From Lytechinus pictus (Eukaryota): DNA of 64,000 nucleotides. Of this stretch, positions 1 through 64,000 are shown one piece after another; position 1 is the first letter of the stretch, and the number at the start of each line of letters is the position of its first letter. The position numbers were made by a program, and so were the translations under genes. Under the pieces are notes generated by a model. That model saw nothing but the letters and a program-made list of their open reading frames with translations. It was not told the DNA's origin and made no database searches. The DNA is taken from contig NC_087250.1 in assembly GCF_037042905.1 (NCBI RefSeq), positions 18,354,001 to 18,418,000 on the forward strand, read 5' to 3'.

Positions 1-127
1 AGCGAAATTTAAATATGTCATAACTTTCTTATTTTACATCCGATTTTGATGAAATTTTCAGTGTTATGTTTGTTGGATTTTTCTCTATTTATTCAAATCA
101 ACTTTTTCTTGGAGTGGACTTGTCCTT
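1..127. mobile_element. Right end of a Kolobok-like MITE inserted at a TTAA in the tandem-array unit (truncated by window start)
   Basis: Ends ...ggagtggacttgtcct(t) followed by TTAA at 128-131. Closely similar to the right end of the complete element at 21270-21869. Downstream gaaagtttatg matches the empty sites at 3387, 6649 and 30568. Confidence 0.75.
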
Positions 128-449
128 TTAAGAAAGTTTATGAAATGTTTAATTATAAAAAAGAATGTATTATATATATAAAAAAATATTTTCAATCAAA
201 TATTTTTTTATGTAATTGCAATTTAAATGTCATATTCACTTATTATTTAGATGTATCATTGAACTATGTGACTGAAAAACCAAATTTGACTGTATTTTTA
301 TTATATTCGATTATAAAATCATAGATAACTATCGATTTAAGGTTTATTAGTTTGCAGCCAGAGGAAATGATTTGCAATTTTCGTTTCATGTCAAAAGCGC
401 CACATCTTTTTAATAGACTTACAGACAAATGTAAGAGTACCAAAGCGAT

Positions 450-960
450 GACGTCAGTTGCCGTGGTGTCATGACGGCCTGGTTCTAAACAAATGAACCC
501 GCCAAATGAAGCGTGTGTTTCTCATAGGAGAAAATGGCTGCTATCGGAATTTGATCGCTTATAACCTATTTTTCAGACGAGCCAACTTTCATATACAAAT
601 GTTTATTTCCAATTCGTCTAATGCCAATTCGTCCAATTGCATATTCGTCCACTCACCACATGGTGTACTTTCATTTAATCTAATGGAATTCCATCTAATA
701 ACCTGCAGTTGGTCTAATAGCCATTTAGTCCCGCTTTTAGTCCATATACCATTAGGTCTAATTGTGTTAAATTTTGCTAAATGAATGAAAATGAAATGGA
801 TATTAGACCAACTGGTCATGTTGATGGACGGAATGGCAGTAGACTAAATGAAAGTAGACCATGTGGCGAGTGGACAAGTTAGCAGTAGACGAATTGGCAA
901 TTGTCAGCTGCGACTCTGTTTACAACCAGCCCGCCATGATACCATGGCAACTGACGTCAC
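450..960. mobile_element. MITE-like inverted-repeat element with a nested caattcgtc-repeat MITE (present in every array copy)
   Basis: tgacgtcagttgccgtggtgtcatgacggcctggttctaaaca (450-491) pairs with tgtttacaaccagcccgccatgataccatggcaactgacgtca (917-959). An internal inverted element with caattcgtc/gacgaattg subrepeats spans ~605-902. Confidence 0.6.
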
Positions 961-1877
961 ACTTCGGGACTCTACACTAATCTACTTAAAGGGGAACCTC
1001 ACCCTGACAATAAACTGGTCTAAATCAATAGCCAAAAATGGGGTAAAGTTTTTGATGGAAAATCAATCCAAGGATTAGAGTTGTGAAATTTTCTTTAAAT
1101 AAAGAGAATTTTGGTCTGGTATTCGGCAACTCTAATGACGGCCTTTCAGAATATGCACCCCCCATAAAAAAAAAAAAATATCTACATTTAACCCAAAGTT
1201 AGGTTTATGCCGGTTCATGTAACTCCAGCTAACACGATGAGCACGGATTGACACGTGAAAAAATACTTGGAATGAAAGCGTGTGCCCCTTTGGGAAGTAT
1301 TATACATTAATGCTCTTCTGCATTGAGTGGTCAATGAGCAAAAGGAGTTACAAAGCGTTAAAATGACTTATGTATAGTGATTGTGCTATCATATTATCAT
1401 GGTAGTCTGTCCCACGGATAATCGAGAATGAAAATATAAAGTTATGATATAGAAAAACATGTAACTTGTCTCTAATACCGATTGAAATTAAGAATATAGA
1501 ACAATAAGAGAGGAAAAACTATAGGAAATAAGGGGGATGTTTTTAATCGATTGTAATCTTTAATTAATAATAGATTATATCTAATGCAGTATCTTTTTAT
1601 TTCTTTCATTACGTAGTATTAACAAAGAGTCCAAAACGACAGTATGATGAAGGTTAATATAAATTTAAGTACAATTTATCAAATTTGTGTCCATTTTTGC
1701 GGAAAAGACAATTAAATATCGATATTTTGCTCTTTATGAAGTTTTACTTTATCATAAACTTGTTTATTTTTTTCCTTCATAATTATATACATAAAAAATT
1801 TACTAATGAAACAAGTATTACTGATAGAATATAAAAGTTTAAAAATTTTGATAAGGGAAGATTCTTTCATTCTCCCT

Positions 1878-2080
1878 TTAAAGGTAAATTCCAGTTTTGG
1901 TAAAGATCTCAAAATGACTTTTTACATAATCCAATCTAATGACCACCCAAGTGTCTGTTTGTATGAATAAAAAATATGTGCCAAAGGATTCTGGAAGAAA
2001 TTGTGTAATTGCTGAGAAATAAGCAAAATAAGCGCGGATTCGGGCACTTCCGTCGGGTCTTTATTCCAGCAATAATAATA
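1878..2080 (+). mobile_element. Truncated 5' end of a Kolobok-like MITE
   Basis: Starts TTAA+AGGTAAATTCCAG. Matches the longer copy at 34016-34410 until 2080, where it is replaced by a GC-rich segment. Confidence 0.65.
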
Positions 2081-2472
2081 TAGGCGGTGCTGCACCATCC
2101 CGAGTTTGCTCAACCTCGAGATTTTAGCCCGATCGGCCCTCTTCGTGATCAATCTCAAGATTCAAGAAACCCCGTCTCCACCATCCAGAAGAGCGATTCC
2201 CGCTCGAGCGAGGCAACAGGCCCGAAATTCCGAGCATGCGCACTTTCGGATCTTGGAGTTTCAACGGCGCGCGCTTTTGAATAACTTCCCGCGATAGGCA
2301 ATCAATGTACATACTCCTTTCACTGGCAGGCTTTCGCCGAATTCGACCGGTGTTATGCAACAATCCTCTCGCTCGGCCGCGCTCAGCGAGTGAAGAAGTG
2401 ATGTATTCTTCGTTAAATGATGGTTTTAATGTCATGGCGGAGAAGGAGGCAACGCTCACATTTTGCGAAGTG

Positions 2473-2772
2473 GGTTAACAAACGAACAATCACAATAAGT
2501 GGAATCTGTACAAAGACGAGCAATGCGTATAATCAACCCACAATTATCGTATACTGAGGCACTCAAAGAATTAAACTTAGAATTGTTATTCGACCGCAGG
2601 AAAATCATGTGTGAAAAGCAATTCCTCCAATTGTAAAAGTTAGATCATATCTTAAATAACCTCCTTCCATCAAAGAAAGAGTATAAGTATGATTTTAGGA
2701 ACAGAAAACAATTTCCCTTGCCAACGTGTACAAACAGAGTTTTATCCCCTGGTGTCTGTACAACCTTCAATA
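2473..2772 (+). mobile_element. 3' fragment of a CR1/L2-group LINE reverse transcriptase (dead; repeated at ~5733 and ~29665)
   Basis: Manual translation: VESVQRRAMRIINPQLSYTEALKELNLELLFDRRK...LNNLLPSKKEYKYDFRNRKQFPLPTCKTKRYKQSFIPW, with in-frame stops. The last part is intact only in the 29665 copy. Typical LINE RT C-terminus. Confidence 0.75.
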
Positions 2773-3386
2773 ACAAGAATAGTCTCTAGCGCATTAGACA
2801 ATGAGTTTGTTTATTACCCAGTTGAAAGGATCGAGCAGTCTCTTGATGTTATACATACATTTTTATATTTAAATATTGCGTATTCCCAGATTTGCTATCA
2901 TGTTAAGTCTGTATACTTGAGAGTGATACAATGTGTAATATCTTCCAGGTTCATTTTTTATGCTCCCTTCCCCTTTTCCTCCTCCTCTTCTCTCTCTCTC
3001 TCTCCTTCTTTTCTTTCTTTCTTTCCTCCTTTCTTCTCCTTTTTGACCCCTTACCCTTTTTCATACTCTCCAACCTCTTCTACTTCCTTTTTTTTCAACT
3101 TCCTTTTTTCTCTTCTTTTTCTTCTTCTGCTTCTTCATATTCATCTTCTTTTTCTTCTCCTTTCTTTTTTCTTTCTCATATTCCTTATTACTTTCTCCCC
3201 ATCTCGTCCTCCTTCCCATCCTATCCTAATTTATTCTGAATGGTCTGGTTTGACCATTTATAAAGAAATGCGGTTCAGGTTCAGGTATAACATTCTACCC
3301 TTTCAAATTTGTTAAATGCAATATTTTTTAGTATTATGAACATGCACAGTTATAAAAAAAATTTATATAAATATTTAGGCTATATT

Positions 3387-6300
3387 TTAAGAAAGTTTAT
3401 GAAATGATTAATTATAAAAAAGAATGTATTATATATAAAAAAAAAAAATTCAATCAAATATTTTTTTTATGTAATTATAATTTGAATGTCATATTTACTT
3501 ATATTATTTAGATGTATCCTTGAACTTTTTGACTGAAAAACCAAATTTGACTGTATTTTTATCATATTCGTGTATACAATTATAGATAACTATCGATTAA
3601 AGGTTTATTAATTTGCAGCCAGAGGAAATGATTTGCAATTTTCGTTTCATGTCAAAAGCGCCACCTTTTTTTAATAGACTTACAGACAAATGTAAGAGTA
3701 CCAAAGCGATGACGTCAGTTGCCGTGGTGTCATGACGGCCTGGTTCTAAACAAATGAACCCGCCAAATGAAGCGTGTGTTTCTCATAGAAGAAAATGGCT
3801 GCTATCGGAATTTGATCGCTTATAACCTATTTTTCAGACGAGCCAACTTTCATATACAAATGTTTATTTCCAATTCGTCTAATGCCAATTCGTCCAATTG
3901 CCTACTCGTCCACTCACCACATGGTGTACTTTCATTTAATCTAATGGAATGCCATCTAATAACCTGCAGTTGGTCTAATAGCCATTTAGTCCCGCTTTTA
4001 GTCCATATACCATTAGGTCTAATTGTGTTAAATTTTGCTAAATGAATGAAAATGAAATGGATATTAGACCAACTGGTCATGTTGATGGACGGAATGGCAG
4101 TAGACTAAATGAAAGTAGACCATGTGGCGAGTGGACAAGTTAGCAGTAGACGAATTGGCAATCGTCAGCTGCGACTCTGTTGACAACCAGCCCGCCATGA
4201 TACCATGGCAACTGACGTCACACTTCGGGACTCTACACTAATCTACTTAAAGGGGAACCTCACCCTGACAATAAACTGGTCTAAATCAATAGCCAAAAAT
4301 GGGGTAAAGTTTTTGATGGAAAATCAATCCAAGGATTAGAGTTGTGAAATTTTCTTTAAATAAAGAGAATTTTGGTCTGGTATTCGGCAACTCTAATGAC
4401 GGCCTTTCAGAATATGCACCCCCCATAAAAAAAAAAATATCTACATTTAACCCAAAGTTAGGTTTATGCCGGTTCATGTAACTCCAGCTAACACGATGAG
4501 CACGGATTGACACGTGAAAAAATACTTGGAATGAAAGCGTGTGCCCCTTTGGGAAGTATTATACATTAATGCTCTTCTGCATTGAGTGGTCAATGAGCAA
4601 AAGGAGTTACAAAGCGTTAAAATGACTTATGTATAGTGATTGTGCTATCATATTATCATGGTAGTCTGTCCCACGGATAATCGAGAATGAAAATATAAAG
4701 TTATGATATAGAAAAACATGTAACTTGTCTCTAATACCGATTGAAATTAAGAATATAGAACAATAAGAGAGGAAAAACTATAGGAAATAAGGGGGATGTT
4801 TTTAATCGATTGTAATCTTTAATTAATAATAGATTATATCTAATGCAGTATCTTTTTATTTCTTTCATTACGTAGTATTAACAAAGAGTCCAAAACGACA
4901 GTATGATGAAGGTTAATATAAATTTAAGTACAATTTATCAAATTTGTGTCCATTTTTGCGGAAAAGACAATTAAATATCGATATTTTGCTCTTTATGAAG
5001 TTTTACTTTATCATAAACTTGTTTATTTTTTTCCTTCATAATTATATACATAAAAAATTTACTATTGAAACAAGTATTACTGATAGAATATAAAAGTTTA
5101 AAAAATTTTGATAAGGGAATATTCTTTCATTCTCCCTTTAAAGGTAAATTCCAGTTTTGGTAAGGATCTCAAAATGACTTTTTACATAATCCAATCTAAT
5201 GACCACCCAAGTGTCTGTTTGTATGAATAAAAAATATGTGCCAAAGGATTCTGGAAGAAATTGTGTAATTGCTGAGAAATAAGCAAAATAATCGCGGATT
5301 CGGGCACTTCCGTCGGGTCTTTATTCCAGCAATAATAATATAGGCGGTGCTGCACCATCCCGAGTTTGCTCAACCTCGAGATTTTAGCCCGATCGGCCCT
5401 CTTCGTGATCAATCTCAAGATTCAAGAAACCCCGTCTCCACCATCCAGAAGAGCGATTCCCGCTCGAGCGAGGCAACAGGCCCGAAATTCCGAGCATGCG
5501 CACTTTCGGATCTTGGAGTTTCAACGGCGCGCGCTTTTGAATAACTTCCCGCGATAGGCAATCAATGTACATACTCCTTTCACTGGCAGGCTTTCGCCGA
5601 ATTCGACCGGTGTTATGCAACAATCCTCTCGCTCGGCCGCGCTCAGCGAGTGAAGAAGTGATGTATTCTTCGTTAAATGATGGTTTTAATGTCATGGCGG
5701 AGAAGGAGGCAACGCTCACATTTTGCGAAGTGGGTTAACAAACGAACAATCACAATAAGTGGAATCTGTACAAAGACGAGCAATGCGTATAATCAACCCA
5801 CAATTATCGTATACTGAGGCACTCAAAGAATTAAACTTAGAATTGTTATTCGACCGCAGGAAAATCATGTGTGAAAAGCAATTCCTCCAATTGTAAAAGT
5901 TAGATCATATCTTAAATAACCTCCTTCCATCAAAGAAAGAGTATAAGTATGATTTTAGGAACAGAAAACAATTTCCCTTGCCAACGTGTACAAACAGAGT
6001 TTTATCCCCTGGTGTCTGTACAACCTTCAATAACAAGAATAGTCTCTAGCGCATTAGACAATGAGTTTGTTTATTACCCAGTTGAAAGGATCGAGCAGTC
6101 TCTTGATGTTATACATACATTTTTATATTTAAATATTGCGTATTCCCAGATTTGCTATCATGTTAAGTCTGTATACTTGAAAGTGATACAATGTGTAATA
6201 TCTTCCAGGTTCATTTTTTATGCTCCCTTCCCCTTTTCCTCCTCCTCCTCTCTCTCTCTCTCCTTCTTTTCTTTCTTTCTTTCCTCCTTTCTTCTCCTTT

Positions 6301-6648
6301 TTGACCCCTTACCCTTTTTCATACTCTCCAACCTCTTTCTACTTCCTTTTTTTTCAACTTCCTTTTTTTCTCTTCTTTTTCTTCTTCTGCTTCTTCATAT
6401 TCATCTTCTTTTTCTTCTCCTTTCTTTTTTCTTTCTCATATTCTTTATTACTTTCTCCCCATCTTGTCCTCCTTCCCATCCTATCCTAATTTATTCTGAA
6501 TGGTCTGGTTTGACCATTTATAAAGAAATGCGGTTCAGGTTCAGGTATAACATTCTACCCTTTCAAATTTGTTAAATGCAATATTTTTTAATATTACATA
6601 CATGCACAGATAAATAATTTTTATTCATATAAATATTTAGGCTATATT
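3387..6648 (+). repeat. Tandem array unit, copy 2 (~3.26 kb, empty)
   Basis: Direct near-identity to copy 1. Confidence 0.95.
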
Positions 6649-8063
6649 TTAAGAAAGTTTATGAAATGATTAATTATAAAAAAAAATGTATTATATATAT
6701 AAAAAATACTTTCAATCAAATATTTTTTATGTAATTATAATTTGAATGTCATATTTACTTATATTATTTAGATGTATCCTTGAACTTTGTGACTGAAAAA
6801 CCAAATTTGACTGTATTTTTATCATATTCGTGTATACAATTATAGATAACTATCGATTAAAGGTTTATTAATTTGCAGCCAGAGGAAATGATTTGCAATT
6901 TTCGTTTCATGTCAAAAGCGCCACATCTTTTTAATAGACTTACAGACAAATGTAAGAGTACCGAAGCGATTACGTCAGTTGCCATGGTGTCATGACGGCC
7001 TGGTTCTAAACAAATGAACCCGCCAAATGAAGCGTGTGTTTCTCATAGGAGAAAATGGCTGCTATCGGAATTTGATCGCTTATAACATATTTTTCAGACG
7101 AGCCAACTTTCATATACAAATGTTTATTTCCAATTCGTCTTATGCCAATTCGTCCAATTGCCTACTCGTCTACTATCATTTGGTCTACCATCAGTTCGTC
7201 CACTCACCACATGGTGTACTTTCATTAAATCTAATGGAATTCCATCTAATAACCTGCAGTTGGTCCAATAGCCATTTAGTCCCGCTTTTAGTCCATATAC
7301 CATTAAGTCTAATTGGACCAAGTGTTAAATTTTGCAAAATGAATGAAAATGAAATGGATATTAGACCAACTGGTCATGTTGACGGACGGAATGGCAGTAG
7401 ACTAAATGAAAGTAGACCATGTGGCGAGTGGACAAGTTAGCAGTAGACGAATTGGCAATCGTCAGCTGCGACTCAGTTTACTACCAGCCCGCCATGATAC
7501 CATGGCAACTGACGTCACACTTCGGGACTCTACACTAATCTACTTAGAGGGGAACCTCACCCTGACAATAAACTGGTCTAAATCAATAGCCAAAAATGGG
7601 GTAAAGTTTTTGATGGAAAATCAATCCAAGGATTAGAGTTGTGAAATTTTCTTTAAATAAAGAGAATTTTGGTCTGGTATTCGGCAACTCTAATGACGGC
7701 CTTTCAGAATATGCACCCCCCTTAAAAAAAAATATCTACATTTAACCCAAAGTTAGGTTTATGCCGGTTCATGTAACTCCAGCTAACACGATGAGCACGG
7801 ATTGACACGTGAAAAAATACTTGGAATGAAAGCGTGTGCCCCTTTGGGAAGTATTATACATTAATGCTCTTCTGCATTGAGTGGTCAATGAGCAAAAGGA
7901 GTTACAAAGCGTTAAAATGACTTATGTATAGTGATTGTGCTATCATATTATCATGGTAGTCTGTCCCACGGATAATCGAGAATGAAAATATAAAGTTATG
8001 ATATAGAAAAACATGTAACTTGTCTCTAATACCGATTGAAATTAAGAATATAGAACAATAAGA

Positions 8064-11000
8064 TAGTCGATTTGACATTTTCCGAACCTAGAAATTTTCT
8101 TTCTGATGAAGTTTTTTTCTTGATTCGTGTTCCTATGGGGTCCTAGAACAAATTCAGCTTGGTTGCCCAAAGTTGCCGTTTGGGCAATTTCGCTAATTTG
8201 CATAAATCCAAAATGGCCGCCAGATGCCATCTTGAAAACCTAACTTTTGAACCCCTTTCCACAAAATGATGAGTAATGACTCGTTTTAGGGGTTTAGAGA
8301 TGTGTAGAACCGATTTCTGGAATCGTTTTCGCAATATAAGGTCATCTTCAGGTCAAATCCAAGATGGCCGCCAGATGCCATCTTGAAAAATTAAAGTTGA
8401 ACCCCTTGCCCCAGAATGATGAGTAATACCTTTGTTTAGGGTTTTTTGGGTGTGTAGAATCCATTTATGCTGTCTATTTTGCTATATAATGTCATCTTCA
8501 GGTCAAATCCAAGATGGCCGCCATATAACGCCATCTTGAAAAATCAATTTTTTAACCCTTTGCCCCAGAATCCTGAATAATAACTCTTTCATGAGTCATT
8601 TGGTATGTTGATTCAATTTATGCTGTAATTTTGCCTAAAAGGATAATCTTCAGATCAAATCCATGATGGCCGCCAACAGCGATCTTGAAAAAAATTACTT
8701 TCCGAGGCTTATGCATGTAAGAGCTAATGTAAAGGGATTTCAGTAAGAATACCCATTTCTTGTATTCTCAATTTTTAGTATAAGGGGAAGTCACATCTGA
8801 GATGTCAGTTTTCGACATTAACTGCTCACCTTAGAATGAATCCTCTTTAGGTTTGGGCTATGATCCATTTCGCGTGCATATTTATTGTTTTTAATGTCCA
8901 TCCATACTTTTGTACTGAAGAGGCTTTAGAGTCTTATTTGAATTTGAAAGTGTTTTCTCAATATTTTTTTCTAAATCAATGTGTCCAATGATTGGTAGGC
9001 ATCAGTTCCCCTTTTAATAAAACACGATGGTGTAGCGCTAGGTCTTACAATTTCGAGAGTGACTGTAGAGCTCCACCCTAGAGTGGCAGTATCTATAGCA
9101 AATGTGTACAGATGAAGGAGGATGGCGCTGAGACATGTTTAGATAGAAATGCTGCCCTAGCCTTCCTCCTAGGTCTTTGGTCTGCCAATTTAGCATACCG
9201 ATTATTTTCTGACGTCTTGACCCCTTTACTTATACGTAGCTCTCCATAGAATGGCGACTATCATCTACATCTTCACAGGTGTTCTTGTCTATGCCGGCAA
9301 GTTTTATGTCACATTTGCAGGTGTCTCTATAACGGAGGTGTGATCTACCGATGGGGGTGAGACCAATCACACAGCTCACCTTACCTTGGCGACCTTACCT
9401 TGGCGAATCCAAGAAAGGATTCGCCAAGGTTTCATGCGGCGAACATGTCCCAACCACTTGAGGTGACTTTGACTATAAGGAGCGAGAATAAGCTGGGGAT
9501 GCCAGCACTTACACTGAAGGGCGTCTGTATTTTTCACTTTGTCCTGCCCTTTAATGTGCATGATACGTCCGAGGTAGCTGACATGGAAGGTGTTTAGCCG
9601 CTTTTCTTGGTCGGCGTACGTTTTCAAGGACTTACTTCCGTACAGGAGCTTGGCCATGACTGACAGAATTTACTATTCCGGTGCTTATATACTTGTCCAG
9701 TGAAAGGGAGCTACATGTATGTAGTCGATCCAAGGTAGGTGAGGAGTCCACCACAAACAGACGAGTGCGTGCTGTTGATATAGATATCTGGAGGACAGTC
9801 AGTCTTGAGTCGATCAGGATTTCTGTCTCACAGGCTGATGGGTGATCCAAACTCCTTACATGCACAGGACAGGCAGCTGTTATGTATGACTAGGTCTTGT
9901 ACTCTCACCTCTTGAGAGGCAGGGGCGACATCGTTTCCGTACAACATTTCACGAATGAGATCCATCCTGACCATGGAACAGTCTTGGGGGAGCCTATCTT
10001 CTGCAGGAGGCTAAATAGTGCACTCCTGCTGACCAAGTCAATGGCTCTTGTCAGGAGGAAAAGTCCAATGATAATTATAAAGAAAGTTAATAAGTTAACT
10101 AATTTTTTGAAAAAATACGGAGTGATCACTTTTTATTTCAAATAATACTTTAAAGTCCTTTCACTGGAAAAGTATGGTTGGACAGAAATAAAAAAAGGAT
10201 TAGAACTCCTGAAATCATAGCCAAAGCCTTGAATGGTTTCATTCTAAAGTAAGCGGTTAATGACGAAATCTATCAACCATCTGATCATCTTAGACGTGAC
10301 TTGACCTCGAACTAAAAATGGAGTGATTAAAAGAAATGAATCATTCTCACTGAAATCCCCTTACATGAGCTCCCATACATAATAGTAACCTTATTAGGGA
10401 GAGTACTTCTTCAAGGTTCGATAGTCTCGGGAAATATATATTTTTTCTTAATATGGCGTTTAGCGGCCATGTTTGATTATTTTGACCTGGAGATGATGAT
10501 CATGATATATTGTAAAATTATTTAGAGAAATGGAATCAACATACCAAATAACTCGCGAAAAGAGGGACAAAAACGTGAGAATTAATAAAAGAAATGAGTA
10601 TTCTCATACTGAAATCCCTTTACATAAGCTCTTACACTTATAAGCCACGGAAAGTAATTTTTCAAGATGGCGGTAGGCGGCCATATTGGATTTGATCTGA
10701 AGATTATCCTTTATGCAAAATTACAGCATGAATTGAATCAAACATACCAAATGACTCACGAATAGAGTTATTATTCATGATTCTGGGGCAAATGGTTCAA
10801 AAGTTGATATTTCAAGATGGCGTCATATGGCGGCCATCTTGGATTTGACCCGAAGATAACATTATATTGCAAAATAGAAAGCAGAAATGGATTCTACACA
10901 CCCCAAAACCCCTAAACAGAGGTATTACTCGTCATTCTGGGGCAAGGGGATCAAAAGTCAATTTTTCAAGATGGCATCTGGCGCCATCTTGGATTTGACC

Positions 11001-11301
11001 TGAAGATGACCTTATATTGCAAAAATGGTTCCAAAAATCGGTTCTACACACATCTAAACCCCTAAAACGAGTCATTACTCATCATTTTGTGGAAAGGGGT
11101 TCAAAAGTTAGGTTTTCAAGATGGCATCTGGCGGCCATTTTGGATTTATGCAAATTAGCAAAATTGCCCAAACGGCAACTTTGGGCAACCAAGCTGAATT
11201 TGTTCTAGGACCCCATAGGAACACGAATCAAGAAAAAAACTTCATCGGAAAGAACATTTCTAGGGTGGTGTATTGAGCCTATAGGACTGTCAAATCGACT
11301 A
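8064..11301. mobile_element. 3238-bp non-autonomous TIR DNA transposon (TAGTC...GACTA termini, 3-bp TSD; Academ-like)
   Basis: Perfect 14-bp TIR tagtcgatttgaca/tgtcaaatcgacta and ~700-bp imperfect inverted arms with 150-bp subrepeats. TSD AGA (8061-8063/11302-11304); empty site acaataAGAgagg in copies 1, 2 and 4. Confidence 0.9.
9200..10065 (-). mobile_element. Degenerate RTE-clade LINE RT fragment inside the 8064-11301 element
   Basis: Minus-strand peptides IDLVSRSALFSLLQKIGSP (KAFD region), IREMLYGND (decayed YADD) and LLYGSKS..YADQEKRLNTFH...LKWLGHVRRM. Frameshifted. Confidence 0.8.
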
Positions 11302-13067
11302 AGAGAGGAAAAACTATAGGAAATAAGGGGGATGTTTTTAATCGATTGTAATCTTTAATTAATAATAGATTATATCTAATGCAGTATCTTTTTATTTCTT
11401 TCATTACGTAGTATTAACAAAGAGTCCAAAACGACAGTATGATGAAGGTTAATATAAATTTAAGTACAATTTATCAAATTTGTGTCCATTTTTGCGGAAA
11501 AGACAATTAAATATCGATATTTTGCTCTTTATGAAGTTTTACTTTATCATAAACTTGTTTATTTTTTTCCTTCATAATTATATACAATAAAAAATTTACT
11601 ATTGAAACAAGTATTACTGATAGAAAATAAAAGTTTAAAAAATTTTGATAAGGGAAGATTCTTTCATTCTCCCTTTAAAGGTAAATTCCAGTTTTGGTAA
11701 GGATCTCAAAATGACTTTTTACATAATCCAATCTAATGACCACCCAAGTGTCTGTTTGTATGAATAAAAAATATGTGCCAAAGGATTCTGGAAGAAATTG
11801 TGTAATTGCTGAGAAATAAGCAAAATAAGCGCGGATTCGGGCACTTCCGTCGGGTCTTTATTCCAGCAATAATAATATAGGCGGTGCTGCACCATCCCGA
11901 GTTTGCTCAACCTCGAGATTTTAGCCCGATCGGCCCTCTTCGTGATCAATCTCAAGATTCAAGAAACCCCGTCTCCACCATCCAGAAGAGCGATTCCCGC
12001 TCGAGCGTAGTCTAGTTCTAGACGATATTAAACGAATCTATTTGCACCGCGATATACGTTCTATTCCGTGCGTACGCCCAGCCGAGTGTGCGCGCAAAAC
12101 CGAGAACCTGTACTCCGAGAAATATTAAACGAATCTATTTGCACCGCGATATACGTTCTATTCCGTGCGTACGCCCAGCCGAGTGTGCGCGCAAAACCGA
12201 GAACCTGTACTCCGAGAAAATATCGTCTAGAACAGTTGCTCAGCGGTGACGTCACTCCCTCAGATTTTTGAGGGAAAGTCGTTAAAAGTGGACACGCCTC
12301 CCGTTCAGCCACTAGTCTTTGTTAACAGCAAGGAAGATTACTGGGTTGAGAAATATGGTGTGATCTACCGATGAAATGAATATCAATTACCTAAAAAGGG
12401 ACTTTTTGTTATAAATAATTGATAAAAGAAATCAAATTAAACACACAAAAACATAAAAAATGAATCGTATCGTATATGTTTCCCCTGATACCTACAACAT
12501 TGGTTATAAGCGTAGACTATCGTATGGCATACATAATCAATCGGATCGCACAAAGCAGCACAACATAAGCCATAGACTTGTGTACAGTACCGTGCTGTTG
12601 TATCAGGGAGACTCCCAATTCCCTGGTTGTATTGTGTATTGTATACAGCGCGCGGTTTTCAAATTCATTTTCTTGCGATCTTCAAAGTCGTTATTTCCAA
12701 CTGTTTAGACATATGCATGATGGAATCTCTGACAGCATGACGTTCATTTCCCGTCGCCATCACACCATATATGAAAAAACAAACGAAGATAAGTGATCTA
12801 GACCTCAATTTGTATGCACTAGCTGATTTGGTAAACACGCAAGAAACTGAATTTATTATATAGAATTAGGTTTATTCATTATTTTCACTTCAAGAACAAA
12901 AAACAGTTGAATTGACAACTGATTTAGTCCATTAGATATTCTTTGCTACATCTTATCTCATTAGAAGGGAGACATATCATTCACACTTGTATGAAAAAAT
13001 GAAATAATTCTGATTCCATGTAATAACACAAGAAACAGGATAGTGGGGATGTGAAATCTTCAACCCA

Positions 13068-13387
13068 CATGGGCGGAAATCCCAGAGGGGACAGGGGGAC
13101 GTGTCCCCCTTGAAAAATAGTAGGGGGACACAATATCAAATGTCCCCCTACTATTTTGGTCTTTCATGGAGAAAAATACATCACTTCACAATAGAAATAA
13201 TACATGTATTTTGGACTAAATGACCTTATATTTTGGGTGAAAACCCTTTTTTGTGGGGGGGGGGGGAGGTTGTCAAATTTTGTTAGGGTTAAAATGTCCT
13301 TACATTTAGGGTGATAACCTTTTTTTTGTTTGTCAAATTTTACAGGCCCGCGGTACCCCTACATTTGAGGACAGATTTCCGCCCATG
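13068..13387. mobile_element. hAT-like MITE (320 bp)
   Basis: TIR catgggcggaaatc/gatttccgcccatg; 8-bp TSD TCAACCCA (13060-13067, 13388-13395). Confidence 0.88.
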
Positions 13388-14225
13388 TCAACCCACCTAT
13401 TAAATATATCAATGACGACATGCATATCACCATTTTCATAAAATATTGCTAAACTTTAGAATTAAATAACTTAACTATTTGTTATCAGATTTTCATAAAA
13501 TGTATTTAATTCGAAAAAATGTATTTAAAGTATACACACAAAGAAAATTCACGAAAGTGATGATTATAGACAAATTATATATGAATGGAAAGGTCTTGTC
13601 TTTTTATACACAAATATGTCACTAAAAAGTCTTATCGATGTCGTGGAAATGCAAGAAATGAAATTATTAGAGACCATTCTAAGCCCCCCAGCCGCCCCCC
13701 AGACCGACAGTTCACGCAGTGAAAACAGTCGAGAATAATGACGTCACACAATAATCGAGCTCATCATCCCTCTGTGCATAATACACTGAATCACCTTACT
13801 GACCTCTTCAATATCTTCCGAATTTACCGTTTTCTTCATGTAATGTGACATCCGAATTCTGTTTTCGACAACTTCAGACTATAAGGGAACCAGAACTGTG
13901 TTATTTTGCCCGTTTTTTATTGAATTGTGAACTGGAAAGATCGATTTTGTCCACTCGACAGTCTTCGTTGTGTTGCTCTACTAACTATTGAAAAACTCCA
14001 AGCTGCACGGTCCCATTCACTTGCTCCCGATGCATGTTGCAGGCTACGCTGTTTGATCCAGTCAAAAGTCAAGGTAAGCATGTTTGGAAACTGTACTTGT
14101 TCTGACGATGCATTCAGGTCAGATGACAGATACAGATCTGATATAAGTTTAGAATCATGCATTTTGGCATAACTACTATTAAAATTAAAAAGTTTTTATT
14201 TTAGAAATAATGTTTTTGTACAATT

Positions 14226-14833
14226 CCACCCAAGGCAAGGGTTCATTACATGCCACGCACAGAAAAATCAAGCCATAGAAGTCGTGTGTTGTGGACCCAA
14301 GAAGTGAGATCCCAGACGCCTCCAGGCTAAGCACGCGCGACCCACTAGTTAGAAATCCACTGCCAAACGCGGTTCGTGGTGCGGGGTTAGTATACTTAAT
14401 ACGTGTGAGTGGCACAATTCCAGCAGATTTTTTCTTCAGATTTCTAAAACTGGTCAGGACTCAGGCAGGCAATTAAATTATTTAGGAGCACTGAGTGGTA
14501 TGGACCATGGCTGAAAATCTGCTGTTTCAGAGGAATGTTTAAGTTTTTATTATACACAGAATTATATCACCATGATGCCGATGTCATGAAGCCAGACAAA
14601 TTTTCAGCAGTGATTGATTCCTGGCCAAAATCACTCACACGTATTGCGAGGTTAGTATTAGTATACTACTAGTACGTATTGCGAGGTTAGTATTAGTATA
14701 CTAACCACGAACCGCGTTTGGCAGTGGATTTCTAACTAGTGGGTCGCGCGTGCTGGGATCTCACTTCTTGGGTCCACGACTTCTATTGCTTGAATTTTCT
14801 GTGCGCGGCGGCATGTAATGAACCCTTGGGTGG
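14226..14833. mobile_element. Foldback/MITE-like element with ~170-bp inverted arms
   Basis: gggttcattacatgcc...ccactgccaaacgcggttcgtggt pairs with accacgaaccgcgtttggcagtgg...ggcatgtaatgaaccc. No clear TSD. Confidence 0.65.
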
Positions 14834-14941
14834 GCCAAAATTAGAGTCTGGTGTTTCTTTCTGATTAGAGTGTTGCTGCATATATGTATGCGTAATGCCT
14901 TCAACAATGAAGATAAATGCAATCTTTGTAATGACACAGAG

Positions 14942-15132
14942 ACTCAGAGAGCACCGTACCTCAAGTGATGTTCGTGTAGTCTCCACTTCACTACTGGAGT
15001 ACTGCTACAGCCTACACTACGCTACACACTTACCCGGGTAGGTGTGGCGTACATGTACGGTAGTGTAGCGGTAGTGAAGTGGAGTGGGGCCTACACAAAC
15101 ATCACTTGAGGTAGAGCACCAGTGTTCTGAGT
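14942..15132. repeat. ~190-bp imperfect hairpin (probable small MITE)
   Basis: tacctcaagtgatgttcgtgtag pairs with ctacacaaacatcacttgaggta, centred on tacccgggta. Confidence 0.55.
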
Positions 15133-17859
15133 GGAACTTTTCAGGTGTCTAAACCTACTATCATTTGTTGTTGACCGGGAATTACATGCCACCGCACGTC
15201 ATCAATCATCACGATAATTAAATTCATACTTTGATTTGATTATTTAAACTATTTCTTTTTTTCTCTCTTCTACACACAGATCTGCACAATTGCTAACTCT
15301 GGTGACTTCTGGTCTCTGCTTGCTACCTCAATCTGGGAGATTCCATCATGTCCTTTTACTATGATTTGGATATAGCCATTTTTTTCTTCACTCTTTCCAG
15401 GACCTACGGTTTGCAAGTTGTGGAATGATAATGATACAAAAGAAAAAATTTCTTTATCAATCTTGGAAACAATTTTGAGCACAGTTTTGGAGAGAACTAA
15501 GAAATTTTACTCGGACAGGAATACAGCTTGTCAAAAATAATAACACACAATTTAAAACGAAAGAACAATTTTAATGTTACTAGGGCATTTTGCGAGAAAT
15601 GTTATACTCAATCACACGTCCCAAATCAAGGGAAAGTCCTTTGATTAAACATGTAGTTGAATTGCGATTGCAACTCGACCTTATTACGCTTGAATTTGAA
15701 TTTAAGACTTACGCTTGATTTGCAATTGAACATAAGTTTCTTGCAGTGCCCCATAATTATGTTTTGTTATCAGATATTTAACGTGCTGATTTTTCTCGAA
15801 AGGTATAATATATTTGTCCTTTTAAACGGTATTTGAATATGGGTACGCCTTTTATTTGTTTTCCACAATATTTATTGCATGTATGAACAGAAGTGAAATA
15901 TTTATTGTGAAGCACTGTGAATGTTGTGTGATGGTTCATCATCAGACTGAAAGCCTGGTGGATGTGAGGAAGTGGCCTGGATGAAAGAAAAGTGAACATG
16001 TGTCCAATTACTGATTTGCATATTCTAAGACAATTTTGTTTCTGGATAAATTTTGCTATGCATTCCCTACATTAAAAGTAAAGGAGAAGTCCACGCAATC
16101 AAAAATTCATTTGAATTTAAAGAAAAATAACAAGATATTGCAGGAAATTTCATAAAAACTTTGATTCAAATTTATATAATTACTATTTTAACAGTTCCGT
16201 AAATATAACCTATTGTGATCAGATGAAGAGTTTCCTATCGTCAAATCTGCAAAGAATAAAAAACAAAATGCCACAAAAAATAGAAACGAATGTGATGTGA
16301 GTGACAACTCTAATTTGCATATCATTGTTTTGTGTATATGACTGTTTTGAGTAAAAACAACAAGGGAAATCACTCTATTCAAATAATTTTTAGTTGATGT
16401 GGACTTGACTTTTAACTCTACCCCTCCCATCCCAAATAAGAGTAGAAATAATCTAATCAAGAACTTGAAAATCAAAAGCAGCAATTAAGAAGCAAGATTT
16501 GATAAATACAGGTCTGAATAGAATTTCACAAGAAAATAAAAAGAGAAAAAAAAGATGGGTAGGGACGGGGAAGGAATTAAAAAAAAATACCCAGAAAAAA
16601 AAAATCCGAGTTTCGAACTAGGGTCCTCGCACATGACAAAACAATGGCCAACGCATTTGGCCACAGACCATCGCCCTAACAGGAAGGCATTTTTAAGATA
16701 TATGAAAGAAAGTCCGCTCGCCGCTGTTTCCTAATAATGCTTCGGCAATTCAACTGCAATTTCAGTCATTTCGCGATGGATATTGCCGTGTTTTTTTTGT
16801 GATTCCTGACTTTGCTACTTAATAAAATTTCATAATTTTTGTTCAGTCATAAAGAATAATGTCTATGCTTTATATTGACTATAACATTAATGTGACGCAA
16901 GTGTGATTTCTACGTGAAAATATGCTTTGTTTATTCACCTATATTTCTTGAAAAAAAAAAAAAATTCTAAGCTAAATATCGGTCACCAAAATACGTTAAA
17001 TGTGCATTTTTTTTCACTGTTCAGTAAATTCAAACTTTTATCTATATAACAAGACCAATCTTAAGAGGAATAAACAATTCTAAGAGCAAAAAACGCTGAT
17101 TGGAAAGATCGTCTCCAATGGGCTGCTGTCAGCTCAGCTGCTCACTGCTCATTGTGTGACGTCACTCAGCTGGAGCTCGCAAGAGGACCGGTGGAAGGCA
17201 GAAATATGGCATGAAAATAAATCATTTTTGAGAGCTGATTTCTGCAATCTCTGATCACTATTTTGAAAAGTGAAGTTATATATCTGATTAGTAATACTTC
17301 CCCTTTACAATGATGACCACATAAAGTCATTATAAAATACTTTTGATTCTTTGGATGTATACTTTAATATACATATTTTCAGCCCGAAGTACCTCCAAAA
17401 CAAGCTGTGTATCTGAATAAACATGCGTGCGCGTGTTTAGAGTTAGACCTAATATCTGGGCATTCTAAATACACTTTTTTTATTATAAAAATCACTAATG
17501 CGAGCGCGAAACGCGAGGAGAAAATATTTGATATTCCGATCTGAAAAAGGGGTGAATTTTAACACTATTTTAAGTACTGGAAAGGAAAATTCTGAAGGGG
17601 GGATGTTATTGGAATATGTAAAAGACTATGAAAACGATTTGCGATTGTCGGATGTGATAATTATGTACATTATAACATATTTAAAAATATACAGGGAGGA
17701 ACCTGATTTTCGTGGGGGTGCTGCCTATGGAAAATAATACACGCAGCACCCCCAGGAAAATTTCTGGGGATGCTTTAGTACCCCAGCACCCCGCTTCCCA
17801 GGTCCATGCTTGCCAAGTGCTAAAGAATATTCTTGCATTGATTTCATGGACGGGTTTGG

Positions 17860-18803
17860 TAGACTCAATCGCCAAAAAGGCTAATTCACGCTTGAAATTT
17901 TTGTATAGATATCAAACCTGTTTGAATATGAAGTCTAGACGTATTTTATGCTTTGCGTTAATACAATGTTTATTCGACTATGCTAATGCGGCTTGGTACG
18001 GTAGTCTGGGTGTTAATACGGATATGAAAAAGCTAAGAATAATTCAAAATAAAATTGTGAGATATATAAATGTTTTAGGACCAAGAGCACATGTCGGATA
18101 TAATAAACTTGAAAAGGCAGGATTGCTTTATGTAGATCACAGGTCACAACAATTAGTAAATACACCACGTGCATAAAATATTCTATTCGGATAAATTAGA
18201 TCATTATATAGCAAATAATTCCACCCATGTATCAAATATCCATAGGTACGATACTTGAAATAGTAATTTTAATTTCGTATTACCAAAACGTGAAGGACAT
18301 ATTGGAAACACTTTTTATTTTAATGGCATCCAATCTTGGAATGCTCTTCCTGAAAAATAAAAGCCGTTAAATTCTTTTGTCAATTTAAGAGTGCATTAAA
18401 AAATCACCTAAAACTTGAAGCTGCCCAAGAACAGCATTACCAGTAAAATAACACATTTTGTACAGTTGGTTTCTACTATTGTAGATAATGTATACATTAG
18501 GGTATGTTAAAATATAATCTTGTTTCACATATTAGGAAGATTATTGTTTGCTTCAGATGTTTGCAAATTATATGACTGATGGATATTTTTGTATGTATTT
18601 TATTTTATTTTTTCCCCCAATATTCCAGTACTTGTCGTAGTTTATATTTTTTGTTACGATATGTTAATGTTTTATACTAACTATAGGACCCCATTGGAAA
18701 TAAGCCTTTCGGCTTTCATGGGCTATCCTGTCAAGGTATTTCCTCAATTTCATTGTAATCTCCTGTGATATTCTTGACGGATAAAATCAATCAATCAATC
18801 AAT
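17860..18803 (+). mobile_element. 5'-truncated L2/Crack-type LINE (RT C-terminus, 3'UTR and (TCAA)n tail)
   Basis: ORF 17712-18176 contains KKANSRLKFLYR...LIQCLFDYANAAWY...KLRIIQNKIVRYI. 3' stem-loop region at 18686-18730 and tail ataaaatcaatcaatcaatcaat at 18781-18803. Confidence 0.82.
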
Positions 18804-19708
18804 GTTCATTTCATGGCCTGCCGACGTCGGAGTCGAGCGTAACAGCGCTCGTTTCGTATCCCTTCCGCCCTTTTCAGTATTCGGACAGTATATACCTTTT
18901 AATTTCCGGACAGCTGGCAAAACACGCGCGCGCGCTCATTATCGATACTATTGTTTTATTTTTTATGAAGTGCGACGATCGATGGAGGGGTCTTCTTTGT
19001 TTTAATTTAAATAAAGGGGTGGATGAGCTTATTAATTGTTTGCTTTTATTTAAATTATGATCTTATTGATTCAAATTATAAAGGGGGCTTCATTGTTGTT
19101 TGTTTTTATTTCATTTCTTATTGAATAAATTATTCATAGTGATTGAAATGATAAGGGGGGGGGGCTCTTTTTATTTATTATATTTTTTATTCTTAGTAAA
19201 TAATGATAAAAGGGGAGAAACATGGCTTGTTAATTCCGTATTTAAAAAAAATCTCATTCTTATAGAGATTGGATTCAATAATAGCATTGCTTTATTCTTT
19301 GTTGTTTTTTATCTTACTTTTCATTTTGTGATTAGAATGATAAAAGGATGAGGCGGGGCTTCTACGTTGTTTATTTGTTTTCTAATTTATTTTTATTTAG
19401 TGATTAAAATGGTAAAGGGGGAGGGTAGGCAGATGTTTGTTTTCTTAGATTTATATTTTTAGTGATTTAAATGGTTAATGATTTTTATTTTACTAATTAA
19501 AATGGTTGGTATAAGGGATGGTAGGCATGTGTTTTTTTTTACCGTTTTTTTTTTAAATTTTTCTTAGTGATTGAAATAAAATAAATTTATCATAATACAT
19601 ATAGTCATGTAAATTATTTCTTTTATATTTTTTTATTCTTAAAATTGCAATTAGCCAAAGTACCTGTTCCTGCTGCCCGCCTTCTATCTTATTCATTCTA
19701 CTTAGGGT

Positions 19709-20131
19709 TACGCTTCGTAATTCCGAAGGTTCTTTATTCCGAAGGTTCGTAATTCCAAATTGCCTATACCTCGATGTTCGTTAATCCGAAAACGTAAAAG
19801 GTTTCGTTAATCCGAACATTTGTGGCGTTATTCCGAATGTTCGTTTTTCCGAAGGTTGGATAATCCGAAAACGGAATAAGGTTTGCTGTTCACTAGGTTC
19901 GTTAATCCGAAAACGAAATAAGGTTAGTTGTTCCGAAGGTTCGTTAGTCGGAAAACGAAATAAGGTTCGTTAATCATTTCGTTTTCGGACTAGCGAACCT
20001 TCGGAATTACGAACCTTTCATTTTCGGATTAACGAACCTTCGGAATTACGAACCTTATTTCGTTTTTAGATTAACGAACCTTCGGAATATCCGAACCTTC
20101 GGAATAACGTAGCTTCGGAATTACGAATGTA
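19709..20131. mobile_element. MITE built of ttccgaaggttcg subrepeats in inverted arrangement
   Basis: ttcgtaattccgaag at the left end and cttcggaattacgaa at the right end; the subrepeats switch strand at ~19975. Confidence 0.75.
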
Positions 20132-21269
20132 TGCGGTATGCGTTTATAGTGTACTGCACACCTCTGTCCCTCCTGTCTCCTCCCCCTAACTTCCCCCTCT
20201 CTTCTAATATTATAAAACGTAATTTTTTCTCACATGATCCATCAGTTACGTTTTTGTCAAGTGCACAAAAATTGTTTGTATCTATTTTTAAACAAAATTA
20301 TTATTACGACTCAATATCTATTTGTTGTAATTTTGTAATGTAACTAAGATAGGGGCTTGCCTCTTGTACAAGCTTTGCTTTTTTCGGCAAGTCCCTCCGT
20401 TTTACTTTTAAATACAAATGTCATTTGAAATAACTTTATTTACTGAATTGTGTTACTTAAATCTATGATTATGTTAGATATATATTATATGTTGTCTTGC
20501 AGTATTTTCGACCTTGTTATGTTATGTTTATCATGTACAATTGTGAAACGGAAATAAATCTAATCTAATCAAATCTAATCAAATTAAATTTATATTAAAG
20601 TTATGAAGCCAAAATATTAATATACTACCACTATTTTTAATGTATGATGTAGTGAATTAATTATTTACAATACTGTTGTGGAACAAAAATGTCCATCATG
20701 CGGTAAATTTATCTCTTGTGTTTTTTTTTTCGCTAGGGTGGGGGGCATTTATGGTTTGGATTATGCCCATCCCCACTTAAACTGTATTTAATATATGTGC
20801 ATCTGCTTTTTCAGTTGATCAGTTGTTTATATCATATTTATTCTCGTTTTGAAAATGTCAGTGGACACACTTTGATTTATTATTCATTTATTCTGTAGCA
20901 ACAGGCCCCTCTCCTACTAAGAATAAAAATACTATTGTTTAAGATTATTATTGTTTGATATAAAGTTTATATATATGTTTTATTCTTGTGTATGTTACCT
21001 TATAAGTCCAGGTCGGGGAGGAAAGCCTGCGCCAGTAATTTCTTTCACAGGCAACTTGGACTTGTACTGTAAACATCCCTGTTCATTTTGTCATTGTAGC
21101 CTTGTAGGCCCTATATTCTCATGTAAACTGTTTAATTGTAAACTTTTTTTTGTTGAAATGCGGAATAAAATAATGATAAAGAAGAAGAAGAAAGAAGAAG
21201 AAAAAAGAAGAGGAAGTAGAAGATAACAAAAAAGCAGAAGAAAGGGAAATAAACTGAGACCTCCATTAA

Positions 21270-21869
21270 AGGACAAGTCCACCCCAACAAAAAGCTGATT
21301 TGAATAGAAAGAGAAAAATCAAACAAGCATAACGCTGAAAATTTCATCAAAATCGGGTGTAAAATAAGAAAGTTATGACATTTTAAAGTTTCGCTTAATT
21401 TCACAAAACAGTTATATGCACACCCTGTTCGGTATGCAAATGAGGGAACCGATGACATCACCCACTCATTATTTCTTTTGTATTTTATTACATGAAATAT
21501 TTTGATTTTCTCGTCACTGTCATGTGAAACGAAGTTTAATTCCTCCCTGAATACATGGAATTCCATTATTTTAACATTTTGTGGTTCAAGCAAGGGGGTC
21601 CTAATTGCCAAATTCGTAAAAAGGCAAAATTGTATAATTCAAAAAATAAAAAAACAAAAGAAATAGTGAGTGAGTGACATCATCGACTCTCTCATTTGCA
21701 TATCACTGGGTTGAGCATATAACTATTTTGTGAAAAATAAGCGGAACTTTAAAATGTCATAACTTTCTTATTTTACATCCGATTTTGATGAAGCTTTCAG
21801 CGTTATTCATGTTTGATTTTTCTCTTTCTGTTCAAATCAGCTTTTTGTTGGGGTGCATGGACTTGTCCT
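21270..21869. mobile_element. Kolobok-like MITE (600 bp, TTAA TSD)
   Basis: TTAA|aggacaagtcca...tggacttgtcct|TTAA with ~125-bp imperfect TIRs. Confidence 0.88.
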
Positions 21870-23308
21870 TTAATGGAGGTCTCATTTTATTCCCCTTTCT
21901 TCTGCTTTTTTGTTATCTTCTACTTCCTCTTCTTTTTTCTTCTTCGCCTTCTTCTTTTTCTTCTTCTTCAATCCTTTTCTTCTTCTTCTTTATCATTATT
22001 TTATTCGGCATTTCAACAAAAAAGGTTTACAATTAATCAGTTTACATGAGAATATAGGGCCTACAAAGCTACCATGACAAAATGAACAGGGATGTTTACA
22101 GTACAACACCAACATGTTATTTTTTTTTTGATTTTTTTTTTTTACATCTATCTCCATTTTTTCACCTATCAGGATTCTGCACAACGTCAAAGATGTATTG
22201 GTGTAAGAAATGTTTATCTTCCAGCCCTTCCCCCCTTTCCCACACTTTTATTTTTTTCTTAATTCTCTCTCCCCTACTCGTTACCTAATTCTCTTTCTTT
22301 TTCACTTTCTTCTCCTTTTCCTCTTCACCAGTCTTTTTCTTCTCAATTTCTCTTCGACCTCATCCCCCCTCTTTTATTTTTATATGCATGTCCACTCCTT
22401 GCATTTCCCTCCTTCATGCAGTATTACCTTTTTATTTCATCTTTCGACTAATCTTCCTTCTCTCTTGTCTTTTAATATTCAGCCTCCATTGCCTTTCCGT
22501 ATATAGGCCTACTCTACTCGTTTCTTTTCAATTTCTTCCATGCATATATTTTTTTTACTCCCTTGCAAATACCATGCAAGAAAGAGAAAACACGAAAATT
22601 TTCATAAAAATAAAAAAAAAATATTGGCCTGTCATGTACCGCTAGCACTAACTTTAATAGATAGCAAGAAATCCTTCCCTGACTCTGGCCGAGCTGAGCT
22701 GATATCCGTGTATTACATCAGGGAAGTGTTATTACATCAATCCCACATGCACAATGCATGAAGCTATGCACATTGCATGCACACAGCTGATAACATGTAC
22801 AAAACGTAAAACTATTACGTAATAGCTCCATGGTTGCACTGTTGTTCGGCGCGGTGATTGACAAGTAACTCATGCATATTTATGAAGCACTCGTCCGTTG
22901 ACCTTTGACCTCTGACGTCACCGCTGAGCAACTGTTCTAGACGATATTTTCTCGGAGTACAGGTTCTCGGTTTTGCGCGCACACTCGGCTGGGCGTACGC
23001 ACGGAATAGAACGTATATCGCGGTGCAAATAGATTCGTTTAATATCGTCTAGAATTTTCTCGGAGTACAGGTTCTCGGTTTTGCGCGCACACTCGGCTGG
23101 GCGTACGCACGGAATAGAACGTATATCGCGGTGCAAATAGATTCGTTTAATATCGTCTAGAACTAGACTACTCGAGCGAGGCAACAGGCCCGAAATTCCG
23201 AGCATGCGCACTTTCGGATCTTGGAGTTTCAACGGCGCGCGCTTTTGAATAACTTCCCGCGATAGGCAATCAATGTACATACTCCTTTCACTGGCAGGCT
23301 TTTATGAG

Positions 23309-25128
23309 CCCAGGACCAAAATCCAATTGAAACCAGTTGGATTTCCAACTGGTTTCAATTGGTTTCAATTGGTTTCAACTGGTTTCAATTGGTTTTAACT
23401 GGAATTTAACAATTTCCAGTTGAAACCAATTGAAACCAGTTGGGCAACTGGAAATCCTAACTGGAACCAGTTGGGTAACTGGAAATGACTTCCAATTGGG
23501 AATGATTTCTAACTGGAACCAGTTGAGTAACTGGAAATCCCAACTGGAACCAGTTGGGCAACTGGAAATCCTAACTGGAACCAGTTGGGTAACTGGAAAT
23601 GACTTCCAATTGGAAATGATTTCTTACTGGAACCAGTTGAGTAACTGGAAATCCCAACTGGAACCAGTTGGGCAACTGGAAATCCTAACTGGAACCAGTT
23701 GGGTAACTGGAAATGACTTCCAATTGGAAATGATTTCTAACTGGAACCAGTTGGGCAACTGGAAATCCTAACTGGAACCAGTTGGGTAACTGGAAATGAC
23801 TTCCAACTGGAAATGATTTCTAACTGGAACCAGTTGAGTAACTGGAAATCCCAACTGGAACCAGTTGGGCAACTGGAAATCCTAACTGGAACCAGTTGGG
23901 TAACTGGAAATGACTTCCAATTGGAAATGATTTCTTACTGGAACCAGTTGAGTAACTGGAAATCCCAACTGGAACCAGTTGGGCAACTGGAAATCCTAAC
24001 TGGAACCAGTTGGGTAACTGGAAATGACTTCCAATTGGAAATGATTTCTAACTGGAACCAGTTGGGCAACTGGAAATCCTAACTGGAACCAGTTGGGTAA
24101 CTGGAAATGACTTCCAACTGGAAATGATTTCTAACTGGAACCAGTTGGGTAACTGGAAATCCTAACTTGAACCATTCAGTTGTGTAACTGGAAATCCTAA
24201 CTGGTACCAATTGGGTAACTGAGATGACTTCTAACTGGAAAGATGGGTAACTGGAAATGAATTCTAATTGGAACCAGTTGGGTAACTGGAAATTATTTCC
24301 AATTGGTTTCCAATTGGAAATTTTCCAGTTACCCAACTGGATCCAATTGAAACCAGTTAATTTGCATATTATTTGCCAGTGTGCACAGATTAATGTTTTA
24401 TGAGATTAATCATCATTAACAATGTATCTATTTAATTCTTTACAATTTCAAGTACCACACTTTTTAAAGATTAGTATTTAGAATACTTAGCAGTGAAAAC
24501 CATGTTCATAAATGTTATAGATTATAATTAAAACAGATTAAAGGATAATTAGTACACCACTAACTGTTACCAAATTACATCAAATAAAAGTACATATATT
24601 TGAAGATCTTCCATATAAATATATATACATGAAAGTCTGTATTTTATCAATGCCCTTTACATTGGTATTAATAGACATATAACACTGCTTCTGTGTTGGC
24701 ATGAGAAATAGTTACTGCAAATGCTAATTAATTTGTAACTAATTAAGTTCGTTCCAACTGGAAGTTCCAATTGGATCCAGTTGGAAACCAATTGGTTTCA
24801 ACTGGTTCCAGTTGAAACCAGTTGCCTCCAATTGGTTTCAACTGGAACCAATTGAAACCAGTTGCCTCCAATTGGATTCAATTGGTTTTAATAGGGAAAT
24901 TGGAACAACTGGAACCAATTGACAACAATTGCCAACTGGTTCCAGTTGCCCAATTGGTTTTAACTGGAACCAATTGGCAACTGGTTTTCAATTGGTTTTT
25001 AACTGGAACCAATTGGCAACTGGTTTTCAATTGGAACCAGTTGTTCCAATTTCCCTATTGAAACCAGTTGGCCAACTGGTTTCAATTGGTTTTGCCCTAA
25101 TTGGTTTTAACTGGATTTTGGTCCTGGG
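23309..25128. mobile_element. 1820-bp CMC/EnSpm-like non-autonomous element (CCC...GGG, 2-bp TSD) nested in the left TIR of the foldback element
   Basis: TIR cccaggaccaaaatcca/tggattttggtcctggg; TSD AG (23307-23308, 25129-25130). The intact right TIR (reverse complement tatgaggcgccgaatg) shows the empty state. Confidence 0.9.
23430..24300 (+). repeat. Internal minisatellite: ~114-bp higher-order unit built from aactggaaccagtt palindromic monomers
   Basis: 38-codon periodicity visible in the spurious ORFs at 23430 and 23813. Confidence 0.85.
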
Positions 25129-25324
25129 AGGCGCCGAATGTACCAATATTATATAGAACAATTATTTGTTATATAATCATTATTTATTAAATAATAACTA
25201 TTATTTATATATAATTTACATTTTATTTGTAAATAACTACTATTATATAAAATATCATTTCTAATTATTTATATATAATTCCAAGTAATACTTCATTATT
25301 TGTAAATAATAATAGTTCGACATT

Positions 25325-25720
25325 CCATTATTTATAAATAATGATTATTTGTTTTTCATTATTTATAAATAATGATTATTTGTTTTTCATTATTTACAAA
25401 TAATGATTATTTGTTTTTCATTATTTATAAATAATGATTATTTGTTTTTCATTATTTATAAATAATGATTATTATTATTATTGTATTTACAAATAATGAT
25501 TATTTGTTTTTCATTATTTATAAATAATGATTATTTGTTTTTCATTATTTATAAATAATGATAAATGGTTTTTCATTATTTATAAATAATGATTATTTGT
25601 TTTTCATTATTTACAAATAATGATTATTTGTTTTTCATTATTTATAAATAATGATTATTTGTTTTTCATTATTTATAAATAATTTGTTGAGTTTTCCATT
25701 ATTTATAAATAATGATTATT
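25325..25720. repeat. 31-bp AT-rich tandem array (outer domain of the foldback arm; mirrored at ~28900-29320)
   Basis: Unit ttatttataaataatgattatttgtttttca, containing the 18-bp palindrome cattatttataaataatg. Confidence 0.88.
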
Positions 25721-28700
25721 TGTTAAATAATGAAAACGTCTACTTCATTATTTATAAATAATTTTTTCGAGTGCACCATTATTCTCATTATTTATAAATA
25801 ATCATTATTTAATGTTCGAGTTTTCCATTATTTATAAATAAAGATTATTTGTTAAATAATGAAATATCTACTTCATTATTTATAAATAATAATTTTGTTT
25901 CAATATCCCATTAATCATTATTTATAAACAATTTTTACAGTTTGCCATTATATACAAATAATCATTATTTATATACAAATAACCATTATTTATTAAATAA
26001 TGCCATTATTTATTAAATAATGCCATTATTTATTAAATAATGGAAAACTCGCTATAACATGCAAATGTGGGACCGCCCATGATATGAATATTCATGATGC
26101 GATTTCCTTTTTCGTGATTTTTCTTCACAAATTTTTGTCCATTTCCTCTTCATAATGACATTTCTTGAAGCAATTTTCTAGGGATATGGTCTGATTGTAA
26201 TATTCTTCATTTTCTATATAACTTCGTCTTCGTAGAAATATCAAAAAGTGTAATTTTATACGATTTTTCCTACAGTTCACAATCCCCATAGGCGCGCGTG
26301 TACGGTAGGGACAACCGGTGAATCGACGGAGTGCTCTTCATCGAAATACTATACGTTGGTTGGTCCCCGGAAGTGGCGGGCGGAATTTAGCCCGAATCTT
26401 AGATGGAAGTCGATCAAGTGCAGAGAGTGAAATATCAGTGTACTTGTACAGGCCCTTCTACTTTTTATAAATATTTCTTGTTGCTTTTTTTGTTAAGTTA
26501 ATTATTCCTGGTGTAGAGATAAGTTTCAGTTCTAATAATGCACTTCAAATACATTTTGGAGTGTCTGTTTGAGGCGTTTGGGGCGATTTCACCCTGGCCC
26601 CAAAATGCTCGCAACGACAATACGGGGGCATGATGACCCCTAAATTTTTAAAAACTTATTTTTCTATTGAAAATTATCACAAAATTCACCAAAAGTGTGC
26701 ACGAAAGCCTTCGTATTTCACTTTTAAAACTCCAAAAAGTGCCCAAATGACAAGCTTGGTCGCTTCGCTGTGTCGTTTTCAACTTGAGAAAGTTTACGCG
26801 TCTGCTTCCCCCCCCCCCCCCTCCTCCGAAAGAAATTATGTATACGGCCATGCTCTAAAGAGCCTGGCACATTGATTTATGTATACTTCATTTTCATTAT
26901 TTTTATCTCATTATCATCATGGCCTTACGCATAATTTTTTCCGGGGGGGGGGGGGGGTGGGGGGAGCAGGACGCGCGTAAACTTTCTCATAAAAATCTTG
27001 AAAAAGCGAAGCGACCAAGCTTGTCATTTGAGCTTGGTCGCGTCGCTGTCTCGCTTTCAAGATTTTTTTGAGAAACTTTACGCGCGTCCTAGCTGCTCCC
27101 CCCCCCCCCCCCGGTAAAAATTCTGTGTAAGGCCATGATGATAATGTGATAAAAATAATGAAAATGAAAAGTACATATAAATCAATGTGCCATATGCTCT
27201 TTTGAGCATGGCCGTTCACAGAATTTATTTCGGGGGGTGGGGGCAGACGCGCGTAAACGTTCTCAAGTTGAAAGCGAGACAGCGAAGCGACCAAGCTTGT
27301 CATTTGGGCTTGGTCCCGTGGCTGTCTTGCTTTCAAGATTTTTTTGAGAAAGTTTACGCGCGTCATGCTCCGGCCCCCCTGGAAAAAATTCTGCGTAAGG
27401 CCATGTTGATAATGAGATAAAAATAATGAAAATGAAAGTATACATAAATCAATGTGCCAGGCTCTCATTATCAACATGGCCTTCCGCATAATTTTTTCCA
27501 GGGGGGCCGGGGCCGGAGCATGACGCGCGTAAAGTTTCTCAAAAAAATCTTGAAAGCAAGACAGCCACGGGACCAAGCCCAAATGACAAGCTTGGTCGCT
27601 TCGCTTTTTCAAGATTTTTATGAGAAAGTTTACGCGCGTCCTGCTCCCCCCACCCCCCCCCCCCCGGAAAAAATTATGCGTAAGGCCATGATGATAATGA
27701 GATAAAAATAATGAAAATGAAGTATACATAAATCAATGTGCCAGGCTCTTTAGAGCATGGCCGTATACATAATTTCTTTCGGAGGAGGGGGGGGAAGCAG
27801 ACGCGTAAACTTTCTCAAGTTGAAAGCGACACAGCGAAGCGACCAAGCTTGTCATTTGGGCACTTTTTGGAGTTTTAAAAGTGAAATACGAAGGCTTTCG
27901 TGCACACTTTTGGTGAATTTTGTGATAATTTTCAATAGAAAAATAAGTTTTTAAAAATTTAGGGGTCATCATATCATGCCCCCGTATTGTCGTTGCGAGC
28001 ATTTTGGGGCCAGGGTGAAATCGCCCCAAACGCCTCAAACAGACACTCCAAAATGTATTTGAAGTGCATTATTAGAACTGAAACTTATCTCTACACCAGG
28101 AAAAATTAACTTAACAAAAAAAGCAACAAGAAATATTTATAAAAAGTAGAAGGGCCTGTACAAGTACACTGATATTTCACTCTCTCAGCTCATATGCACT
28201 TGATCGACTTCCATCGAGGATTCGGGCTAAATTCCGCCCGCCACTTCCGGGGACCAACCAACGTAGTATTTCGATGAAGAGCACTCCGTCGATTCACCGG
28301 TTGTCCCTACCGTACACGCGCGCCTATGGGGATTGTGAACTGTAGGAAAAATCGTATAAAATTACACTTTTTGATATTTCTACGAAGACGAAGTTATATA
28401 GAAAATGAAGAATATTACAATCAGACCATATCCCTAGAAAATTGCTTCAAGAAATGTCATTATGAAGAGGAAATGGACAAAAATTTGTGAAGAAAAATCA
28501 CGAAAAAGGAAATCGCATCATGAATATTCATATCATGGGCGGTCCCACATTTGCATGTTATAGCGAGTTTTCCATTATTTAATAAATAATGGCATTATTT
28601 AATAAATAATGGCATTATTTAATAAATAATGGTTATTTGTATATAAATAATGATTATTTGTATATAATGGCAAACTGTAAAAATTGTTTATAAATAATGA

Positions 28701-30567
28701 TTAATGGGATATTGAAACAAAATTATTATTTATAAATAATGAAGTAGATATTTCATTATTTAACAAATAATCTTTATTTATAAATAATGGAAAACTCGAA
28801 CATTAAATAATGATTATTTATAAATAATGAGAATAATGGTGCACTCGAAAAAATTATTTATAAATAATGAAGTAGACGTTTTCATTATTTAACAAATAAT
28901 CATTATTTATAAATAATGGAAAACTCAACAAATTATTTATAAATAATGAAAAACAAATAATCATTATTTATAAATAATGAAAAACAAATAATCATTATTT
29001 GTAAATAATGAAAAACAAATAATCATTATTTATAAATAATGAAAAACCAATTATCATTATTTATAAATAATGAAAGACAAATAATCATTATTTATAAATA
29101 ATGAAAAACAAATAATCATTATTTGTAAATAATGAAAAACAAATAATCATTATTTATAAATAATGAAAAACAAATAATCATTATTTATAAATAATGAAAA
29201 ACAAATAATCATTATTTGTAAATAATGAAAAACAAATAATCATTATTTATAAATAATGAAAAACAAATAATCATTATTTATAAATAATGAAAAACAAATA
29301 ATCATTATTTATAAATAATGGAATGTCGAACTATTATTATTTACAAATAATGAAGTATTACTTGGAATTATATATAAATAATTAGAAATGATATTTTATA
29401 TAATAGTAGTTATTTACAAATAAAATGTAAATTATATATAAATAATAGTTATTATTTAATAAATAATGATTATATAACAAATAATTGTTCTATATAATAT
29501 TGGTACATTCGGCGCCTCATAGGCTTTCGCCGAATTCGACCGGTGTTATGCAACAATCCTCTCGCTCGGCCGCGCTCAGCGAGTGAAGAAGTGATGTATT
29601 CTTCGTTAAATGATGGTTTTAATGTCATGGCGGAGAAGGAGGCAACGCTCACATTTTGCGAAGTGGGTTAACAAACGAACAATCACAATAAGTGGAATCT
29701 GTACAAAGACGAGCAATGCGTATAATCAACCCACAATTATCGTATACTGAGGCACTCAAAGAATTAAACTTAGAATTGTTATTCGACCGCAGGAAAATCA
29801 TGTGTGAAAAGCAATTCCTCCAATTGTAAAAGTTAGATCATATCTTAAATAACCTCCTTCCATCAAAGAAAGAGTATAAGTATGATTTTAGGAACAGAAA
29901 ACAATTTCCCTTGCCAACGTGTAAAACAAAGAGGTACAAACAGAGTTTTATCCCCTGGTGTCTGTACAACCTTCAATACAATGAGTTTGTTTATTACCCA
30001 GTTGAAAGGATCGAGCAGTCTCTTGATGTTATACATACATTTTTATATTTAAATATTGCGTATTCCCAGATTTGCTATCATGTTAAGTCTGTATACTTGA
30101 AAGTGATACAATGTGTAATATCTTCCAGGTTCATTTTTTATGCTCCCTTCCCCTTTTCCTCCTCCTCCTCTCTCTCTCTCTCCTTCTTTTCTTTCTTTCT
30201 TTCCTCCTTTCTTCTCCTTTTTGACCCCTTACCCTTTTTCATACTCTCCAACCCCTTTCTACTTCCTTTTTTTTCAACTTCCTTTTTTCTCTTCTTTTTC
30301 TTCTTCTGCTTCTTCATATTCATCTTCTTTTTCTTCTCCTTTCTTTTTTCTTTCTCATATTCCTTATTACTTTCTCGTCATCTCGTCCTCCTTCCCATCC
30401 TATCCTAATTTATTCTGAATGGTCTGGTTTGACCATTTATAAAGAAATGCGGTTCAGGTTCAGGTATAACATTCTACCCTTTCAAATTTGTTAAATGCAA
30501 TATTTTTTAATATTACATACATGCACAGATAAATAATTTTTATTTATATAAATATTTAGGCTATATT

Positions 30568-32350
30568 TTAAGAAAGTTTATGAAATGATTAATTATAAAA
30601 AAAAATGTATTATATATATAAAAAATACTTTCAATCAAATATTTTTTATGTAATTATAATTTGAATGTCATATTTACTTATATTATTTAGATGTATCCTT
30701 GAACTTTGTGACTGAAAAACCAAATTTGACTGTATTTTTATCATATTCGTGTATACAATTATAGATAACTATCGATTAAAGGTTTATTAATTTGCAGCCA
30801 GAGGAAATGATTTGCAATTTTCGTTTCATGTCAAAAGCGCCACATCTTTTTAATAGACTTACAGACAAATGTAAGAGTACCGAAGCGATTACGTCAGTTG
30901 CCATGGTGTCATGACGGCCTGGTTCTAAACAAATGAACCCGCCAAATGAAGCGTGTGTTTCTCATAGGAGAAAATGGCTGCTATCGGAATTTGATCGCTT
31001 ATAACATATTTTTCAGACGAGCCAACTTTCATATACAAATGTTTATTTCCAATTCGTCTTATGCCAATTCGTCCAATTGCCTACTCGTCTACTATCATTT
31101 GGTCTACCATCAGTTCGTCCACTCACCACATGGTGTACTTTCATTAAATCTAATGGAATTCCATCTAATAACCTGCAGTTGGTCCAATAGCCATTTAGTC
31201 CCGCTTTTAGTCCATATACCATTAAGTCTAATTGGACCAAGTGTTAAATTTTGCAAAATGAATGAAAATGAAATGGATATTAGACCAACTGGTCATGTTG
31301 ACGGACGGAATGGCAGTAGACTAAATGAAAGTAGACCATGTGGCGAGTGGACAAGTTAGCAGTAGACGAATTGGCAATCGTCAGCTGCGACTCAGTTTAC
31401 TACCAGCCCGCCATGATACCATGGCAACTGACGTCACACTTCGGGACTCTACACTAATCTACTTAGAGGGGAACCTCACCCTGACAATAAACTGGTCTAA
31501 ATCAATAGCCAAAAATGGGGTAAAGTTTTTGATGGAAAATCAATCCAAGGATTAGAGTTGTGAAATTTTCTTTAAATAAAGAGAATTTTGGTCTGGTATT
31601 CGGCAACTCTAATGACGGCCTTTCAGAATATGCACCCCCCCCCCATAAAAAAAATATATATCTACATTTAACCCAAAGTTAGGTTCATGCCGGTTCATGT
31701 AACTCCAGCTAACACGATGAGCACGGATTGACACGTGAAAAAATACTTGGAATGAAAGCGTGTGCCCCTTTGGGAAGTATTATACATTAATGCTCTTCTG
31801 CATTGAGTGGTCAATGAGCAAAAGGAGTTACAAAGCGTTAAAATGACTTATGTATAGTGATTGTGCTATCATATTATCATGGTAGTCTGTCCCACGGATA
31901 ATCGAGAATGAAAATATAAAGTTATGATATAGAAAAACATGTAACTTGTCTCTAATACCGATTGAAATTAAGAATATAGAACAATAAGAGAGGAAAAACT
32001 ATAGGAAATAAGGGGGATGTTTTTAATCGATTGTAATATTTAATTAATAATCGAGTATATCATTATGCAGTATCTTTTTATTTCTTTCATTACGTAGTAT
32101 TAACAAAGAGTCCAAAACGACAGTATGATGAAAGTTAATATAAATTTAAGTACAATTTATCAAATTCGTGTCCATTTTTGCGGAAAAGACAATTAAATAT
32201 CGATATTTTGCTCTTTATGAAGTTTTACTTTATCATAAACTTGTTTATTTTTTTTCTTTATAATTATAAATAAATAAATGACTAAGTAAACGAACATTAC
32301 TAAATGAAAAAAATGTATAAAAATTTTGATAAGGGAAGAATACTTCATTC
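30568..32350 (+). repeat. Tandem array unit, copy 4 (partial; diverges after ~32030)
   Basis: Head essentially identical to copy 3 (same 137-aa spurious ORF at 7027 and 30946). Lacks the Kolobok/GC-rich/LINE second half. Confidence 0.9.
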
Positions 32351-32453
32351 TACCCTTAGATTTACTCTTTATATTTACGGTTATTGATTTGTGCATCTTG
32401 CTATGTTTTTATTTTGAAATTTTTCGAATAATGGGATGTCTGTATCATCAGAG

Positions 32454-33702
32454 CATAGAACTACTAACAGAAGGAGATCTGACTCTCTCAAACGCTTTGC
32501 CCCATGCGCGGCACCGCTAATCCCCTCTCAGCAGGGTCCCTCGCGGCGCATTACACAGGCCGCTCGTAAATCAGATAAGGAAAGTTGATCGACGCTGTCG
32601 ACAGCTCGGGTTTGCGCTTGCGCAATAGCGTTTTCACCCATAATGCATTTCACATCGGCTTCACGAATTTTATGCAAACATGGCGGCTCACGATTTCGAA
32701 GACGAAAATCTGGTTTTGGAACCAGCTAAATGCAGGGTGACCAGATTTCACAAAAAGAAATACGGAACAATCGACAAAGTACGCTGCATGAGCGGATCGA
32801 CCGAGCCAGGTCTTAAAAAAAAAGATCAACAAACTTCGACTTGGGGAAAATGTACAGAATTGGAAGGGGGGGGGGGGGTGAACGAAAAAATGAAGGAGGG
32901 AATGAAAAGGCGAAAGAAAAGAGTTGAATTGAGAACGGAAAGAAATAAAAAATGAAGGGGAAAATGAAGGAAAATATATTTTAAAAAAGGAATGTTAGAA
33001 TAAAATGATGAAAGATAGAACAAAAGAAAAAAAACGTTTCCGTCATTCTTTGAAATGAATTAAGAAGGAAAGAAAAAGAAAAGAAGGAAGGGAAGTGTGT
33101 GAAAGAAAACATAACGGAGAGAAAAGAAAAAAAGAAGCAAGAAAAAAGGAGGAAAGAAAGAACGAATAAACGAAAAATGTTTCCTTCATTCTTTGAAAGA
33201 AAGAAATAAAGAAAGAAGAAAAACAGGAAGGAAGTGAGAGAGGGAAAGAAAGAAAAAAAGACACAAAGTAGAAGGAAAAAATAAAATAAAGAATAAAAGA
33301 AAGGATGAAAGAGAGAAAGAACGAAAAGAAAAGGGAGAAGGAGGCAAAGAAAAGTTTAAAGAAAGAAAAAATGAAGGGAAAAAAGGAAGGAGAGTAAGAC
33401 AAAGAAGGAAAGAAAGAAAAATGAACAGAGAGAGAAGATCAGGAAAGAAAGATAGGGAATAAAGATAGATGGAATAAAAAAGGGGCAAAGAGGATAGAAT
33501 GATGAAGAAAAAAGGATATGAAAGAAAGAAAGAAAAAAAGTACAATCTTAAAACAAACAAAAAATCCCATAATCTAACAAAAATCATAATGATATTTCGT
33601 GTTTCTAAATATATTTTTTCTTTAGATTAAACTAAAAATATGAAAATTAAAGGATTAACAGAGGATTTGGAAGATGGTTCTCCTTCTCTTAATAGCTCCA
33701 TG
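32454..33702. mobile_element. P-element-like non-autonomous element (CAT termini, 7-bp TSD) with a purine-rich interior
   Basis: TIR catagaactactaacagaaggaga / tctccttctcttaatagctccatg; TSD ATCAGAG at 32447-32453 and 33703-33709. The paralogous segment at ~35090 lacks the insert. Confidence 0.75.
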
Positions 33703-34015
33703 ATCAGAGCATGAAGCTGGTCAGAGTGTGTGTTTTTTATCGGAAAATGAAACAAAACTAAAATTTAATGTCAAAACATTACATGAAATTAACGATTTGC
33801 TTTTCTAGATTTTGTAGATGTGAATGTGTATTTTGATTTGAGAGAATACAATAAAAACATCTTTAAAAAAAGAACGTAGGGACTTTTTTCTGGATTGTTT
33901 TAATTGTTGTTGTCGTTGTTTGTGGTGGGCATGAACCCTATGCTTCTAACACTACCAGTCATAATTTCTGAATTTATGACACTTTTCTGTCACGAGGTCA
34001 CGATTAGATTTGTGT

Positions 34016-34410
34016 TAAAGATAAATTCCAGTTGTGGGGACGATCTCAAAATGACTTTTTACAGAATTTAATATAATGATCACCAAAGTGTCTGTTTGTA
34101 TGAATAAAAAATATGTGCCAAAGGATTCTGGAAGAAATTGTGTAATTGCTGAGAAATAAGCAAAATAAGCGCGGATTCTGTCACTTCCGTCGGGTCTTTA
34201 TTCCAGCAATAATAATACACTGTCCCACGCGTGCCTATCTGTGTTGGCGATCTTCAGTGTGATCGTTTTTTAGCTTAGATATTATGATTTCACAAAGTTC
34301 AGTTTATGTAACTGTACCAGATCTAGATCCACGATGATATAGTAATACTTAACCTTGGTTTTACAGACTTTCTCACGAATCAGTATTTTACTGCAACTAC
34401 TGTCATTTAG
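34016..34410 (+). mobile_element. Kolobok-like MITE
   Basis: Starts TTAA|agataaattccagttg. Same family as 1878-2080 and an inverted copy at ~49480-49832. Confidence 0.65.
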
Positions 34411-34522
34411 CTTCTTTTTCATTTCATTTGTGTTTAATCAGGTTGGAAAAGACCTTTTTTTCCGCCGTTCGTTGGAGGTATTCGGGATTACTTCTTTGTA
34501 AGTGTGTACCTTGATATAAACA

Positions 34523-35195
34523 ACACGGATAATCGAGAATGAAAAATATAAAGTTATGATATAGAAGAACATATGTAACTTGTCTCTAATACAGATTGAA
34601 ATTAAGAATATAGAACAATAAGATAAGAAAAACAATAGGAAATATGGGTTTTTATTTTAATCGATTGTAATCTTTATTTTTTTATCGATTATATCAAGAA
34701 GCAGTATCTTTTTATTTCTTACCTTGAATACTATGAACAAAGAGTCCAAGACGACAGTATGATAAAATTTAATAAAAATTACATTACAATTTACCAAATA
34801 CGTGTTTATTTTCGAAAAATACAATGAATATAGATAATTTGCTCTTTACAAAATTTTCTTTCTCATAAACTTGTTTATTTTTATATATTTATGATTATGA
34901 GTTGAAACCAAATGATTGCACAATTCGTGTGAATTATATAACTATGTACACATTTTGATAAGGGTATAACATATTTGTTCTACCCTTAAAATTACATAAT
35001 TTCTGACTCTGTTTGCTCTTTTATTTTCGTCTGTTGATTTGTGCATCCTATTACTTTACTTTCTTAGAAATTTTTCGAATAATGGGATGTTTGTATCATC
35101 CAAATGTGTTTTTTTTTCTGAAAATGAAACAAAACTAAAATTAAATGTCAAAACAATACATGAAATTAACGACTTGCCTTTCTAGATTTTGTATG
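34523..35195 (+). repeat. Older diverged paralog of the array segment 1412-1875 / 31892-33820
   Basis: Begins cacggataatcgagaatgaaa and is colinear, with many substitutions. Confidence 0.8.
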
Positions 35196-35689
35196 TTGAG
35201 GAAGAAAGAATATTTTTTCATCTTGAAGAAAAACAAATCATCAAAATAAAATGTTGTCATGATATTATCAATACTATGAATATGTTTCGTTAAACTGAGA
35301 TATACTGATTTTGCCAATGCATGCACATGTCTTACCCACACTGACTTTTAAGAAGATGAAATAATTTTGTTATGATGTATTTTGGGGCAAAAAATATATA
35401 ATCAATCTTTAACATTGTATGCAACAATTCTGATTGTCAATAGGAGATTAAGTCCACTATCTAAACGACATAAATAAAAGATGCCAAATTAAAGATTGCT
35501 ACAGCTGTTTCAATAGTGTAATTATTACACCATACTTAGTGTTCACAATAATAATAATAATAATAATCATCATCATTTTCATCATCATAATAACAATAAT
35601 AATAATAGCAATAATAATAATAACGTCAAGTTTACCCAGGGTAGCCACTTCATTTTTCCGAAAACTGTTCTTCCAGCGGGCCCTGTAAT

Positions 35690-35900
35690 TATTATTTCTC
35701 CGGCTTTAGCTCGGATACCTATAGGCGCTCAAGCTTTCAAGGAATTTCTTCCTACCGGGTACCCATTCACCTCACCTGGGTTTAAATGCAGCACAATGTG
35801 AGTGGACTTTCTTACTGATCGAAAAACACGCCATGGCTGTGAATCGAACCCACGTCCTTCTGATTGAAAGACGATAGTCATAACCACTACACCACGACAC
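35690..35900 (-). mobile_element. tRNA-derived SINE (deuterostome core type)
   Basis: On the minus strand: tRNA-like head gtcgtggtgtagtggtta...gtgggttcgattcac (A/B boxes), then core cccaggtgaggtgaatgggtacccgg. Confidence 0.8.
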
Positions 35901-35936
35901 ATCCATGGTTACATTCGTATCACACTTGGTGATTAA

Positions 35937-36441
35937 AGGAGAAGTTCACCCTGACAAAAGGTTTATTGTAAAAATAGTAGAAGAAATCAATTAAAAATTG
36001 TAGAAGGTTTGAGGAAAGTCCATCAAAGAATAAAAACGTTATTAGAATTTGTATTATTTAATTTGTGACGCCATTATGCGAGCAGCTTTCCTACATTGTC
36101 TGATAATAAAAAAATCAATGAAATGTCATTTTTCAGAAAATTTAAGATGGTTTTTATTGTACCTTCAGTATATCCATACACAAAAAAGTTCACATCCGCA
36201 CCTAAAAATAAAATTACAAAATAAGTCATCCTCATGAATCATTAAAAATAAAAAAATAAATTATGTGTTTTATAATACATGGCATATGGGGCAGCTGTTC
36301 GTTAATGACTTCACAAATGAAAAACTTGATTATTCTAATAACTTTCTCAATCTTTAATAGATTTCCTCAAACCTTCACCAATATTTTCTTATTTTTTCTG
36401 CTATTTTTGCAACAAAGTTTTCGTCAGGGCGAACTTTCCCT
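35937..36441. mobile_element. Kolobok-like MITE
   Basis: TTAA|aggagaagttcaccctgac ... gtcagggcgaactttccct|ttca. Confidence 0.7.
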
Positions 36442-37859
36442 TTCATTCTATGCCTCACTTGGGTTTGCTTTTAAATGCGTCTGCCATAGTAGCTAATCGC
36501 AGTTATTGACAAATTTGCAATAGTTTCTCAACTTCTCATTCAAATCATTCCTAGTTAATATTATTTCATTATGGTCGCTATTTCACATTTTGTTCTATAC
36601 ATTCAATTAACTACTTTTCAAAATCAATGTTTATATTATATTTATCAATTAACCCCCAGTTTAATTCAGTTTCCATTCAATTTTTGCTAGTTCACAATTA
36701 TCCAATTGCAATTATTGATGCATCAACGATTATAGTTACTTTTGCAATTATTAATGAATTTGAATTTGCATTTTAATCATACTATTAGGTATTTCTATTC
36801 AACAATACTTGCACTTATTAATTATTATTCATTTCAATGATATGTATTCCATTTTTAATGTATTGATTTATTTTAATTTATATGTAAATGCATCACAATT
36901 CGGCTTTGCCGCCATGATGTATGAGTTTTATCAAATAAACCATTTATCTATCTATCTATCTATCTAAATCGAACCTTATTTTTAGATAGGGGAGGGGGGG
37001 GGTTGGGAGGTAGAACATCACTGTTTTTTGTCATTTTATACATCATATTAATATTTCGTTTTGTAATTGTTGAAACGCATAATATTCAGTTGGCCTATTA
37101 ATTACCGGTATCTTTGAAGTTTGATGTATATTTGTATAATTATATGGGATATGGACTGATCATGTTTTAAATAATTTGTACAACTTGTTCATGAAATGCG
37201 AATGTTTAAGTTAAACCCGACTTCAGATTACGGGCCTGCGGGTCCAATGCACATACGCACTCACACACACACACACCCCAAACAAACGGTACACTTGTGA
37301 CATTTATATATGGATGAAAGCATGCCGTGCGAATAATTATAAGCAATTAATCGTCTTGCAAGCGTCCCGATTTATTTTCAAAATAAAAACAACAAAAAAC
37401 ACGAAATATTGTTATCGTTCCAAGGCCGGCACAATCTGAATATTGCTTGTTTTGGCAAAGAACAAAGTGTAACAGGTGTTTGATCTAAAATAAACTTTTC
37501 TTGCATGGTTTAATAGGAAGATTTTAATTTTTGGTTAATTTCATGTATAAATTTCAATGGATGCTGGGAAGAGTTTAACTTGTACAGTATGTTATAATGG
37601 TGTAAAGTTGTATTTTAAAAAAGATTTTTGTCTTTCTTATGATTAATGAGATATTGATTTCTAAAGTCTTACAAATGGGGATTCGTGGGGTTCGCAAGAA
37701 CCGTTTTATAGAAAAAGTATTTATGAAAAAAATATGAATGATGCCTCGTTTTAGGGGGTTGTTTAAACAATTAGAGATACGTTATGCCTCTTTTGAAAAA
37801 GAAAGGAAGAAGAAAGAAAAAGACGGATAGAAAAAAAGAAAGACAGACAGACAGAAAGG

Positions 37860-37994
37860 AAGGAAGGGGGGAGGGAGGGAGGGAGGGAGGGAGGGAGGGA
37901 GGGAGGGAGGGAGGGAGGGAGGGAGGGAGGGAGGGAGGGAGGGAGGGAGGGAGGGAGGGAGGGAGGGAGGGAGGGAGGGAGGGAGGGAGGGAGG

Positions 37995-38030
<36 letters not shown>
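37860..38030 (+). repeat. (GGGA)n microsatellite with GAAA flanks
   Basis: Direct observation; about 34 GGGA units. Confidence 0.95.
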
Positions 38031-38533
38031 GAAGAAAATATAGAAAAGGATAGTCTGAAAATACGAGACAGATACTTAAATATAGAAGGGGGAGAGAGAA
38101 TGTGGTACACGCACACATATACACCCTCACACAAAGGGAGAAAAATAGGGTGACACACATACACAAACTCAGGAAGAGAAAAAGAGCGAGGGGACACACA
38201 TATACGGGGAAAGAAAAGAGTTAGGGAACACACGCACCACACATCCACACACACAGGTGAGAGAGAGAGAGGGAGAGAGAGAGCGGATTAAGAGAGAAAC
38301 AAGTTCAATCGATATAACCTTTTTCATAATCACCAATGTTATTAATCATAACTTTTAATCAAAATTATGCACGCAGCTGGCACTGCTTATACGTGGAGTT
38401 ACCAATATCGAATAACCTTTTAAAAACAATATCGGTGGCATCAACAGGTGGGCTTATTTCTTTCGATCAGACATATCACATTTATTAAAATCTACCCACC
38501 GCCTTTTAACCAGTTTTATGAACCAAAATTATC

Positions 38534-38648
38534 TATAAATGGCAGAAATTTGTCAATTTCTTCCATTGTTGAGCCCCGAGTGAGCGGTCCATAAGTTCTG
38601 CAGAGACAGTTGGACTTGAGCCTGATTTGTTCCTCCTAGCTGTAATTG
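38534..38648 (+). promoter_or_regulatory. Putative TATA promoter and non-coding first exon of the C-type lectin gene
   Basis: TATAAAT at 38534-38540, an Inr-like ccatt ~30 bp downstream, and a consensus donor G|GTAAGT at 38649. Candidate acceptor ttccatag ends at 39332, upstream of the ATG. Confidence 0.55.
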
Positions 38649-39372
38649 GTAAGTAAAGAATTTCACATAATTATTCGCCTAAAATTTATTCTAATTCATT
38701 TAAATGTTATTTCTTCTATAAGATGAAAAAAAAACCATACATACAAAATATCTGACAATGCAAACTGTACAGGAGAGATATGGGTGTATTGTTTGTATAA
38801 ATGGGCCTATAAGGACTAACAGATCAATGTAACTTGCATGAAAGTAATGACAATAAAAATACAGTCGTAAATCAATGATTTTATATCGCTTTACTTGGAC
38901 ATTTATAAAGAATCAGAGGACATATAAAATAAAAGATTTACATGGTAATTTCCAAACAAAATTGATAGAGGAAGTAAAAAAAAGGGTTCTGTTTCATAAA
39001 TACTTGTTATAGTAACAAATACACAATTTCTATATTCAAATTTAAGCAAGAACTTCTGCAGAATTTGAATTAGTTATATTTTTACAGAGAACTTAGATAC
39101 ATTATACGCAATGAGGGTAACGAACACTTCTGCATTATTTTCAAATGTTGGAAAGTTACTTTTTTGTTGTGTTTATAATGTTGATAAAATGTCATAACTT
39201 TGTTATTCATTGTCCGATTTGGATAACAATTGCCTTGTTCGGTTTACTTCAGTACTTGATCTATTTATATCATATTTTTTTCAACCTGGTGTACCCCTTT
39301 AATAACACCAGTCGATCATCTCACTTCCATAGATACCCTATTGCCAGAAGGAAATCTCCATCTCTCGCCATC

Positions 39373-39641
39373 ATGACGACTGCTGTTCACCAGATGCTCC
39401 TCATCACGCTGTGTCTCGGCGGCGTGTTCGTCGTAGCTGCCGACAACGAGCCCGTCCACTGCATAGAGGAGTGGTTCACGCTCCATGCCGACATCGGCAA
39501 ATGCTTGTATTACTCGAACTACCAGCGGAGTTGGTACTCGGCCCGGTGGTACTGCGCCCACGGGCATACCCACCTCTCCGGGACTCAGCTCTTCTACCCG
39601 GCTGATGATCTCGAATTCAACGTAACTCGTCAACTGATGAT
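39373..39641 (+). CDS. Secreted C-type lectin-domain protein, coding exon 1 (signal peptide and N-half of CTLD)
   Basis: gccatcATG; MTTAVHQMLLITLCLGGVFVVAA signal peptide; C-IEEW...GKCLYY..RSWYSARWYC long-form CTLD pattern; donor AT|GTAAGT at 39642 (phase 2). Confidence 0.88.
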
Positions 39642-39674
39642 GTAAGTCGCGCCTAGTACTGAATTTGTTTCAAC

Positions 39675-39904
39675 ACCACCATTTTTTTGTCATCACTATC
39701 ATCACTTTCATCACCATCATCATCATCACCACCACCACCATCATCATCATCACCATCGTCATCATCACTATCATCACCATCATCACCATCATCATCACTA
39801 TCATCACCATCATCACCATCATCATCATAATTATCATCACCATCATCATTATCATCATCATCACCACTACCATCATTATCATCATCATCACCACCATCAC
39901 CATC

Positions 39905-39936
<32 letters not shown>

Positions 39937-40164
39937 CATCATCACCATCATTATCATCATCATCGCCATCATCATCATCATATCATCATCACCATCATCA
40001 CTATCATCACCATCATCATCATCACTATCATCACCATCATCACCATCATCCTCATCACTATCATCACCATCATCACCATCATCATCATAATTATCATCAC
40101 CATCATCATTATCATCATCATCACCACTATCATCATTATCATCATCATCACCACCATCACCATC

Positions 40165-40196
<32 letters not shown>

Positions 40197-40535
40197 CATC
40201 ATCACCATCATTATCATCATCATCGCCATCATCATCATCATATCATCGTCACCATCATCACTATCATCACCATCATCATCATTATTATCATCATCATCAT
40301 CATTATTATCATCATCATCACCACTACCATCATTATCATCATCATCACCACCATCATCACCATCATCATCATCATCATCACCACCACCATCATCCTCATC
40401 ATTATCATCATCATCGCCATCATATCATCATCAACATCATCACTATCATCACCATCATCGTCATCATCATCAACAACAACGAAAACAACACCACCACCAC
40501 CACCACCACCACCATCATCATAATCCTCCTCATTA
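39675..40535 (+). repeat. Compound (ATC/ACC)n microsatellite in the lectin intron
   Basis: About 860 bp of cat/cac triplets with an internal block duplication. Confidence 0.95.
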
Positions 40536-40783
40536 TCATACTTTAAAAACTCTCGTCATGCTTGAGCTGTCGTGTTCTAGTTCTAGATATACCTCCGGAA
40601 TAATTTTGGACTTTGGAGGTTCAAAGCTCCACTGCAGCACTACAAAATCAGTCCTACCACCATAACTGCGATGCAATGCTATACGCCTCACTGTCAGCCA
40701 TACCCCCCCCAAAAAAAAAAAAAAATAATAATAATAATAAATAAAAGAAAAATGCCACCATACCAGTATAAGCATCATATCTG

Positions 40784-41241
40784 GGCCCCGTCTTACAAAG
40801 AGTTATAATTGATCCGATCAACCGTAATTCTATGGAAATCCAGTATTGTCATAATATTTTCTACAAGAAATTTTTTAAAAGTCCTTTGTAAACAAAAAGA
40901 AGCACACTGAATTTTCAGGACAACCATGGATGTACGAATACATCATAGTTAGAAAATATTTTGAACAAACATGCATTTTCAGATGTTGACATTCCTGGCT
41001 TTCCATAGTTGTGATTGGTTGGATCAATCTCAACTTTATGGAAATCCATCCGCACCATAATTTCTACAGGAAATTTGCACAATCACGTAGTAAACAAAGA
41101 GAATCACATTGAATCTTCAAGAGAATGAGGAATTATTTTCTAGAATATATGTTCAACAACTTTGCATTTTAAATGTTGACGATGTGGCCGTCCATAGTTG
41201 TGATTGATCGGATCAATCGTAACTCTTTGTAAGACGGGGCC
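40784..41241. mobile_element. PIF/Harbinger-like MITE
   Basis: TIR ggccccgtcttacaaagagtta/taactctttgtaagacggggcc; 3-bp TSD CTG. Confidence 0.85.
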
Positions 41242-41610
41242 CTGATAGACCCCAGTATAGACTATTCTTAATTGCTTATAATTATCAAGAGAGTGACGAC
41301 ATCGGACAATGATCCAAAGGCGTGGCATGATGAAAGCCACGCCCATTGAGGAAGGAGGGGGTGGGGTGACAATGCCTCACAAGCTCGATCCCGACCTCCC
41401 GTGGATCGGTGGCCCCTAACATCAGTGACCAAGGTTTCCTTCGCAGCATATGGGGATGCTGCCCGAGTCAACAGGGGTATCGCCGTGGTATTTTACAAGA
41501 CTTCCATTTTTTTACAACGGAATTACGCGGATTAAGTAATCTAAATGTATTTTCTTTCCCCCTTTCTATCTTTATTCCCCACCATTTTTCACTTCGTGAA
41601 ACCACATTAG

Positions 41611-41893
41611 TGACAACAACGATTCAAAGGCGTGGCTTGGGGTCTGCAAAATATCTAATGGTAACTTCGTGACATCCAACGGACAAGACTACACCGACAT
41701 CTGGACCGGTTCGTACGGGCTAACCGACTCGGTAAACCCAACCGGATTTCTCGAAATGCGCAGCTGGTCCCCGGCCTTCCGTTACAGATACCAATACTGG
41801 CGGACAAGGCATTACATCTGCGGGAGGGATGCGTGTCGCATTGATTGCGATCGCGTTGATGCGCTCATAGAAGCATTCGAAGATCTGCTCTAG
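41611..41893 (+). CDS. Secreted C-type lectin-domain protein, coding exon 2
   Basis: Acceptor cattag|T completes ATT in frame: IDNNDSKAWLGVCKISNGNFVTSNG...RHYICGRDACRIDCDRVDALIEAFEDLL*. Joined CDS is 552 nt = 183 aa; AWLG corresponds to the WIGL motif and YIC to the terminal CTLD cysteine. Confidence 0.86.
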
Positions 41894-42312
41894 AAATGCT
41901 AAAACCATGAAAAGTGATCATTCCTAAGAATACCCATGACTATCCCTTATTCCTGCACCCCCTTTTCTAGTTATGTATTTAGCATCTCAATGAAATAACA
42001 TTATCATAATTTGTTCAACCTGAAAGGAACAGAAGACAGATCTTGCATGAATTTTTGTCGGAGTGGAATAGGCGGCGAATTGAGTCGGCAAATTTTGTGG
42101 GCGTGAGACCGTGGCTTATGGGGTGGGGTGGGGGGTCTAGCTGCATGTTTAAAATATGTAAATGTAATTAATTGACAGTTTTCTATTTTAATTTAAACCA
42201 ATACAGGCTTCCTCTATACTAATTTAATGTAGCATTCACTTTTTCAGTTTGAAATTAATCTCTTTCAGTCGAGACTCAAGGTCAATAGGTGTTCAAATTA
42301 AAATAAACTCTT

Positions 42313-42512
42313 AGGGGGCGTTGCAAGAAGATATTTGCAATCAATTGCAAATTTCAGTTACAAATTCGCAAGTGATAGACCAACTAGCAATTCAATTTAT
42401 ACTTGTTGATGCAAGAAGCAAAGCGGTAATTTATTACAAATTTGCAATGAGTTAAGACTTGTGATTGAATTTCTCACCTAATATTGACTTGCAAGTTCCT
42501 TGCAATGCCCTA
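42313..42512. mobile_element. Small Harbinger-like MITE
   Basis: agggggcgttgcaagaa / ttccttgcaatgccct inverted ends; a related degenerate copy lies at ~15582-15752. Confidence 0.5.
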
Positions 42513-42669
42513 TTAGATTGTTTTATTCTGTCATTATAGTAAGTTCGCCCCTAACGATCTAATTCGGATTTAGGACTATTAAAATCTCACGATTCAAATT
42601 CGCCTATTTTGGAATTGTGTTCTTCTCATTTTAATAAGTGTACACCTTATTACCATTAAATTAATTTCG

Positions 42670-43520
42670 GTTGATTGGTTAATTGATATGATGGTTGATA
42701 TTTTTTTGCCCGTTGGTAGGTTGATTGGTTGGCTGATAAGCTGGTTGTTTGGTTGATGAAGTTGATTGGTTGGTTAATTGGTTGATATGTTTGTTACTTG
42801 ATTGACTGGTTAGTTTGTTGGTTGGATTGTTGGTTAAATTTTTTTTTTGGTTGGTTTGTTTGTTTGTTGGTTTGTTTGTTGGTCTGTTTGTTGGTTAGTT
42901 GGATTGTTGGTTAGTTAGATTGTTGGTTTGGATTGTTGGTTAAATGTTTGTTTGTTGGTTGGTTTGGTGGTTGGTTTGTTTGTTGGTTGGTTTATTGGTC
43001 TGTTGGTTGGTTCGTTGATTGACTGGTTTGTTGGTTGATCAATATGTTCCTTTGTTTGGTTGATATGTTTGATTAGTTTATTGATTTGTTAATTTTGTTG
43101 ATTTATTGATGTTTGGTTGGTTTAGTTGTTTGTTAATTGGTTGGTTGTATGGTTTGTAGATTGGTTATTTGGTTTTGGGTTGGTTTGTGTTTTTTGTGGG
43201 GGGGGGGGGTTGGTTGGTTAAATTGTTTATTGGTTGGCTGATTGGTGCGTTAGTGTATTTGTTTGTTATTTGATTGATTTGTCTGTCAGTTTGTATTTTG
43301 TTGGTTTGTTCGCTATTTATTTTTTATTGGTTTGATTGCTATTTGAATACTTAATTTGTTGATTGAAAAGTTTGTTGGCTGATTGGTTAGTTTGTCAGTT
43401 GACTTTTTTGGAGGGTGTGGTTTATTTGCCGAGTCTTTGGTTTATTGGATGGGTTTTTCGCCGTTTGATTTGTGTCTGGTTCATTGGTTGGTTGTGCGTT
43501 GTTTTGTATGTTTATTGATA
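42670..43520 (+). repeat. Degenerate (GGTT/GTTT)n low-complexity tract
   Basis: Direct observation. Confidence 0.85.
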
Positions 43521-43532
43521 GTATATTCTGAT

Positions 43533-43638
43533 CAGAGGCGGATCCAGGATTTTCCAAAAGGGGGGGGGGGCGTATTTTCCCCGAGGAAAGAGGGAGGCAC
43601 AGGCCAGCTTTGCCCCCCCCCCCCTCGATCTGCCAGTG
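43533..43638. mobile_element. 106-bp hAT-like MITE
   Basis: cagaggcggatcc...gatctgccagtg with 8-bp TSD ATTCTGAT (43525-43532, 43639-43646). Confidence 0.85.
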
Positions 43639-44264
43639 ATTCTGATTGTCCTGTCTGTTTGTTCTTTGGTTTACTACTAGTTTTTTTTGCAGATGTAGTG
43701 ATTAGTTTGCTTATTGGACTTTTTTTCTTGTTTTGTCCACTGATTGTTCTGTGATTGAATATTTTTTCTTCTGTCACACAAATCATTTTATTTCCAAGAA
43801 TGGTTTTCCTCTTTGTAAAAGACCCGCAAATATCATCAAACCAGGGGCCACAGCAGGATAATTAGATTGGAGGGGAGGGGGGAGGGAAACTGAAGGTGAT
43901 GTCATTTTTTTTCAATTAATATCATAGACATATCAACGATGAATGATGATGACACCTGTAGCTGAATTTATATAGCACTTACCCAGGCTATAGCTTGAGC
44001 TACTACTTAATAATAATACACTGAAACAAGAAGCATTCATATAGCTAGTGCTTAATAAATGTTTCTAAGCGCTGAATACTATTACCCCCGTTTTAGCTAC
44101 CCTGATCGTAAGCTCGGGTATTCAAGGAATTTCTTTACAGAGATGCATACCCCAAACTTCCCCTGTATATTCTTTACCTATTTATTTTTTTCCATTTTCT
44201 CCCTCTATTTTTCAATACTTGAAAAAAATGGTAGGGACGGTTGCCCCATTAATAATATGCGACA

Positions 44265-44503
44265 TTCATATAGCACTTAATACAAATGTCTCTAAGCGCT
44301 GAATTCTATTACCCCAGCTATCCTAATCGGACGCTCAAGCATTCAAGGAATTCCTTCCAACTGGGTACCCATTTACTACACCTGGGTGGAGAGTGGCAAA
44401 TGTAGATAAATGTCTTGCCAAACGACGCAAGTGCTGCGGTAGGATTTGAACCCCGGACCTTGTGATTTAAAGCCCGGAGACTTATCCACTGAGCCACAAC
44501 ACC
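44265..44503 (-). mobile_element. tRNA-derived SINE (deuterostome core type)
   Basis: On the minus strand: head ggtgttgtggctcagtggataa...ggggttcaaatcc, then core cccaggtgtagtaaatgggtaccc. Same family as 35690-35900. Confidence 0.82.
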
Positions 44504-44900
44504 AATGCCCACCATCCCCCCCCCTCATTCCCCTGTGGAGCCGCCCACACAACATTAATGAAAAACAACAGTTCATTCATTACTACAATATGGTATTTAT
44601 TTTGTTTATATATATATCATCTTCCATTAAACACTAACATAAACTTTTATTTACATTTAATGCCACTAAATACAATACAATATATAATAAATTACAACTA
44701 CAAATATACCCTCTACTTTAATAATGAAAACGACATGAGATGTGAAAATGGAATCAATTATACATTCAAAATTAAAAAAGGGCTTATATAACAAGAGTCA
44801 AGGCCAGGTAACATGAAGCTTAGCAATCGATCATGGGACTGTTTTTTATGATTGATATATATAACTTCTGAAAGTTTCCATGGCGAAGAAGAATAGTGTC

Positions 44901-45098
44901 GTAGGTTTCATGGTACACCATGTATCTTTCTTGGGCAAGTGTTGGTCCTGAAAAGGACCACCCAATCTCGATGTTTCGACAAGTGTGTTCTTGTCGTCAT
45001 TCTCCTGAGGACGACAAGAACACACTTGTTTGATTGGGTGGTCCTTTTCAGGACCACCACTTGCCCAAGAAAGATACATGGTGTACCGTGAAACCTAC
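44901..45098. mobile_element. ~200-bp palindrome, probable inverted Penelope-like terminal-repeat remnant
   Basis: Near-perfect reverse-complement arms containing CTGAGGA, a gacaag/cttgtc stem and GAAAC. Confidence 0.55.
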
Positions 45099-46339
45099 TA
45101 CACGATTTACATATATATATATATATATAGGAATGTGTGAGATCTACTAAAAAAATGCAGCCTTGCCCTAAATACATTCAAATTCAAGGCTAGTAAGATT
45201 GAATATACAGGTAACTTGCATCTCTTTGTACCACAGAAATCTATTTGGAATAAAGTCATGCGGGCATCAAATGTCAATGAGAGTGGATTTTCATTTGCTG
45301 ACCCCAGACTTCATGAAATGCATTGGAAATGCATGTAATAGAGACTTCTTTGGGGGAGAGCAAACTTGATGTACAAGCATGATATTCATTTACTGAGTCT
45401 GATCAACCTCAGGCAACTATCAGACAGGGAAAGTGACATTATCACCTTTTAATATCATATTTATTATTATTAGTATTTTTAATTCTGTATTTATGTCTGA
45501 AAATGAAAAAAAATGAAAATCCATATTTTATTGTTCAAAATAGACATGAAATGAAATACTCTGAAAATTTGATTTGCCCAATTGTTCGTTGGCCCGGCAG
45601 CCGCTGTGCAGCTGACCCCTATATGTATATTTCTGAAATGAATTTTCAGTTTGAAAAAAGGTACTAATCTTCGTTCAATCACTGACACATGCAGACTTTG
45701 CATTCCCTTGTTGAAACTCTCCTCTGCCAAAAAACATTTAGCTGCCAAGACTTGGAATGCCATCCCTCTTCCAATAAGAAATGAAGTATTCTTGGCTTCA
45801 AATCTTCCTATAAGACATACCTTTTTCCTCAATAATTAATTTCCCTTTTTATCTTGAATATTGTTATTATTGCAAATGTTGAATTATTATTCATACATTA
45901 TACGAGCTATGGTACTCTTTGTTTTTAGCGCCTCTAAATATCCAATATTAATATTATTATTACTAATAATCTCATACTTCCAATTATATTTAGCCCTCAA
46001 CCTTTCCTAATGAGTACAATCCAAAACCAAAACCTGTAAAAAATAAATAAACCATTAACCCAGGTTTTCCCAAATTTGCTACGCCCCATTTAACATATAA
46101 AAGTACATGCCCTGCATTTCCATAGTGTGTTACAGTTTAAGCACCAGAAAATTTTTAATAAGTTAACAAGGAGCCTGTATAGTTTGTTACAAAAGGACAC
46201 TTACTGTAATATAGATGTATATGTAATAAGAGTTGTACATGTGTGTGTGCATTTCTTCTACTTTGAGCTTCTACTGGTCTTCAAGGTTGAGCGTCTGTTC
46301 ATCACATAGCTTTGACTGAGATGGCTTCCCTTCGCTGTT

Positions 46340-46392
46340 TCATGAAGCAAATGACCCGCACGACAAATCCAAATTGCATGCTTTGTTCCGTG
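46340..46392 (-). CDS. MASTL: Greatwall kinase, last coding exon (ARNKACNLDLSCGSFAS*)
   Basis: Acceptor ttttccag|, phase 1. Corresponds to the ARN...SGFS tail of vertebrate MASTL. Confidence 0.85.
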
Positions 46393-47652
46393 CTGGAAAA
46401 TGAAAATCATAGTGTCACAATGATTATTAGTACACTCTACATTAACAATGCTGTAAATGGAAATGATTCAATTACGACGTATTTCTCTCTCTTTTTTTTT
46501 ACACGAGTTGAAATGCACACATGTATTCAGGATATGTCTCCCTTGTTGCAAAATATGTTACAGCAATGATTTATCCAGACCTGCCAACCTCTGGAACTTA
46601 AAAAGTGTATTCTGTGATAAAAAAAGTGTATTTCATAATAAAATGCATGGCACACTCGCTCATCGCGGGGCTCAAGCTGCATGCAAGCTAAAATGCGCAC
46701 TGCTCTTGCAGATGATAAAAAATAAATAAACATGTGTATATCTCACCCTGGTTTGTTAACAAAATGATTGAAAAAAAAACAAGTTACCTGAAATCACTTT
46801 TTTTTTTTATTTTTTTTTTTTTACAAAAATATATTTTTTTAAAGAAAAAACGTACTGCTGTATTTTGGTTGCAAAAACATACTAAATACGCCAAAACGTA
46901 CTGGTTGGCAGGTCTGTTTATCTTACACATTAAATCAGTAGACAATGCACTTATTTTTTTTACTTTTAGAGGACAAAATTTGAATAAATATACATTTAAT
47001 TTCACATGATAAAAGACAAAAGAATAAGTCAGGATGTGCCATCATCAGCTTGCTCATTGAAATATCCATGAAGACATAATGTATAGAACTGTTTTACCGA
47101 AATTGTGCAAAACTGTCATAAGTTTGTTATTCCTTGTCTAATTCTGATGAAATTTTCAGTATTATGTTTGTCTGATTTTACTTTATCTGATCAAATCATA
47201 TTATTTTCAGCCTACAATACCTCTTTAAATCCAATATAACCATTTTAGCCCTGAATCAGCCCCCCTCCCCCATCTTCTTAAATAGGCGTTGAAATAGCCC
47301 AGTATTTTTTGACAAAAAAGAGTGTTTTTAAAAACTTGTCTCAACGTAACAATCGCCAGCCTATTGTAGTGAGATCGGTGAAAAAACATGTGAAATGACT
47401 CTACTTGAAAACTTGATAATTCACCCTTTTAAACATGTGCTCTTAGGCAAGAATTTACTTGTTCTTTTCATGCAACAAGTTACTGGCCCGACAGCAATTT
47501 TTACCGGTCTGGGACAGTCGGACCGGCGCTAGTGTCACGCGCTGTGTACGATACATACTCCATGATCGTGTTGGTGTATTTCTATTAAAATCATGGAATA
47601 AATACTCTAAAAAGGGAACGGTTGGCATGTCTGTCTTAACTGGTATACTCAC

Positions 47653-47763
47653 CATCAAAGTATGTTGTGTCTGTTTCATCATCAGGGGCGGGTACAAAAG
47701 GAGGCTCCAGCTCTCTTACATGGTCCCAGTCAAGCTCATTCAGAAACTCATGCTGCTTTACAT
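47653..47763 (-). CDS. MASTL: Greatwall kinase exon (AGC C-tail [37 protein letters not shown])
   Basis: [17 protein letters not shown] tail; ag|...|gtgagt. Confidence 0.93.
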
Positions 47764-48530
47764 CTAATGAAACAATTAAATAGCATAAATTATTGACTGG
47801 CATTGCATGAGATATCAACCCATATCATCCCGAACTTTACAAATATTGCTGTCACACACAGCTTGGGTAATATTTACTCCACCTCTCTTACATGATCACA
47901 ATCAAACTCATTCAGAAACTCATGCTGCTTTACATCTGATGAAACAAACATCATTCAATAGCATAAAATATTGACTGGCATTCAATGAGATATCAACCTA
48001 TATTGCTTGATTTTAATCCAATATTGTCCATTCCAACACCTTGGGTAATATTTACTCCACCTCTCTTACATGATCACAATCAAACTCATTCAGAAACTCA
48101 TGCTGCTTTACATCTGATGAAACAAACATCATTCAATAGCATAAAATATTGACTGGCATTCAATGAGATATCAACCTATATTGCTTGATTTTAATCCAAT
48201 ATTGTCCATTCCAACACCTTGGGTAATATTTGCTCCACCTCTCTTACATGGTCACAATCAAACTCATACAGAAACTCATGCAGCTTCACTGATGAAACAA
48301 ATATCATTCAATAGCATATAATATTGACCGGCATTATATGAGGTATCAAACTACATTGCCTGATCTTCATCCAATGTTGTCCATGCATACAGCTTGGGCA
48401 ATATTAGTTCCAGCTTTTTAATATCCAATCAAACTCATTTTAGAACCTTATGATCTCATATCTCATGAAAAAAATTATAATTCAACAGCAAACAATATTG
48501 ACTAGCATTGAATGAGATATCGACCAACAA
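47710..48530 (-). repeat. ~178-bp intronic tandem repeat derived from a MASTL acceptor and exon start (4 extra copies)
   Basis: ctctcttacatg...cagaaactcatgctgctttacatct recurs at ~47884, ~48061 and ~48239, with a decayed copy at ~48420. Confidence 0.88.
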
Positions 48531-48982
48531 TAAAGGATACTGATACTGAATAGTAATTTGTCACTTTATTTGACATTCAAATCATAATAAATGAAAGAAT
48601 ACCATCACAGAACAAGGTGGTTCACAAACCTTTTGACCCCCAGATGACCTTTGACCCCATTATCCTCATGAGCACATATGTGCCCAAGGATCATATGTAC
48701 CAAGTGTGAACAGAATTGATTTAGAAATAAAGAAATGAGAGCAAGTTGAACAAAATCTTTATCGTTTTTGTAATAGACTAACAGGTGACCCCTAAGTCTC
48801 TGCCAAACTTTGTTCAGGCAGGACAAAACAAAGTTAAAGTTAGGATAAGGTCAGGATTAGGATCATGATTATGGCTTGAAATTAGGGCTCAACTTTGTCT
48901 TAGTGCACACAATTTTCCATCAAGGAAAATGTCGGCACAACAAACATCAAGAAAATAACATCACCACAACTTCTCTTCATAC

Positions 48983-49084
48983 CTATAGCTGTTGGTCTCT
49001 GTTCTGGTGCCAATGTAAGAAGCTTCTCAATAAGATCCTGGGCTATAACTGATATTGCTTCATCTCCTTCGGGCCAGGAAAGGT
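48983..49084 (-). CDS. MASTL: Greatwall kinase exon (DLSWPEGDEAISVIAQDLIEKLLTLAPEQRPTAI)
   Basis: Kinase subdomains X-XI; atag|...|gtatga. Confidence 0.93.
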
Positions 49085-50116
49085 CTATATTCAAAGTTGG
49101 AATTAAAAAAAATATTTTTTTTAACCTTTTTTCATGATATAAAAAAATATATATTATTGAGTACTATTAATGATAAAAATAATGTCTTACTTCCCAAGGG
49201 ATGCTAGTACAGCCATTACAAATGGTTTGAAATCGCTTTAAATCATCTTAAAATGTGTTTTGATTTTAAACCATGCCAACCATGTCTGTATTGAAAAAAA
49301 CATGCTTACCATCCCAGTTTTGATTTAAATTCCAATCAAGAAAGATCATGAAAATAGAAAGCATAGATGCCATAATCACCAGAAGAGTATACAGAAAGTA
49401 AGATTGTAACAAATGATCAGGGCTTGAATTAAAGGTAAAAGTAATAAATTGCAGCAAAAAATTATTTGATGAGAAAGTCTTTAAAAACAAGGTCAATTGC
49501 CACCATATCATACGTGTAGATCTCAATCTGGTACATTTACATAAAACTAATCTTTGTGAAATCTTAGCTTAAAAACGATAATTCTGAGAACACTAACCCA
49601 AAAGGCATATGTGGGACAATGTATTAATATTGCTTGAAAAAAATACCCAACATTTTCTTGAATCCTGTGCAAATTTTTCTCATTTCTCAGCAATTAAACA
49701 TTTTTTCCACAGCCATTTGGCACACATTTCTTATTTAAACTATTCATACATACAAACACTTGGGTGGTCATTTTATTGGATTCTGTTCGAACTCATTTTG
49801 AGATCGTTACCACAACTAGCATTTATCTTTAATAATTCAAAGGGGCAAAGTCATTTTTTATTAGAGCACTTAAAGGAAAGGGAAGGCAGTGCTCACTTAA
49901 GTGTCATCCACGAACATTAAAAAAGGGCACACAAGTAAAATTTCAATAGGACACATGATCTGGATTACCACAGGGCACTAAGGCCACAAGCAAAAGGGTA
50001 CTTAATTTGGCCTTAAGTCTACAAATACTTGAAAGGGCATCAAGGCTATTCTGAAGGCAATGGAAGCATAGGCATTGGGTTAAAGTGAAGCAATAAATGA
50101 ATATGAACATACTTAC

Positions 50117-50230
50117 CTCGACTAAGGATATTTTGGAAGACGAGGTCTGGTGAGTTGTCACAGAACGGAGGGATGCCAATCAAGAACTCATAAAGACACA
50201 CACCAAGCGCCCACCAGTCCACGCCAACAC
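50117..50230 (-). CDS. MASTL: Greatwall kinase exon ([38 protein letters not shown])
   Basis: Subdomain IX DWWALG; ctag|...|gtaagt. Confidence 0.95.
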
Positions 50231-50402
50231 CTAGAACATGAGAGAATAAACAATTTTTTTGAAATGTGAATTATTATCATCATCACCATCATCATCATCA
50301 CTATCACCATCCTTCATCATTGCCATCATCATCATTTTCATCATCATTACTATCACCATCATCATCCTCATCATCACTGGAGGTACTTTTCCCCATATTC
50401 AC

Positions 50403-50561
50403 CATGTGGCTGTTGCAAGAGCAGCTCCGGGGCCAAGTAATCCGGCGTACCCAGGATCCTCTCTTCTTGTGGCTGTCCACTCGCAGCCTGGAGAGGGCGC
50501 CGTTTGCAACTCTTCGGCGACCGGAGAGGGGTGGGTCCAGGGGTTATGAGGTCAACTCGAC
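50403..50561 (-). CDS. MASTL: Greatwall kinase exon (TPLRSPKS...[15 protein letters not shown])
   Basis: Subdomain VIII; ttcag|...|gtgaat. Confidence 0.95.
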
Positions 50562-50633
50562 CTGAAAGTAAAGGAAAGAGATATGGTAAAGCCAAGGGTT
50601 AATAATTAAAGGTGATATAAAATGTCACGTGAA

Positions 50634-50664
<31 letters not shown>

Positions 50665-53600
50665 AGTCTGCAGGCGCAGACCTTTGGTTTTTGCAATTCA
50701 CACAGTCCATAATTAAGAGTCTGAAGTAGTGAGACTAGATTCAGTATGTACTATGGCTACCTCTTGTTCAATACAGATGGAGAGTTTGGAGTCTAGTTTT
50801 CACTCGATACATAATTGGTTTAAGTATCAAATTTGAGTAAAAATATACCCCGACTAGTGAGGAGAGCTTCATAACAGAAACTAGTTTTTCTTTTAGTCAT
50901 CCTCAGGCACTAGTCGGTGGTAATTTATTCCTATTGTATATATTCTTATTGTCTTTTGCCTGGAAATAAAATAAATAAATAAATAAATTTGAGTCTAAAT
51001 GTCAAATTTGAGTCTGTGCTTGCAGAATAGAAAGATAAAGCAAAGCAAAAAATGTAAAGGGTCATTTTCACTGACTACATTGCTCTGAAGCAATCACATG
51101 CAAGGATTTCAGTAGCTTACAACAAAGAGTCAGTGAAAATCACTGATCATTTTTTTCATGAAATGCTCCCACGGACTGTAAAAGCTCAGCATCGTTGATT
51201 TTCCTGTACAAGGGGAGTAGGATCCAAAATGGCTTATATTCATGTACTTTTCTGATAGCCTACATTAGTAAGCAAGTAATCACAATTGGAGATAGTTGAT
51301 GGGTGAACTATCACTTACGAGGCAAGCTGGATGTAGCTATCTTTCCAAATAGTCTGGTCTGTTAGCGGAATTATGTGGACACGGTGGACAAAAGCATGAT
51401 TTTTTCTCCAGACCTTTGTTTATGTATGAGAATTAAAAATGGGGTATGCTCCAAAAAATCTGGCTGCAGGAACAGTGAAAAAATGGGTGAAAATGTCAGA
51501 ATTTATGAGTTTAGATTGGTCTGATATATAGACTAGCGCTAGTGCAAAACTCAATAGCAGTGCATTATTTTGCATTGGTTTAGTTCTTAAATTCAGACCC
51601 TTTTTGAACAGATATTTTGTTTGTCCTCACATCTCAATGCACTAAATATCTGAATGCAGATGCTAAACAAGCCAAAGGGTGGTGATGGAGGGGGTTGAAT
51701 GTTGGTGTGTATGTACATATTTTGGTCTTGGTGTAAAGATGTGCAAGACACATTTTTTTGCATGTGTTGGAAATTGTGTTGCCATGGTAACAGTGTATTA
51801 TGGCAAAAATAAGGTACAAATCTTGCAGTTAGAACTACTTCCTCTGTTGTCACCCGATTCTCATGAAATTTGGCACACACATTGGTCTTGAGGTGAAGAT
51901 GTCTAAGACACATTTTGTGTGTCTTTCAAAAATCTTGTTACCATGGTAACAACATATTATTTGGTGAAAATTGGGGAAAAAATTACAATTCAAACTGCTT
52001 CATCAGTTTTAAATCAATTCTCATGAAATTTGACACACACATTGGTATTAGAGTAAAGATGTACAAGGCACTTTTTGTATGTGTTTCATAAATTGTGTTG
52101 CCATGGTAACAACATATTATATGGCGAAATTTAGGTAAAAACCTTGCAATTTGAACAACTTCATCAGTTTTGAACCATTTCTCATGAAATTTGGCTCATA
52201 CATTTGCTTTGAGGTAAAGATGTGCAAGAACCATTTTATGTGTGCATTTGTCAGAGTATATTGCCATGGTAACCACATATGATAGCCAGAAATGCAGGAA
52301 AACTCATTGTGGATCAAACAACTTCCCCTTTTTTTAGTCAGTGCTCATAAAAGTTGGAAGAAATATTCATCTTTGGGTAAAGATTCATATTAAATTCTAA
52401 ACTGCATTAAAATATATGAGTGTGGGGGTATTAATCACCTTCAGTAATATTTCTAGGTTTTGGGGGAGGAGCGGGATTGGTCCTTAAAATCTGACCTCAA
52501 AATAAAGGTTAAAGGCGGTGTCCATTAACACTCTTGAAATAAGCATCCCCTCAAGGGCATAGGCTGGGGGTACACTGGGTGAATGTGAAACCTTCCGCTC
52601 TGGCAAAGGAGTTCCAACACTGGCAAGCAAAACAAAATGTGTACCCCATCTACTTTCAACGGCTGATTTTTCAAACCTTAGTTCCACCTTCCCAAGATGT
52701 GCATCCCTCCCCATACCACTTCTATCTCCCTATGCTCAACCAGTCTACGCCTTTGCCCCTCAGGGGTCTTTGTATTTTAAAGCGAGACATTACTCCCTTT
52801 TTTTTGGGGGGGGGGGGTAATTATGACTAAGAACTTAACCCCCCCCCCGCAAACAAATGGGGCTGATATATTTTTTGAGCAGAAAAATGCCCCCCCCCCC
52901 ATTAAAAGGTAAGAAGATTCATTTGCACTTCAGAGTTCAGACCATTCATTTGATGTTTAATGCATTCTGCTTTGGTAAAAAATTGTTTACAGTAGCCAAT
53001 TAATCATTGTTTATTTATATTCTCATACTCAGTCTTTTATTCATATTCCATTCCTACTCTTTCTTTTTAACTATATCACATCACTCTTGATTTTGAGCTT
53101 CACCATACCATCTTATGTTTCCTCTCTCCTTTTTTTACCCTCTCTTCTCTCCAAGTATATTTTTTCTGACATATTATAAAGTGAACCTTTAATCATGCAA
53201 CTAATTATATAAATATATATATTTATATATACAAAAATCTCTGCACTTGTTTTAAAAATTCACTTGCAAATCCATGACTCAATAGCATACCATATCAAAA
53301 ATATGCATATGTGCACAATAATTTTTTGCCTTCAATTTTATTTCATTTAATTTTTTCAGTATAATTGTCAAAAATGAATATTATGTTTCAGTAGCAAAAT
53401 TGTTGGATGCAAGATCTGACTGTCACAAAAAATGCAAATAATTTTGCATTGGAGTAAGGACGAACGTATTCACTGTTCATTGAGCAAATGATGACTTTTA
53501 TTTCTCTACATATATTCTAGTCATATCCCTTTCAGATGGTGGTAACTGCAGGAATGGGAAAACTCAGTGATATAACTAAAATTTTCACAGAGGATTTTCG

Positions 53601-54460
53601 GAAAACAACTAAATCCATTTTTTTTCAAGCAACAGTTATTCCATTCTGAATGCTGCAACTATGAATTTGATGCACCTTTACCGAAATATAATATCATGAC
53701 AGCCATTTCTTCAATTCTTTAAACTAGACATTAAATATAGCTAATAGTATTATTTAGGACAGAGTGTAGCCAAAATAGAGTTTAGAAGATTATGAAGAAA
53801 AGAATAAATGTCATGGTATTATATTTCAGTGTAGGTGTAAGCATTCAAAATGGAATAATTGTTGCTAGATAATAATGAATTAAAATAGCAAAAAAAAATG
53901 TACTTAGAGAGGGAGAAAAAGAGGGGGGGGGGGAGGAAACAAAACAAGAAGGTATGGTAAAGCTCTAAAGTGCAAAAAGTGCAAAAAGTGATGTAAGAAA
54001 GTCAGAGTAAACACTGAAATGAACAAAGACTGAGTAGAAGGAGATAAATAAAACGTTGATTAATTGGGCACCGGAAATGATCTTTTATCAAACCAGAATG
54101 ATTTAGGCTTTAAATTAATACGCTGAAGTGTAAAGGATTTTTCTTCCCCCCTTTTTTTTTTTTTTTTTTTTTTTTTTTGGGGGGGGGGGTCAGTTCCTAG
54201 CTGTAATTATTTCCTTTTACTCTTTATGTGGCAATTTTCTAAAGGCCCCCCCCCCAAAAAAAAAAAAAAAAAAAAAAATGGAAGGGGTGCTTTCTTTAAG
54301 AGTGTTTAAGTTCCTAATGGCCATGTCCTTTAACCTTCTATATTTTTATGTTGTCAGTTTTTAAGGACCTCCTTCGCCCCCACCCCCCAAAAAAAGAACC
54401 TATAAATATTATTGAAGGTGATTAATACCATGAATACCCTGCGCTATTTTATGATGTTAA

Positions 54461-55032
54461 AGGGGAATCCAAACCAGATAAACACTTGTTTTTATGAGGA
54501 AAAGAAAAAATCAGACAATAGGTCAAAGTTTGAACAATATCGGACAAACCATAAGAAAGTTGTGAATATATAAAAGTTGTAAACATTGGTAATCACTATA
54601 TACCCATGAAGACTTCAAATTGGCCGCACATGTGATGTCATAATGATGTAAGGGAAGGACCACTCTTCCATGTACAGAAATAATTAATTGACTAAAATTT
54701 CTTTTTCAAAAGTTTTACTTCAAATTGTATCTTTCTTTCATGAGGACATAAAGCATTATACTAACAGGTTTATATTACGGCCCCAATGAAATTTAGGAGA
54801 AAACCAAAAATCAAAGTACAAGGCCAATGGGAAAGTTGTCCTTGCGGCCTCACCCCTTGTCATAATTTACTTACCCATTATCAATTTGAAATCTACATAC
54901 TAGTAGCCTTAGGGATCTTAATTTTAAAGCAGCCATAACTTTATTTTGCTTGTCCGATTGCTTTCAAACTTTCACCATTCTTATTTTTCTCCTTTTCCAC
55001 ACAACATTTTATGACCAAGGCTGGATTCTCCT
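54461..55032. mobile_element. Kolobok-like MITE nested in the intronic foldback
   Basis: TTAA|aggggaatcca...tggattctcct|TTAA. Confidence 0.8.
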
Positions 55033-55535
55033 TTAACACTGAATGTGAATTTTTACCCAAAATGAATATTTGTGTAAACTTTTCTGAGCACAGGCTGAAA
55101 ACTGAGAAGTAGATTGATCCACAATTGATGAGTTTTCCCTGCATTTCTGGCTATATGTGGTTATCAAGGCAATGCACTCTCTGACAAATGAAAAAAAAAA
55201 AAGGTTCTTGCACATCTTTATCTCAAGGCCAATGTGTGAGCCATATCATGCATGAGAATTGGTTTGAAACTGATGAAGTAGTTCAAATTGCAAGGTTTTT
55301 ACCTAAATTTTGCCATATAATATGTTGTTACCATGGCAACATAATTTCTGAAACAATCACAAAAAGTGCCTTGTACATCTTTACTTTAATACCAATGTGT
55401 GTGCAAAATTTCATGAGAATTGATTTAAAACTGATGAAGCAGTTTGAATTGTAAGGTTTTTTCCCCAATTTTCACTAAATGTTATGTTGTTACCATGGCA
55501 ACAAAATTTCTGAAAGACACACAAAATGTGTCTTA

Positions 55536-55952
55536 AGGCCACCGCACACCTTACGACTGGCCTGCGACCCGATTTCAGAATAAAATGTAATAAAATTCGA
55601 TGCTAATTATTGAGACTTGGAATATCTTACTGTGTAATGTTCGAAATCATCGTACGAATACCTATGATCAAATTTGTGACTATGCTATCATCCTTCTTAG
55701 AATAAAAGCGAATTTAATATCTAGTCGTAATGACGTCATAGCAGTCTTACGATTGGCTACGATTTGAACCTAATTTTGACTTTACTCCAAAATAAGGGCT
55801 TGCAATCTTTCAAAATTGTTATAATATTACTATTTCAATTAATTTCAACCTCAGATAAAACGATATGTTCCATTCACATCTTCAGAAAATGAGCAAAATG
55901 CGATTTGTTCCTAAATCGGGTCGCAGACCAGTCGTAAGGTGTGCGGTCGCCT
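55536..55952. mobile_element. PIF/Harbinger-like MITE nested in the right arm of the intronic foldback
   Basis: TIR aggccaccgcacaccttacgactgg/ccagtcgtaaggtgtgcggtcgcct; TSD TTA. The empty site is preserved in the left arm (~51905). Confidence 0.9.
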
Positions 55953-58621
55953 TTAGACATCTTCACCTCAAGACCAATGTGTGTGCCAAATTTCATGAGA
56001 ATCGGATGAAAACAGAGGAAGTAGTTCTAACTGCAAGATTTGTAACCTTATTTTGCCATAATACACTGTTACCATGGCAACACATGCAAAAAATGTGTCT
56101 TGCACATCTTTACACCAAGACCAAAATATGTACATACACACCAACATTCAACCCCCTCCACCGCCACCCTTCGGCTTGTTTAGCATCTGCATTCAGATAT
56201 TTAGTGCATTGAGATGTGAGGACAAACAAAATATCTGTTCAAAAAGGGTCTGAATTCAAGAACTAAACCAATGCAAAATAATGCACTGCTATTGAGTTTT
56301 GCACTAGCGCTAGTCTATATATCAGACCAATCTAAACTCATAAATTCTGACATTTTCACCCATTTTTTCACTGTTCCTGCAGCCAGATTTTTTGGAGCAT
56401 ACCCCATTTTTAATTCTTATACATAAACAAAGGTCTGGAGGAAAAATCATGCTTTTGTCCACTGTGTCCACAAGTAGGGTGTTTTTTACGCTAACAGACC
56501 TGACTAAAAGGGAAGCTGAGGATTGATAGCGAGTACATCCAGCTTGCCGAGAAAGTGATAGTTTGCCTCGTCACCTGAAATAAAGAGGTGATTATATGCT
56601 TTATATTCCGCATCGAGAACCACTATAAATGATCAGCAAAACAAAAAAGGTCCATCACTGCGAGTGATGATTGATGGGGAACTTACCCTTTGTCATGTGA
56701 CCAACTTCTGACCAATCCTATAGCAAGATTCGTAGTATGTGGAATATAATACACAACCACATAGGACTCCCATGGAAGAACAGCGGTTCATGATGGGCTA
56801 TGGCTTAACTTTAATTTGTGATTTAATCATCCATGTCCTTTGCTATTTCTTTCTATCATAACATGCATGTTTGTGCAACACACATATATTTAGATTATGC
56901 TGTCTAAGTTTATGTGTATATTTATTTTTTGTTGTGAATTTCGGAGAATAAATACCTTCAAGTTTATTTATATTTTGCTGTATATGTTCTGATTTACATA
57001 TGCTTTTTTATTGTGAATTTTAGAGGATTATTATGTAACAGGTCAAAATGAACTGTTTAATGGAAATTCATATATTTTCATAACTCTTAATTATTTGTCT
57101 GTAAGTAATAGATGCCTTCACAGGAAGTTCACAGGAAGTAGTAGAAAGTAGAAATGTTTAACAATCTTCATGCTTTTTAAGAAGTATGATTCACACTCTT
57201 TCTGGGTAAGAGTGATGCTGAATGGTCTTTGGGTCAAAACATCACATTCCAGAGCTATGAGCTTGTATGACGTAGATAATTATGGTCAAGGCTTAGCATC
57301 TGTGAATGGAGAGTGATAACTGCATAAAAGGGAGAGAGGATTTTACTGCAATTCACTCCTGCACTGCACCCCATTCATGGGGCAGGCAGAGAGGCTTCTT
57401 CATTTTCGGGTCAGAATTATAGGTAAGATAATTATCTTATTTTGTCAATTCTGTTAGTTTTGAATAATAGTTTATAAAGTTGGTTCACAATGTATTTTAT
57501 ATTGTTTTGAATAAGAGTTTAGGTTATATTAAAGTGCTATCTTTGCTAGCATAGCATGTTGTCTGTCTTATTTTAAAGGGGTTTTGTGAATTTAATAATC
57601 TGTCTTTGTTACTTCAGATGATTTTTATGTCATTTTGTTATATTTTGTATAATTACCTGTACTTGTATACTTGTAGTTATAAACATAAAAATGTGTTCGG
57701 TTCTAATCTTATAGTGAAACGATTTAGTAAAATGATAGAGTTAAATATTTTGGTTAGATTGATTTTGGTTATTGAATTGTTAATTCAATGTTTCAGTTTT
57801 GTGTTTTCAGAGTAAAGGGTCACAATGATTGCTTACTATGTGTAATAATTGTTATTTTCCTTTTAAAGGTATTTAACATGACATTCATGTAGCGGGTGAG
57901 GCTCTCACCAGAGGAAATATGGTCCTCTAGGCCAGATTGCCAGGGTGAGTGGTTATCATTTATTAACCACTGTATTTCAATGTTAATTTGTTGGCATATT
58001 TTAATTGTTGTATTTCATTTCTTTGTTGGAAGAGTTATCCATAACGATGGAGGAACTGAATTTGTGATTAGATGAGTTGAATTCAGGCAATATTGATTAA
58101 GTTTAATGAATGGATATAGACAACATGTTTATCATTTATTATTACGAGTCTACTTGACGTCATATTGATGAATGTTTATCTTAGAGTCACAAGCAAATAT
58201 TTCTATTTTGTGCATTTTTTTCAAACATATCATAATTCTATTAAATTGTTTTGTTCTTATTGGTTTTTGCAGGGTTTTCTTTATCTTTTGTTCTTGTACT
58301 TGGAATTTTGTATAAAACGATCCATCGATATTAAACGAACCGAAACACAAGGAATGGTGTTGTGTGTCATCTTTCTGCATCAGTTTCCACGTGTTACAAT
58401 TATATACACACACAAGAAATACAATTAAATGTCTGATAACAAGTATTAAGCAAAAAATATTGTTTTGTATTTGGGGCTACTTTTTACGACCTTCTGTGTA
58501 AATCTCCAACACTGGAGAAGCTTTGAATTGCAGTAAATGGGTATTTTTCAGAGCTCATTTTTATTTTTCAGGCTCTTTTTGAACATTTCGGAGGGGAAAT
58601 GGCCTTGAGCCCCCTTACCCC

Positions 58622-59122
58622 AGGGGCGGTATTCTGAAAATGTTCTTATCTCAAATATATTTACATCTACGTCACGATCTCAAACATGTATTCTGAAAAC
58701 GTTCTTATCTTTGCTCTCTTTACAACCTATGCCGAGAGAACTTACTGAGAGTGTAAATCTATAACCTGCACATATAATACCAATGCACGCTAAAAAGATA
58801 AGAACATAATGTGCATGTGGTATTCTGAATATCGCAAAACCGTGTAATTACGCCGGTAATTAGTATACGTGCGTATACATGCAATATTCTCTTGACATAA
58901 GGAATGTTTCTATTGATTAAACTGCCAATATAAAGTGCATTTTGATTGGTAATATCTAATAAAACAGGCGTGTTGAAGATGGGGAAAGGGGCAGTACTTA
59001 CAGAGATAAGACCGCGTTAAAAAAGATTTTCAGAATACTGATTTGCAATGATTTTAGCGTCTTCCTATTCTTATCTCAGTGAGATAATACAAAAGATAAG
59101 AACGTTTTCAGAATATTCCCCT
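58622..59122. mobile_element. Harbinger-like MITE
   Basis: ggggcggtattctgaaaatgttcttatct / agataagaacgttttcagaatattcccc. Confidence 0.7.
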
Positions 59123-59166
59123 ACTCTTTATGTAACCCCACCCCCCCCCCCCCCTTTGTCTCTTAC

Positions 59167-59284
59167 CTGGTGTCTTGTAGCGTATTCTGGCAGGTGTGAC
59201 GTAGGCTAGTTTTCCTGGGGTCCGGAATGCTATCCGTAGAGGGGTGTGACTCGTTCCCTGGGGGCCAGGGGTTGAAGCATTCCT
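59167..59284 (-). CDS. MASTL: Greatwall kinase exon (TP-rich end of the non-conserved middle region)
   Basis: ttatag|RNASTPGPQGTSHTPLRIAFRTPGKLAYVTPARIRYKTP|gtaaga. Phase 0 to 1 exactly bridges the neighbouring exons; not present in the ORF track. Confidence 0.85.
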
Positions 59285-60003
59285 CTATAAGATTCAGGAG
59301 AAAATAGAATGTAGAAAATGGCAGGGTGAGAAAAAATATTTAAGAGGGTGTATTTTTCACCTTTGGATGAATGCTGAATTTGGGGGCTAGTTTTTGCATG
59401 ATCTCCAATCACACAGTTAATGCAAATACCATTATTATGCTGTGTATAGGAAATTGAATTTCTATATATACTTTAATGTTACTGTGGCAGGCGTAGAGGT
59501 GACTCTAGTAAAGACAGTCATTTTGTAGCATTCTATTTGATCTTTTTTTTTGGGGGGGGTGTGATGAGGGCAAAATCGCTTGTTGCACTCATTAATTTCC
59601 AATGCGGGAGGGGGAATTCTTAGGGTTGACATTTTTTATAACTTTTCGACCCTGAGTTGGATTAGGTTGATTGAAGTAATATCTACTTTTCCGAACCTCA
59701 TCCGAGAGATAAATAGAATTACGAGGCAGATTTCTTGTCTATTAACACATTAAAGCTCTCATTTTCAACACTACAATGAGAAGTGATATACAATGTGATG
59801 AGCTCACAGGACTGTCTACTCTGACGGTCACAATTCTTCAACCTAATCATCTCTCTGATATTTCAGTGCTTCGCTGATATAGAGGGATGTTCGAGATTTG
59901 ATTTCATAGCCAAGAAATACATAATATGAAATATTAAGGAAACAACTCATTCTAATAAAGCATTAGGCCTTATTCGTGATAAGATTGATAGAATTTAACT
60001 CAC

Positions 60004-61527
60004 TGGTTTGATGCTCAGCCTCGCGGGTTCATCCGGTGAAAAGTTTGTAAGGTCAGACAAAGCACTCCTCTCCTGCTGATCACATGACTTCACACTGCAA
60101 TTTGATTGGTGGGACAACATACTGTGACTCCTCCCATCCTCCGTCTGACTTGACATCATCTGACCCTTCGGGTGTTCATTATCATGGCCAGACGGCGACA
60201 AGCCAACTGGTATTTTCAAATCCGATGCTTCAGACGCGTGATCTACACTGACTTCCAGGTCAAAGCTGACGTTCTTCTTTCCAGATGACCTCCGAACTTT
60301 GACACCTTCTTTCTCTGCATGGCCAGCAGTCGATGACCTTGATGCATCCAGATCAAGTCCTGAGAGACTGCTGTCACTGTTTTCTGGACCAAATGAGGAA
60401 CTAAGTCTTGATCTGTTGCGACCAACAGGATCTTCTCCTGAACTGACATTGTCATGTCCAGGAATGTCTGCTACTTCTTTGTGACTGGACTGTCCCCGAT
60501 CAAGCTGTGCATGTTCTGAGTCAAAGCCATCCGTCGTCCAATCTGAAGTAATAGATTCGATACTCTTGTCACCAACTAGACCAGATTCATTAGAGCCATG
60601 TCTATCATGTTGAACTGTACTTCTCATTGAGGCATCATTGTTGCTGATAATATCCTCCAAGTCTTGGCCAGTGGACGTTCTTGATGCACTTCCGTAGCAA
60701 CTGTCCCGGTTGATTTGTCCTTGCAAGTCTACTTTGCCAACCATCTCTGAACCTTCTGGGGCTACTTCTTCCATGCTTTTGTCTCGTCTTGACTCCATAT
60801 CCTGAAGACTAAGGCTACTGTCGAGGCTTCCTGTATCACTGAGCCTGTTCCCATGACCATCTGTGTTTGACTCGTCATCTTCATCTGCCACAAACAGTTT
60901 AAGACTCAGCCCCCGGATCTCTGACGTCAAACCGCTGTGAGAGCCAGATCTCAGCATCCTGATGCAGCCTTTGGGTGGCTGTAACACTGGGCTCATCTCA
61001 ACCTCAGAGAGATGTCTCTTCTTGCCCCGAGCACTGCTTCCTGATCCTATCGCTACAACATCTTCAGTTGGTGAGGAAGCTGTGGAGTACCCCTTCTGCA
61101 ATGGTTGTTGATCAGCCTCAGGACCTGACCGTCTCCGTTCATCGCTGAAGCTTAAATGAATCGAGGGTCGACTCACAGGTGCCCGCCCTACTGGAGTCTC
61201 AAACACAACGTCTCTGGCTCGTCCTGGCTGTCTCGCAGCCATACTCCCAACTCGACCTGAACTCTGACCTTCAGATCCTAGAACTTTCTGGAGATATCCT
61301 GAACCCTGAGACCTTTCATTTGTAGATCTTATCCTCTCTGAGAGACATACACTTACACCGTCGGTTCCACGATGCGAATCATTATCGTGGGAGGTTTGGT
61401 GAGGATGCTCACCATAACTACTGGGGCGGAGCAGGCCTTGTCTGCTGACGGCTGTAAGGAGAGGTGAGGACAGTGGAGTGTGTCTTAGATGACGGGGCTT
61501 CTCCTCAAGCGCTGCTCCTGGAGTGTC
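60004..61527 (-). CDS. MASTL: Greatwall kinase large exon (508 codons, Ser-rich non-conserved middle region)
   Basis: Lies within the 524-aa ORF; acceptor ttgcag|GAC, donor CCA|GTGAGT. Contains SGLTSEI, resembling the conserved TGLT motif of the Greatwall insert. Confidence 0.88.
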
Positions 61528-62219
61528 CTGCAATGAATAAGGACGGTATGAAAACCTGAACTTGTGCATATGCTCTTCATGATTTACATCTTTTTACATC
61601 CGCGATCACGACAAAAATTGGCAGGCGTGTTACCCATGGCATAGTCTACAAAACTATAAGATCAAATTCTGCGAAAAATCTCATTGCTAATTAATTATGC
61701 TAATTTATGCATAAAATCAAAAGTTTGCTCAACTTAACTATAATACCCTTATAATGCTAATTTTTGGTTCACACTCTTTATAAGAATCTGATCAAATGGA
61801 CTTTAAAAAAATTTCAACATCACATTTATTTTCCTATGTATTTTATTGTTTTCTAAATTTCTTATGGGCATTTTCACCACAGATGGACACAGAGGCAAAA
61901 AAATCAAGTAGATATTCATGTCAAATGCTTTATGTTTTTTAATAAAACAAGACCTGAAGTTTCTGAGACAAATTTTTTTCCGACTCTGGCAGCCATTTTT
62001 TATTTCAAAATGGCTGCCAAAGTATGGATACAAATTAGTGTTGAAAATAGTATATTGATACATATTTTGTTTTGACAGATTTTTAAAGAACAGGTTTGAT
62101 CATGATGTTTTCGCCTGTGATTTAGCTTGCTATTATAACACTTTTTAAAATCCCACAGAAAGGAACACCAGTAATTCATTCATCTGATAAAAAAACATTG
62201 ATGAAGTATGTGATATGGT

Positions 62220-63990
62220 ATGTAATGTCAGTTACCGAAAACATGAACTTTTTTTTCTCATTTCCTGGAAAAGAGGATATATTATATGAAACTTGGTAGA
62301 TTTCCTCTCTAGGTAACACCCCTCCCTTCTACACCAAAATTAAAGATTACCAATTAACAATGAAGCCATAGGGTACCATTAAATATATGTAATGTCAGTT
62401 ACCAAGTGGAAAATGTAATGTCAGTTACCGAGATGTAATGTCAGTTACCATGATAAAACGTTGGTTACCAATATTGAAATGCAAATATGTGGTAAATTTT
62501 ATGGTGAAGAAATATTGTATACTTGTTATTTAAGTCTTTCACTTTAAAAGTCACACCAGAAGGAGCTTGCTATTGACTTTTAAAAGGTATAGTTCACAAG
62601 GAATACTATATGAAATTATGAAGGAAGTTGCATTCCCATCTTGCAAAAAAAATTACTGTGAAATTGTTTTGTACATGCACTTACCAAGTACCTAATTGTT
62701 TGTATCAGACAATTTTTTGTTTGGTTTTCGGGGGGGGGGGGGGGTAGGGGGTACTTTTCCCAACCTATTGCCTAAATCTGCAACATTTTTTAAGCTTAAC
62801 ATTGTGATGAAGGGGATTTCCAGGGTCCCTTTTTTAGTTTCTAGGATTCTTTTGAGCATTGCCTCGCTAAAAGTAAATTCCTGGTTTTTATACCTGTTAG
62901 TAGTGTGGATGTGTGATACAATTTTGTTTTTGGTTTACAAGTATAGATGAAAAGTGAAATTTGACAGTTCTGATCAATGTTGCATGGATCTACTAAAACT
63001 GTGGTTTTTTTTTCAATTTTACAAATAGTTCAGTTTCAGTTTAGAAGCTGGAGTTTATTTTTTGTTGACAGCTTATAAAACAAATTAGCAAAGAAAATGA
63101 TTAAACAAATTATGAAGAGAATTGAAATTGCTTGCACTGACCAGAATAGAAATCAATAAAACTACATGGCTGCATGAGATTCGGGGGAGGGGTACATGTA
63201 GCCTAGGGGAGGAGACCCTTATTCATTTTGCCTTTTTTGAGGGGAGGGGGAGGTTGGAGAAGGAAAAGGTTTAAAAAGTCAATATAAAACTGATGAATAT
63301 ATTATGGGTGTATAATCAGAAAAATCCATGTGTACAGTCAATGCAATATTAAATTACTATAGGAAAACATGTAGCTGCTATGACCCCCCCCCCCCCCCCC
63401 CCCGGAGTAAGTAAAACATACATTTCTTATCTTTGGATAATTAAAAATGTGAAGTATTATGAAACTTTTATGATTTTAAAAAGCCTTACATATAAGTACC
63501 AAGAAAATTATGCCTTTGAAAATCATATAGCACTAGTAAATGTTAATGTGTATATTGTCAGTTACCGACTAGTAATGATAAAAATGTTCAAATCAAAGAA
63601 AGGAATTAAGAAAAAGAAAAAGTTTTTTCATTGGATTGTTCCTAAAAACTTGGGTATACTTCCCCATCAAGCTCACTTTCATGTGAAGCCCTGCACAGAA
63701 GATACAATGCAATGATTCCACACATTTGACTTCCATGTGTTATCTCTATGGCAAATTAAGTGTAATGTCAGTTACCGTAATGTCAGTTACCAGCATGGTT
63801 GTGGAAAAATTATCATAGTCCCCAAAAGACAAAAACGAATTGTTTAATATTTTGACACATCTTAACCTAGTAACTGAGGTATATTTACATATTCAAATTA
63901 TTACTCTATCTACTCAGGGACATGAGATATTTCAATTTTAATGAACACCCTGAAATTGCATGTCCTTTTGCGTAATGTCAGTTACCGACA
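62220..63990 (+). repeat. Dispersed tgtaatgtcagttacc motif (about 8 copies), probably subterminal repeats of a DNA transposon
   Basis: Copies at ~62221, 62388, 62414, 62434, 63557, 63762, 63777 and 63973. Confidence 0.55.
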
Positions 63991-64000
63991 CATTTTTGCT

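Follow-up and report, generated by a model that had tools for sequence, protein, structure and literature searches.

Four cut-and-paste elements in one part of a duplicated repeat patch of Lytechinus pictus, a probable case of ordinary serial nesting

The 64,000-nt window of Lytechinus pictus, that is, the whole stretch of DNA analysed, contains an array with the order B-A-B-A-B-A-B (Table 1). The unit is transposon debris throughout, and segment B is a mosaic of unrelated repeats. The sequence-only reading had described a 3.26-kb tandem array of four nearly identical copies; repeated units are indeed present, but in the true layout its fourth copy is segment B alone, which covers 55% of the unit and whose last ~330 bp differ at 29-32 of ~327 positions from the other copies. 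B0 departs from B2/B3 at 16 of 233 sites within its first 235 bp. The CpG-rich segment of A1 has a CpG observed/expected ratio of 1.29 and a GC content of 0.52. An LTR or TRIM reading of B-A-B was rejected, as B is such a mosaic and B3 continues into the remainder of an older dispersed repeat. An RNA-gene array was also ruled out by Rfam and ARAGORN, neither of which found an RNA family or tRNA in the window.

Table 1. Array segments and inserted elements, in window coordinates.
Feature	Positions	Strand	Remarks
Right end of Kolobok-like (TTAA-type) MITE	1..125	.	Adjoins first B segment; ends at TTTA/TTAA site; left end outside window
B0, left ancestral direct repeat	126..1880	+	Repeat debris; empty INS1 site 1507-1509
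A1	1881..3384	+	203-bp TTAA-type MITE end, CpG-rich repeat segment 2081-2470, LINE 3' fragment, pyrimidine tract; INS2 and INS3 sites empty
B1, hybrid	3385..5140	+	5' part B3-type, 3' part B0-type, switch ~3611-3703; INS1 site empty
A2	5141..6646	+	INS2 and INS3 sites empty; 13-bp deletion common to A1 and A2
B2, hybrid carrying INS1	6647..11677	+	B3-type then B0-type, switch ~7547-7760
INS1, non-autonomous TIR element	8064..11301	.	3,238 bp; ends TAGTC..GACTA; TSD AGA; Academ-like ends
A3, carrying INS2, INS3, INS4	11678..30565	+	Private 26-bp deletion
INS2, non-autonomous TIR element	12008..23170	.	11,163 bp; ends TAGTCTAG..CTAGACTA; 8-bp TSD CTCGAGCG; arms 247/258 bp
Kolobok-like element in INS2	13529..17363	.	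3.8 kb, TTAA-flanked; empty site seen as joint 13501 to 17373, run X6
Palindromic MITE in INS2	21056..22112	.	0.6-kb TTAA-type MITE at centre (~21270-21870; 21272-21867)
INS3, foldback element	23303..29521	.	6,219 bp incl. INS4, 4.4 kb alone; ends TATGAG..CTCATA; TSD GGCTTT
INS4, nested in INS3	23309..25128	.	After base 6 of INS3 left end; 1,820 bp; ends CCCAGG..CCTGGG; TSD AG
B3, right ancestral direct repeat	30566..32358	+	Copy 4 of the earlier reading; empty INS1 site only

Four TIR elements, INS1 to INS4, lie in the array. The sizes and TSD lengths previously given for the three larger ones (3.2, 11.2 and 6.2 kb; 3, 8 and 6 bp) were confirmed, as was the nesting of a fourth element in the third, with a 2-bp TSD of its own. 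In copy-1 coordinates the TSDs lie at 1507-1509 (INS1), 2203-2210 (INS2) and 2329-2334 (INS3), a span of 825 bp of un-inserted sequence with the INS2 and INS3 sites 126 bp apart, and the inserted DNA with TSDs amounts to 20,637 bp, in agreement with the earlier figures of ~830 bp, ~125 bp and 20.6 kb. The INS1 site is empty in copies 1, 2 and 4 and the INS2 and INS3 sites in copies 1 and 2, but copy 4 lacks the latter two sites, so that not every sibling keeps every empty site. That the insertions share one copy depends on the register; by the array's own ends, INS1 belongs to B2 and INS2 and INS3 to A3. Nor is copy 3 clearly the only one struck: the sites of INS1 to INS4 are empty elsewhere, but copy 1 starts next to the MITE end at 1-125, which matches the arms of the MITE at 21272-21867 by 85-91% and whose TTTA/TTAA site is empty in the other three B segments (copies 2-4). 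These matches make it probable that a sibling copy received an additional insertion here. The label "giant" is weakened by the 4.4-kb length of INS3 alone and by the five recognisable nested pieces that make up 6,600 of the 11,163 bp (59%) of INS2. BLAST found similarity in none of the six pairs among the four elements, in line with their being unrelated, except that the first five bases of INS1 and INS2 are identical.

INS1 has arms of ~700 bp with 150-bp subrepeats, which differ from each other at 43 of 676 positions (6.4%), and a core formed by the decayed 3' fragment of a LINE that lies on the minus strand; its Atlas cluster bears the name "endonuclease-reverse transcriptase fragment" (score 0.95). 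Given this divergence and private changes at all three sites checked in the left arm, INS1 looks older than its flanks and must be a re-mobilised old copy, which counts against the explanation preferred below. Academ elements have the terminal rule TAG..CTA. Both these ends and the 3-bp TSD of INS1 resemble AcademX, for which the available part of PMC10045372 gives a TSD of 3 or 4 bp. Compared to the AcademX-type elements covered there, INS1 has a core of LINE debris and neither transposase nor nuclease, with no Pfam match to either among its 14 frames. INS1 and INS2 differ in TSD length (3 versus 8 bp) and have 3 mismatches in the terminal 11 bases, and thus do not form one superfamily under the Repbase rule for non-autonomous elements, which, as excerpted, asks for equal TSD length and at most one mismatch in terminal bases 1-11 (PMC4455052).

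The arms of INS2 show no mismatch in 247 positions and surround decayed contents, which suggests that INS2 was most likely already loaded with old cargo on arrival. Its interior is pieced together from other repeats and from low-copy DNA, with depth bins from 0.4 to over 1e6 in public runs. As the target is palindromic, the TSD could alternatively be 6 bp, with ends GT..AC. The hAT rule is an 8-bp TSD with YA..TR ends; the 8-bp reading with TAG..CTA fits it, the 6-bp reading of the site fits equally, and no transposase occurs among the Pfam-scanned frames. INS2 shares similar first bases with AcademH but has a TSD of 8 bp (or 6 bp), compared to the 9 or 10 bp stated in the same part of PMC10045372. 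Two elements inside INS2 display the TTAA TSD and RR..YY termini assigned to Kolobok in the accessible text of PMC9587614, and the element at 1-125 displays one end only and a TTTA/TTAA target. Neither the INS2 end nor the first part of the CpG-rich repeat had a match in metagenome scans.

INS3 has an outer domain of 31-bp tandem repeats and non-tandem arms with 3 mismatches in 1,174 positions. The six outer bases of its left end and the sequence past INS4 together equal its right end; INS4, lying 6 bp inside the left end, thus arrived in place. EnSpm/CACTA-like elements follow a rule of C-starting ends, a 2-bp TSD and subterminal repeats, and INS4 has subterminal arrays, CCC..GGG ends and a 2-bp TSD, with no confirming passage for this assignment found in the literature search. 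INS3 and IS3EU/GingerRoot have TA..TA termini and a 6-bp TSD in common, according to the section of PMC10045372 at hand. Compared to this group, INS3 is a 4.4-kb near-perfect foldback with a tandem outer domain, and no IS3-like DDE transposase was found by Pfam among 11 frames of 26040-28570. Altogether, no transposase was detected among 105 stop-to-stop frames compared with Pfam, namely 103 of at least 55-65 amino acids from the unit, INS1, INS2, the INS3 core and the downstream 4 kb, and two from neighbouring genes; weak matches were judged to be chance.

Both inner B segments are hybrids that pass from one outer B type to the other through a single switch, a pattern that holds at 61 of 65 informative sites in B1 and 63 of 65 in B2 (permutation p 5e-5 for each). 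Each takes its 5' part from the downstream repeat and its 3' part from the upstream repeat, the pattern of non-allelic homologous recombination, as is characteristic of unequal crossing-over between direct repeats that were already old. The 5' part of B2 is identical to B3 over 912 aligned bases (0/235 and 0/677 differences). All insertions lie downstream of the switch in B2, the youngest crossover. The unequal exchange that had been offered as one option is hence supported as the origin of the array, but leaves the clustering unexplained. Outside the pyrimidine tract, 6 of 2,998 sites distinguish filled from empty segments (A 2/1,209; B 4/877 and 0/912), a divergence of only ~0.2% that matches the arm identity of INS2 and INS3; the insertions therefore accumulated quickly within 825 bp on one lineage, however the array was put together. 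With the B hybrids mapped, a haplotype switch near 6060-6180 was discarded.

It is very improbable that the array is an assembly artefact, with an empty and a filled haplotype joined inside B2, in which case the insertions would still be real and clustered on one haplotype. Alleles would be expected to differ over the 912 identical bases, as B1 does from B2/B3 at 6 of 235 positions, and two hybrids with different switch points need two false joins, with B only 1.75 kb long. Nevertheless, reads of B3 and B0 type that were wrongly overlapped would give the same hybrid as a crossover, and the switch lies in a nearly identical stretch 300-520 bp before INS1. No listed contig of four public runs spans a filled junction within 6647-23335, an absence of cover that is no evidence in itself.

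These four belong to nine public DNA runs (word share 0.06-0.09), none of which is the window's own sample and which possibly represent a related species; the depth comparison covers 6647-23335, with INS3 and INS4 outside it. Almost all of this interval is high-depth repeat. Run contigs bridge the empty INS2 site at depths of 7,870 (X6) and 296 (X7), compared to 46 (X6) and 4-7 (X7) for the lowest listed contigs, depth being, as the tool warns, not copy number. Such high depth indicates that the CpG-rich target is a dispersed repeat.

When three points are drawn uniformly on the 11,596-bp insertion-free array, they lie within the observed span at p = 0.014, and within one copy in the earlier register at p = 0.07, both calculated post hoc. 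INS2 and INS3 occupy the 400 bp of the unit that are richest in CpG; two or more of three insertions would do so at p = 0.04. The clustering is modest (p ~0.01 post hoc), and any local preference for landing is only weakly hinted at. Values of this size would suit pure chance in a transposon-dense genome, with no local preference and the siblings merely making the cluster visible, as would the high-depth repeat interval and another 5.3-kb TIR element at 51306-56563. We nonetheless regard chance alone as unlikely, for four events fall in ~0.1% divergence per lineage and none in ~10.8 kb of siblings, INS4 is only 6 bp from an INS3 junction, and the low depth of the INS2 arm family in the runs (5-372 at position 23005) indicates that not all families are abundant.

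The "transposon trap" offered earlier as one option was not shown, given p ~0.01 post hoc, a target made of widespread repeat debris and two siblings in which this CpG-rich target is empty. That four end types, all different, lie so close together might speak for a dedicated multi-family trap, e.g. a piRNA cluster, which would be marked by small-RNA production and broad TE accumulation, but such a trap appears extremely improbable: the cluster is 825 bp wide with empty siblings 2-3 kb away, the 27 kb downstream has gene-like exons and only one TIR element >3 kb, and the window is devoid of Rfam and tRNA matches. A CTCF-like consensus had no match in the window either, so motif-guided stacking is not seen here.

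In a sequential simulation, all three later insertions came within 706 bp of an earlier junction at p = 0.009, and distances as small as the observed 6, 132 and 706 bp occurred at p = 8e-5, both being post hoc fits. The distances are tighter than plain nesting predicts, which counts against our preferred explanation. They would accord with insertion begetting insertion, in which a fresh end or junction repair opens adjacent DNA to unrelated transposases in a copy-specific, not sequence-specific, manner, and identical targets are indeed empty in A1 and A2. This possibility appears improbable, as just one of about six nested insertions inspected by eye in the window lies at the host tip; moreover, four events cannot separate a copy effect from sequence preference.

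We propose, at a probability of about 0.6, that elements nested serially, in the ordinary manner, within a duplicated patch of repeats, and that an accessible CpG-rich target probably assisted them. The TSDs and empty sites, the hybrid B1 and B2, the low divergence and the lack of transposase in the scanned frames support this explanation. In this course of events, B0 and B3, an old pair of direct repeats that had partly diverged, flanked a 1.5-kb patch A, and two unequal crossovers between B copies, recorded by the hybrid markers, produced two extra A-B units, presumably in that order. Four apparently gene-less cut-and-paste elements inserted singly, each with its own TSD, in the segment just downstream of the B2 crossover, with transposases presumably supplied from elsewhere in the genome. 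By splitting the INS3 terminus, INS4 should have immobilised INS3. INS2, INS3 and INS4 may cluster because the 400-bp CpG-rich, promoter-like repeat would be more accessible than the AT-rich rest, an idea that draws on base composition and on the open-chromatin targeting by DNA transposons treated in the available text of PMC7337890. INS1, 700 bp off in another old repeat, is probably a coincidence. The siblings would have stayed empty because their copying preceded the very recent insertions or took place separately from them; against serial nesting at an accessible target, the CpG-rich target stayed empty in A1 and A2, and A1 was exposed at least as long. The locus is a clean example of a known way in which transposon nests grow, and a dedicated trap is unsupported.

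As a teaching case, the locus shows empty sites exact to the base for four TIR element types that have received little study, and its history of two unequal crossovers can be read. If the clustering is copy-specific, it provides a testable handle on nest origin, be it target access, attraction to earlier insertions or selection alone. If fresh junctions do attract unrelated transposases to sites tens to hundreds of bases away, nests would start as a cooperative chain reaction, and the empty identical siblings would be the built-in controls of a natural experiment that ties the preference to the copy rather than to its sequence. The literature listings held no matching case of such a cluster, which does not imply its absence from print.

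Drosophila heat-shock promoters are reportedly an insertion hotspot for DNA transposons. Similar to the promoter and open-chromatin hotspots in the part of PMC7337890 at hand, the target here is CpG-rich, promoter-like and struck more than once, whereas it is a repeat fragment and was struck by several superfamilies. INS1, INS3 and INS4 resemble the foldbacks (FB, Tetris and sea-urchin elements) in the excerpt of PMC4079207 in their long modular TIRs, tandem-repeat outer domain and non-coding middle, but have TSDs of 3, 6 and 2 bp compared to 8-10 bp in Tetris. The overall situation is similar to the Drosophila TE nests in tandem duplications, which, as far as the available portion of Bergman et al. 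2006 (PMC1794594) describes them, also comprise duplicated patches of TE debris with several families and nesting, extra insertions in only some copies, and already-nested TIR elements moving as a unit. Compared to these nests, that of L. pictus is very young, consists entirely of cut-and-paste elements and is 825 bp wide, with crossovers that can be read from markers.

Self-comparison of the window revealed a 3.26-kb repeat with three interruptions in its third copy, INS1 to INS3, with a fourth element, INS4, nested in INS3. Together they add 20,637 bp to an array that otherwise measures 11,596 bp. In copy-1 coordinates, the three insertion sites span 825 bp, with those of INS2 and INS3 126 bp apart, and none of the six element pairs shares BLAST-detectable similarity. 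The numbers of the sequence-only reading are borne out. The array retains three empty INS1 sites and two empty sites each for INS2 and INS3, and a false join in the assembly appears very improbable. The claim that the sibling copies keep all empty sites fails for copy 4, which lacks the INS2 and INS3 sites because it stops at 32358. INS1 to INS3 do lie in copy 3, but the insertions are probably not confined to it: copy 1 probably carries one too, because a TTAA-type MITE terminus abuts its start, whereas the other copies have this target empty. The second end of that MITE falls beyond the window.

Window positions and target-site duplications (TSD) of the array, its insertions and neighbouring features
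Feature	Position	TSD	Remarks
First B segment (B0)	126-1880		
First A segment (A1)	1881-3384		
INS1	8064-11301	AGA	base-exact junctions
INS2	12008-23170	CTCGAGCG	11,163 bp; base-exact junctions
INS3	23303-29521	GGCTTT	base-exact junctions
INS4	23309-25128	AG	base-exact junctions
INS1 ends	8064-8110, 11240-11301		first 14 terminal bases alike; unequal spacers before long arm (9 bases left, 23 right; 14-base difference)
INS2 arms	12008-12254, 22913-23170		duplicated module in each, with TCTAGA at its boundaries (period 97 in left arm, 108 in right); sole difference an 11-base indel
Low-depth bins in INS2	12217-12773, 18901-19457, 20572-21128, 22243-22799		four, amid high-depth repeats
Exon-like pieces in INS2	near 14000-14070 and 15280-15350		two, by eye
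MITE within MITE	21056-22112		0.6-kb TTAA-type, at exact centre of palindromic MITE
Older local duplication	31893-32449, 34524-35100		78% match
Older local duplication	33727-33816, 35105-35193		92% match
Small gene (+)	39373-41890		signal-peptide-like start; 780-bp TCA repeat in intron
AGC-type protein kinase exons (-)	46265-61593		include 532-aa low-complexity exon
TIR element	51306-56563		5.3 kb; 160-bp subrepeats; arms 3.4% apart; ~430-bp element nested in right arm; no clear TSD

The same segment stands at both array ends, giving the layout B0-A1-B1-A2-B2-A3-B3. At 66 gap-free columns where B0 differs from B3, both inner B segments run from B3-type to B0-type with one switch, at unit positions 350-442 in B1 (61/65 informative sites fitting) and 989-1165 in B2 (63/65), scores that none of 20,000 shuffles reached. 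Hybrid inner repeats are the signature of unequal crossing-over between direct repeats. The array thus appears to have been made by two such exchanges between two older direct repeats, as the sequence-only reading had partly anticipated. B2 would have formed first and B1 later, in a second exchange whose partner chromosome was more divergent, an order that fits the 13-bp deletion common to A1 and A2 and the private 26-bp deletion of A3. The B2 switch lies upstream of all four insertions. The internal matches within 31893-35193 suggest that this region had also been duplicated before.

The repeat unit is pieced together from a palindromic MITE, an older repeat whose second copy lies at 34524-35100, a 203-bp MITE end that recurs at 34015 and at 49832, a CpG-rich segment and what we take to be a LINE 3' fragment, for which database comparison yielded unnamed clusters only. 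Neither an RNA family nor a tRNA was found in it, and Pfam gave no transposase among 105 frames. In four public runs, available as contigs from samples other than that of the window, 6647-23335 is almost wholly covered at very high summed depth. Contigs bridge the empty INS2 site at depths of 7,870 and 296 in two runs (not listed for the other two), whereas the lowest contigs listed there have depths of 46 and 4-7, respectively. Although contig depth is no copy number, this 50- to 170-fold contrast indicates that the target is part of a dispersed repeat, and INS2 and INS3 are therefore transposons sitting in another repeat.

Filled and empty A segments differ at 2/1,209 positions outside a pyrimidine tract and 5/270 inside it, and B segments at 4/877 in the 3' part and 0/912 in the 5' part. 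Such near-identity argues for accumulation within a short time and excludes slow gathering on an "insertion-laden haplotype". INS4 splits the INS3 terminus after six bases, which implies that it landed in place; without it, INS3 measures 4.4 kb. The arms of INS3 differ at 3 of 1,174 positions and those of INS2 at none of 247. The 11.2-kb size claimed for INS2 holds, but 6,600 bp of it are five recognisable nested pieces. As their own arms are 4-11% apart, and given the low-depth bins (possibly captured host DNA), INS2 most likely brought old cargo along, like the nested TIR elements proposed to move with cargo in PMC1794594. Against a simple picture of the elements, the INS1 arms differ at 43/676 positions, its left arm being unlike both right arm and contigs at 3/3 sites checked, and INS1 must be an old copy mobilised again.

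INS1, whose core is a decayed LINE fragment, shares its 3-bp TSD with AcademX. INS3 resembles IS3EU/GingerRoot in its TA..TA ends and 6-bp TSD (PMC10045372), and is a foldback (compare PMC4079207). Because the INS2 target is palindromic, its TSD can be taken as either 8 or 6 bp long; both lengths depart from the 9-10 bp given for AcademH, and we assign INS2 to no superfamily. Elsewhere in the window, the exons of the small gene are presumably C-type-lectin-like (its first-exon frame has no Pfam match), and the kinase presumably resembles Greatwall/MASTL. INS4 we take to be EnSpm-like.

For three points placed uniformly, p is 0.014 for a span this small and 0.07 for a shared copy; with four sequential insertions, p = 0.009 for every later one falling no more than 706 bp from an earlier junction. 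Given that 247 windows were noted in the same genome, these values are unremarkable. Exact distances in the sequential model give p = 8e-5, only suggestive against the same background and for a statistic fitted after the fact. Chance alone is unlikely to be the explanation, and nucleation, in which earlier insertions promote later ones, is distinctly unlikely. INS2 and INS3 lie where the unit is richest in CpG, a stretch of 400 bp with an observed/expected ratio of 1.29 (p = 0.04 for two of the three), and flank on either side a presumably NRF1-like motif at 2234. DNA transposons have been documented to target open chromatin (PMC7337890), to which this stretch may be likened. However, the stretch is empty in A1 and A2, which counts against target preference. 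A dedicated transposon trap is the least probable reading.

Altogether, we favour, at a probability of roughly 60%, serial nesting of transposons into an array of debris built by crossing-over, together with a modest preference for the target. The structure is real, well preserved and of an already known kind, a case of the duplications of TE-dense regions with nested multi-family elements and extra insertions in some copies, as described by Bergman et al. 2006 (PMC1794594).

Follow-up and report, generated by a model that had tools for sequence, protein, structure and literature searches.

How did 11.2 kb of DNA come to lie between matching terminal inverted repeats (TIRs), and which enzyme put it there? 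The question is raised by positions 12008-23170 of the window, by which is meant the whole 64-kb stretch of DNA that was analysed. An earlier note had described this segment as a transposon without a transposase, which moved recently as one unit with a stack of older debris inside, and had leaned towards hAT as its superfamily.

The insertion and its ends

The segment is a genuine, recent insertion without genes of its own. It is flanked by an exact 8-bp target site duplication (TSD), CTCGAGCG, and the chance of an exact 8-mer at one given place, computed from the base composition, is about 3e-6. The target is a unit of a 3259-bp (3.26 kb) tandem array inside the window, and two other units of this array retain the empty site. 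In its flanks the filled site departs from these at 0 of 320 and 1 of 320 bases. The insertion is proved by this pair of empty sites, which lie within the window itself, and together with the TSD they rule out an assembly artefact. A TSD of 9 or 10 bp cannot be read, because the adjoining base on each side mismatches the empty site. The features of the target and of the ends are as follows.

2203-2210, forward strand: unoccupied target in array unit 1, where the TSD sequence is single
5463-5470, forward strand: unoccupied target in array unit 2, where the TSD sequence is single
12000-12007, forward strand: left 8-bp TSD, forming part of a 10-bp palindrome (11998-12007) that belongs to a high-copy host repeat
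12008-12254, forward strand: left TIR, 247 bp, with a TAGTC tip bearing a 6-bp hairpin, a 15-bp motif, two identical 97-bp units, the 15-bp motif inverted, and a CRE-like palindrome at the inner end
22913-23170, reverse strand: right TIR, 258 bp, with two identical 108-bp units
23171-23178, forward strand: right 8-bp TSD

The TIRs align with 247 matches, no substitution and a single 11-bp indel, the right TIR being the left one plus 11 bases at the junction of the units and otherwise the same. For a divergence of 0/247 the 95% upper bound is 1.5%. The left TIR has a GC content of 49% and a CpG observed/expected ratio of 1.9. Within each pair the tandem units are 100% identical, and they are bracketed by the 15-bp inverted motif, at 12015-12029 and 12219-12233 on the left and at 23149-23163 and 22934-22948 on the right. 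The distance from the tip to the inner motif is 226 bp at one end and 237 bp at the other, 11 bp apart. Both TIRs end in TGACGTCA, of which the window has 13 occurrences, many of them close to the ends of other elements. The perfect TSD, the near-identical TIRs, the duplication of about 100 bp with its own inverted motif in each, and the end motif had all been described in the earlier note, and all of them hold.

The TIRs have no match in Rfam, in a search over 11000-24500 that gave 42 matches with E values of 0.5 or less; only one of these exceeds its gathering score, and it is a generic hairpin that lies beyond the element.

The affinity of the ends

The termini were compared with one curated bivalve library, using the initial 400 bases of the records. 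The library contains 100 Academ and 662 other families, with 133 hAT families according to its main text. A TAGTC start is found in 45 of the 100 Academ families and in none of the 662 others, so that all 45 TAGTC-starting sequences are Academ, a comparison limited by the fact that the library entries listed are without Zisupton, P and helicase-labelled Academ. Over positions 1-11 there is one mismatch to Academ_M.mercenaria_1 and Academ_M.mercenaria_2 (both from M. mercenaria). The end thus comes under the Repbase terminus rule for Academ (any), since the tolerance for assigning a terminus is at most one mismatch over positions 1-11 (PMC4455052). The mobilising enzyme is probably of the Academ type.

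The TSD fits less well. According to PMC10045372, TSDs are 3-4 bp for AcademX and 9-10 bp for AcademH, and the present TSD matches neither: its 8 bp are fixed by the two empty sites, and a ninth base does not match on either side. The ends are Academ-like, yet the element falls outside Academ as published because of these TSD lengths, and the assignment to an enzyme family is provisional. No description of an Academ element with 8-bp TSDs was found in the literature searched, a body that excluded the original AcademH paper and Repbase Reports. A 2020 account by Kojima is said to describe the AcademH lineage with short inverted repeats in its TIRs, and reportedly mentions non-autonomous relatives with 8-bp TSDs. 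The present TIRs contain short inverted repeats (the tip hairpin and the 15-bp pair). The element resembles Academ and AcademH in its TAGTC terminus, as in the curated Academ families, its long TSD and its long TIR. It differs from AcademH in the TSD of 8 bp rather than 9-10, in having no coding sequence, and in the 100-bp tandem duplication of each TIR.

A hAT or Zisupton transposase, as the earlier note proposed, is unlikely, a judgement that is independent of where the interior came from. The 8-bp TSD is in its favour, being usual for both hAT and Zisupton (PMC12730594) and fitting hAT as well as Zisupton/KDZ, and some hAT families do start with TAG, among them one hATw family of the library with a loosely similar tip. 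However, no hAT family is found among the 45 TAGTC starts of the library, and the four TAG-starting hAT families listed begin TAGGG or TAGC. The hAT consensus has G at the fifth base, where the element has C. None of 11 Zisupton/Dileera consensus sequences starts with TAG, all of these being fungal, with animal families outside the comparison. Two other long TAGTC-ended elements in the window (8064-11301 and 51350-56506) have 3-bp TSDs, and with the library counts this turns the assignment away from hAT. The 13-mer just inside the right TIR equals the 5' end of a fungal Dileera consensus, but it points the wrong way for a terminus and is found again at 48646, and this link was rejected.

To our knowledge there is no biochemistry for Academ, a superfamily that has received little study. 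An insertion this clean and recent, combining Academ-like ends with an 8-bp TSD, would bridge the classes of 3-4 and 9-10 bp, and is a caution against classing TAG ends with an 8-bp TSD as hAT by default.

Searches for relatives beyond the window were also made. The terminal 18-mer gave no match in viral contigs. The terminal 16-mer gave 90 stretches in metagenome contigs, all of them chance, because none of the 90 had a BLAST match to the element at E 1e-3, agreement over the next 44 bases never exceeded 18, and no stretch had a matching far end with a TSD. Translated TIR frames, used as probes for spurious ORFs of relatives, gave no match in one search and, in a second, two weak multi-stretch matches that were taken as repeat artefacts.

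Contents and age of the interior

No Pfam match to a transposase was obtained in 22 interior frames, nor in the six frames translated with X at stops, in agreement with the earlier note. The interior features are listed below; where no strand is given, none was assigned. Runs X1, X3, X5 and X8 are public runs, whose contigs were read as presence only, and depth ratios were not taken as copy numbers.

12255-12850, forward strand: left family arm, with an approximate inner limit; contigs from runs X1 and X8, about 95% identical, also have it joined to the TIR
13068-13387: nested MITE of 320 bp, which we take to be hAT-like, with CATGG ends and an intact 8-bp TSD, TCAACCCA
13529-17363: nested Kolobok-like non-coding element of 3835 bp, with TTAA on both sides, making up 36% of the interior
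17809-18801, forward strand: LINE 3' end, 5'-truncated, with a broken ORF and a (TCAA)n tail
19700-20130: nested foldback of 16-42-bp repeats, with arms 65-79% alike
20576-21055: low-copy stretch, in which runs X3 and X5 each have a single contig over position 20861
21056-22112: Kolobok-type MITE (21270-21869, TTAA) within inverted-copy flanks
22601-22912, reverse strand: presumed right family arm, inner limit approximate

Recognisable nested elements account for at least 6648 of the 10658 interior bases, several with intact TSDs. Of the contents reported in the earlier note, a hAT-like MITE with its 8-bp TSD, foldbacks, a Kolobok-type MITE with TTAA and a LINE fragment, recognised by its relatives and put down in the note as L2/Crack, are present; the Kolobok-like element at 13529-17363 had been overlooked. 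This element contains foldback or MITE pieces at about 14236-14828, at 14957-15113 and at about 16075-16417, and its empty-site joint, from 13501 to 17363, is found in run X8. The LINE fragment has six relatives at 60-83% identity, three with a reverse transcriptase domain (PF00078), and itself gives a weak match to PF09004; against the PDB it has no match below E 0.19.

The age of the interior can be judged from the Kolobok-type MITE, whose flanks (21056-21265 and 21874-22112) are mutual inverted copies with 9 substitutions in 209 sites. The resulting divergence, 4.3%, is higher than that of the TIRs (0%) and that of the target array (0.4-1.4%), where gene conversion may have lowered the figure. 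Against the 9/209 of the interior, Fisher's test gives p 0.0008 for the TIRs (0/247) and 5e-5 for the nearest array flanks (3/838). This inverted duplication is therefore older than the insertion, and at least part of the interior predates it. The stack of older debris of the earlier note is thus older at least in part.

The interior that belongs to the family itself is visible in public-run contigs over about 380 bp of the left arm. The right arm has no similarity to the left arm, and its junction with the TIR is crossed by none of the listed contigs. An ORF in the left arm (12457-12705) has no match among longer proteins. The left arm is 5% diverged from the X1 and X8 contigs, as against about 1% between the nested Kolobok element and X1 contigs, a pattern no less compatible with an old lineage than with young ends.

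How the interior came to lie between the ends

The reading that we tentatively favour, at somewhat less than even probability, is that a non-autonomous element, Academ-like at its ends, acquired repeat-rich host DNA and was mobilised in trans as a single block. It is an unusually large example of an already known kind of element. Its own parts would be the TIRs and a short arm next to each (about 0.6 kb on the left and perhaps 0.3 kb on the right), and the middle 9-10 kb would be ordinary genomic DNA, rich in repeats, that had been acquired at an earlier time. The likeliest route is template switching while a break within the element was being repaired, with some further nested insertions. A transposase from an autonomous relative elsewhere would pair both ends, excise the whole 11.2 kb, and join it to an array unit with an 8-nt stagger. 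The identity of the TIRs would mean either that the ends are young or that one was copied onto the other, as the tandem duplication common to both ends suggests. We infer both the capture of host DNA and the copying between ends, and that the interior moved together with the ends. The claim of recent movement as one unit stands firmly for the recent, TSD-making insertion; that the whole block moved is more tentative, because a short element that landed first and was filled later by repair synthesis would also have an old interior. The vehicle proposed in the earlier note, which would copy transposable elements and host DNA in bulk, stays hypothetical, with a single insertion and no donor locus in the 64-kb window.

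This reading is supported by the recurrence of TIR plus left arm in X1 and X8 contigs, by the low-copy interior stretch, for which two runs under another organism label each have one contig about 90% alike, and by the interior having no donor locus within the 64-kb window, unlike most in-place captures of PMC8277862 (57% under 15 kb). In maize, paired ends move blocks of 10-28 kb (PMC9910405). The 8-bp TSD, as against 3-4 or 9-10 bp in Academ and 3 bp in the two other long TAGTC-ended elements of the window, is evidence on the other side, and neither a second copy nor an autonomous partner was seen in the window. If the block did move whole, a DNA transposon would disperse 10-kb repeat-rich pieces in an animal, far over typical Pack-TIR sizes, and nested young and old elements would relocate without activity of their own. 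The biological weight is modest, since the cargo is devoid of genes and a single copy is in view.

Known systems provide partial parallels. Pack-TIRs (PMC8277862) are likewise non-autonomous TIR elements with a TSD and an unrelated interior, for which gap-filling and FoSTeST are candidate mechanisms. Here both TIRs and a TSD are present and the family interior is known for about 380 bp of left arm only; the interior is about 10 kb, mostly repeats, as against a median of 224 bp, and a parental copy of at least 90% identity is absent from the 64-kb window. Sea urchin terms are absent from the main text of PMC8277862. In the maize Ds2/Ds-l4 compound elements and Ac macrotransposons, working ends likewise enclose kilobases of filler rich in retrotransposons, and the TSD is again 8 bp, but their ends are hAT with 11-bp TIRs (PMC3260210, PMC9910405). 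The ends of macrotransposons come from two separate elements, whereas no inner ends were found here. Galileo, a Drosophila foldback element, shares long TIRs with internal tandem repeats, nested elements, a 7-8-bp TSD and a palindromic target; it belongs to the P superfamily and its TIRs themselves reach kilobases, in contrast to the large non-TIR interior here (PMC4168063). KolobokP has long terminal modules with short inverted repeats of their own, but these are direct repeats of 450-660 bp that also occur solo and flank a transposase, whereas the modules here are inverted (PMC9587614).

Growth without capture is the next reading, and we consider it somewhat unlikely. An old non-autonomous lineage would have grown by nested insertions and deletions, with conversion between the ends keeping the TIRs identical, and moved again recently. 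The extent of nested elements noted above agrees with this, as does the left arm, whose 5% divergence from contigs of relatives is near the age of the interior duplication, and according to PMC4168063 the tandem-repeat TIRs of Galileo have insertions that pass to both TIRs. It would, however, need at least eight insertions, as well as the inverted duplication, within 1-2 kb of core sequence while the TIRs stayed identical throughout. The low-copy stretches also count against it. An X3 contig is about 90% alike over 20742-21142, and the X3 and X5 runs carry another organism label (B); low-copy stretches with single contigs of about 90% in organism B may be host DNA, and old low-copy repeats would look alike.

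Filling on the spot is rather improbable. A short member would have inserted and a later break been repaired from a distant template, so that the 11 kb never transposed whole. Young ends around an old interior would follow from this just as well, and it is the main route of single-copy Pack-TIRs in animals (PMC8277862); the fillers there are about 45 times shorter and mostly of nearby origin, and the window holds no donor. A bolder form of the favoured reading is more doubtful still. It posits an undescribed Academ lineage with 8-bp TSDs and self-renewing ends, in which the module bracketed by the 15-bp motif would be duplicated and copied from end to end, the TIRs staying identical while the interior ages; the family would shuttle different 10-kb host blocks, and the 11-bp asymmetry of the ends would be functional.

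It is very improbable that a perfect palindrome of about 500 bp (the TIRs back to back) was split at its centre by a 10.7-kb insertion with TGACGTCA as duplicated target: this sequence equals its own reverse complement and so forms a direct repeat flanking the interior, but it is frequent in the window near other ends, the ends of the interior have no inverted or direct similarity (best local scores 25 and 21), and the junction of TIR and arm is found again in two runs (X1 and X8). Least probable of all is a composite of two solo 250-bp modules around host DNA, as in bacterial compound transposons or KolobokP ends, for which the 15-bp inverted pair of each TIR and a 3-bp direct repeat at chance level around the right TIR could speak; the left TIR and the inner modules have no flanking direct repeat, the window's two TIR modules are those of the element itself, neither with a TSD of its own, X1 and X8 contigs continue the left TIR into the same arm, and there is no inner-facing TAGTC terminus.

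Two minor observations may be added. Holes in read depth (zero over 12323-12763 in X3, and over 20702-21142 and 22025-22465 in X1) were considered as a sign of separate histories of arm and middle and were discounted, the contigs indicating presence only. Position 23005 is G in all listed contigs of X8, X5 and X3 and A in all four units of the window, a pattern that may reflect homogenisation or a species difference.

Insertion, ends and terminal inverted repeats

By self-comparison, positions 126-32358 form a tandem array of about four and a half units of 3259 bp, 1-3.5% apart. Insertions, three large ones, are confined to unit 3; units 1 and 2 have none and therefore provide empty sites for each of them.

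12008-23170: main element, 11,163 bp
12008-12254: left terminal inverted repeat (TIR)
22913-23170: right TIR

The 8-mer CTCGAGCG flanks the main element left and right. It is single at the empty sites (2203-2210 and 5463-5470), which match the element's flanks at 320/320 and 319/320 bases, so that both ends and the 8-bp length of the target site duplication (TSD) are fixed. Among the matches listed, contigs of two public sequencing runs (X8, and X3 under another organism label) contain the host repeat in diverged form and without interruption, with joints from 11982/11983 to 23171. The insertion is real and well supported.

The TIRs align with 247 matches, no substitutions and one 11-bp gap. 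At its tip each carries TAGTC and a 6-bp hairpin; a 15-bp motif follows, then a pair of identical units (97 bp each in the left TIR, 108 bp each in the right), the motif again in inverted orientation, and a short tail terminating in TGACGTCA. The right unit takes in most of the 15-bp motif, and the left junction is without 11 of those bases; the simplest history would be one duplication, then an 11-bp deletion on the left. There is no third TIR copy in the 64-kb window. These results bear out an earlier note on this DNA, which described an exact 8-bp TSD and near-identical TIRs, each with a tandem duplication of about 100 bp and an inverted motif.

A second insertion lies nearby:
23303-29521: 6.2-kb insertion, 6-bp TSD GGCTTT; foldback arms that are long and built of 31-bp repeats, 276-bp satellite core, 114/197/311-bp repeat array; possibly nested elements

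Terminus and target site duplication

Three other features of the window have TAGTC ends:
8064-11301: 3.2-kb foldback, 14-bp perfect TIR, TSD AGA, confirmed by empty sites; 150-bp repeats bearing the CAAGATGGC motif; a non-autonomous member of the 3-bp Academ group
51350-56506: 5.2-kb foldback, AAA on either side, 160-bp subterminal repeats; probably another Academ derivative with a 3-bp TSD
50664-50737: 74-bp element, each end a TAGTCT hairpin tip (spacers of 8 and 9), a tip design shared with the main element; borders an AG microsatellite, without clear TSD

The terminus was compared with a curated library of autonomous DDE elements (PMC10294476, supplement file 24), whose main text gives 762 families, including 100 Academ and 133 hAT. 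TAG starts 115 records and TAGTC 45, all 45 labelled Academ-1. Six records start with TAGTCTAG, and two have the first 11 bases of the main element with one mismatch. TAG-starting hAT records, four among those listed, open TAGGG or TAGC, and among 11 consensus sequences of fungal Zisupton or Dileera elements (PMC12730594 Table S1) none starts with TAG. An 8-bp TSD is described as usual for hAT and Zisupton (PMC12730594) and so fits the hAT affinity favoured previously, but the exclusively Academ-1 labels of the TAGTC records speak against it. A hAT or Zisupton enzyme, independent of the interior's origin, is accordingly unlikely, if still worth considering.

The two larger foldbacks serve as internal controls, having 3-bp flanking repeats, confirmed for the first by empty sites. 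The CAAGATGGC motif, common among the Academ records listed, has all 11 of its window copies in 8064-11301 and none in the main element. Tip match and controls together show that the main element has an Academ-type tip without belonging to the 3-bp kind. Published Academ TSDs are 3-4 bp for AcademX and 9-10 bp for AcademH (PMC10045372). The main element thus has the terminus of Academ but neither of these lengths, and the TSD of hAT but not its terminus. Judged by its sequence, we call it Academ-like and place it in no superfamily. With a long TSD, a long TIR and a hairpin at the tip, it presumably resembles the helicase-bearing AcademH lineage. The combination of an Academ-like end with an 8-bp TSD sets it apart from known kinds, as does the duplicated, self-bracketed TIR module.

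Interior, related contigs and relative ages

The longest stop-free frames of the main element have 168 and 163 codons. No Pfam match to a transposase was found in 22 element frames (scanned together with 5 from outside) or in all six frames with X read at stops. This agrees with the earlier claim of an interior without transposase, and the stack of repeat debris claimed there is likewise confirmed.

Nested pieces of the interior
hAT-like MITE, 320 bp: intact 8-bp TSD
Kolobok-like element, 3835 bp: TTAA on both sides
MITE, 600 bp: TTAA on both sides
Foldbacks
LINE 3' end: six database relatives, 60-83% identical, three of the six with a reverse transcriptase domain

For these pieces the labels Kolobok and hAT are putative, going by TSD and end pattern. 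Five nested segments total 6648 of 10,658 interior bases. The interior is about 45 times as long as the median filler of animal Pack-TIRs, a departure from known kinds; gene-less, filler-carrying elements of comparable size are described in maize (PMC3260210, PMC9910405).

With 11908-12500 as query, ten runs were listed, each with at most 0.19 of its words, and four were compared with 11000-24200 at 80% likeness (matches listed: 32 of over 221,000 pieces and 15 of 1758 joints). Among the matches listed, two contigs, both about 5% from the main element, cross the left TIR-interior junction: one of run X1 (12151-12525, 19 other letters) and one of X8 (12191-12638, 20 other letters and 9 gap letters), and none crosses the right. 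The left TIR is therefore part of a family with a fixed arm, and not the solo module of about 250 bp that the note had held would count against its reading. Over the nested 3.8-kb element, divergence from the X1 contigs among the matches listed is about 1% (8 in 946, 5 in 753 and 4 in 323), and X8 has an empty-site joint for this element among the joints listed. At position 20861 the matches listed include one contig of X3 (20742-21142, 38 other letters, 29 gap letters), one of X5 and four of X8, as expected either of host DNA conserved in a related species or of an old low-copy repeat.

Within 21056-22112, a Kolobok-type MITE stands between two sequences of about 210 bp that repeat each other in inverted orientation, as though a template switch or an alternative transposition event had overwritten one flank with a copy of its partner. 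This inverted duplication has diverged by 4.3% (2.0-8.2), the TIRs by 0% (95% interval 0-1.5), the array flanks adjoining the main element by 0.36% from unit 1 (0.07-1.05) and whole array units by 1.05-1.40%; Fisher tests give significant differences (p 0.0008, 5e-5 and 0.0009), although conversion between array units could make the target seem younger than it is. Given the younger TIRs and target, the structure was carried in and not formed here after insertion. The older interior proposed earlier thus stands at least in part, while its recent movement as one unit is only one fitting reading: later fill-in from a distant template fits equally.

Origin of the middle and other features

We tentatively favour capture followed by movement, at somewhat less than an even chance. 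A transposase supplied in trans would bind both ends, excise the whole block and insert it with an 8-nt stagger; the target here is close to a palindrome. The middle was probably acquired through template switching during repair, akin to proposals for animal Pack-TIRs, in which single copies are explained by gap filling and multicopy ones by FoSTeST (PMC8277862), with further nesting before or after capture. Because the TIRs are identical and share a derived duplication, they suggest end-to-end copying; comparable TIR remodelling is described for Galileo (PMC4168063). A single copy cannot establish a cargo-carrying family.

Nested build-up without capture is distinctly less probable. Fill-in on the spot is more doubtful again, even though a distant template also accounts for the imported older structure. 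A composite of solo modules is highly improbable, given the fixed arm beside the left TIR, and central insertion into a palindrome is equally so.

The window also contains:
59995-61593 (minus): 532-codon stop-free frame, serine-rich, apparently disordered, no Pfam match; probably a large host-gene exon
39121-39645 (plus): frame that, by eye, has a stretch resembling a signal peptide and the beginning of a C-type-lectin-like sequence; no Pfam match at E 0.05; long TCA microsatellite after it
47705-48525: tandem array, about 4.7 copies of a 172-178 bp unit, 85% alike

Follow-up and report, generated by a model that had tools for sequence, protein, structure and literature searches.

A near-perfect palindrome with a short target-site duplication (TSD) in Lytechinus pictus raises the question of what kind of transposon it is and which enzyme could have moved it. 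We analyzed a stretch of 64,000 bp (the window; position 1 is its first letter) in which the original prediction placed a 4.4-kb palindrome at 23303..29521. The palindrome was borne out and measures 4,397 bp, but the span itself is 6,219 bp because it includes a separate, nested element; removal of that insert leaves the 4,397-bp palindromic element, which is non-coding.

The first 32 kb of the window form a 3,260-bp tandem repeat, hence unfilled copies of the target are present in the same sequence. The following sites were defined by empty-site reconstruction and comparison.

23297..23302, + strand: left TSD copy, GGCTTT (empty-site reconstruction)
29522..29527, + strand: right TSD copy, GGCTTT (empty-site reconstruction)
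2329..2334, + strand: empty target site 1, where GGCTTT stands once, in a paralogous unit of the 3,260-bp tandem repeat; 166/166 nt identical across the rebuilt junction
5589..5594, + strand: empty target site 2; 166/166 nt identical across the rebuilt junction

Deletion of 23303-29521 together with 6 bp rebuilds a 120-bp junction that was found at the empty sites, at 2275 and 5535. For boundaries at 23303 and 29521, a 6-bp duplication rebuilds the site, whereas one of 5 or 7 bp does not. Of all boundary pairs that the empty sites allow, the 6-bp pair alone yields inverted termini (272 nt, against 0-2 nt for the others), and with the nested insert taken out the first 272 nt of the two ends are perfectly inverted. 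The predicted 6-bp TSD, measured at one insertion, is thus confirmed as GGCTTT by two empty target copies in the window. A 7-bp TSD is formally conceivable but was rejected: the last A would then belong to the flank and the ends would be asymmetric, and contig ends from other sequencing runs (described below) favor 6 bp. The filled tandem unit differs from the neighboring empty unit by 9 substitutions in 2,577 bases; the insertion therefore appears recent unless the tandem array is homogenised.

The earlier account of a single element missed the transposon that lies within the left end, which is divided as follows.

23303..23308, + strand: TATGAG, the first 6 bases of the left terminal inverted repeat (TIR), which repeat the intact right end in inverted orientation once the insert and one copy of AG have been taken out; the final AG serves as the nested element's left TSD copy (2 bp)
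23309..25128, no strand: nested 1,820-bp non-coding CACTA/TRC-type element with CCC..GGG ends, a 16-bp terminal match, and the 2-bp TSD AG

The nested element was inserted after base 6 of the larger element's left end, and the second copy of its AG duplication occupies 25129-25130. A 16-mer adjoining the reported terminus of the palindrome occurs exactly twice in the window, in inverted orientation, at 25129 and 29517 (chance mean of 0.16), and a second 16-mer forms an inverted pair at 23309 and 25128 that corresponds to the ends of the nested element. The restored left end is identical to the right one, in agreement with the predicted termini (TATGAG..CTCATA, i.e., TA..TA ends). With its CCC ends and 2-bp TSD, the nested element carries the features of animal TRC/CACTA elements, for which an excerpt of PMC1636069 on SmTRC1 gives a CCC core at the ends and a 2-bp TSD; it differs from SmTRC1 as excerpted there in being non-coding and composed mostly of short repeats, with subterminal repeats of 10, 31, and 114 bp. 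No second copy of the outer element, the nested element, or the central module was found elsewhere in the window.

The arms of the outer element comprise these parts.

25131..25290, + strand: remainder of the AT-rich terminal domain on the left, 160 nt without a difference from the right
25291..26045, + strand: left outer domain, a 14-copy array whose 31-bp unit has a 20-bp palindromic core, followed by degenerate copies
26046..26743 (also given as about 26046-26740), + strand: left inner unique domain, no protein family
27580..29521, - strand: right arm, consisting of module U4, the inner domain, the 15-copy 31-bp array (28891-29354), and the terminal domain up to CTCATA at 29521

When 25131-27030 was aligned with the reverse complement of 27580-29515, we obtained 1,880 matches, 10 substitutions, and 7 gap events; 10 substitutions in 1,890 aligned bases are an indicator of youth. 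Each arm passes from a 160-nt terminal domain through the 31-bp array (14 copies at 25292-25724 on the left, 15 copies at 28891-29354 on the right) and a unique inner domain of ∼700 bp to a self-folding module of 275-287 bp. The arm alignment and the repeat arrays confirm the layout that had been proposed, namely arms of ∼1.9 kb with an outer 31-bp tandem domain and an inner unique domain, and the TIRs of ∼2 kb make up nearly the whole element. The core of the 31-bp unit is a perfect 20-bp palindrome with 15 occurrences in the window, all of them within the element. Because the GC-containing terminal tip (∼20 bp) is present at the two ends only and does not recur inside the element, the possibility that the 31-bp unit is a copy of the tip was ruled out.

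The centre, predicted at 26870-27750, does consist of self-folding palindromic modules with a period of 276, although its limits are 26744-27858. Its modules of 275-287 bp are arranged in the order U1, U2, U3, U4, in which U4 mirrors U1 and U2 is unpaired.

26744..27030, + strand: module U1, 287 bp, which folds on itself and is mirrored by U4 (1 substitution, 3 gaps)
27031..27306, - strand: module U2, an extra 276-bp module without mirror partner and the main asymmetry of the element; the palindrome reaches the centre on its removal
27307..27579, no strand: central module U3, with an inner stem, a 45-nt loop (27418-27462), and a TCT microhomology at the turn-back

Folding was compared with 200 shuffles for each module and gave z = -15.75 for U1 and z = -26.2 for the central module. 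Once the 276-bp U2 is left out, the palindrome runs on to the 45-nt loop. At the turn-back junction the sequence departs from the module consensus after TCT, a triplet also found in the mirrored template (3-nt microhomology). U1 differs from U4 by 1 substitution and from U2 by 20, so the mirror event would postdate the module duplication, or else the mirror is kept corrected. Hairpin-templated correction within a module is another possible source of the perfect inner stem, in place of a turn-back event.

Coding capacity was assessed by a Pfam scan of 33 ORFs, 29 from the element and 4 from elsewhere in the window, and none matched at the cut-off. The 29 were drawn from the 61 ORFs (≥40 aa) listed; the other 32 lie in tandem arrays, most right-arm mirror copies, short frames of the centre, and flanks. 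A 271-aa frame at 26917-27732 was discarded as a gene, being a read-through of the module repeats with no Pfam match at the cut-off. No transposase was present among the scanned ORFs, which fits a non-autonomous element. Rfam likewise returned 0 matches at the gathering score anywhere in the window, the empty sites being covered as well.

Further copies were sought in contigs from sequencing runs, using 4 of the 21 runs listed; contig depths were not taken as copy numbers, run X14 (share 0.16) was kept outside the evidence, and the counts of loose ends are among the rows listed. Loose ends behind 29521 or 29522 were seen in X2 (at least 1 contig), X15 (at least 2 + 1), and X4 (at least 11 + 5), and none behind 29520 among those rows, with one contig of X15 carrying a variant end at 29515 with one base missing and one diverged piece of X4 stopping at 29520. 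The X4 flanks differ from one another (consensus agreement of only 0.44 and 0.56), and the X2 flank equals window positions 14016-14044, where no element is inserted in the window. As different flanks follow the same end, the comparison indicates that the element belongs to a dispersed family, and contig ends at or near 29521 with different flanks favor a 6-bp over a 7-bp TSD. The rows listed for the 4 runs held single flanks only, with no matching pair of left and right flanks. The terminal segment 29356-29521 was present with 0 differences in X1 and X2, and the inner domain was found in 18 of the 21 listed runs, from 8 studies, with at least half of its words in 7 of these runs.

On the basis of its ends and TSD, we provisionally assign the palindrome to the non-autonomous DNA transposons with foldback architecture and consider it probable that it was mobilised in trans by a DDE transposase of the IS3EU/GingerRoot type. 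[quoted passage not shown] The element shares the TA..TA termini, the TIRs, the 6-bp TSD (at one insertion), and an occurrence in marine invertebrates. Its start, TATG, resembles the fungal IS3EU end, given in an excerpt of PMC12730594 as TAYGG..CCRTA with a 6-bp TSD; TATGA and the excerpted TAYGG agree at 4 of 5 positions. The Repbase rule for non-autonomous elements asks for likeness over positions 1-11 with 1 mismatch allowed (PMC4455052), and the element shares its 4 leading bases with IS3EU-1_PGra, a fungal rather than animal consensus, before falling out of register; no element starting with TATGA occurs in the fungal supplement that contains IS3EU-1_PGra. Unlike the IS3EU/GingerRoot group, the element has no transposase and bears tandem arrays and palindromic modules within its arms, and its TIRs are ∼2 kb rather than the 100-150 bp of GingerRoot. 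A little-studied but known transposon group thus fits the ends and the 6-base scar, and a new kind of element need not be invoked.

The original prediction had held that TA..TA ends with a 6-bp TSD match no common superfamily and had suggested an unclassified family. The combination is the published IS3EU/GingerRoot signature (PMC10045372, PMC6839031), and hAT6 is also named with 6-bp TSDs, so the first statement does not hold and the second was not supported. That a different or unknown transposase produced TA ends and a 6-bp stagger by chance is nevertheless conceivable, if unlikely: a 2-base end signature plus a TSD length is a thin classifier, and neither a coding partner nor DNA relatives were found, the terminal 18-mer having 0 matches in viral contigs and 3 in metagenome contigs, all attributable to chance (two match just 18-19 letters, and the third, L002, agrees over 20 letters, lies in a gene-dense contig, and lacks a TIR partner). 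Against this, a named superfamily already carries exactly these two features.

We consider it very unlikely that the element is instead a non-autonomous hAT6 transposon whose arrays are hAT-type subterminal repeats, the main rival to the IS3EU/GingerRoot assignment. hAT ends can begin with TA, as does the neighboring element at 12008-23170 (which begins TAG and has an 8-bp TSD), but their consensus is YAR, with a purine at position 3, where the palindrome has T. An excerpt of PMC12730594, citing Kapitonov and Jurka 2007, defines hAT6 by 6-bp TSDs in animals, within an animal hAT lineage; the TSD length is therefore shared, whereas hAT TIRs are typically short (10-25 bp in an excerpt of PMC3942097) and those of the element reach ∼2 kb. 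The least tenable explanation, an assembly or read fold-back artefact, is extremely improbable. Long palindromes do invite artefacts of this sort, and the insertion junction is not bridged by any contig of the 4 runs (which says nothing about absence), but an artefact would mirror the flanks and copy an arm exactly, and neither is seen. The flanks are colinear with two empty sites and bounded by an exact TSD; the arms, whose specific indels the original prediction had already cited, differ by 10 substitutions and 7 indels, by one unit of the array, by a 276-bp module, and by the nested transposon.

Three other groups were set aside. Polinton/Maverick ends begin with AG (PMC6839031) and those of the element with TA, which upholds the exclusion made earlier on the same ground. 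Dada elements, in the excerpted literature, target multicopy small-RNA genes, and Rfam gave 0 matches in the window, empty sites included. Foldbacks of the Mutator/MuDR superfamily (Tetris, FB, TU-like) would be expected to show a TSD of 8-10 bp, going by the excerpt available, and the element has 6 bp.

An excerpt of PMC4079207 describes foldback elements as having long TIRs with a flanking domain, an outer domain of tandem repeats, a unique inner domain, and a non-coding middle. The long modular TIRs (tandem outer and unique inner domains) and non-coding middle of the element agree with that excerpt and with Drosophila FB, Tetris, Galileo, and sea urchin TU, so the TU/FB-like layout proposed earlier holds as far as the excerpt goes. 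In the same excerpt Tetris has TSDs of 8-10 bp, unlike the 6 bp seen here, and the majority of foldbacks, though not all, are placed in Mutator; Galileo is placed in the P superfamily in the excerpted literature. The element is also unlike the other foldbacks (FB, Tetris, Galileo, TU), as excerpted, in being almost without a middle domain. No description of a foldback-built IS3EU/GingerRoot element was found among the literature matches listed, Repbase and subscription papers being outside the scope of that search. The excerpts of PMC5753468 and PMC8268682 hold nothing on IS3EU foldbacks; the latter, the only such paper among the matches listed, uses "IS3EU" and "foldback" in unrelated places of its excerpted text. 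Such non-autonomous families may well be in Repbase.

A likely course of events can be outlined for an IS3EU/GingerRoot-type element. The transposase would bind the GC-containing tip (∼20 bp) at the two identical ends, nick after the terminal TA, and join the two ends to the target strands with a 6-bp stagger, by analogy with integrase-like DDE enzymes. The 31-bp palindrome-cored arrays may provide extra binding sites, by analogy with Galileo, whose arrays are reported as added binding sites in the excerpt of PMC4079207. The palindrome itself may have arisen when synthesis or repair turned back inside the module array at the 3-nt microhomology and copied one parent end, after which either the left side would have acquired a module or the right side would have lost one. 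The CACTA insertion presumably came last and probably immobilised the copy, because a tip interrupted after 6 bp should no longer be recognised. We found no paper that settles whether IS3EU elements move by cut-and-paste or by copy-out.

The element is a structural variant of a known superfamily and by itself reveals no new mechanism. As a young, gene-less, near-perfect palindrome, it carries the foldback architecture, chiefly associated with Mutator and P, into what is probably another superfamily, and it marks cis-acting ends that are usable in a transposition assay. A more general proposal, that complete palindromes in which one end is present twice, made by replication turn-back, are mobilised by IS3EU/GingerRoot transposases, is tentative and seems to us rather doubtful. 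Were it true, the superfamily would gain a foldback class of its own that is as yet undescribed, and its ends need not differ, unlike those of bacterial IS3 with its asymmetric copy-out route. One young family might then also cross species, as may be hinted by the 166-bp end that is identical in runs of two organism labels and by a shorter end, also identical, under a third label. We do not claim horizontal transfer, as the organism labels of the runs may denote the same or sister species.

The window is, in addition, a clean natural record of insertions with empty sites close at hand. A single tandem repeat carries four DNA-transposon insertions, with TSDs of 2, 3, 6, and 8 bp, and three of them have empty sites alongside.

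The outer element (the 4,397-bp palindromic transposon provisionally assigned to the IS3EU/GingerRoot type) lies in a 3,260-bp tandem repeat that extends over window positions 1-32400, with unit starts at 2203, 5463, and 23171, and whose copies differ from one another by 0.35-2.2% substitutions. Three separate DNA-transposon insertions and one nested insertion were found in this repeat, all of them within units 3 and 4. Two further elements are delimited as follows:

8064-11301, second foldback-type element, 3,238 bp, TAG..CTA ends
12008-23170, 11,163-bp element, TAG..CTA ends

Three empty sites, that is, tandem-unit copies lacking the insertion, proved the 3-bp target-site duplication (AGA) of the 8064-11301 element, and its inverted arms of about 680 bp contain 150-bp arrays. 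By signature, the element is putatively Academ-like. The 8-bp target-site duplication (CTCGAGCG) of the 12008-23170 element was likewise proven, from two empty sites; its inverted ends measure about 260 bp and carry 97/108-bp repeats, and by signature it is presumably hAT-like. Other small inverted-repeat elements are present inside it, together with a CpG-rich stretch near 13700-14100 that has a splice-donor-like motif at its end.

Positions 14016-14044 exactly match the flank of an outer-element end in sequencing run X2 and mark a second target site of the outer element's family, empty in the window. The target of the outer element itself (23171-23302 and 29522-29620) is a repeat; contigs over 29524-29611 were far deeper than the contigs of the element's flanks in runs X15 and X4. 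A search of Rfam gave no match to these two target segments.

The CpG observed/expected ratio was 0.02 in the nested element (the CACTA/TRC-type insert at 23309-25128), compared with at least 0.97 in the domains of the outer element. The near-absence of CpG in the nested insert may be a simple effect of its repeat unit.

The frames at 17685-18176 and 29830-29949, for which no Pfam family reached the cut-off, resemble the 3'-terminal part of a reverse transcriptase from a non-LTR retrotransposon. A 532-codon open frame at 59995-61593 on the minus strand, also with no Pfam family, probably represents a large host-gene exon. A further long inverted pair of about 620 bp (91%) was observed at 51306-56563, with 160-bp arrays within its arms.
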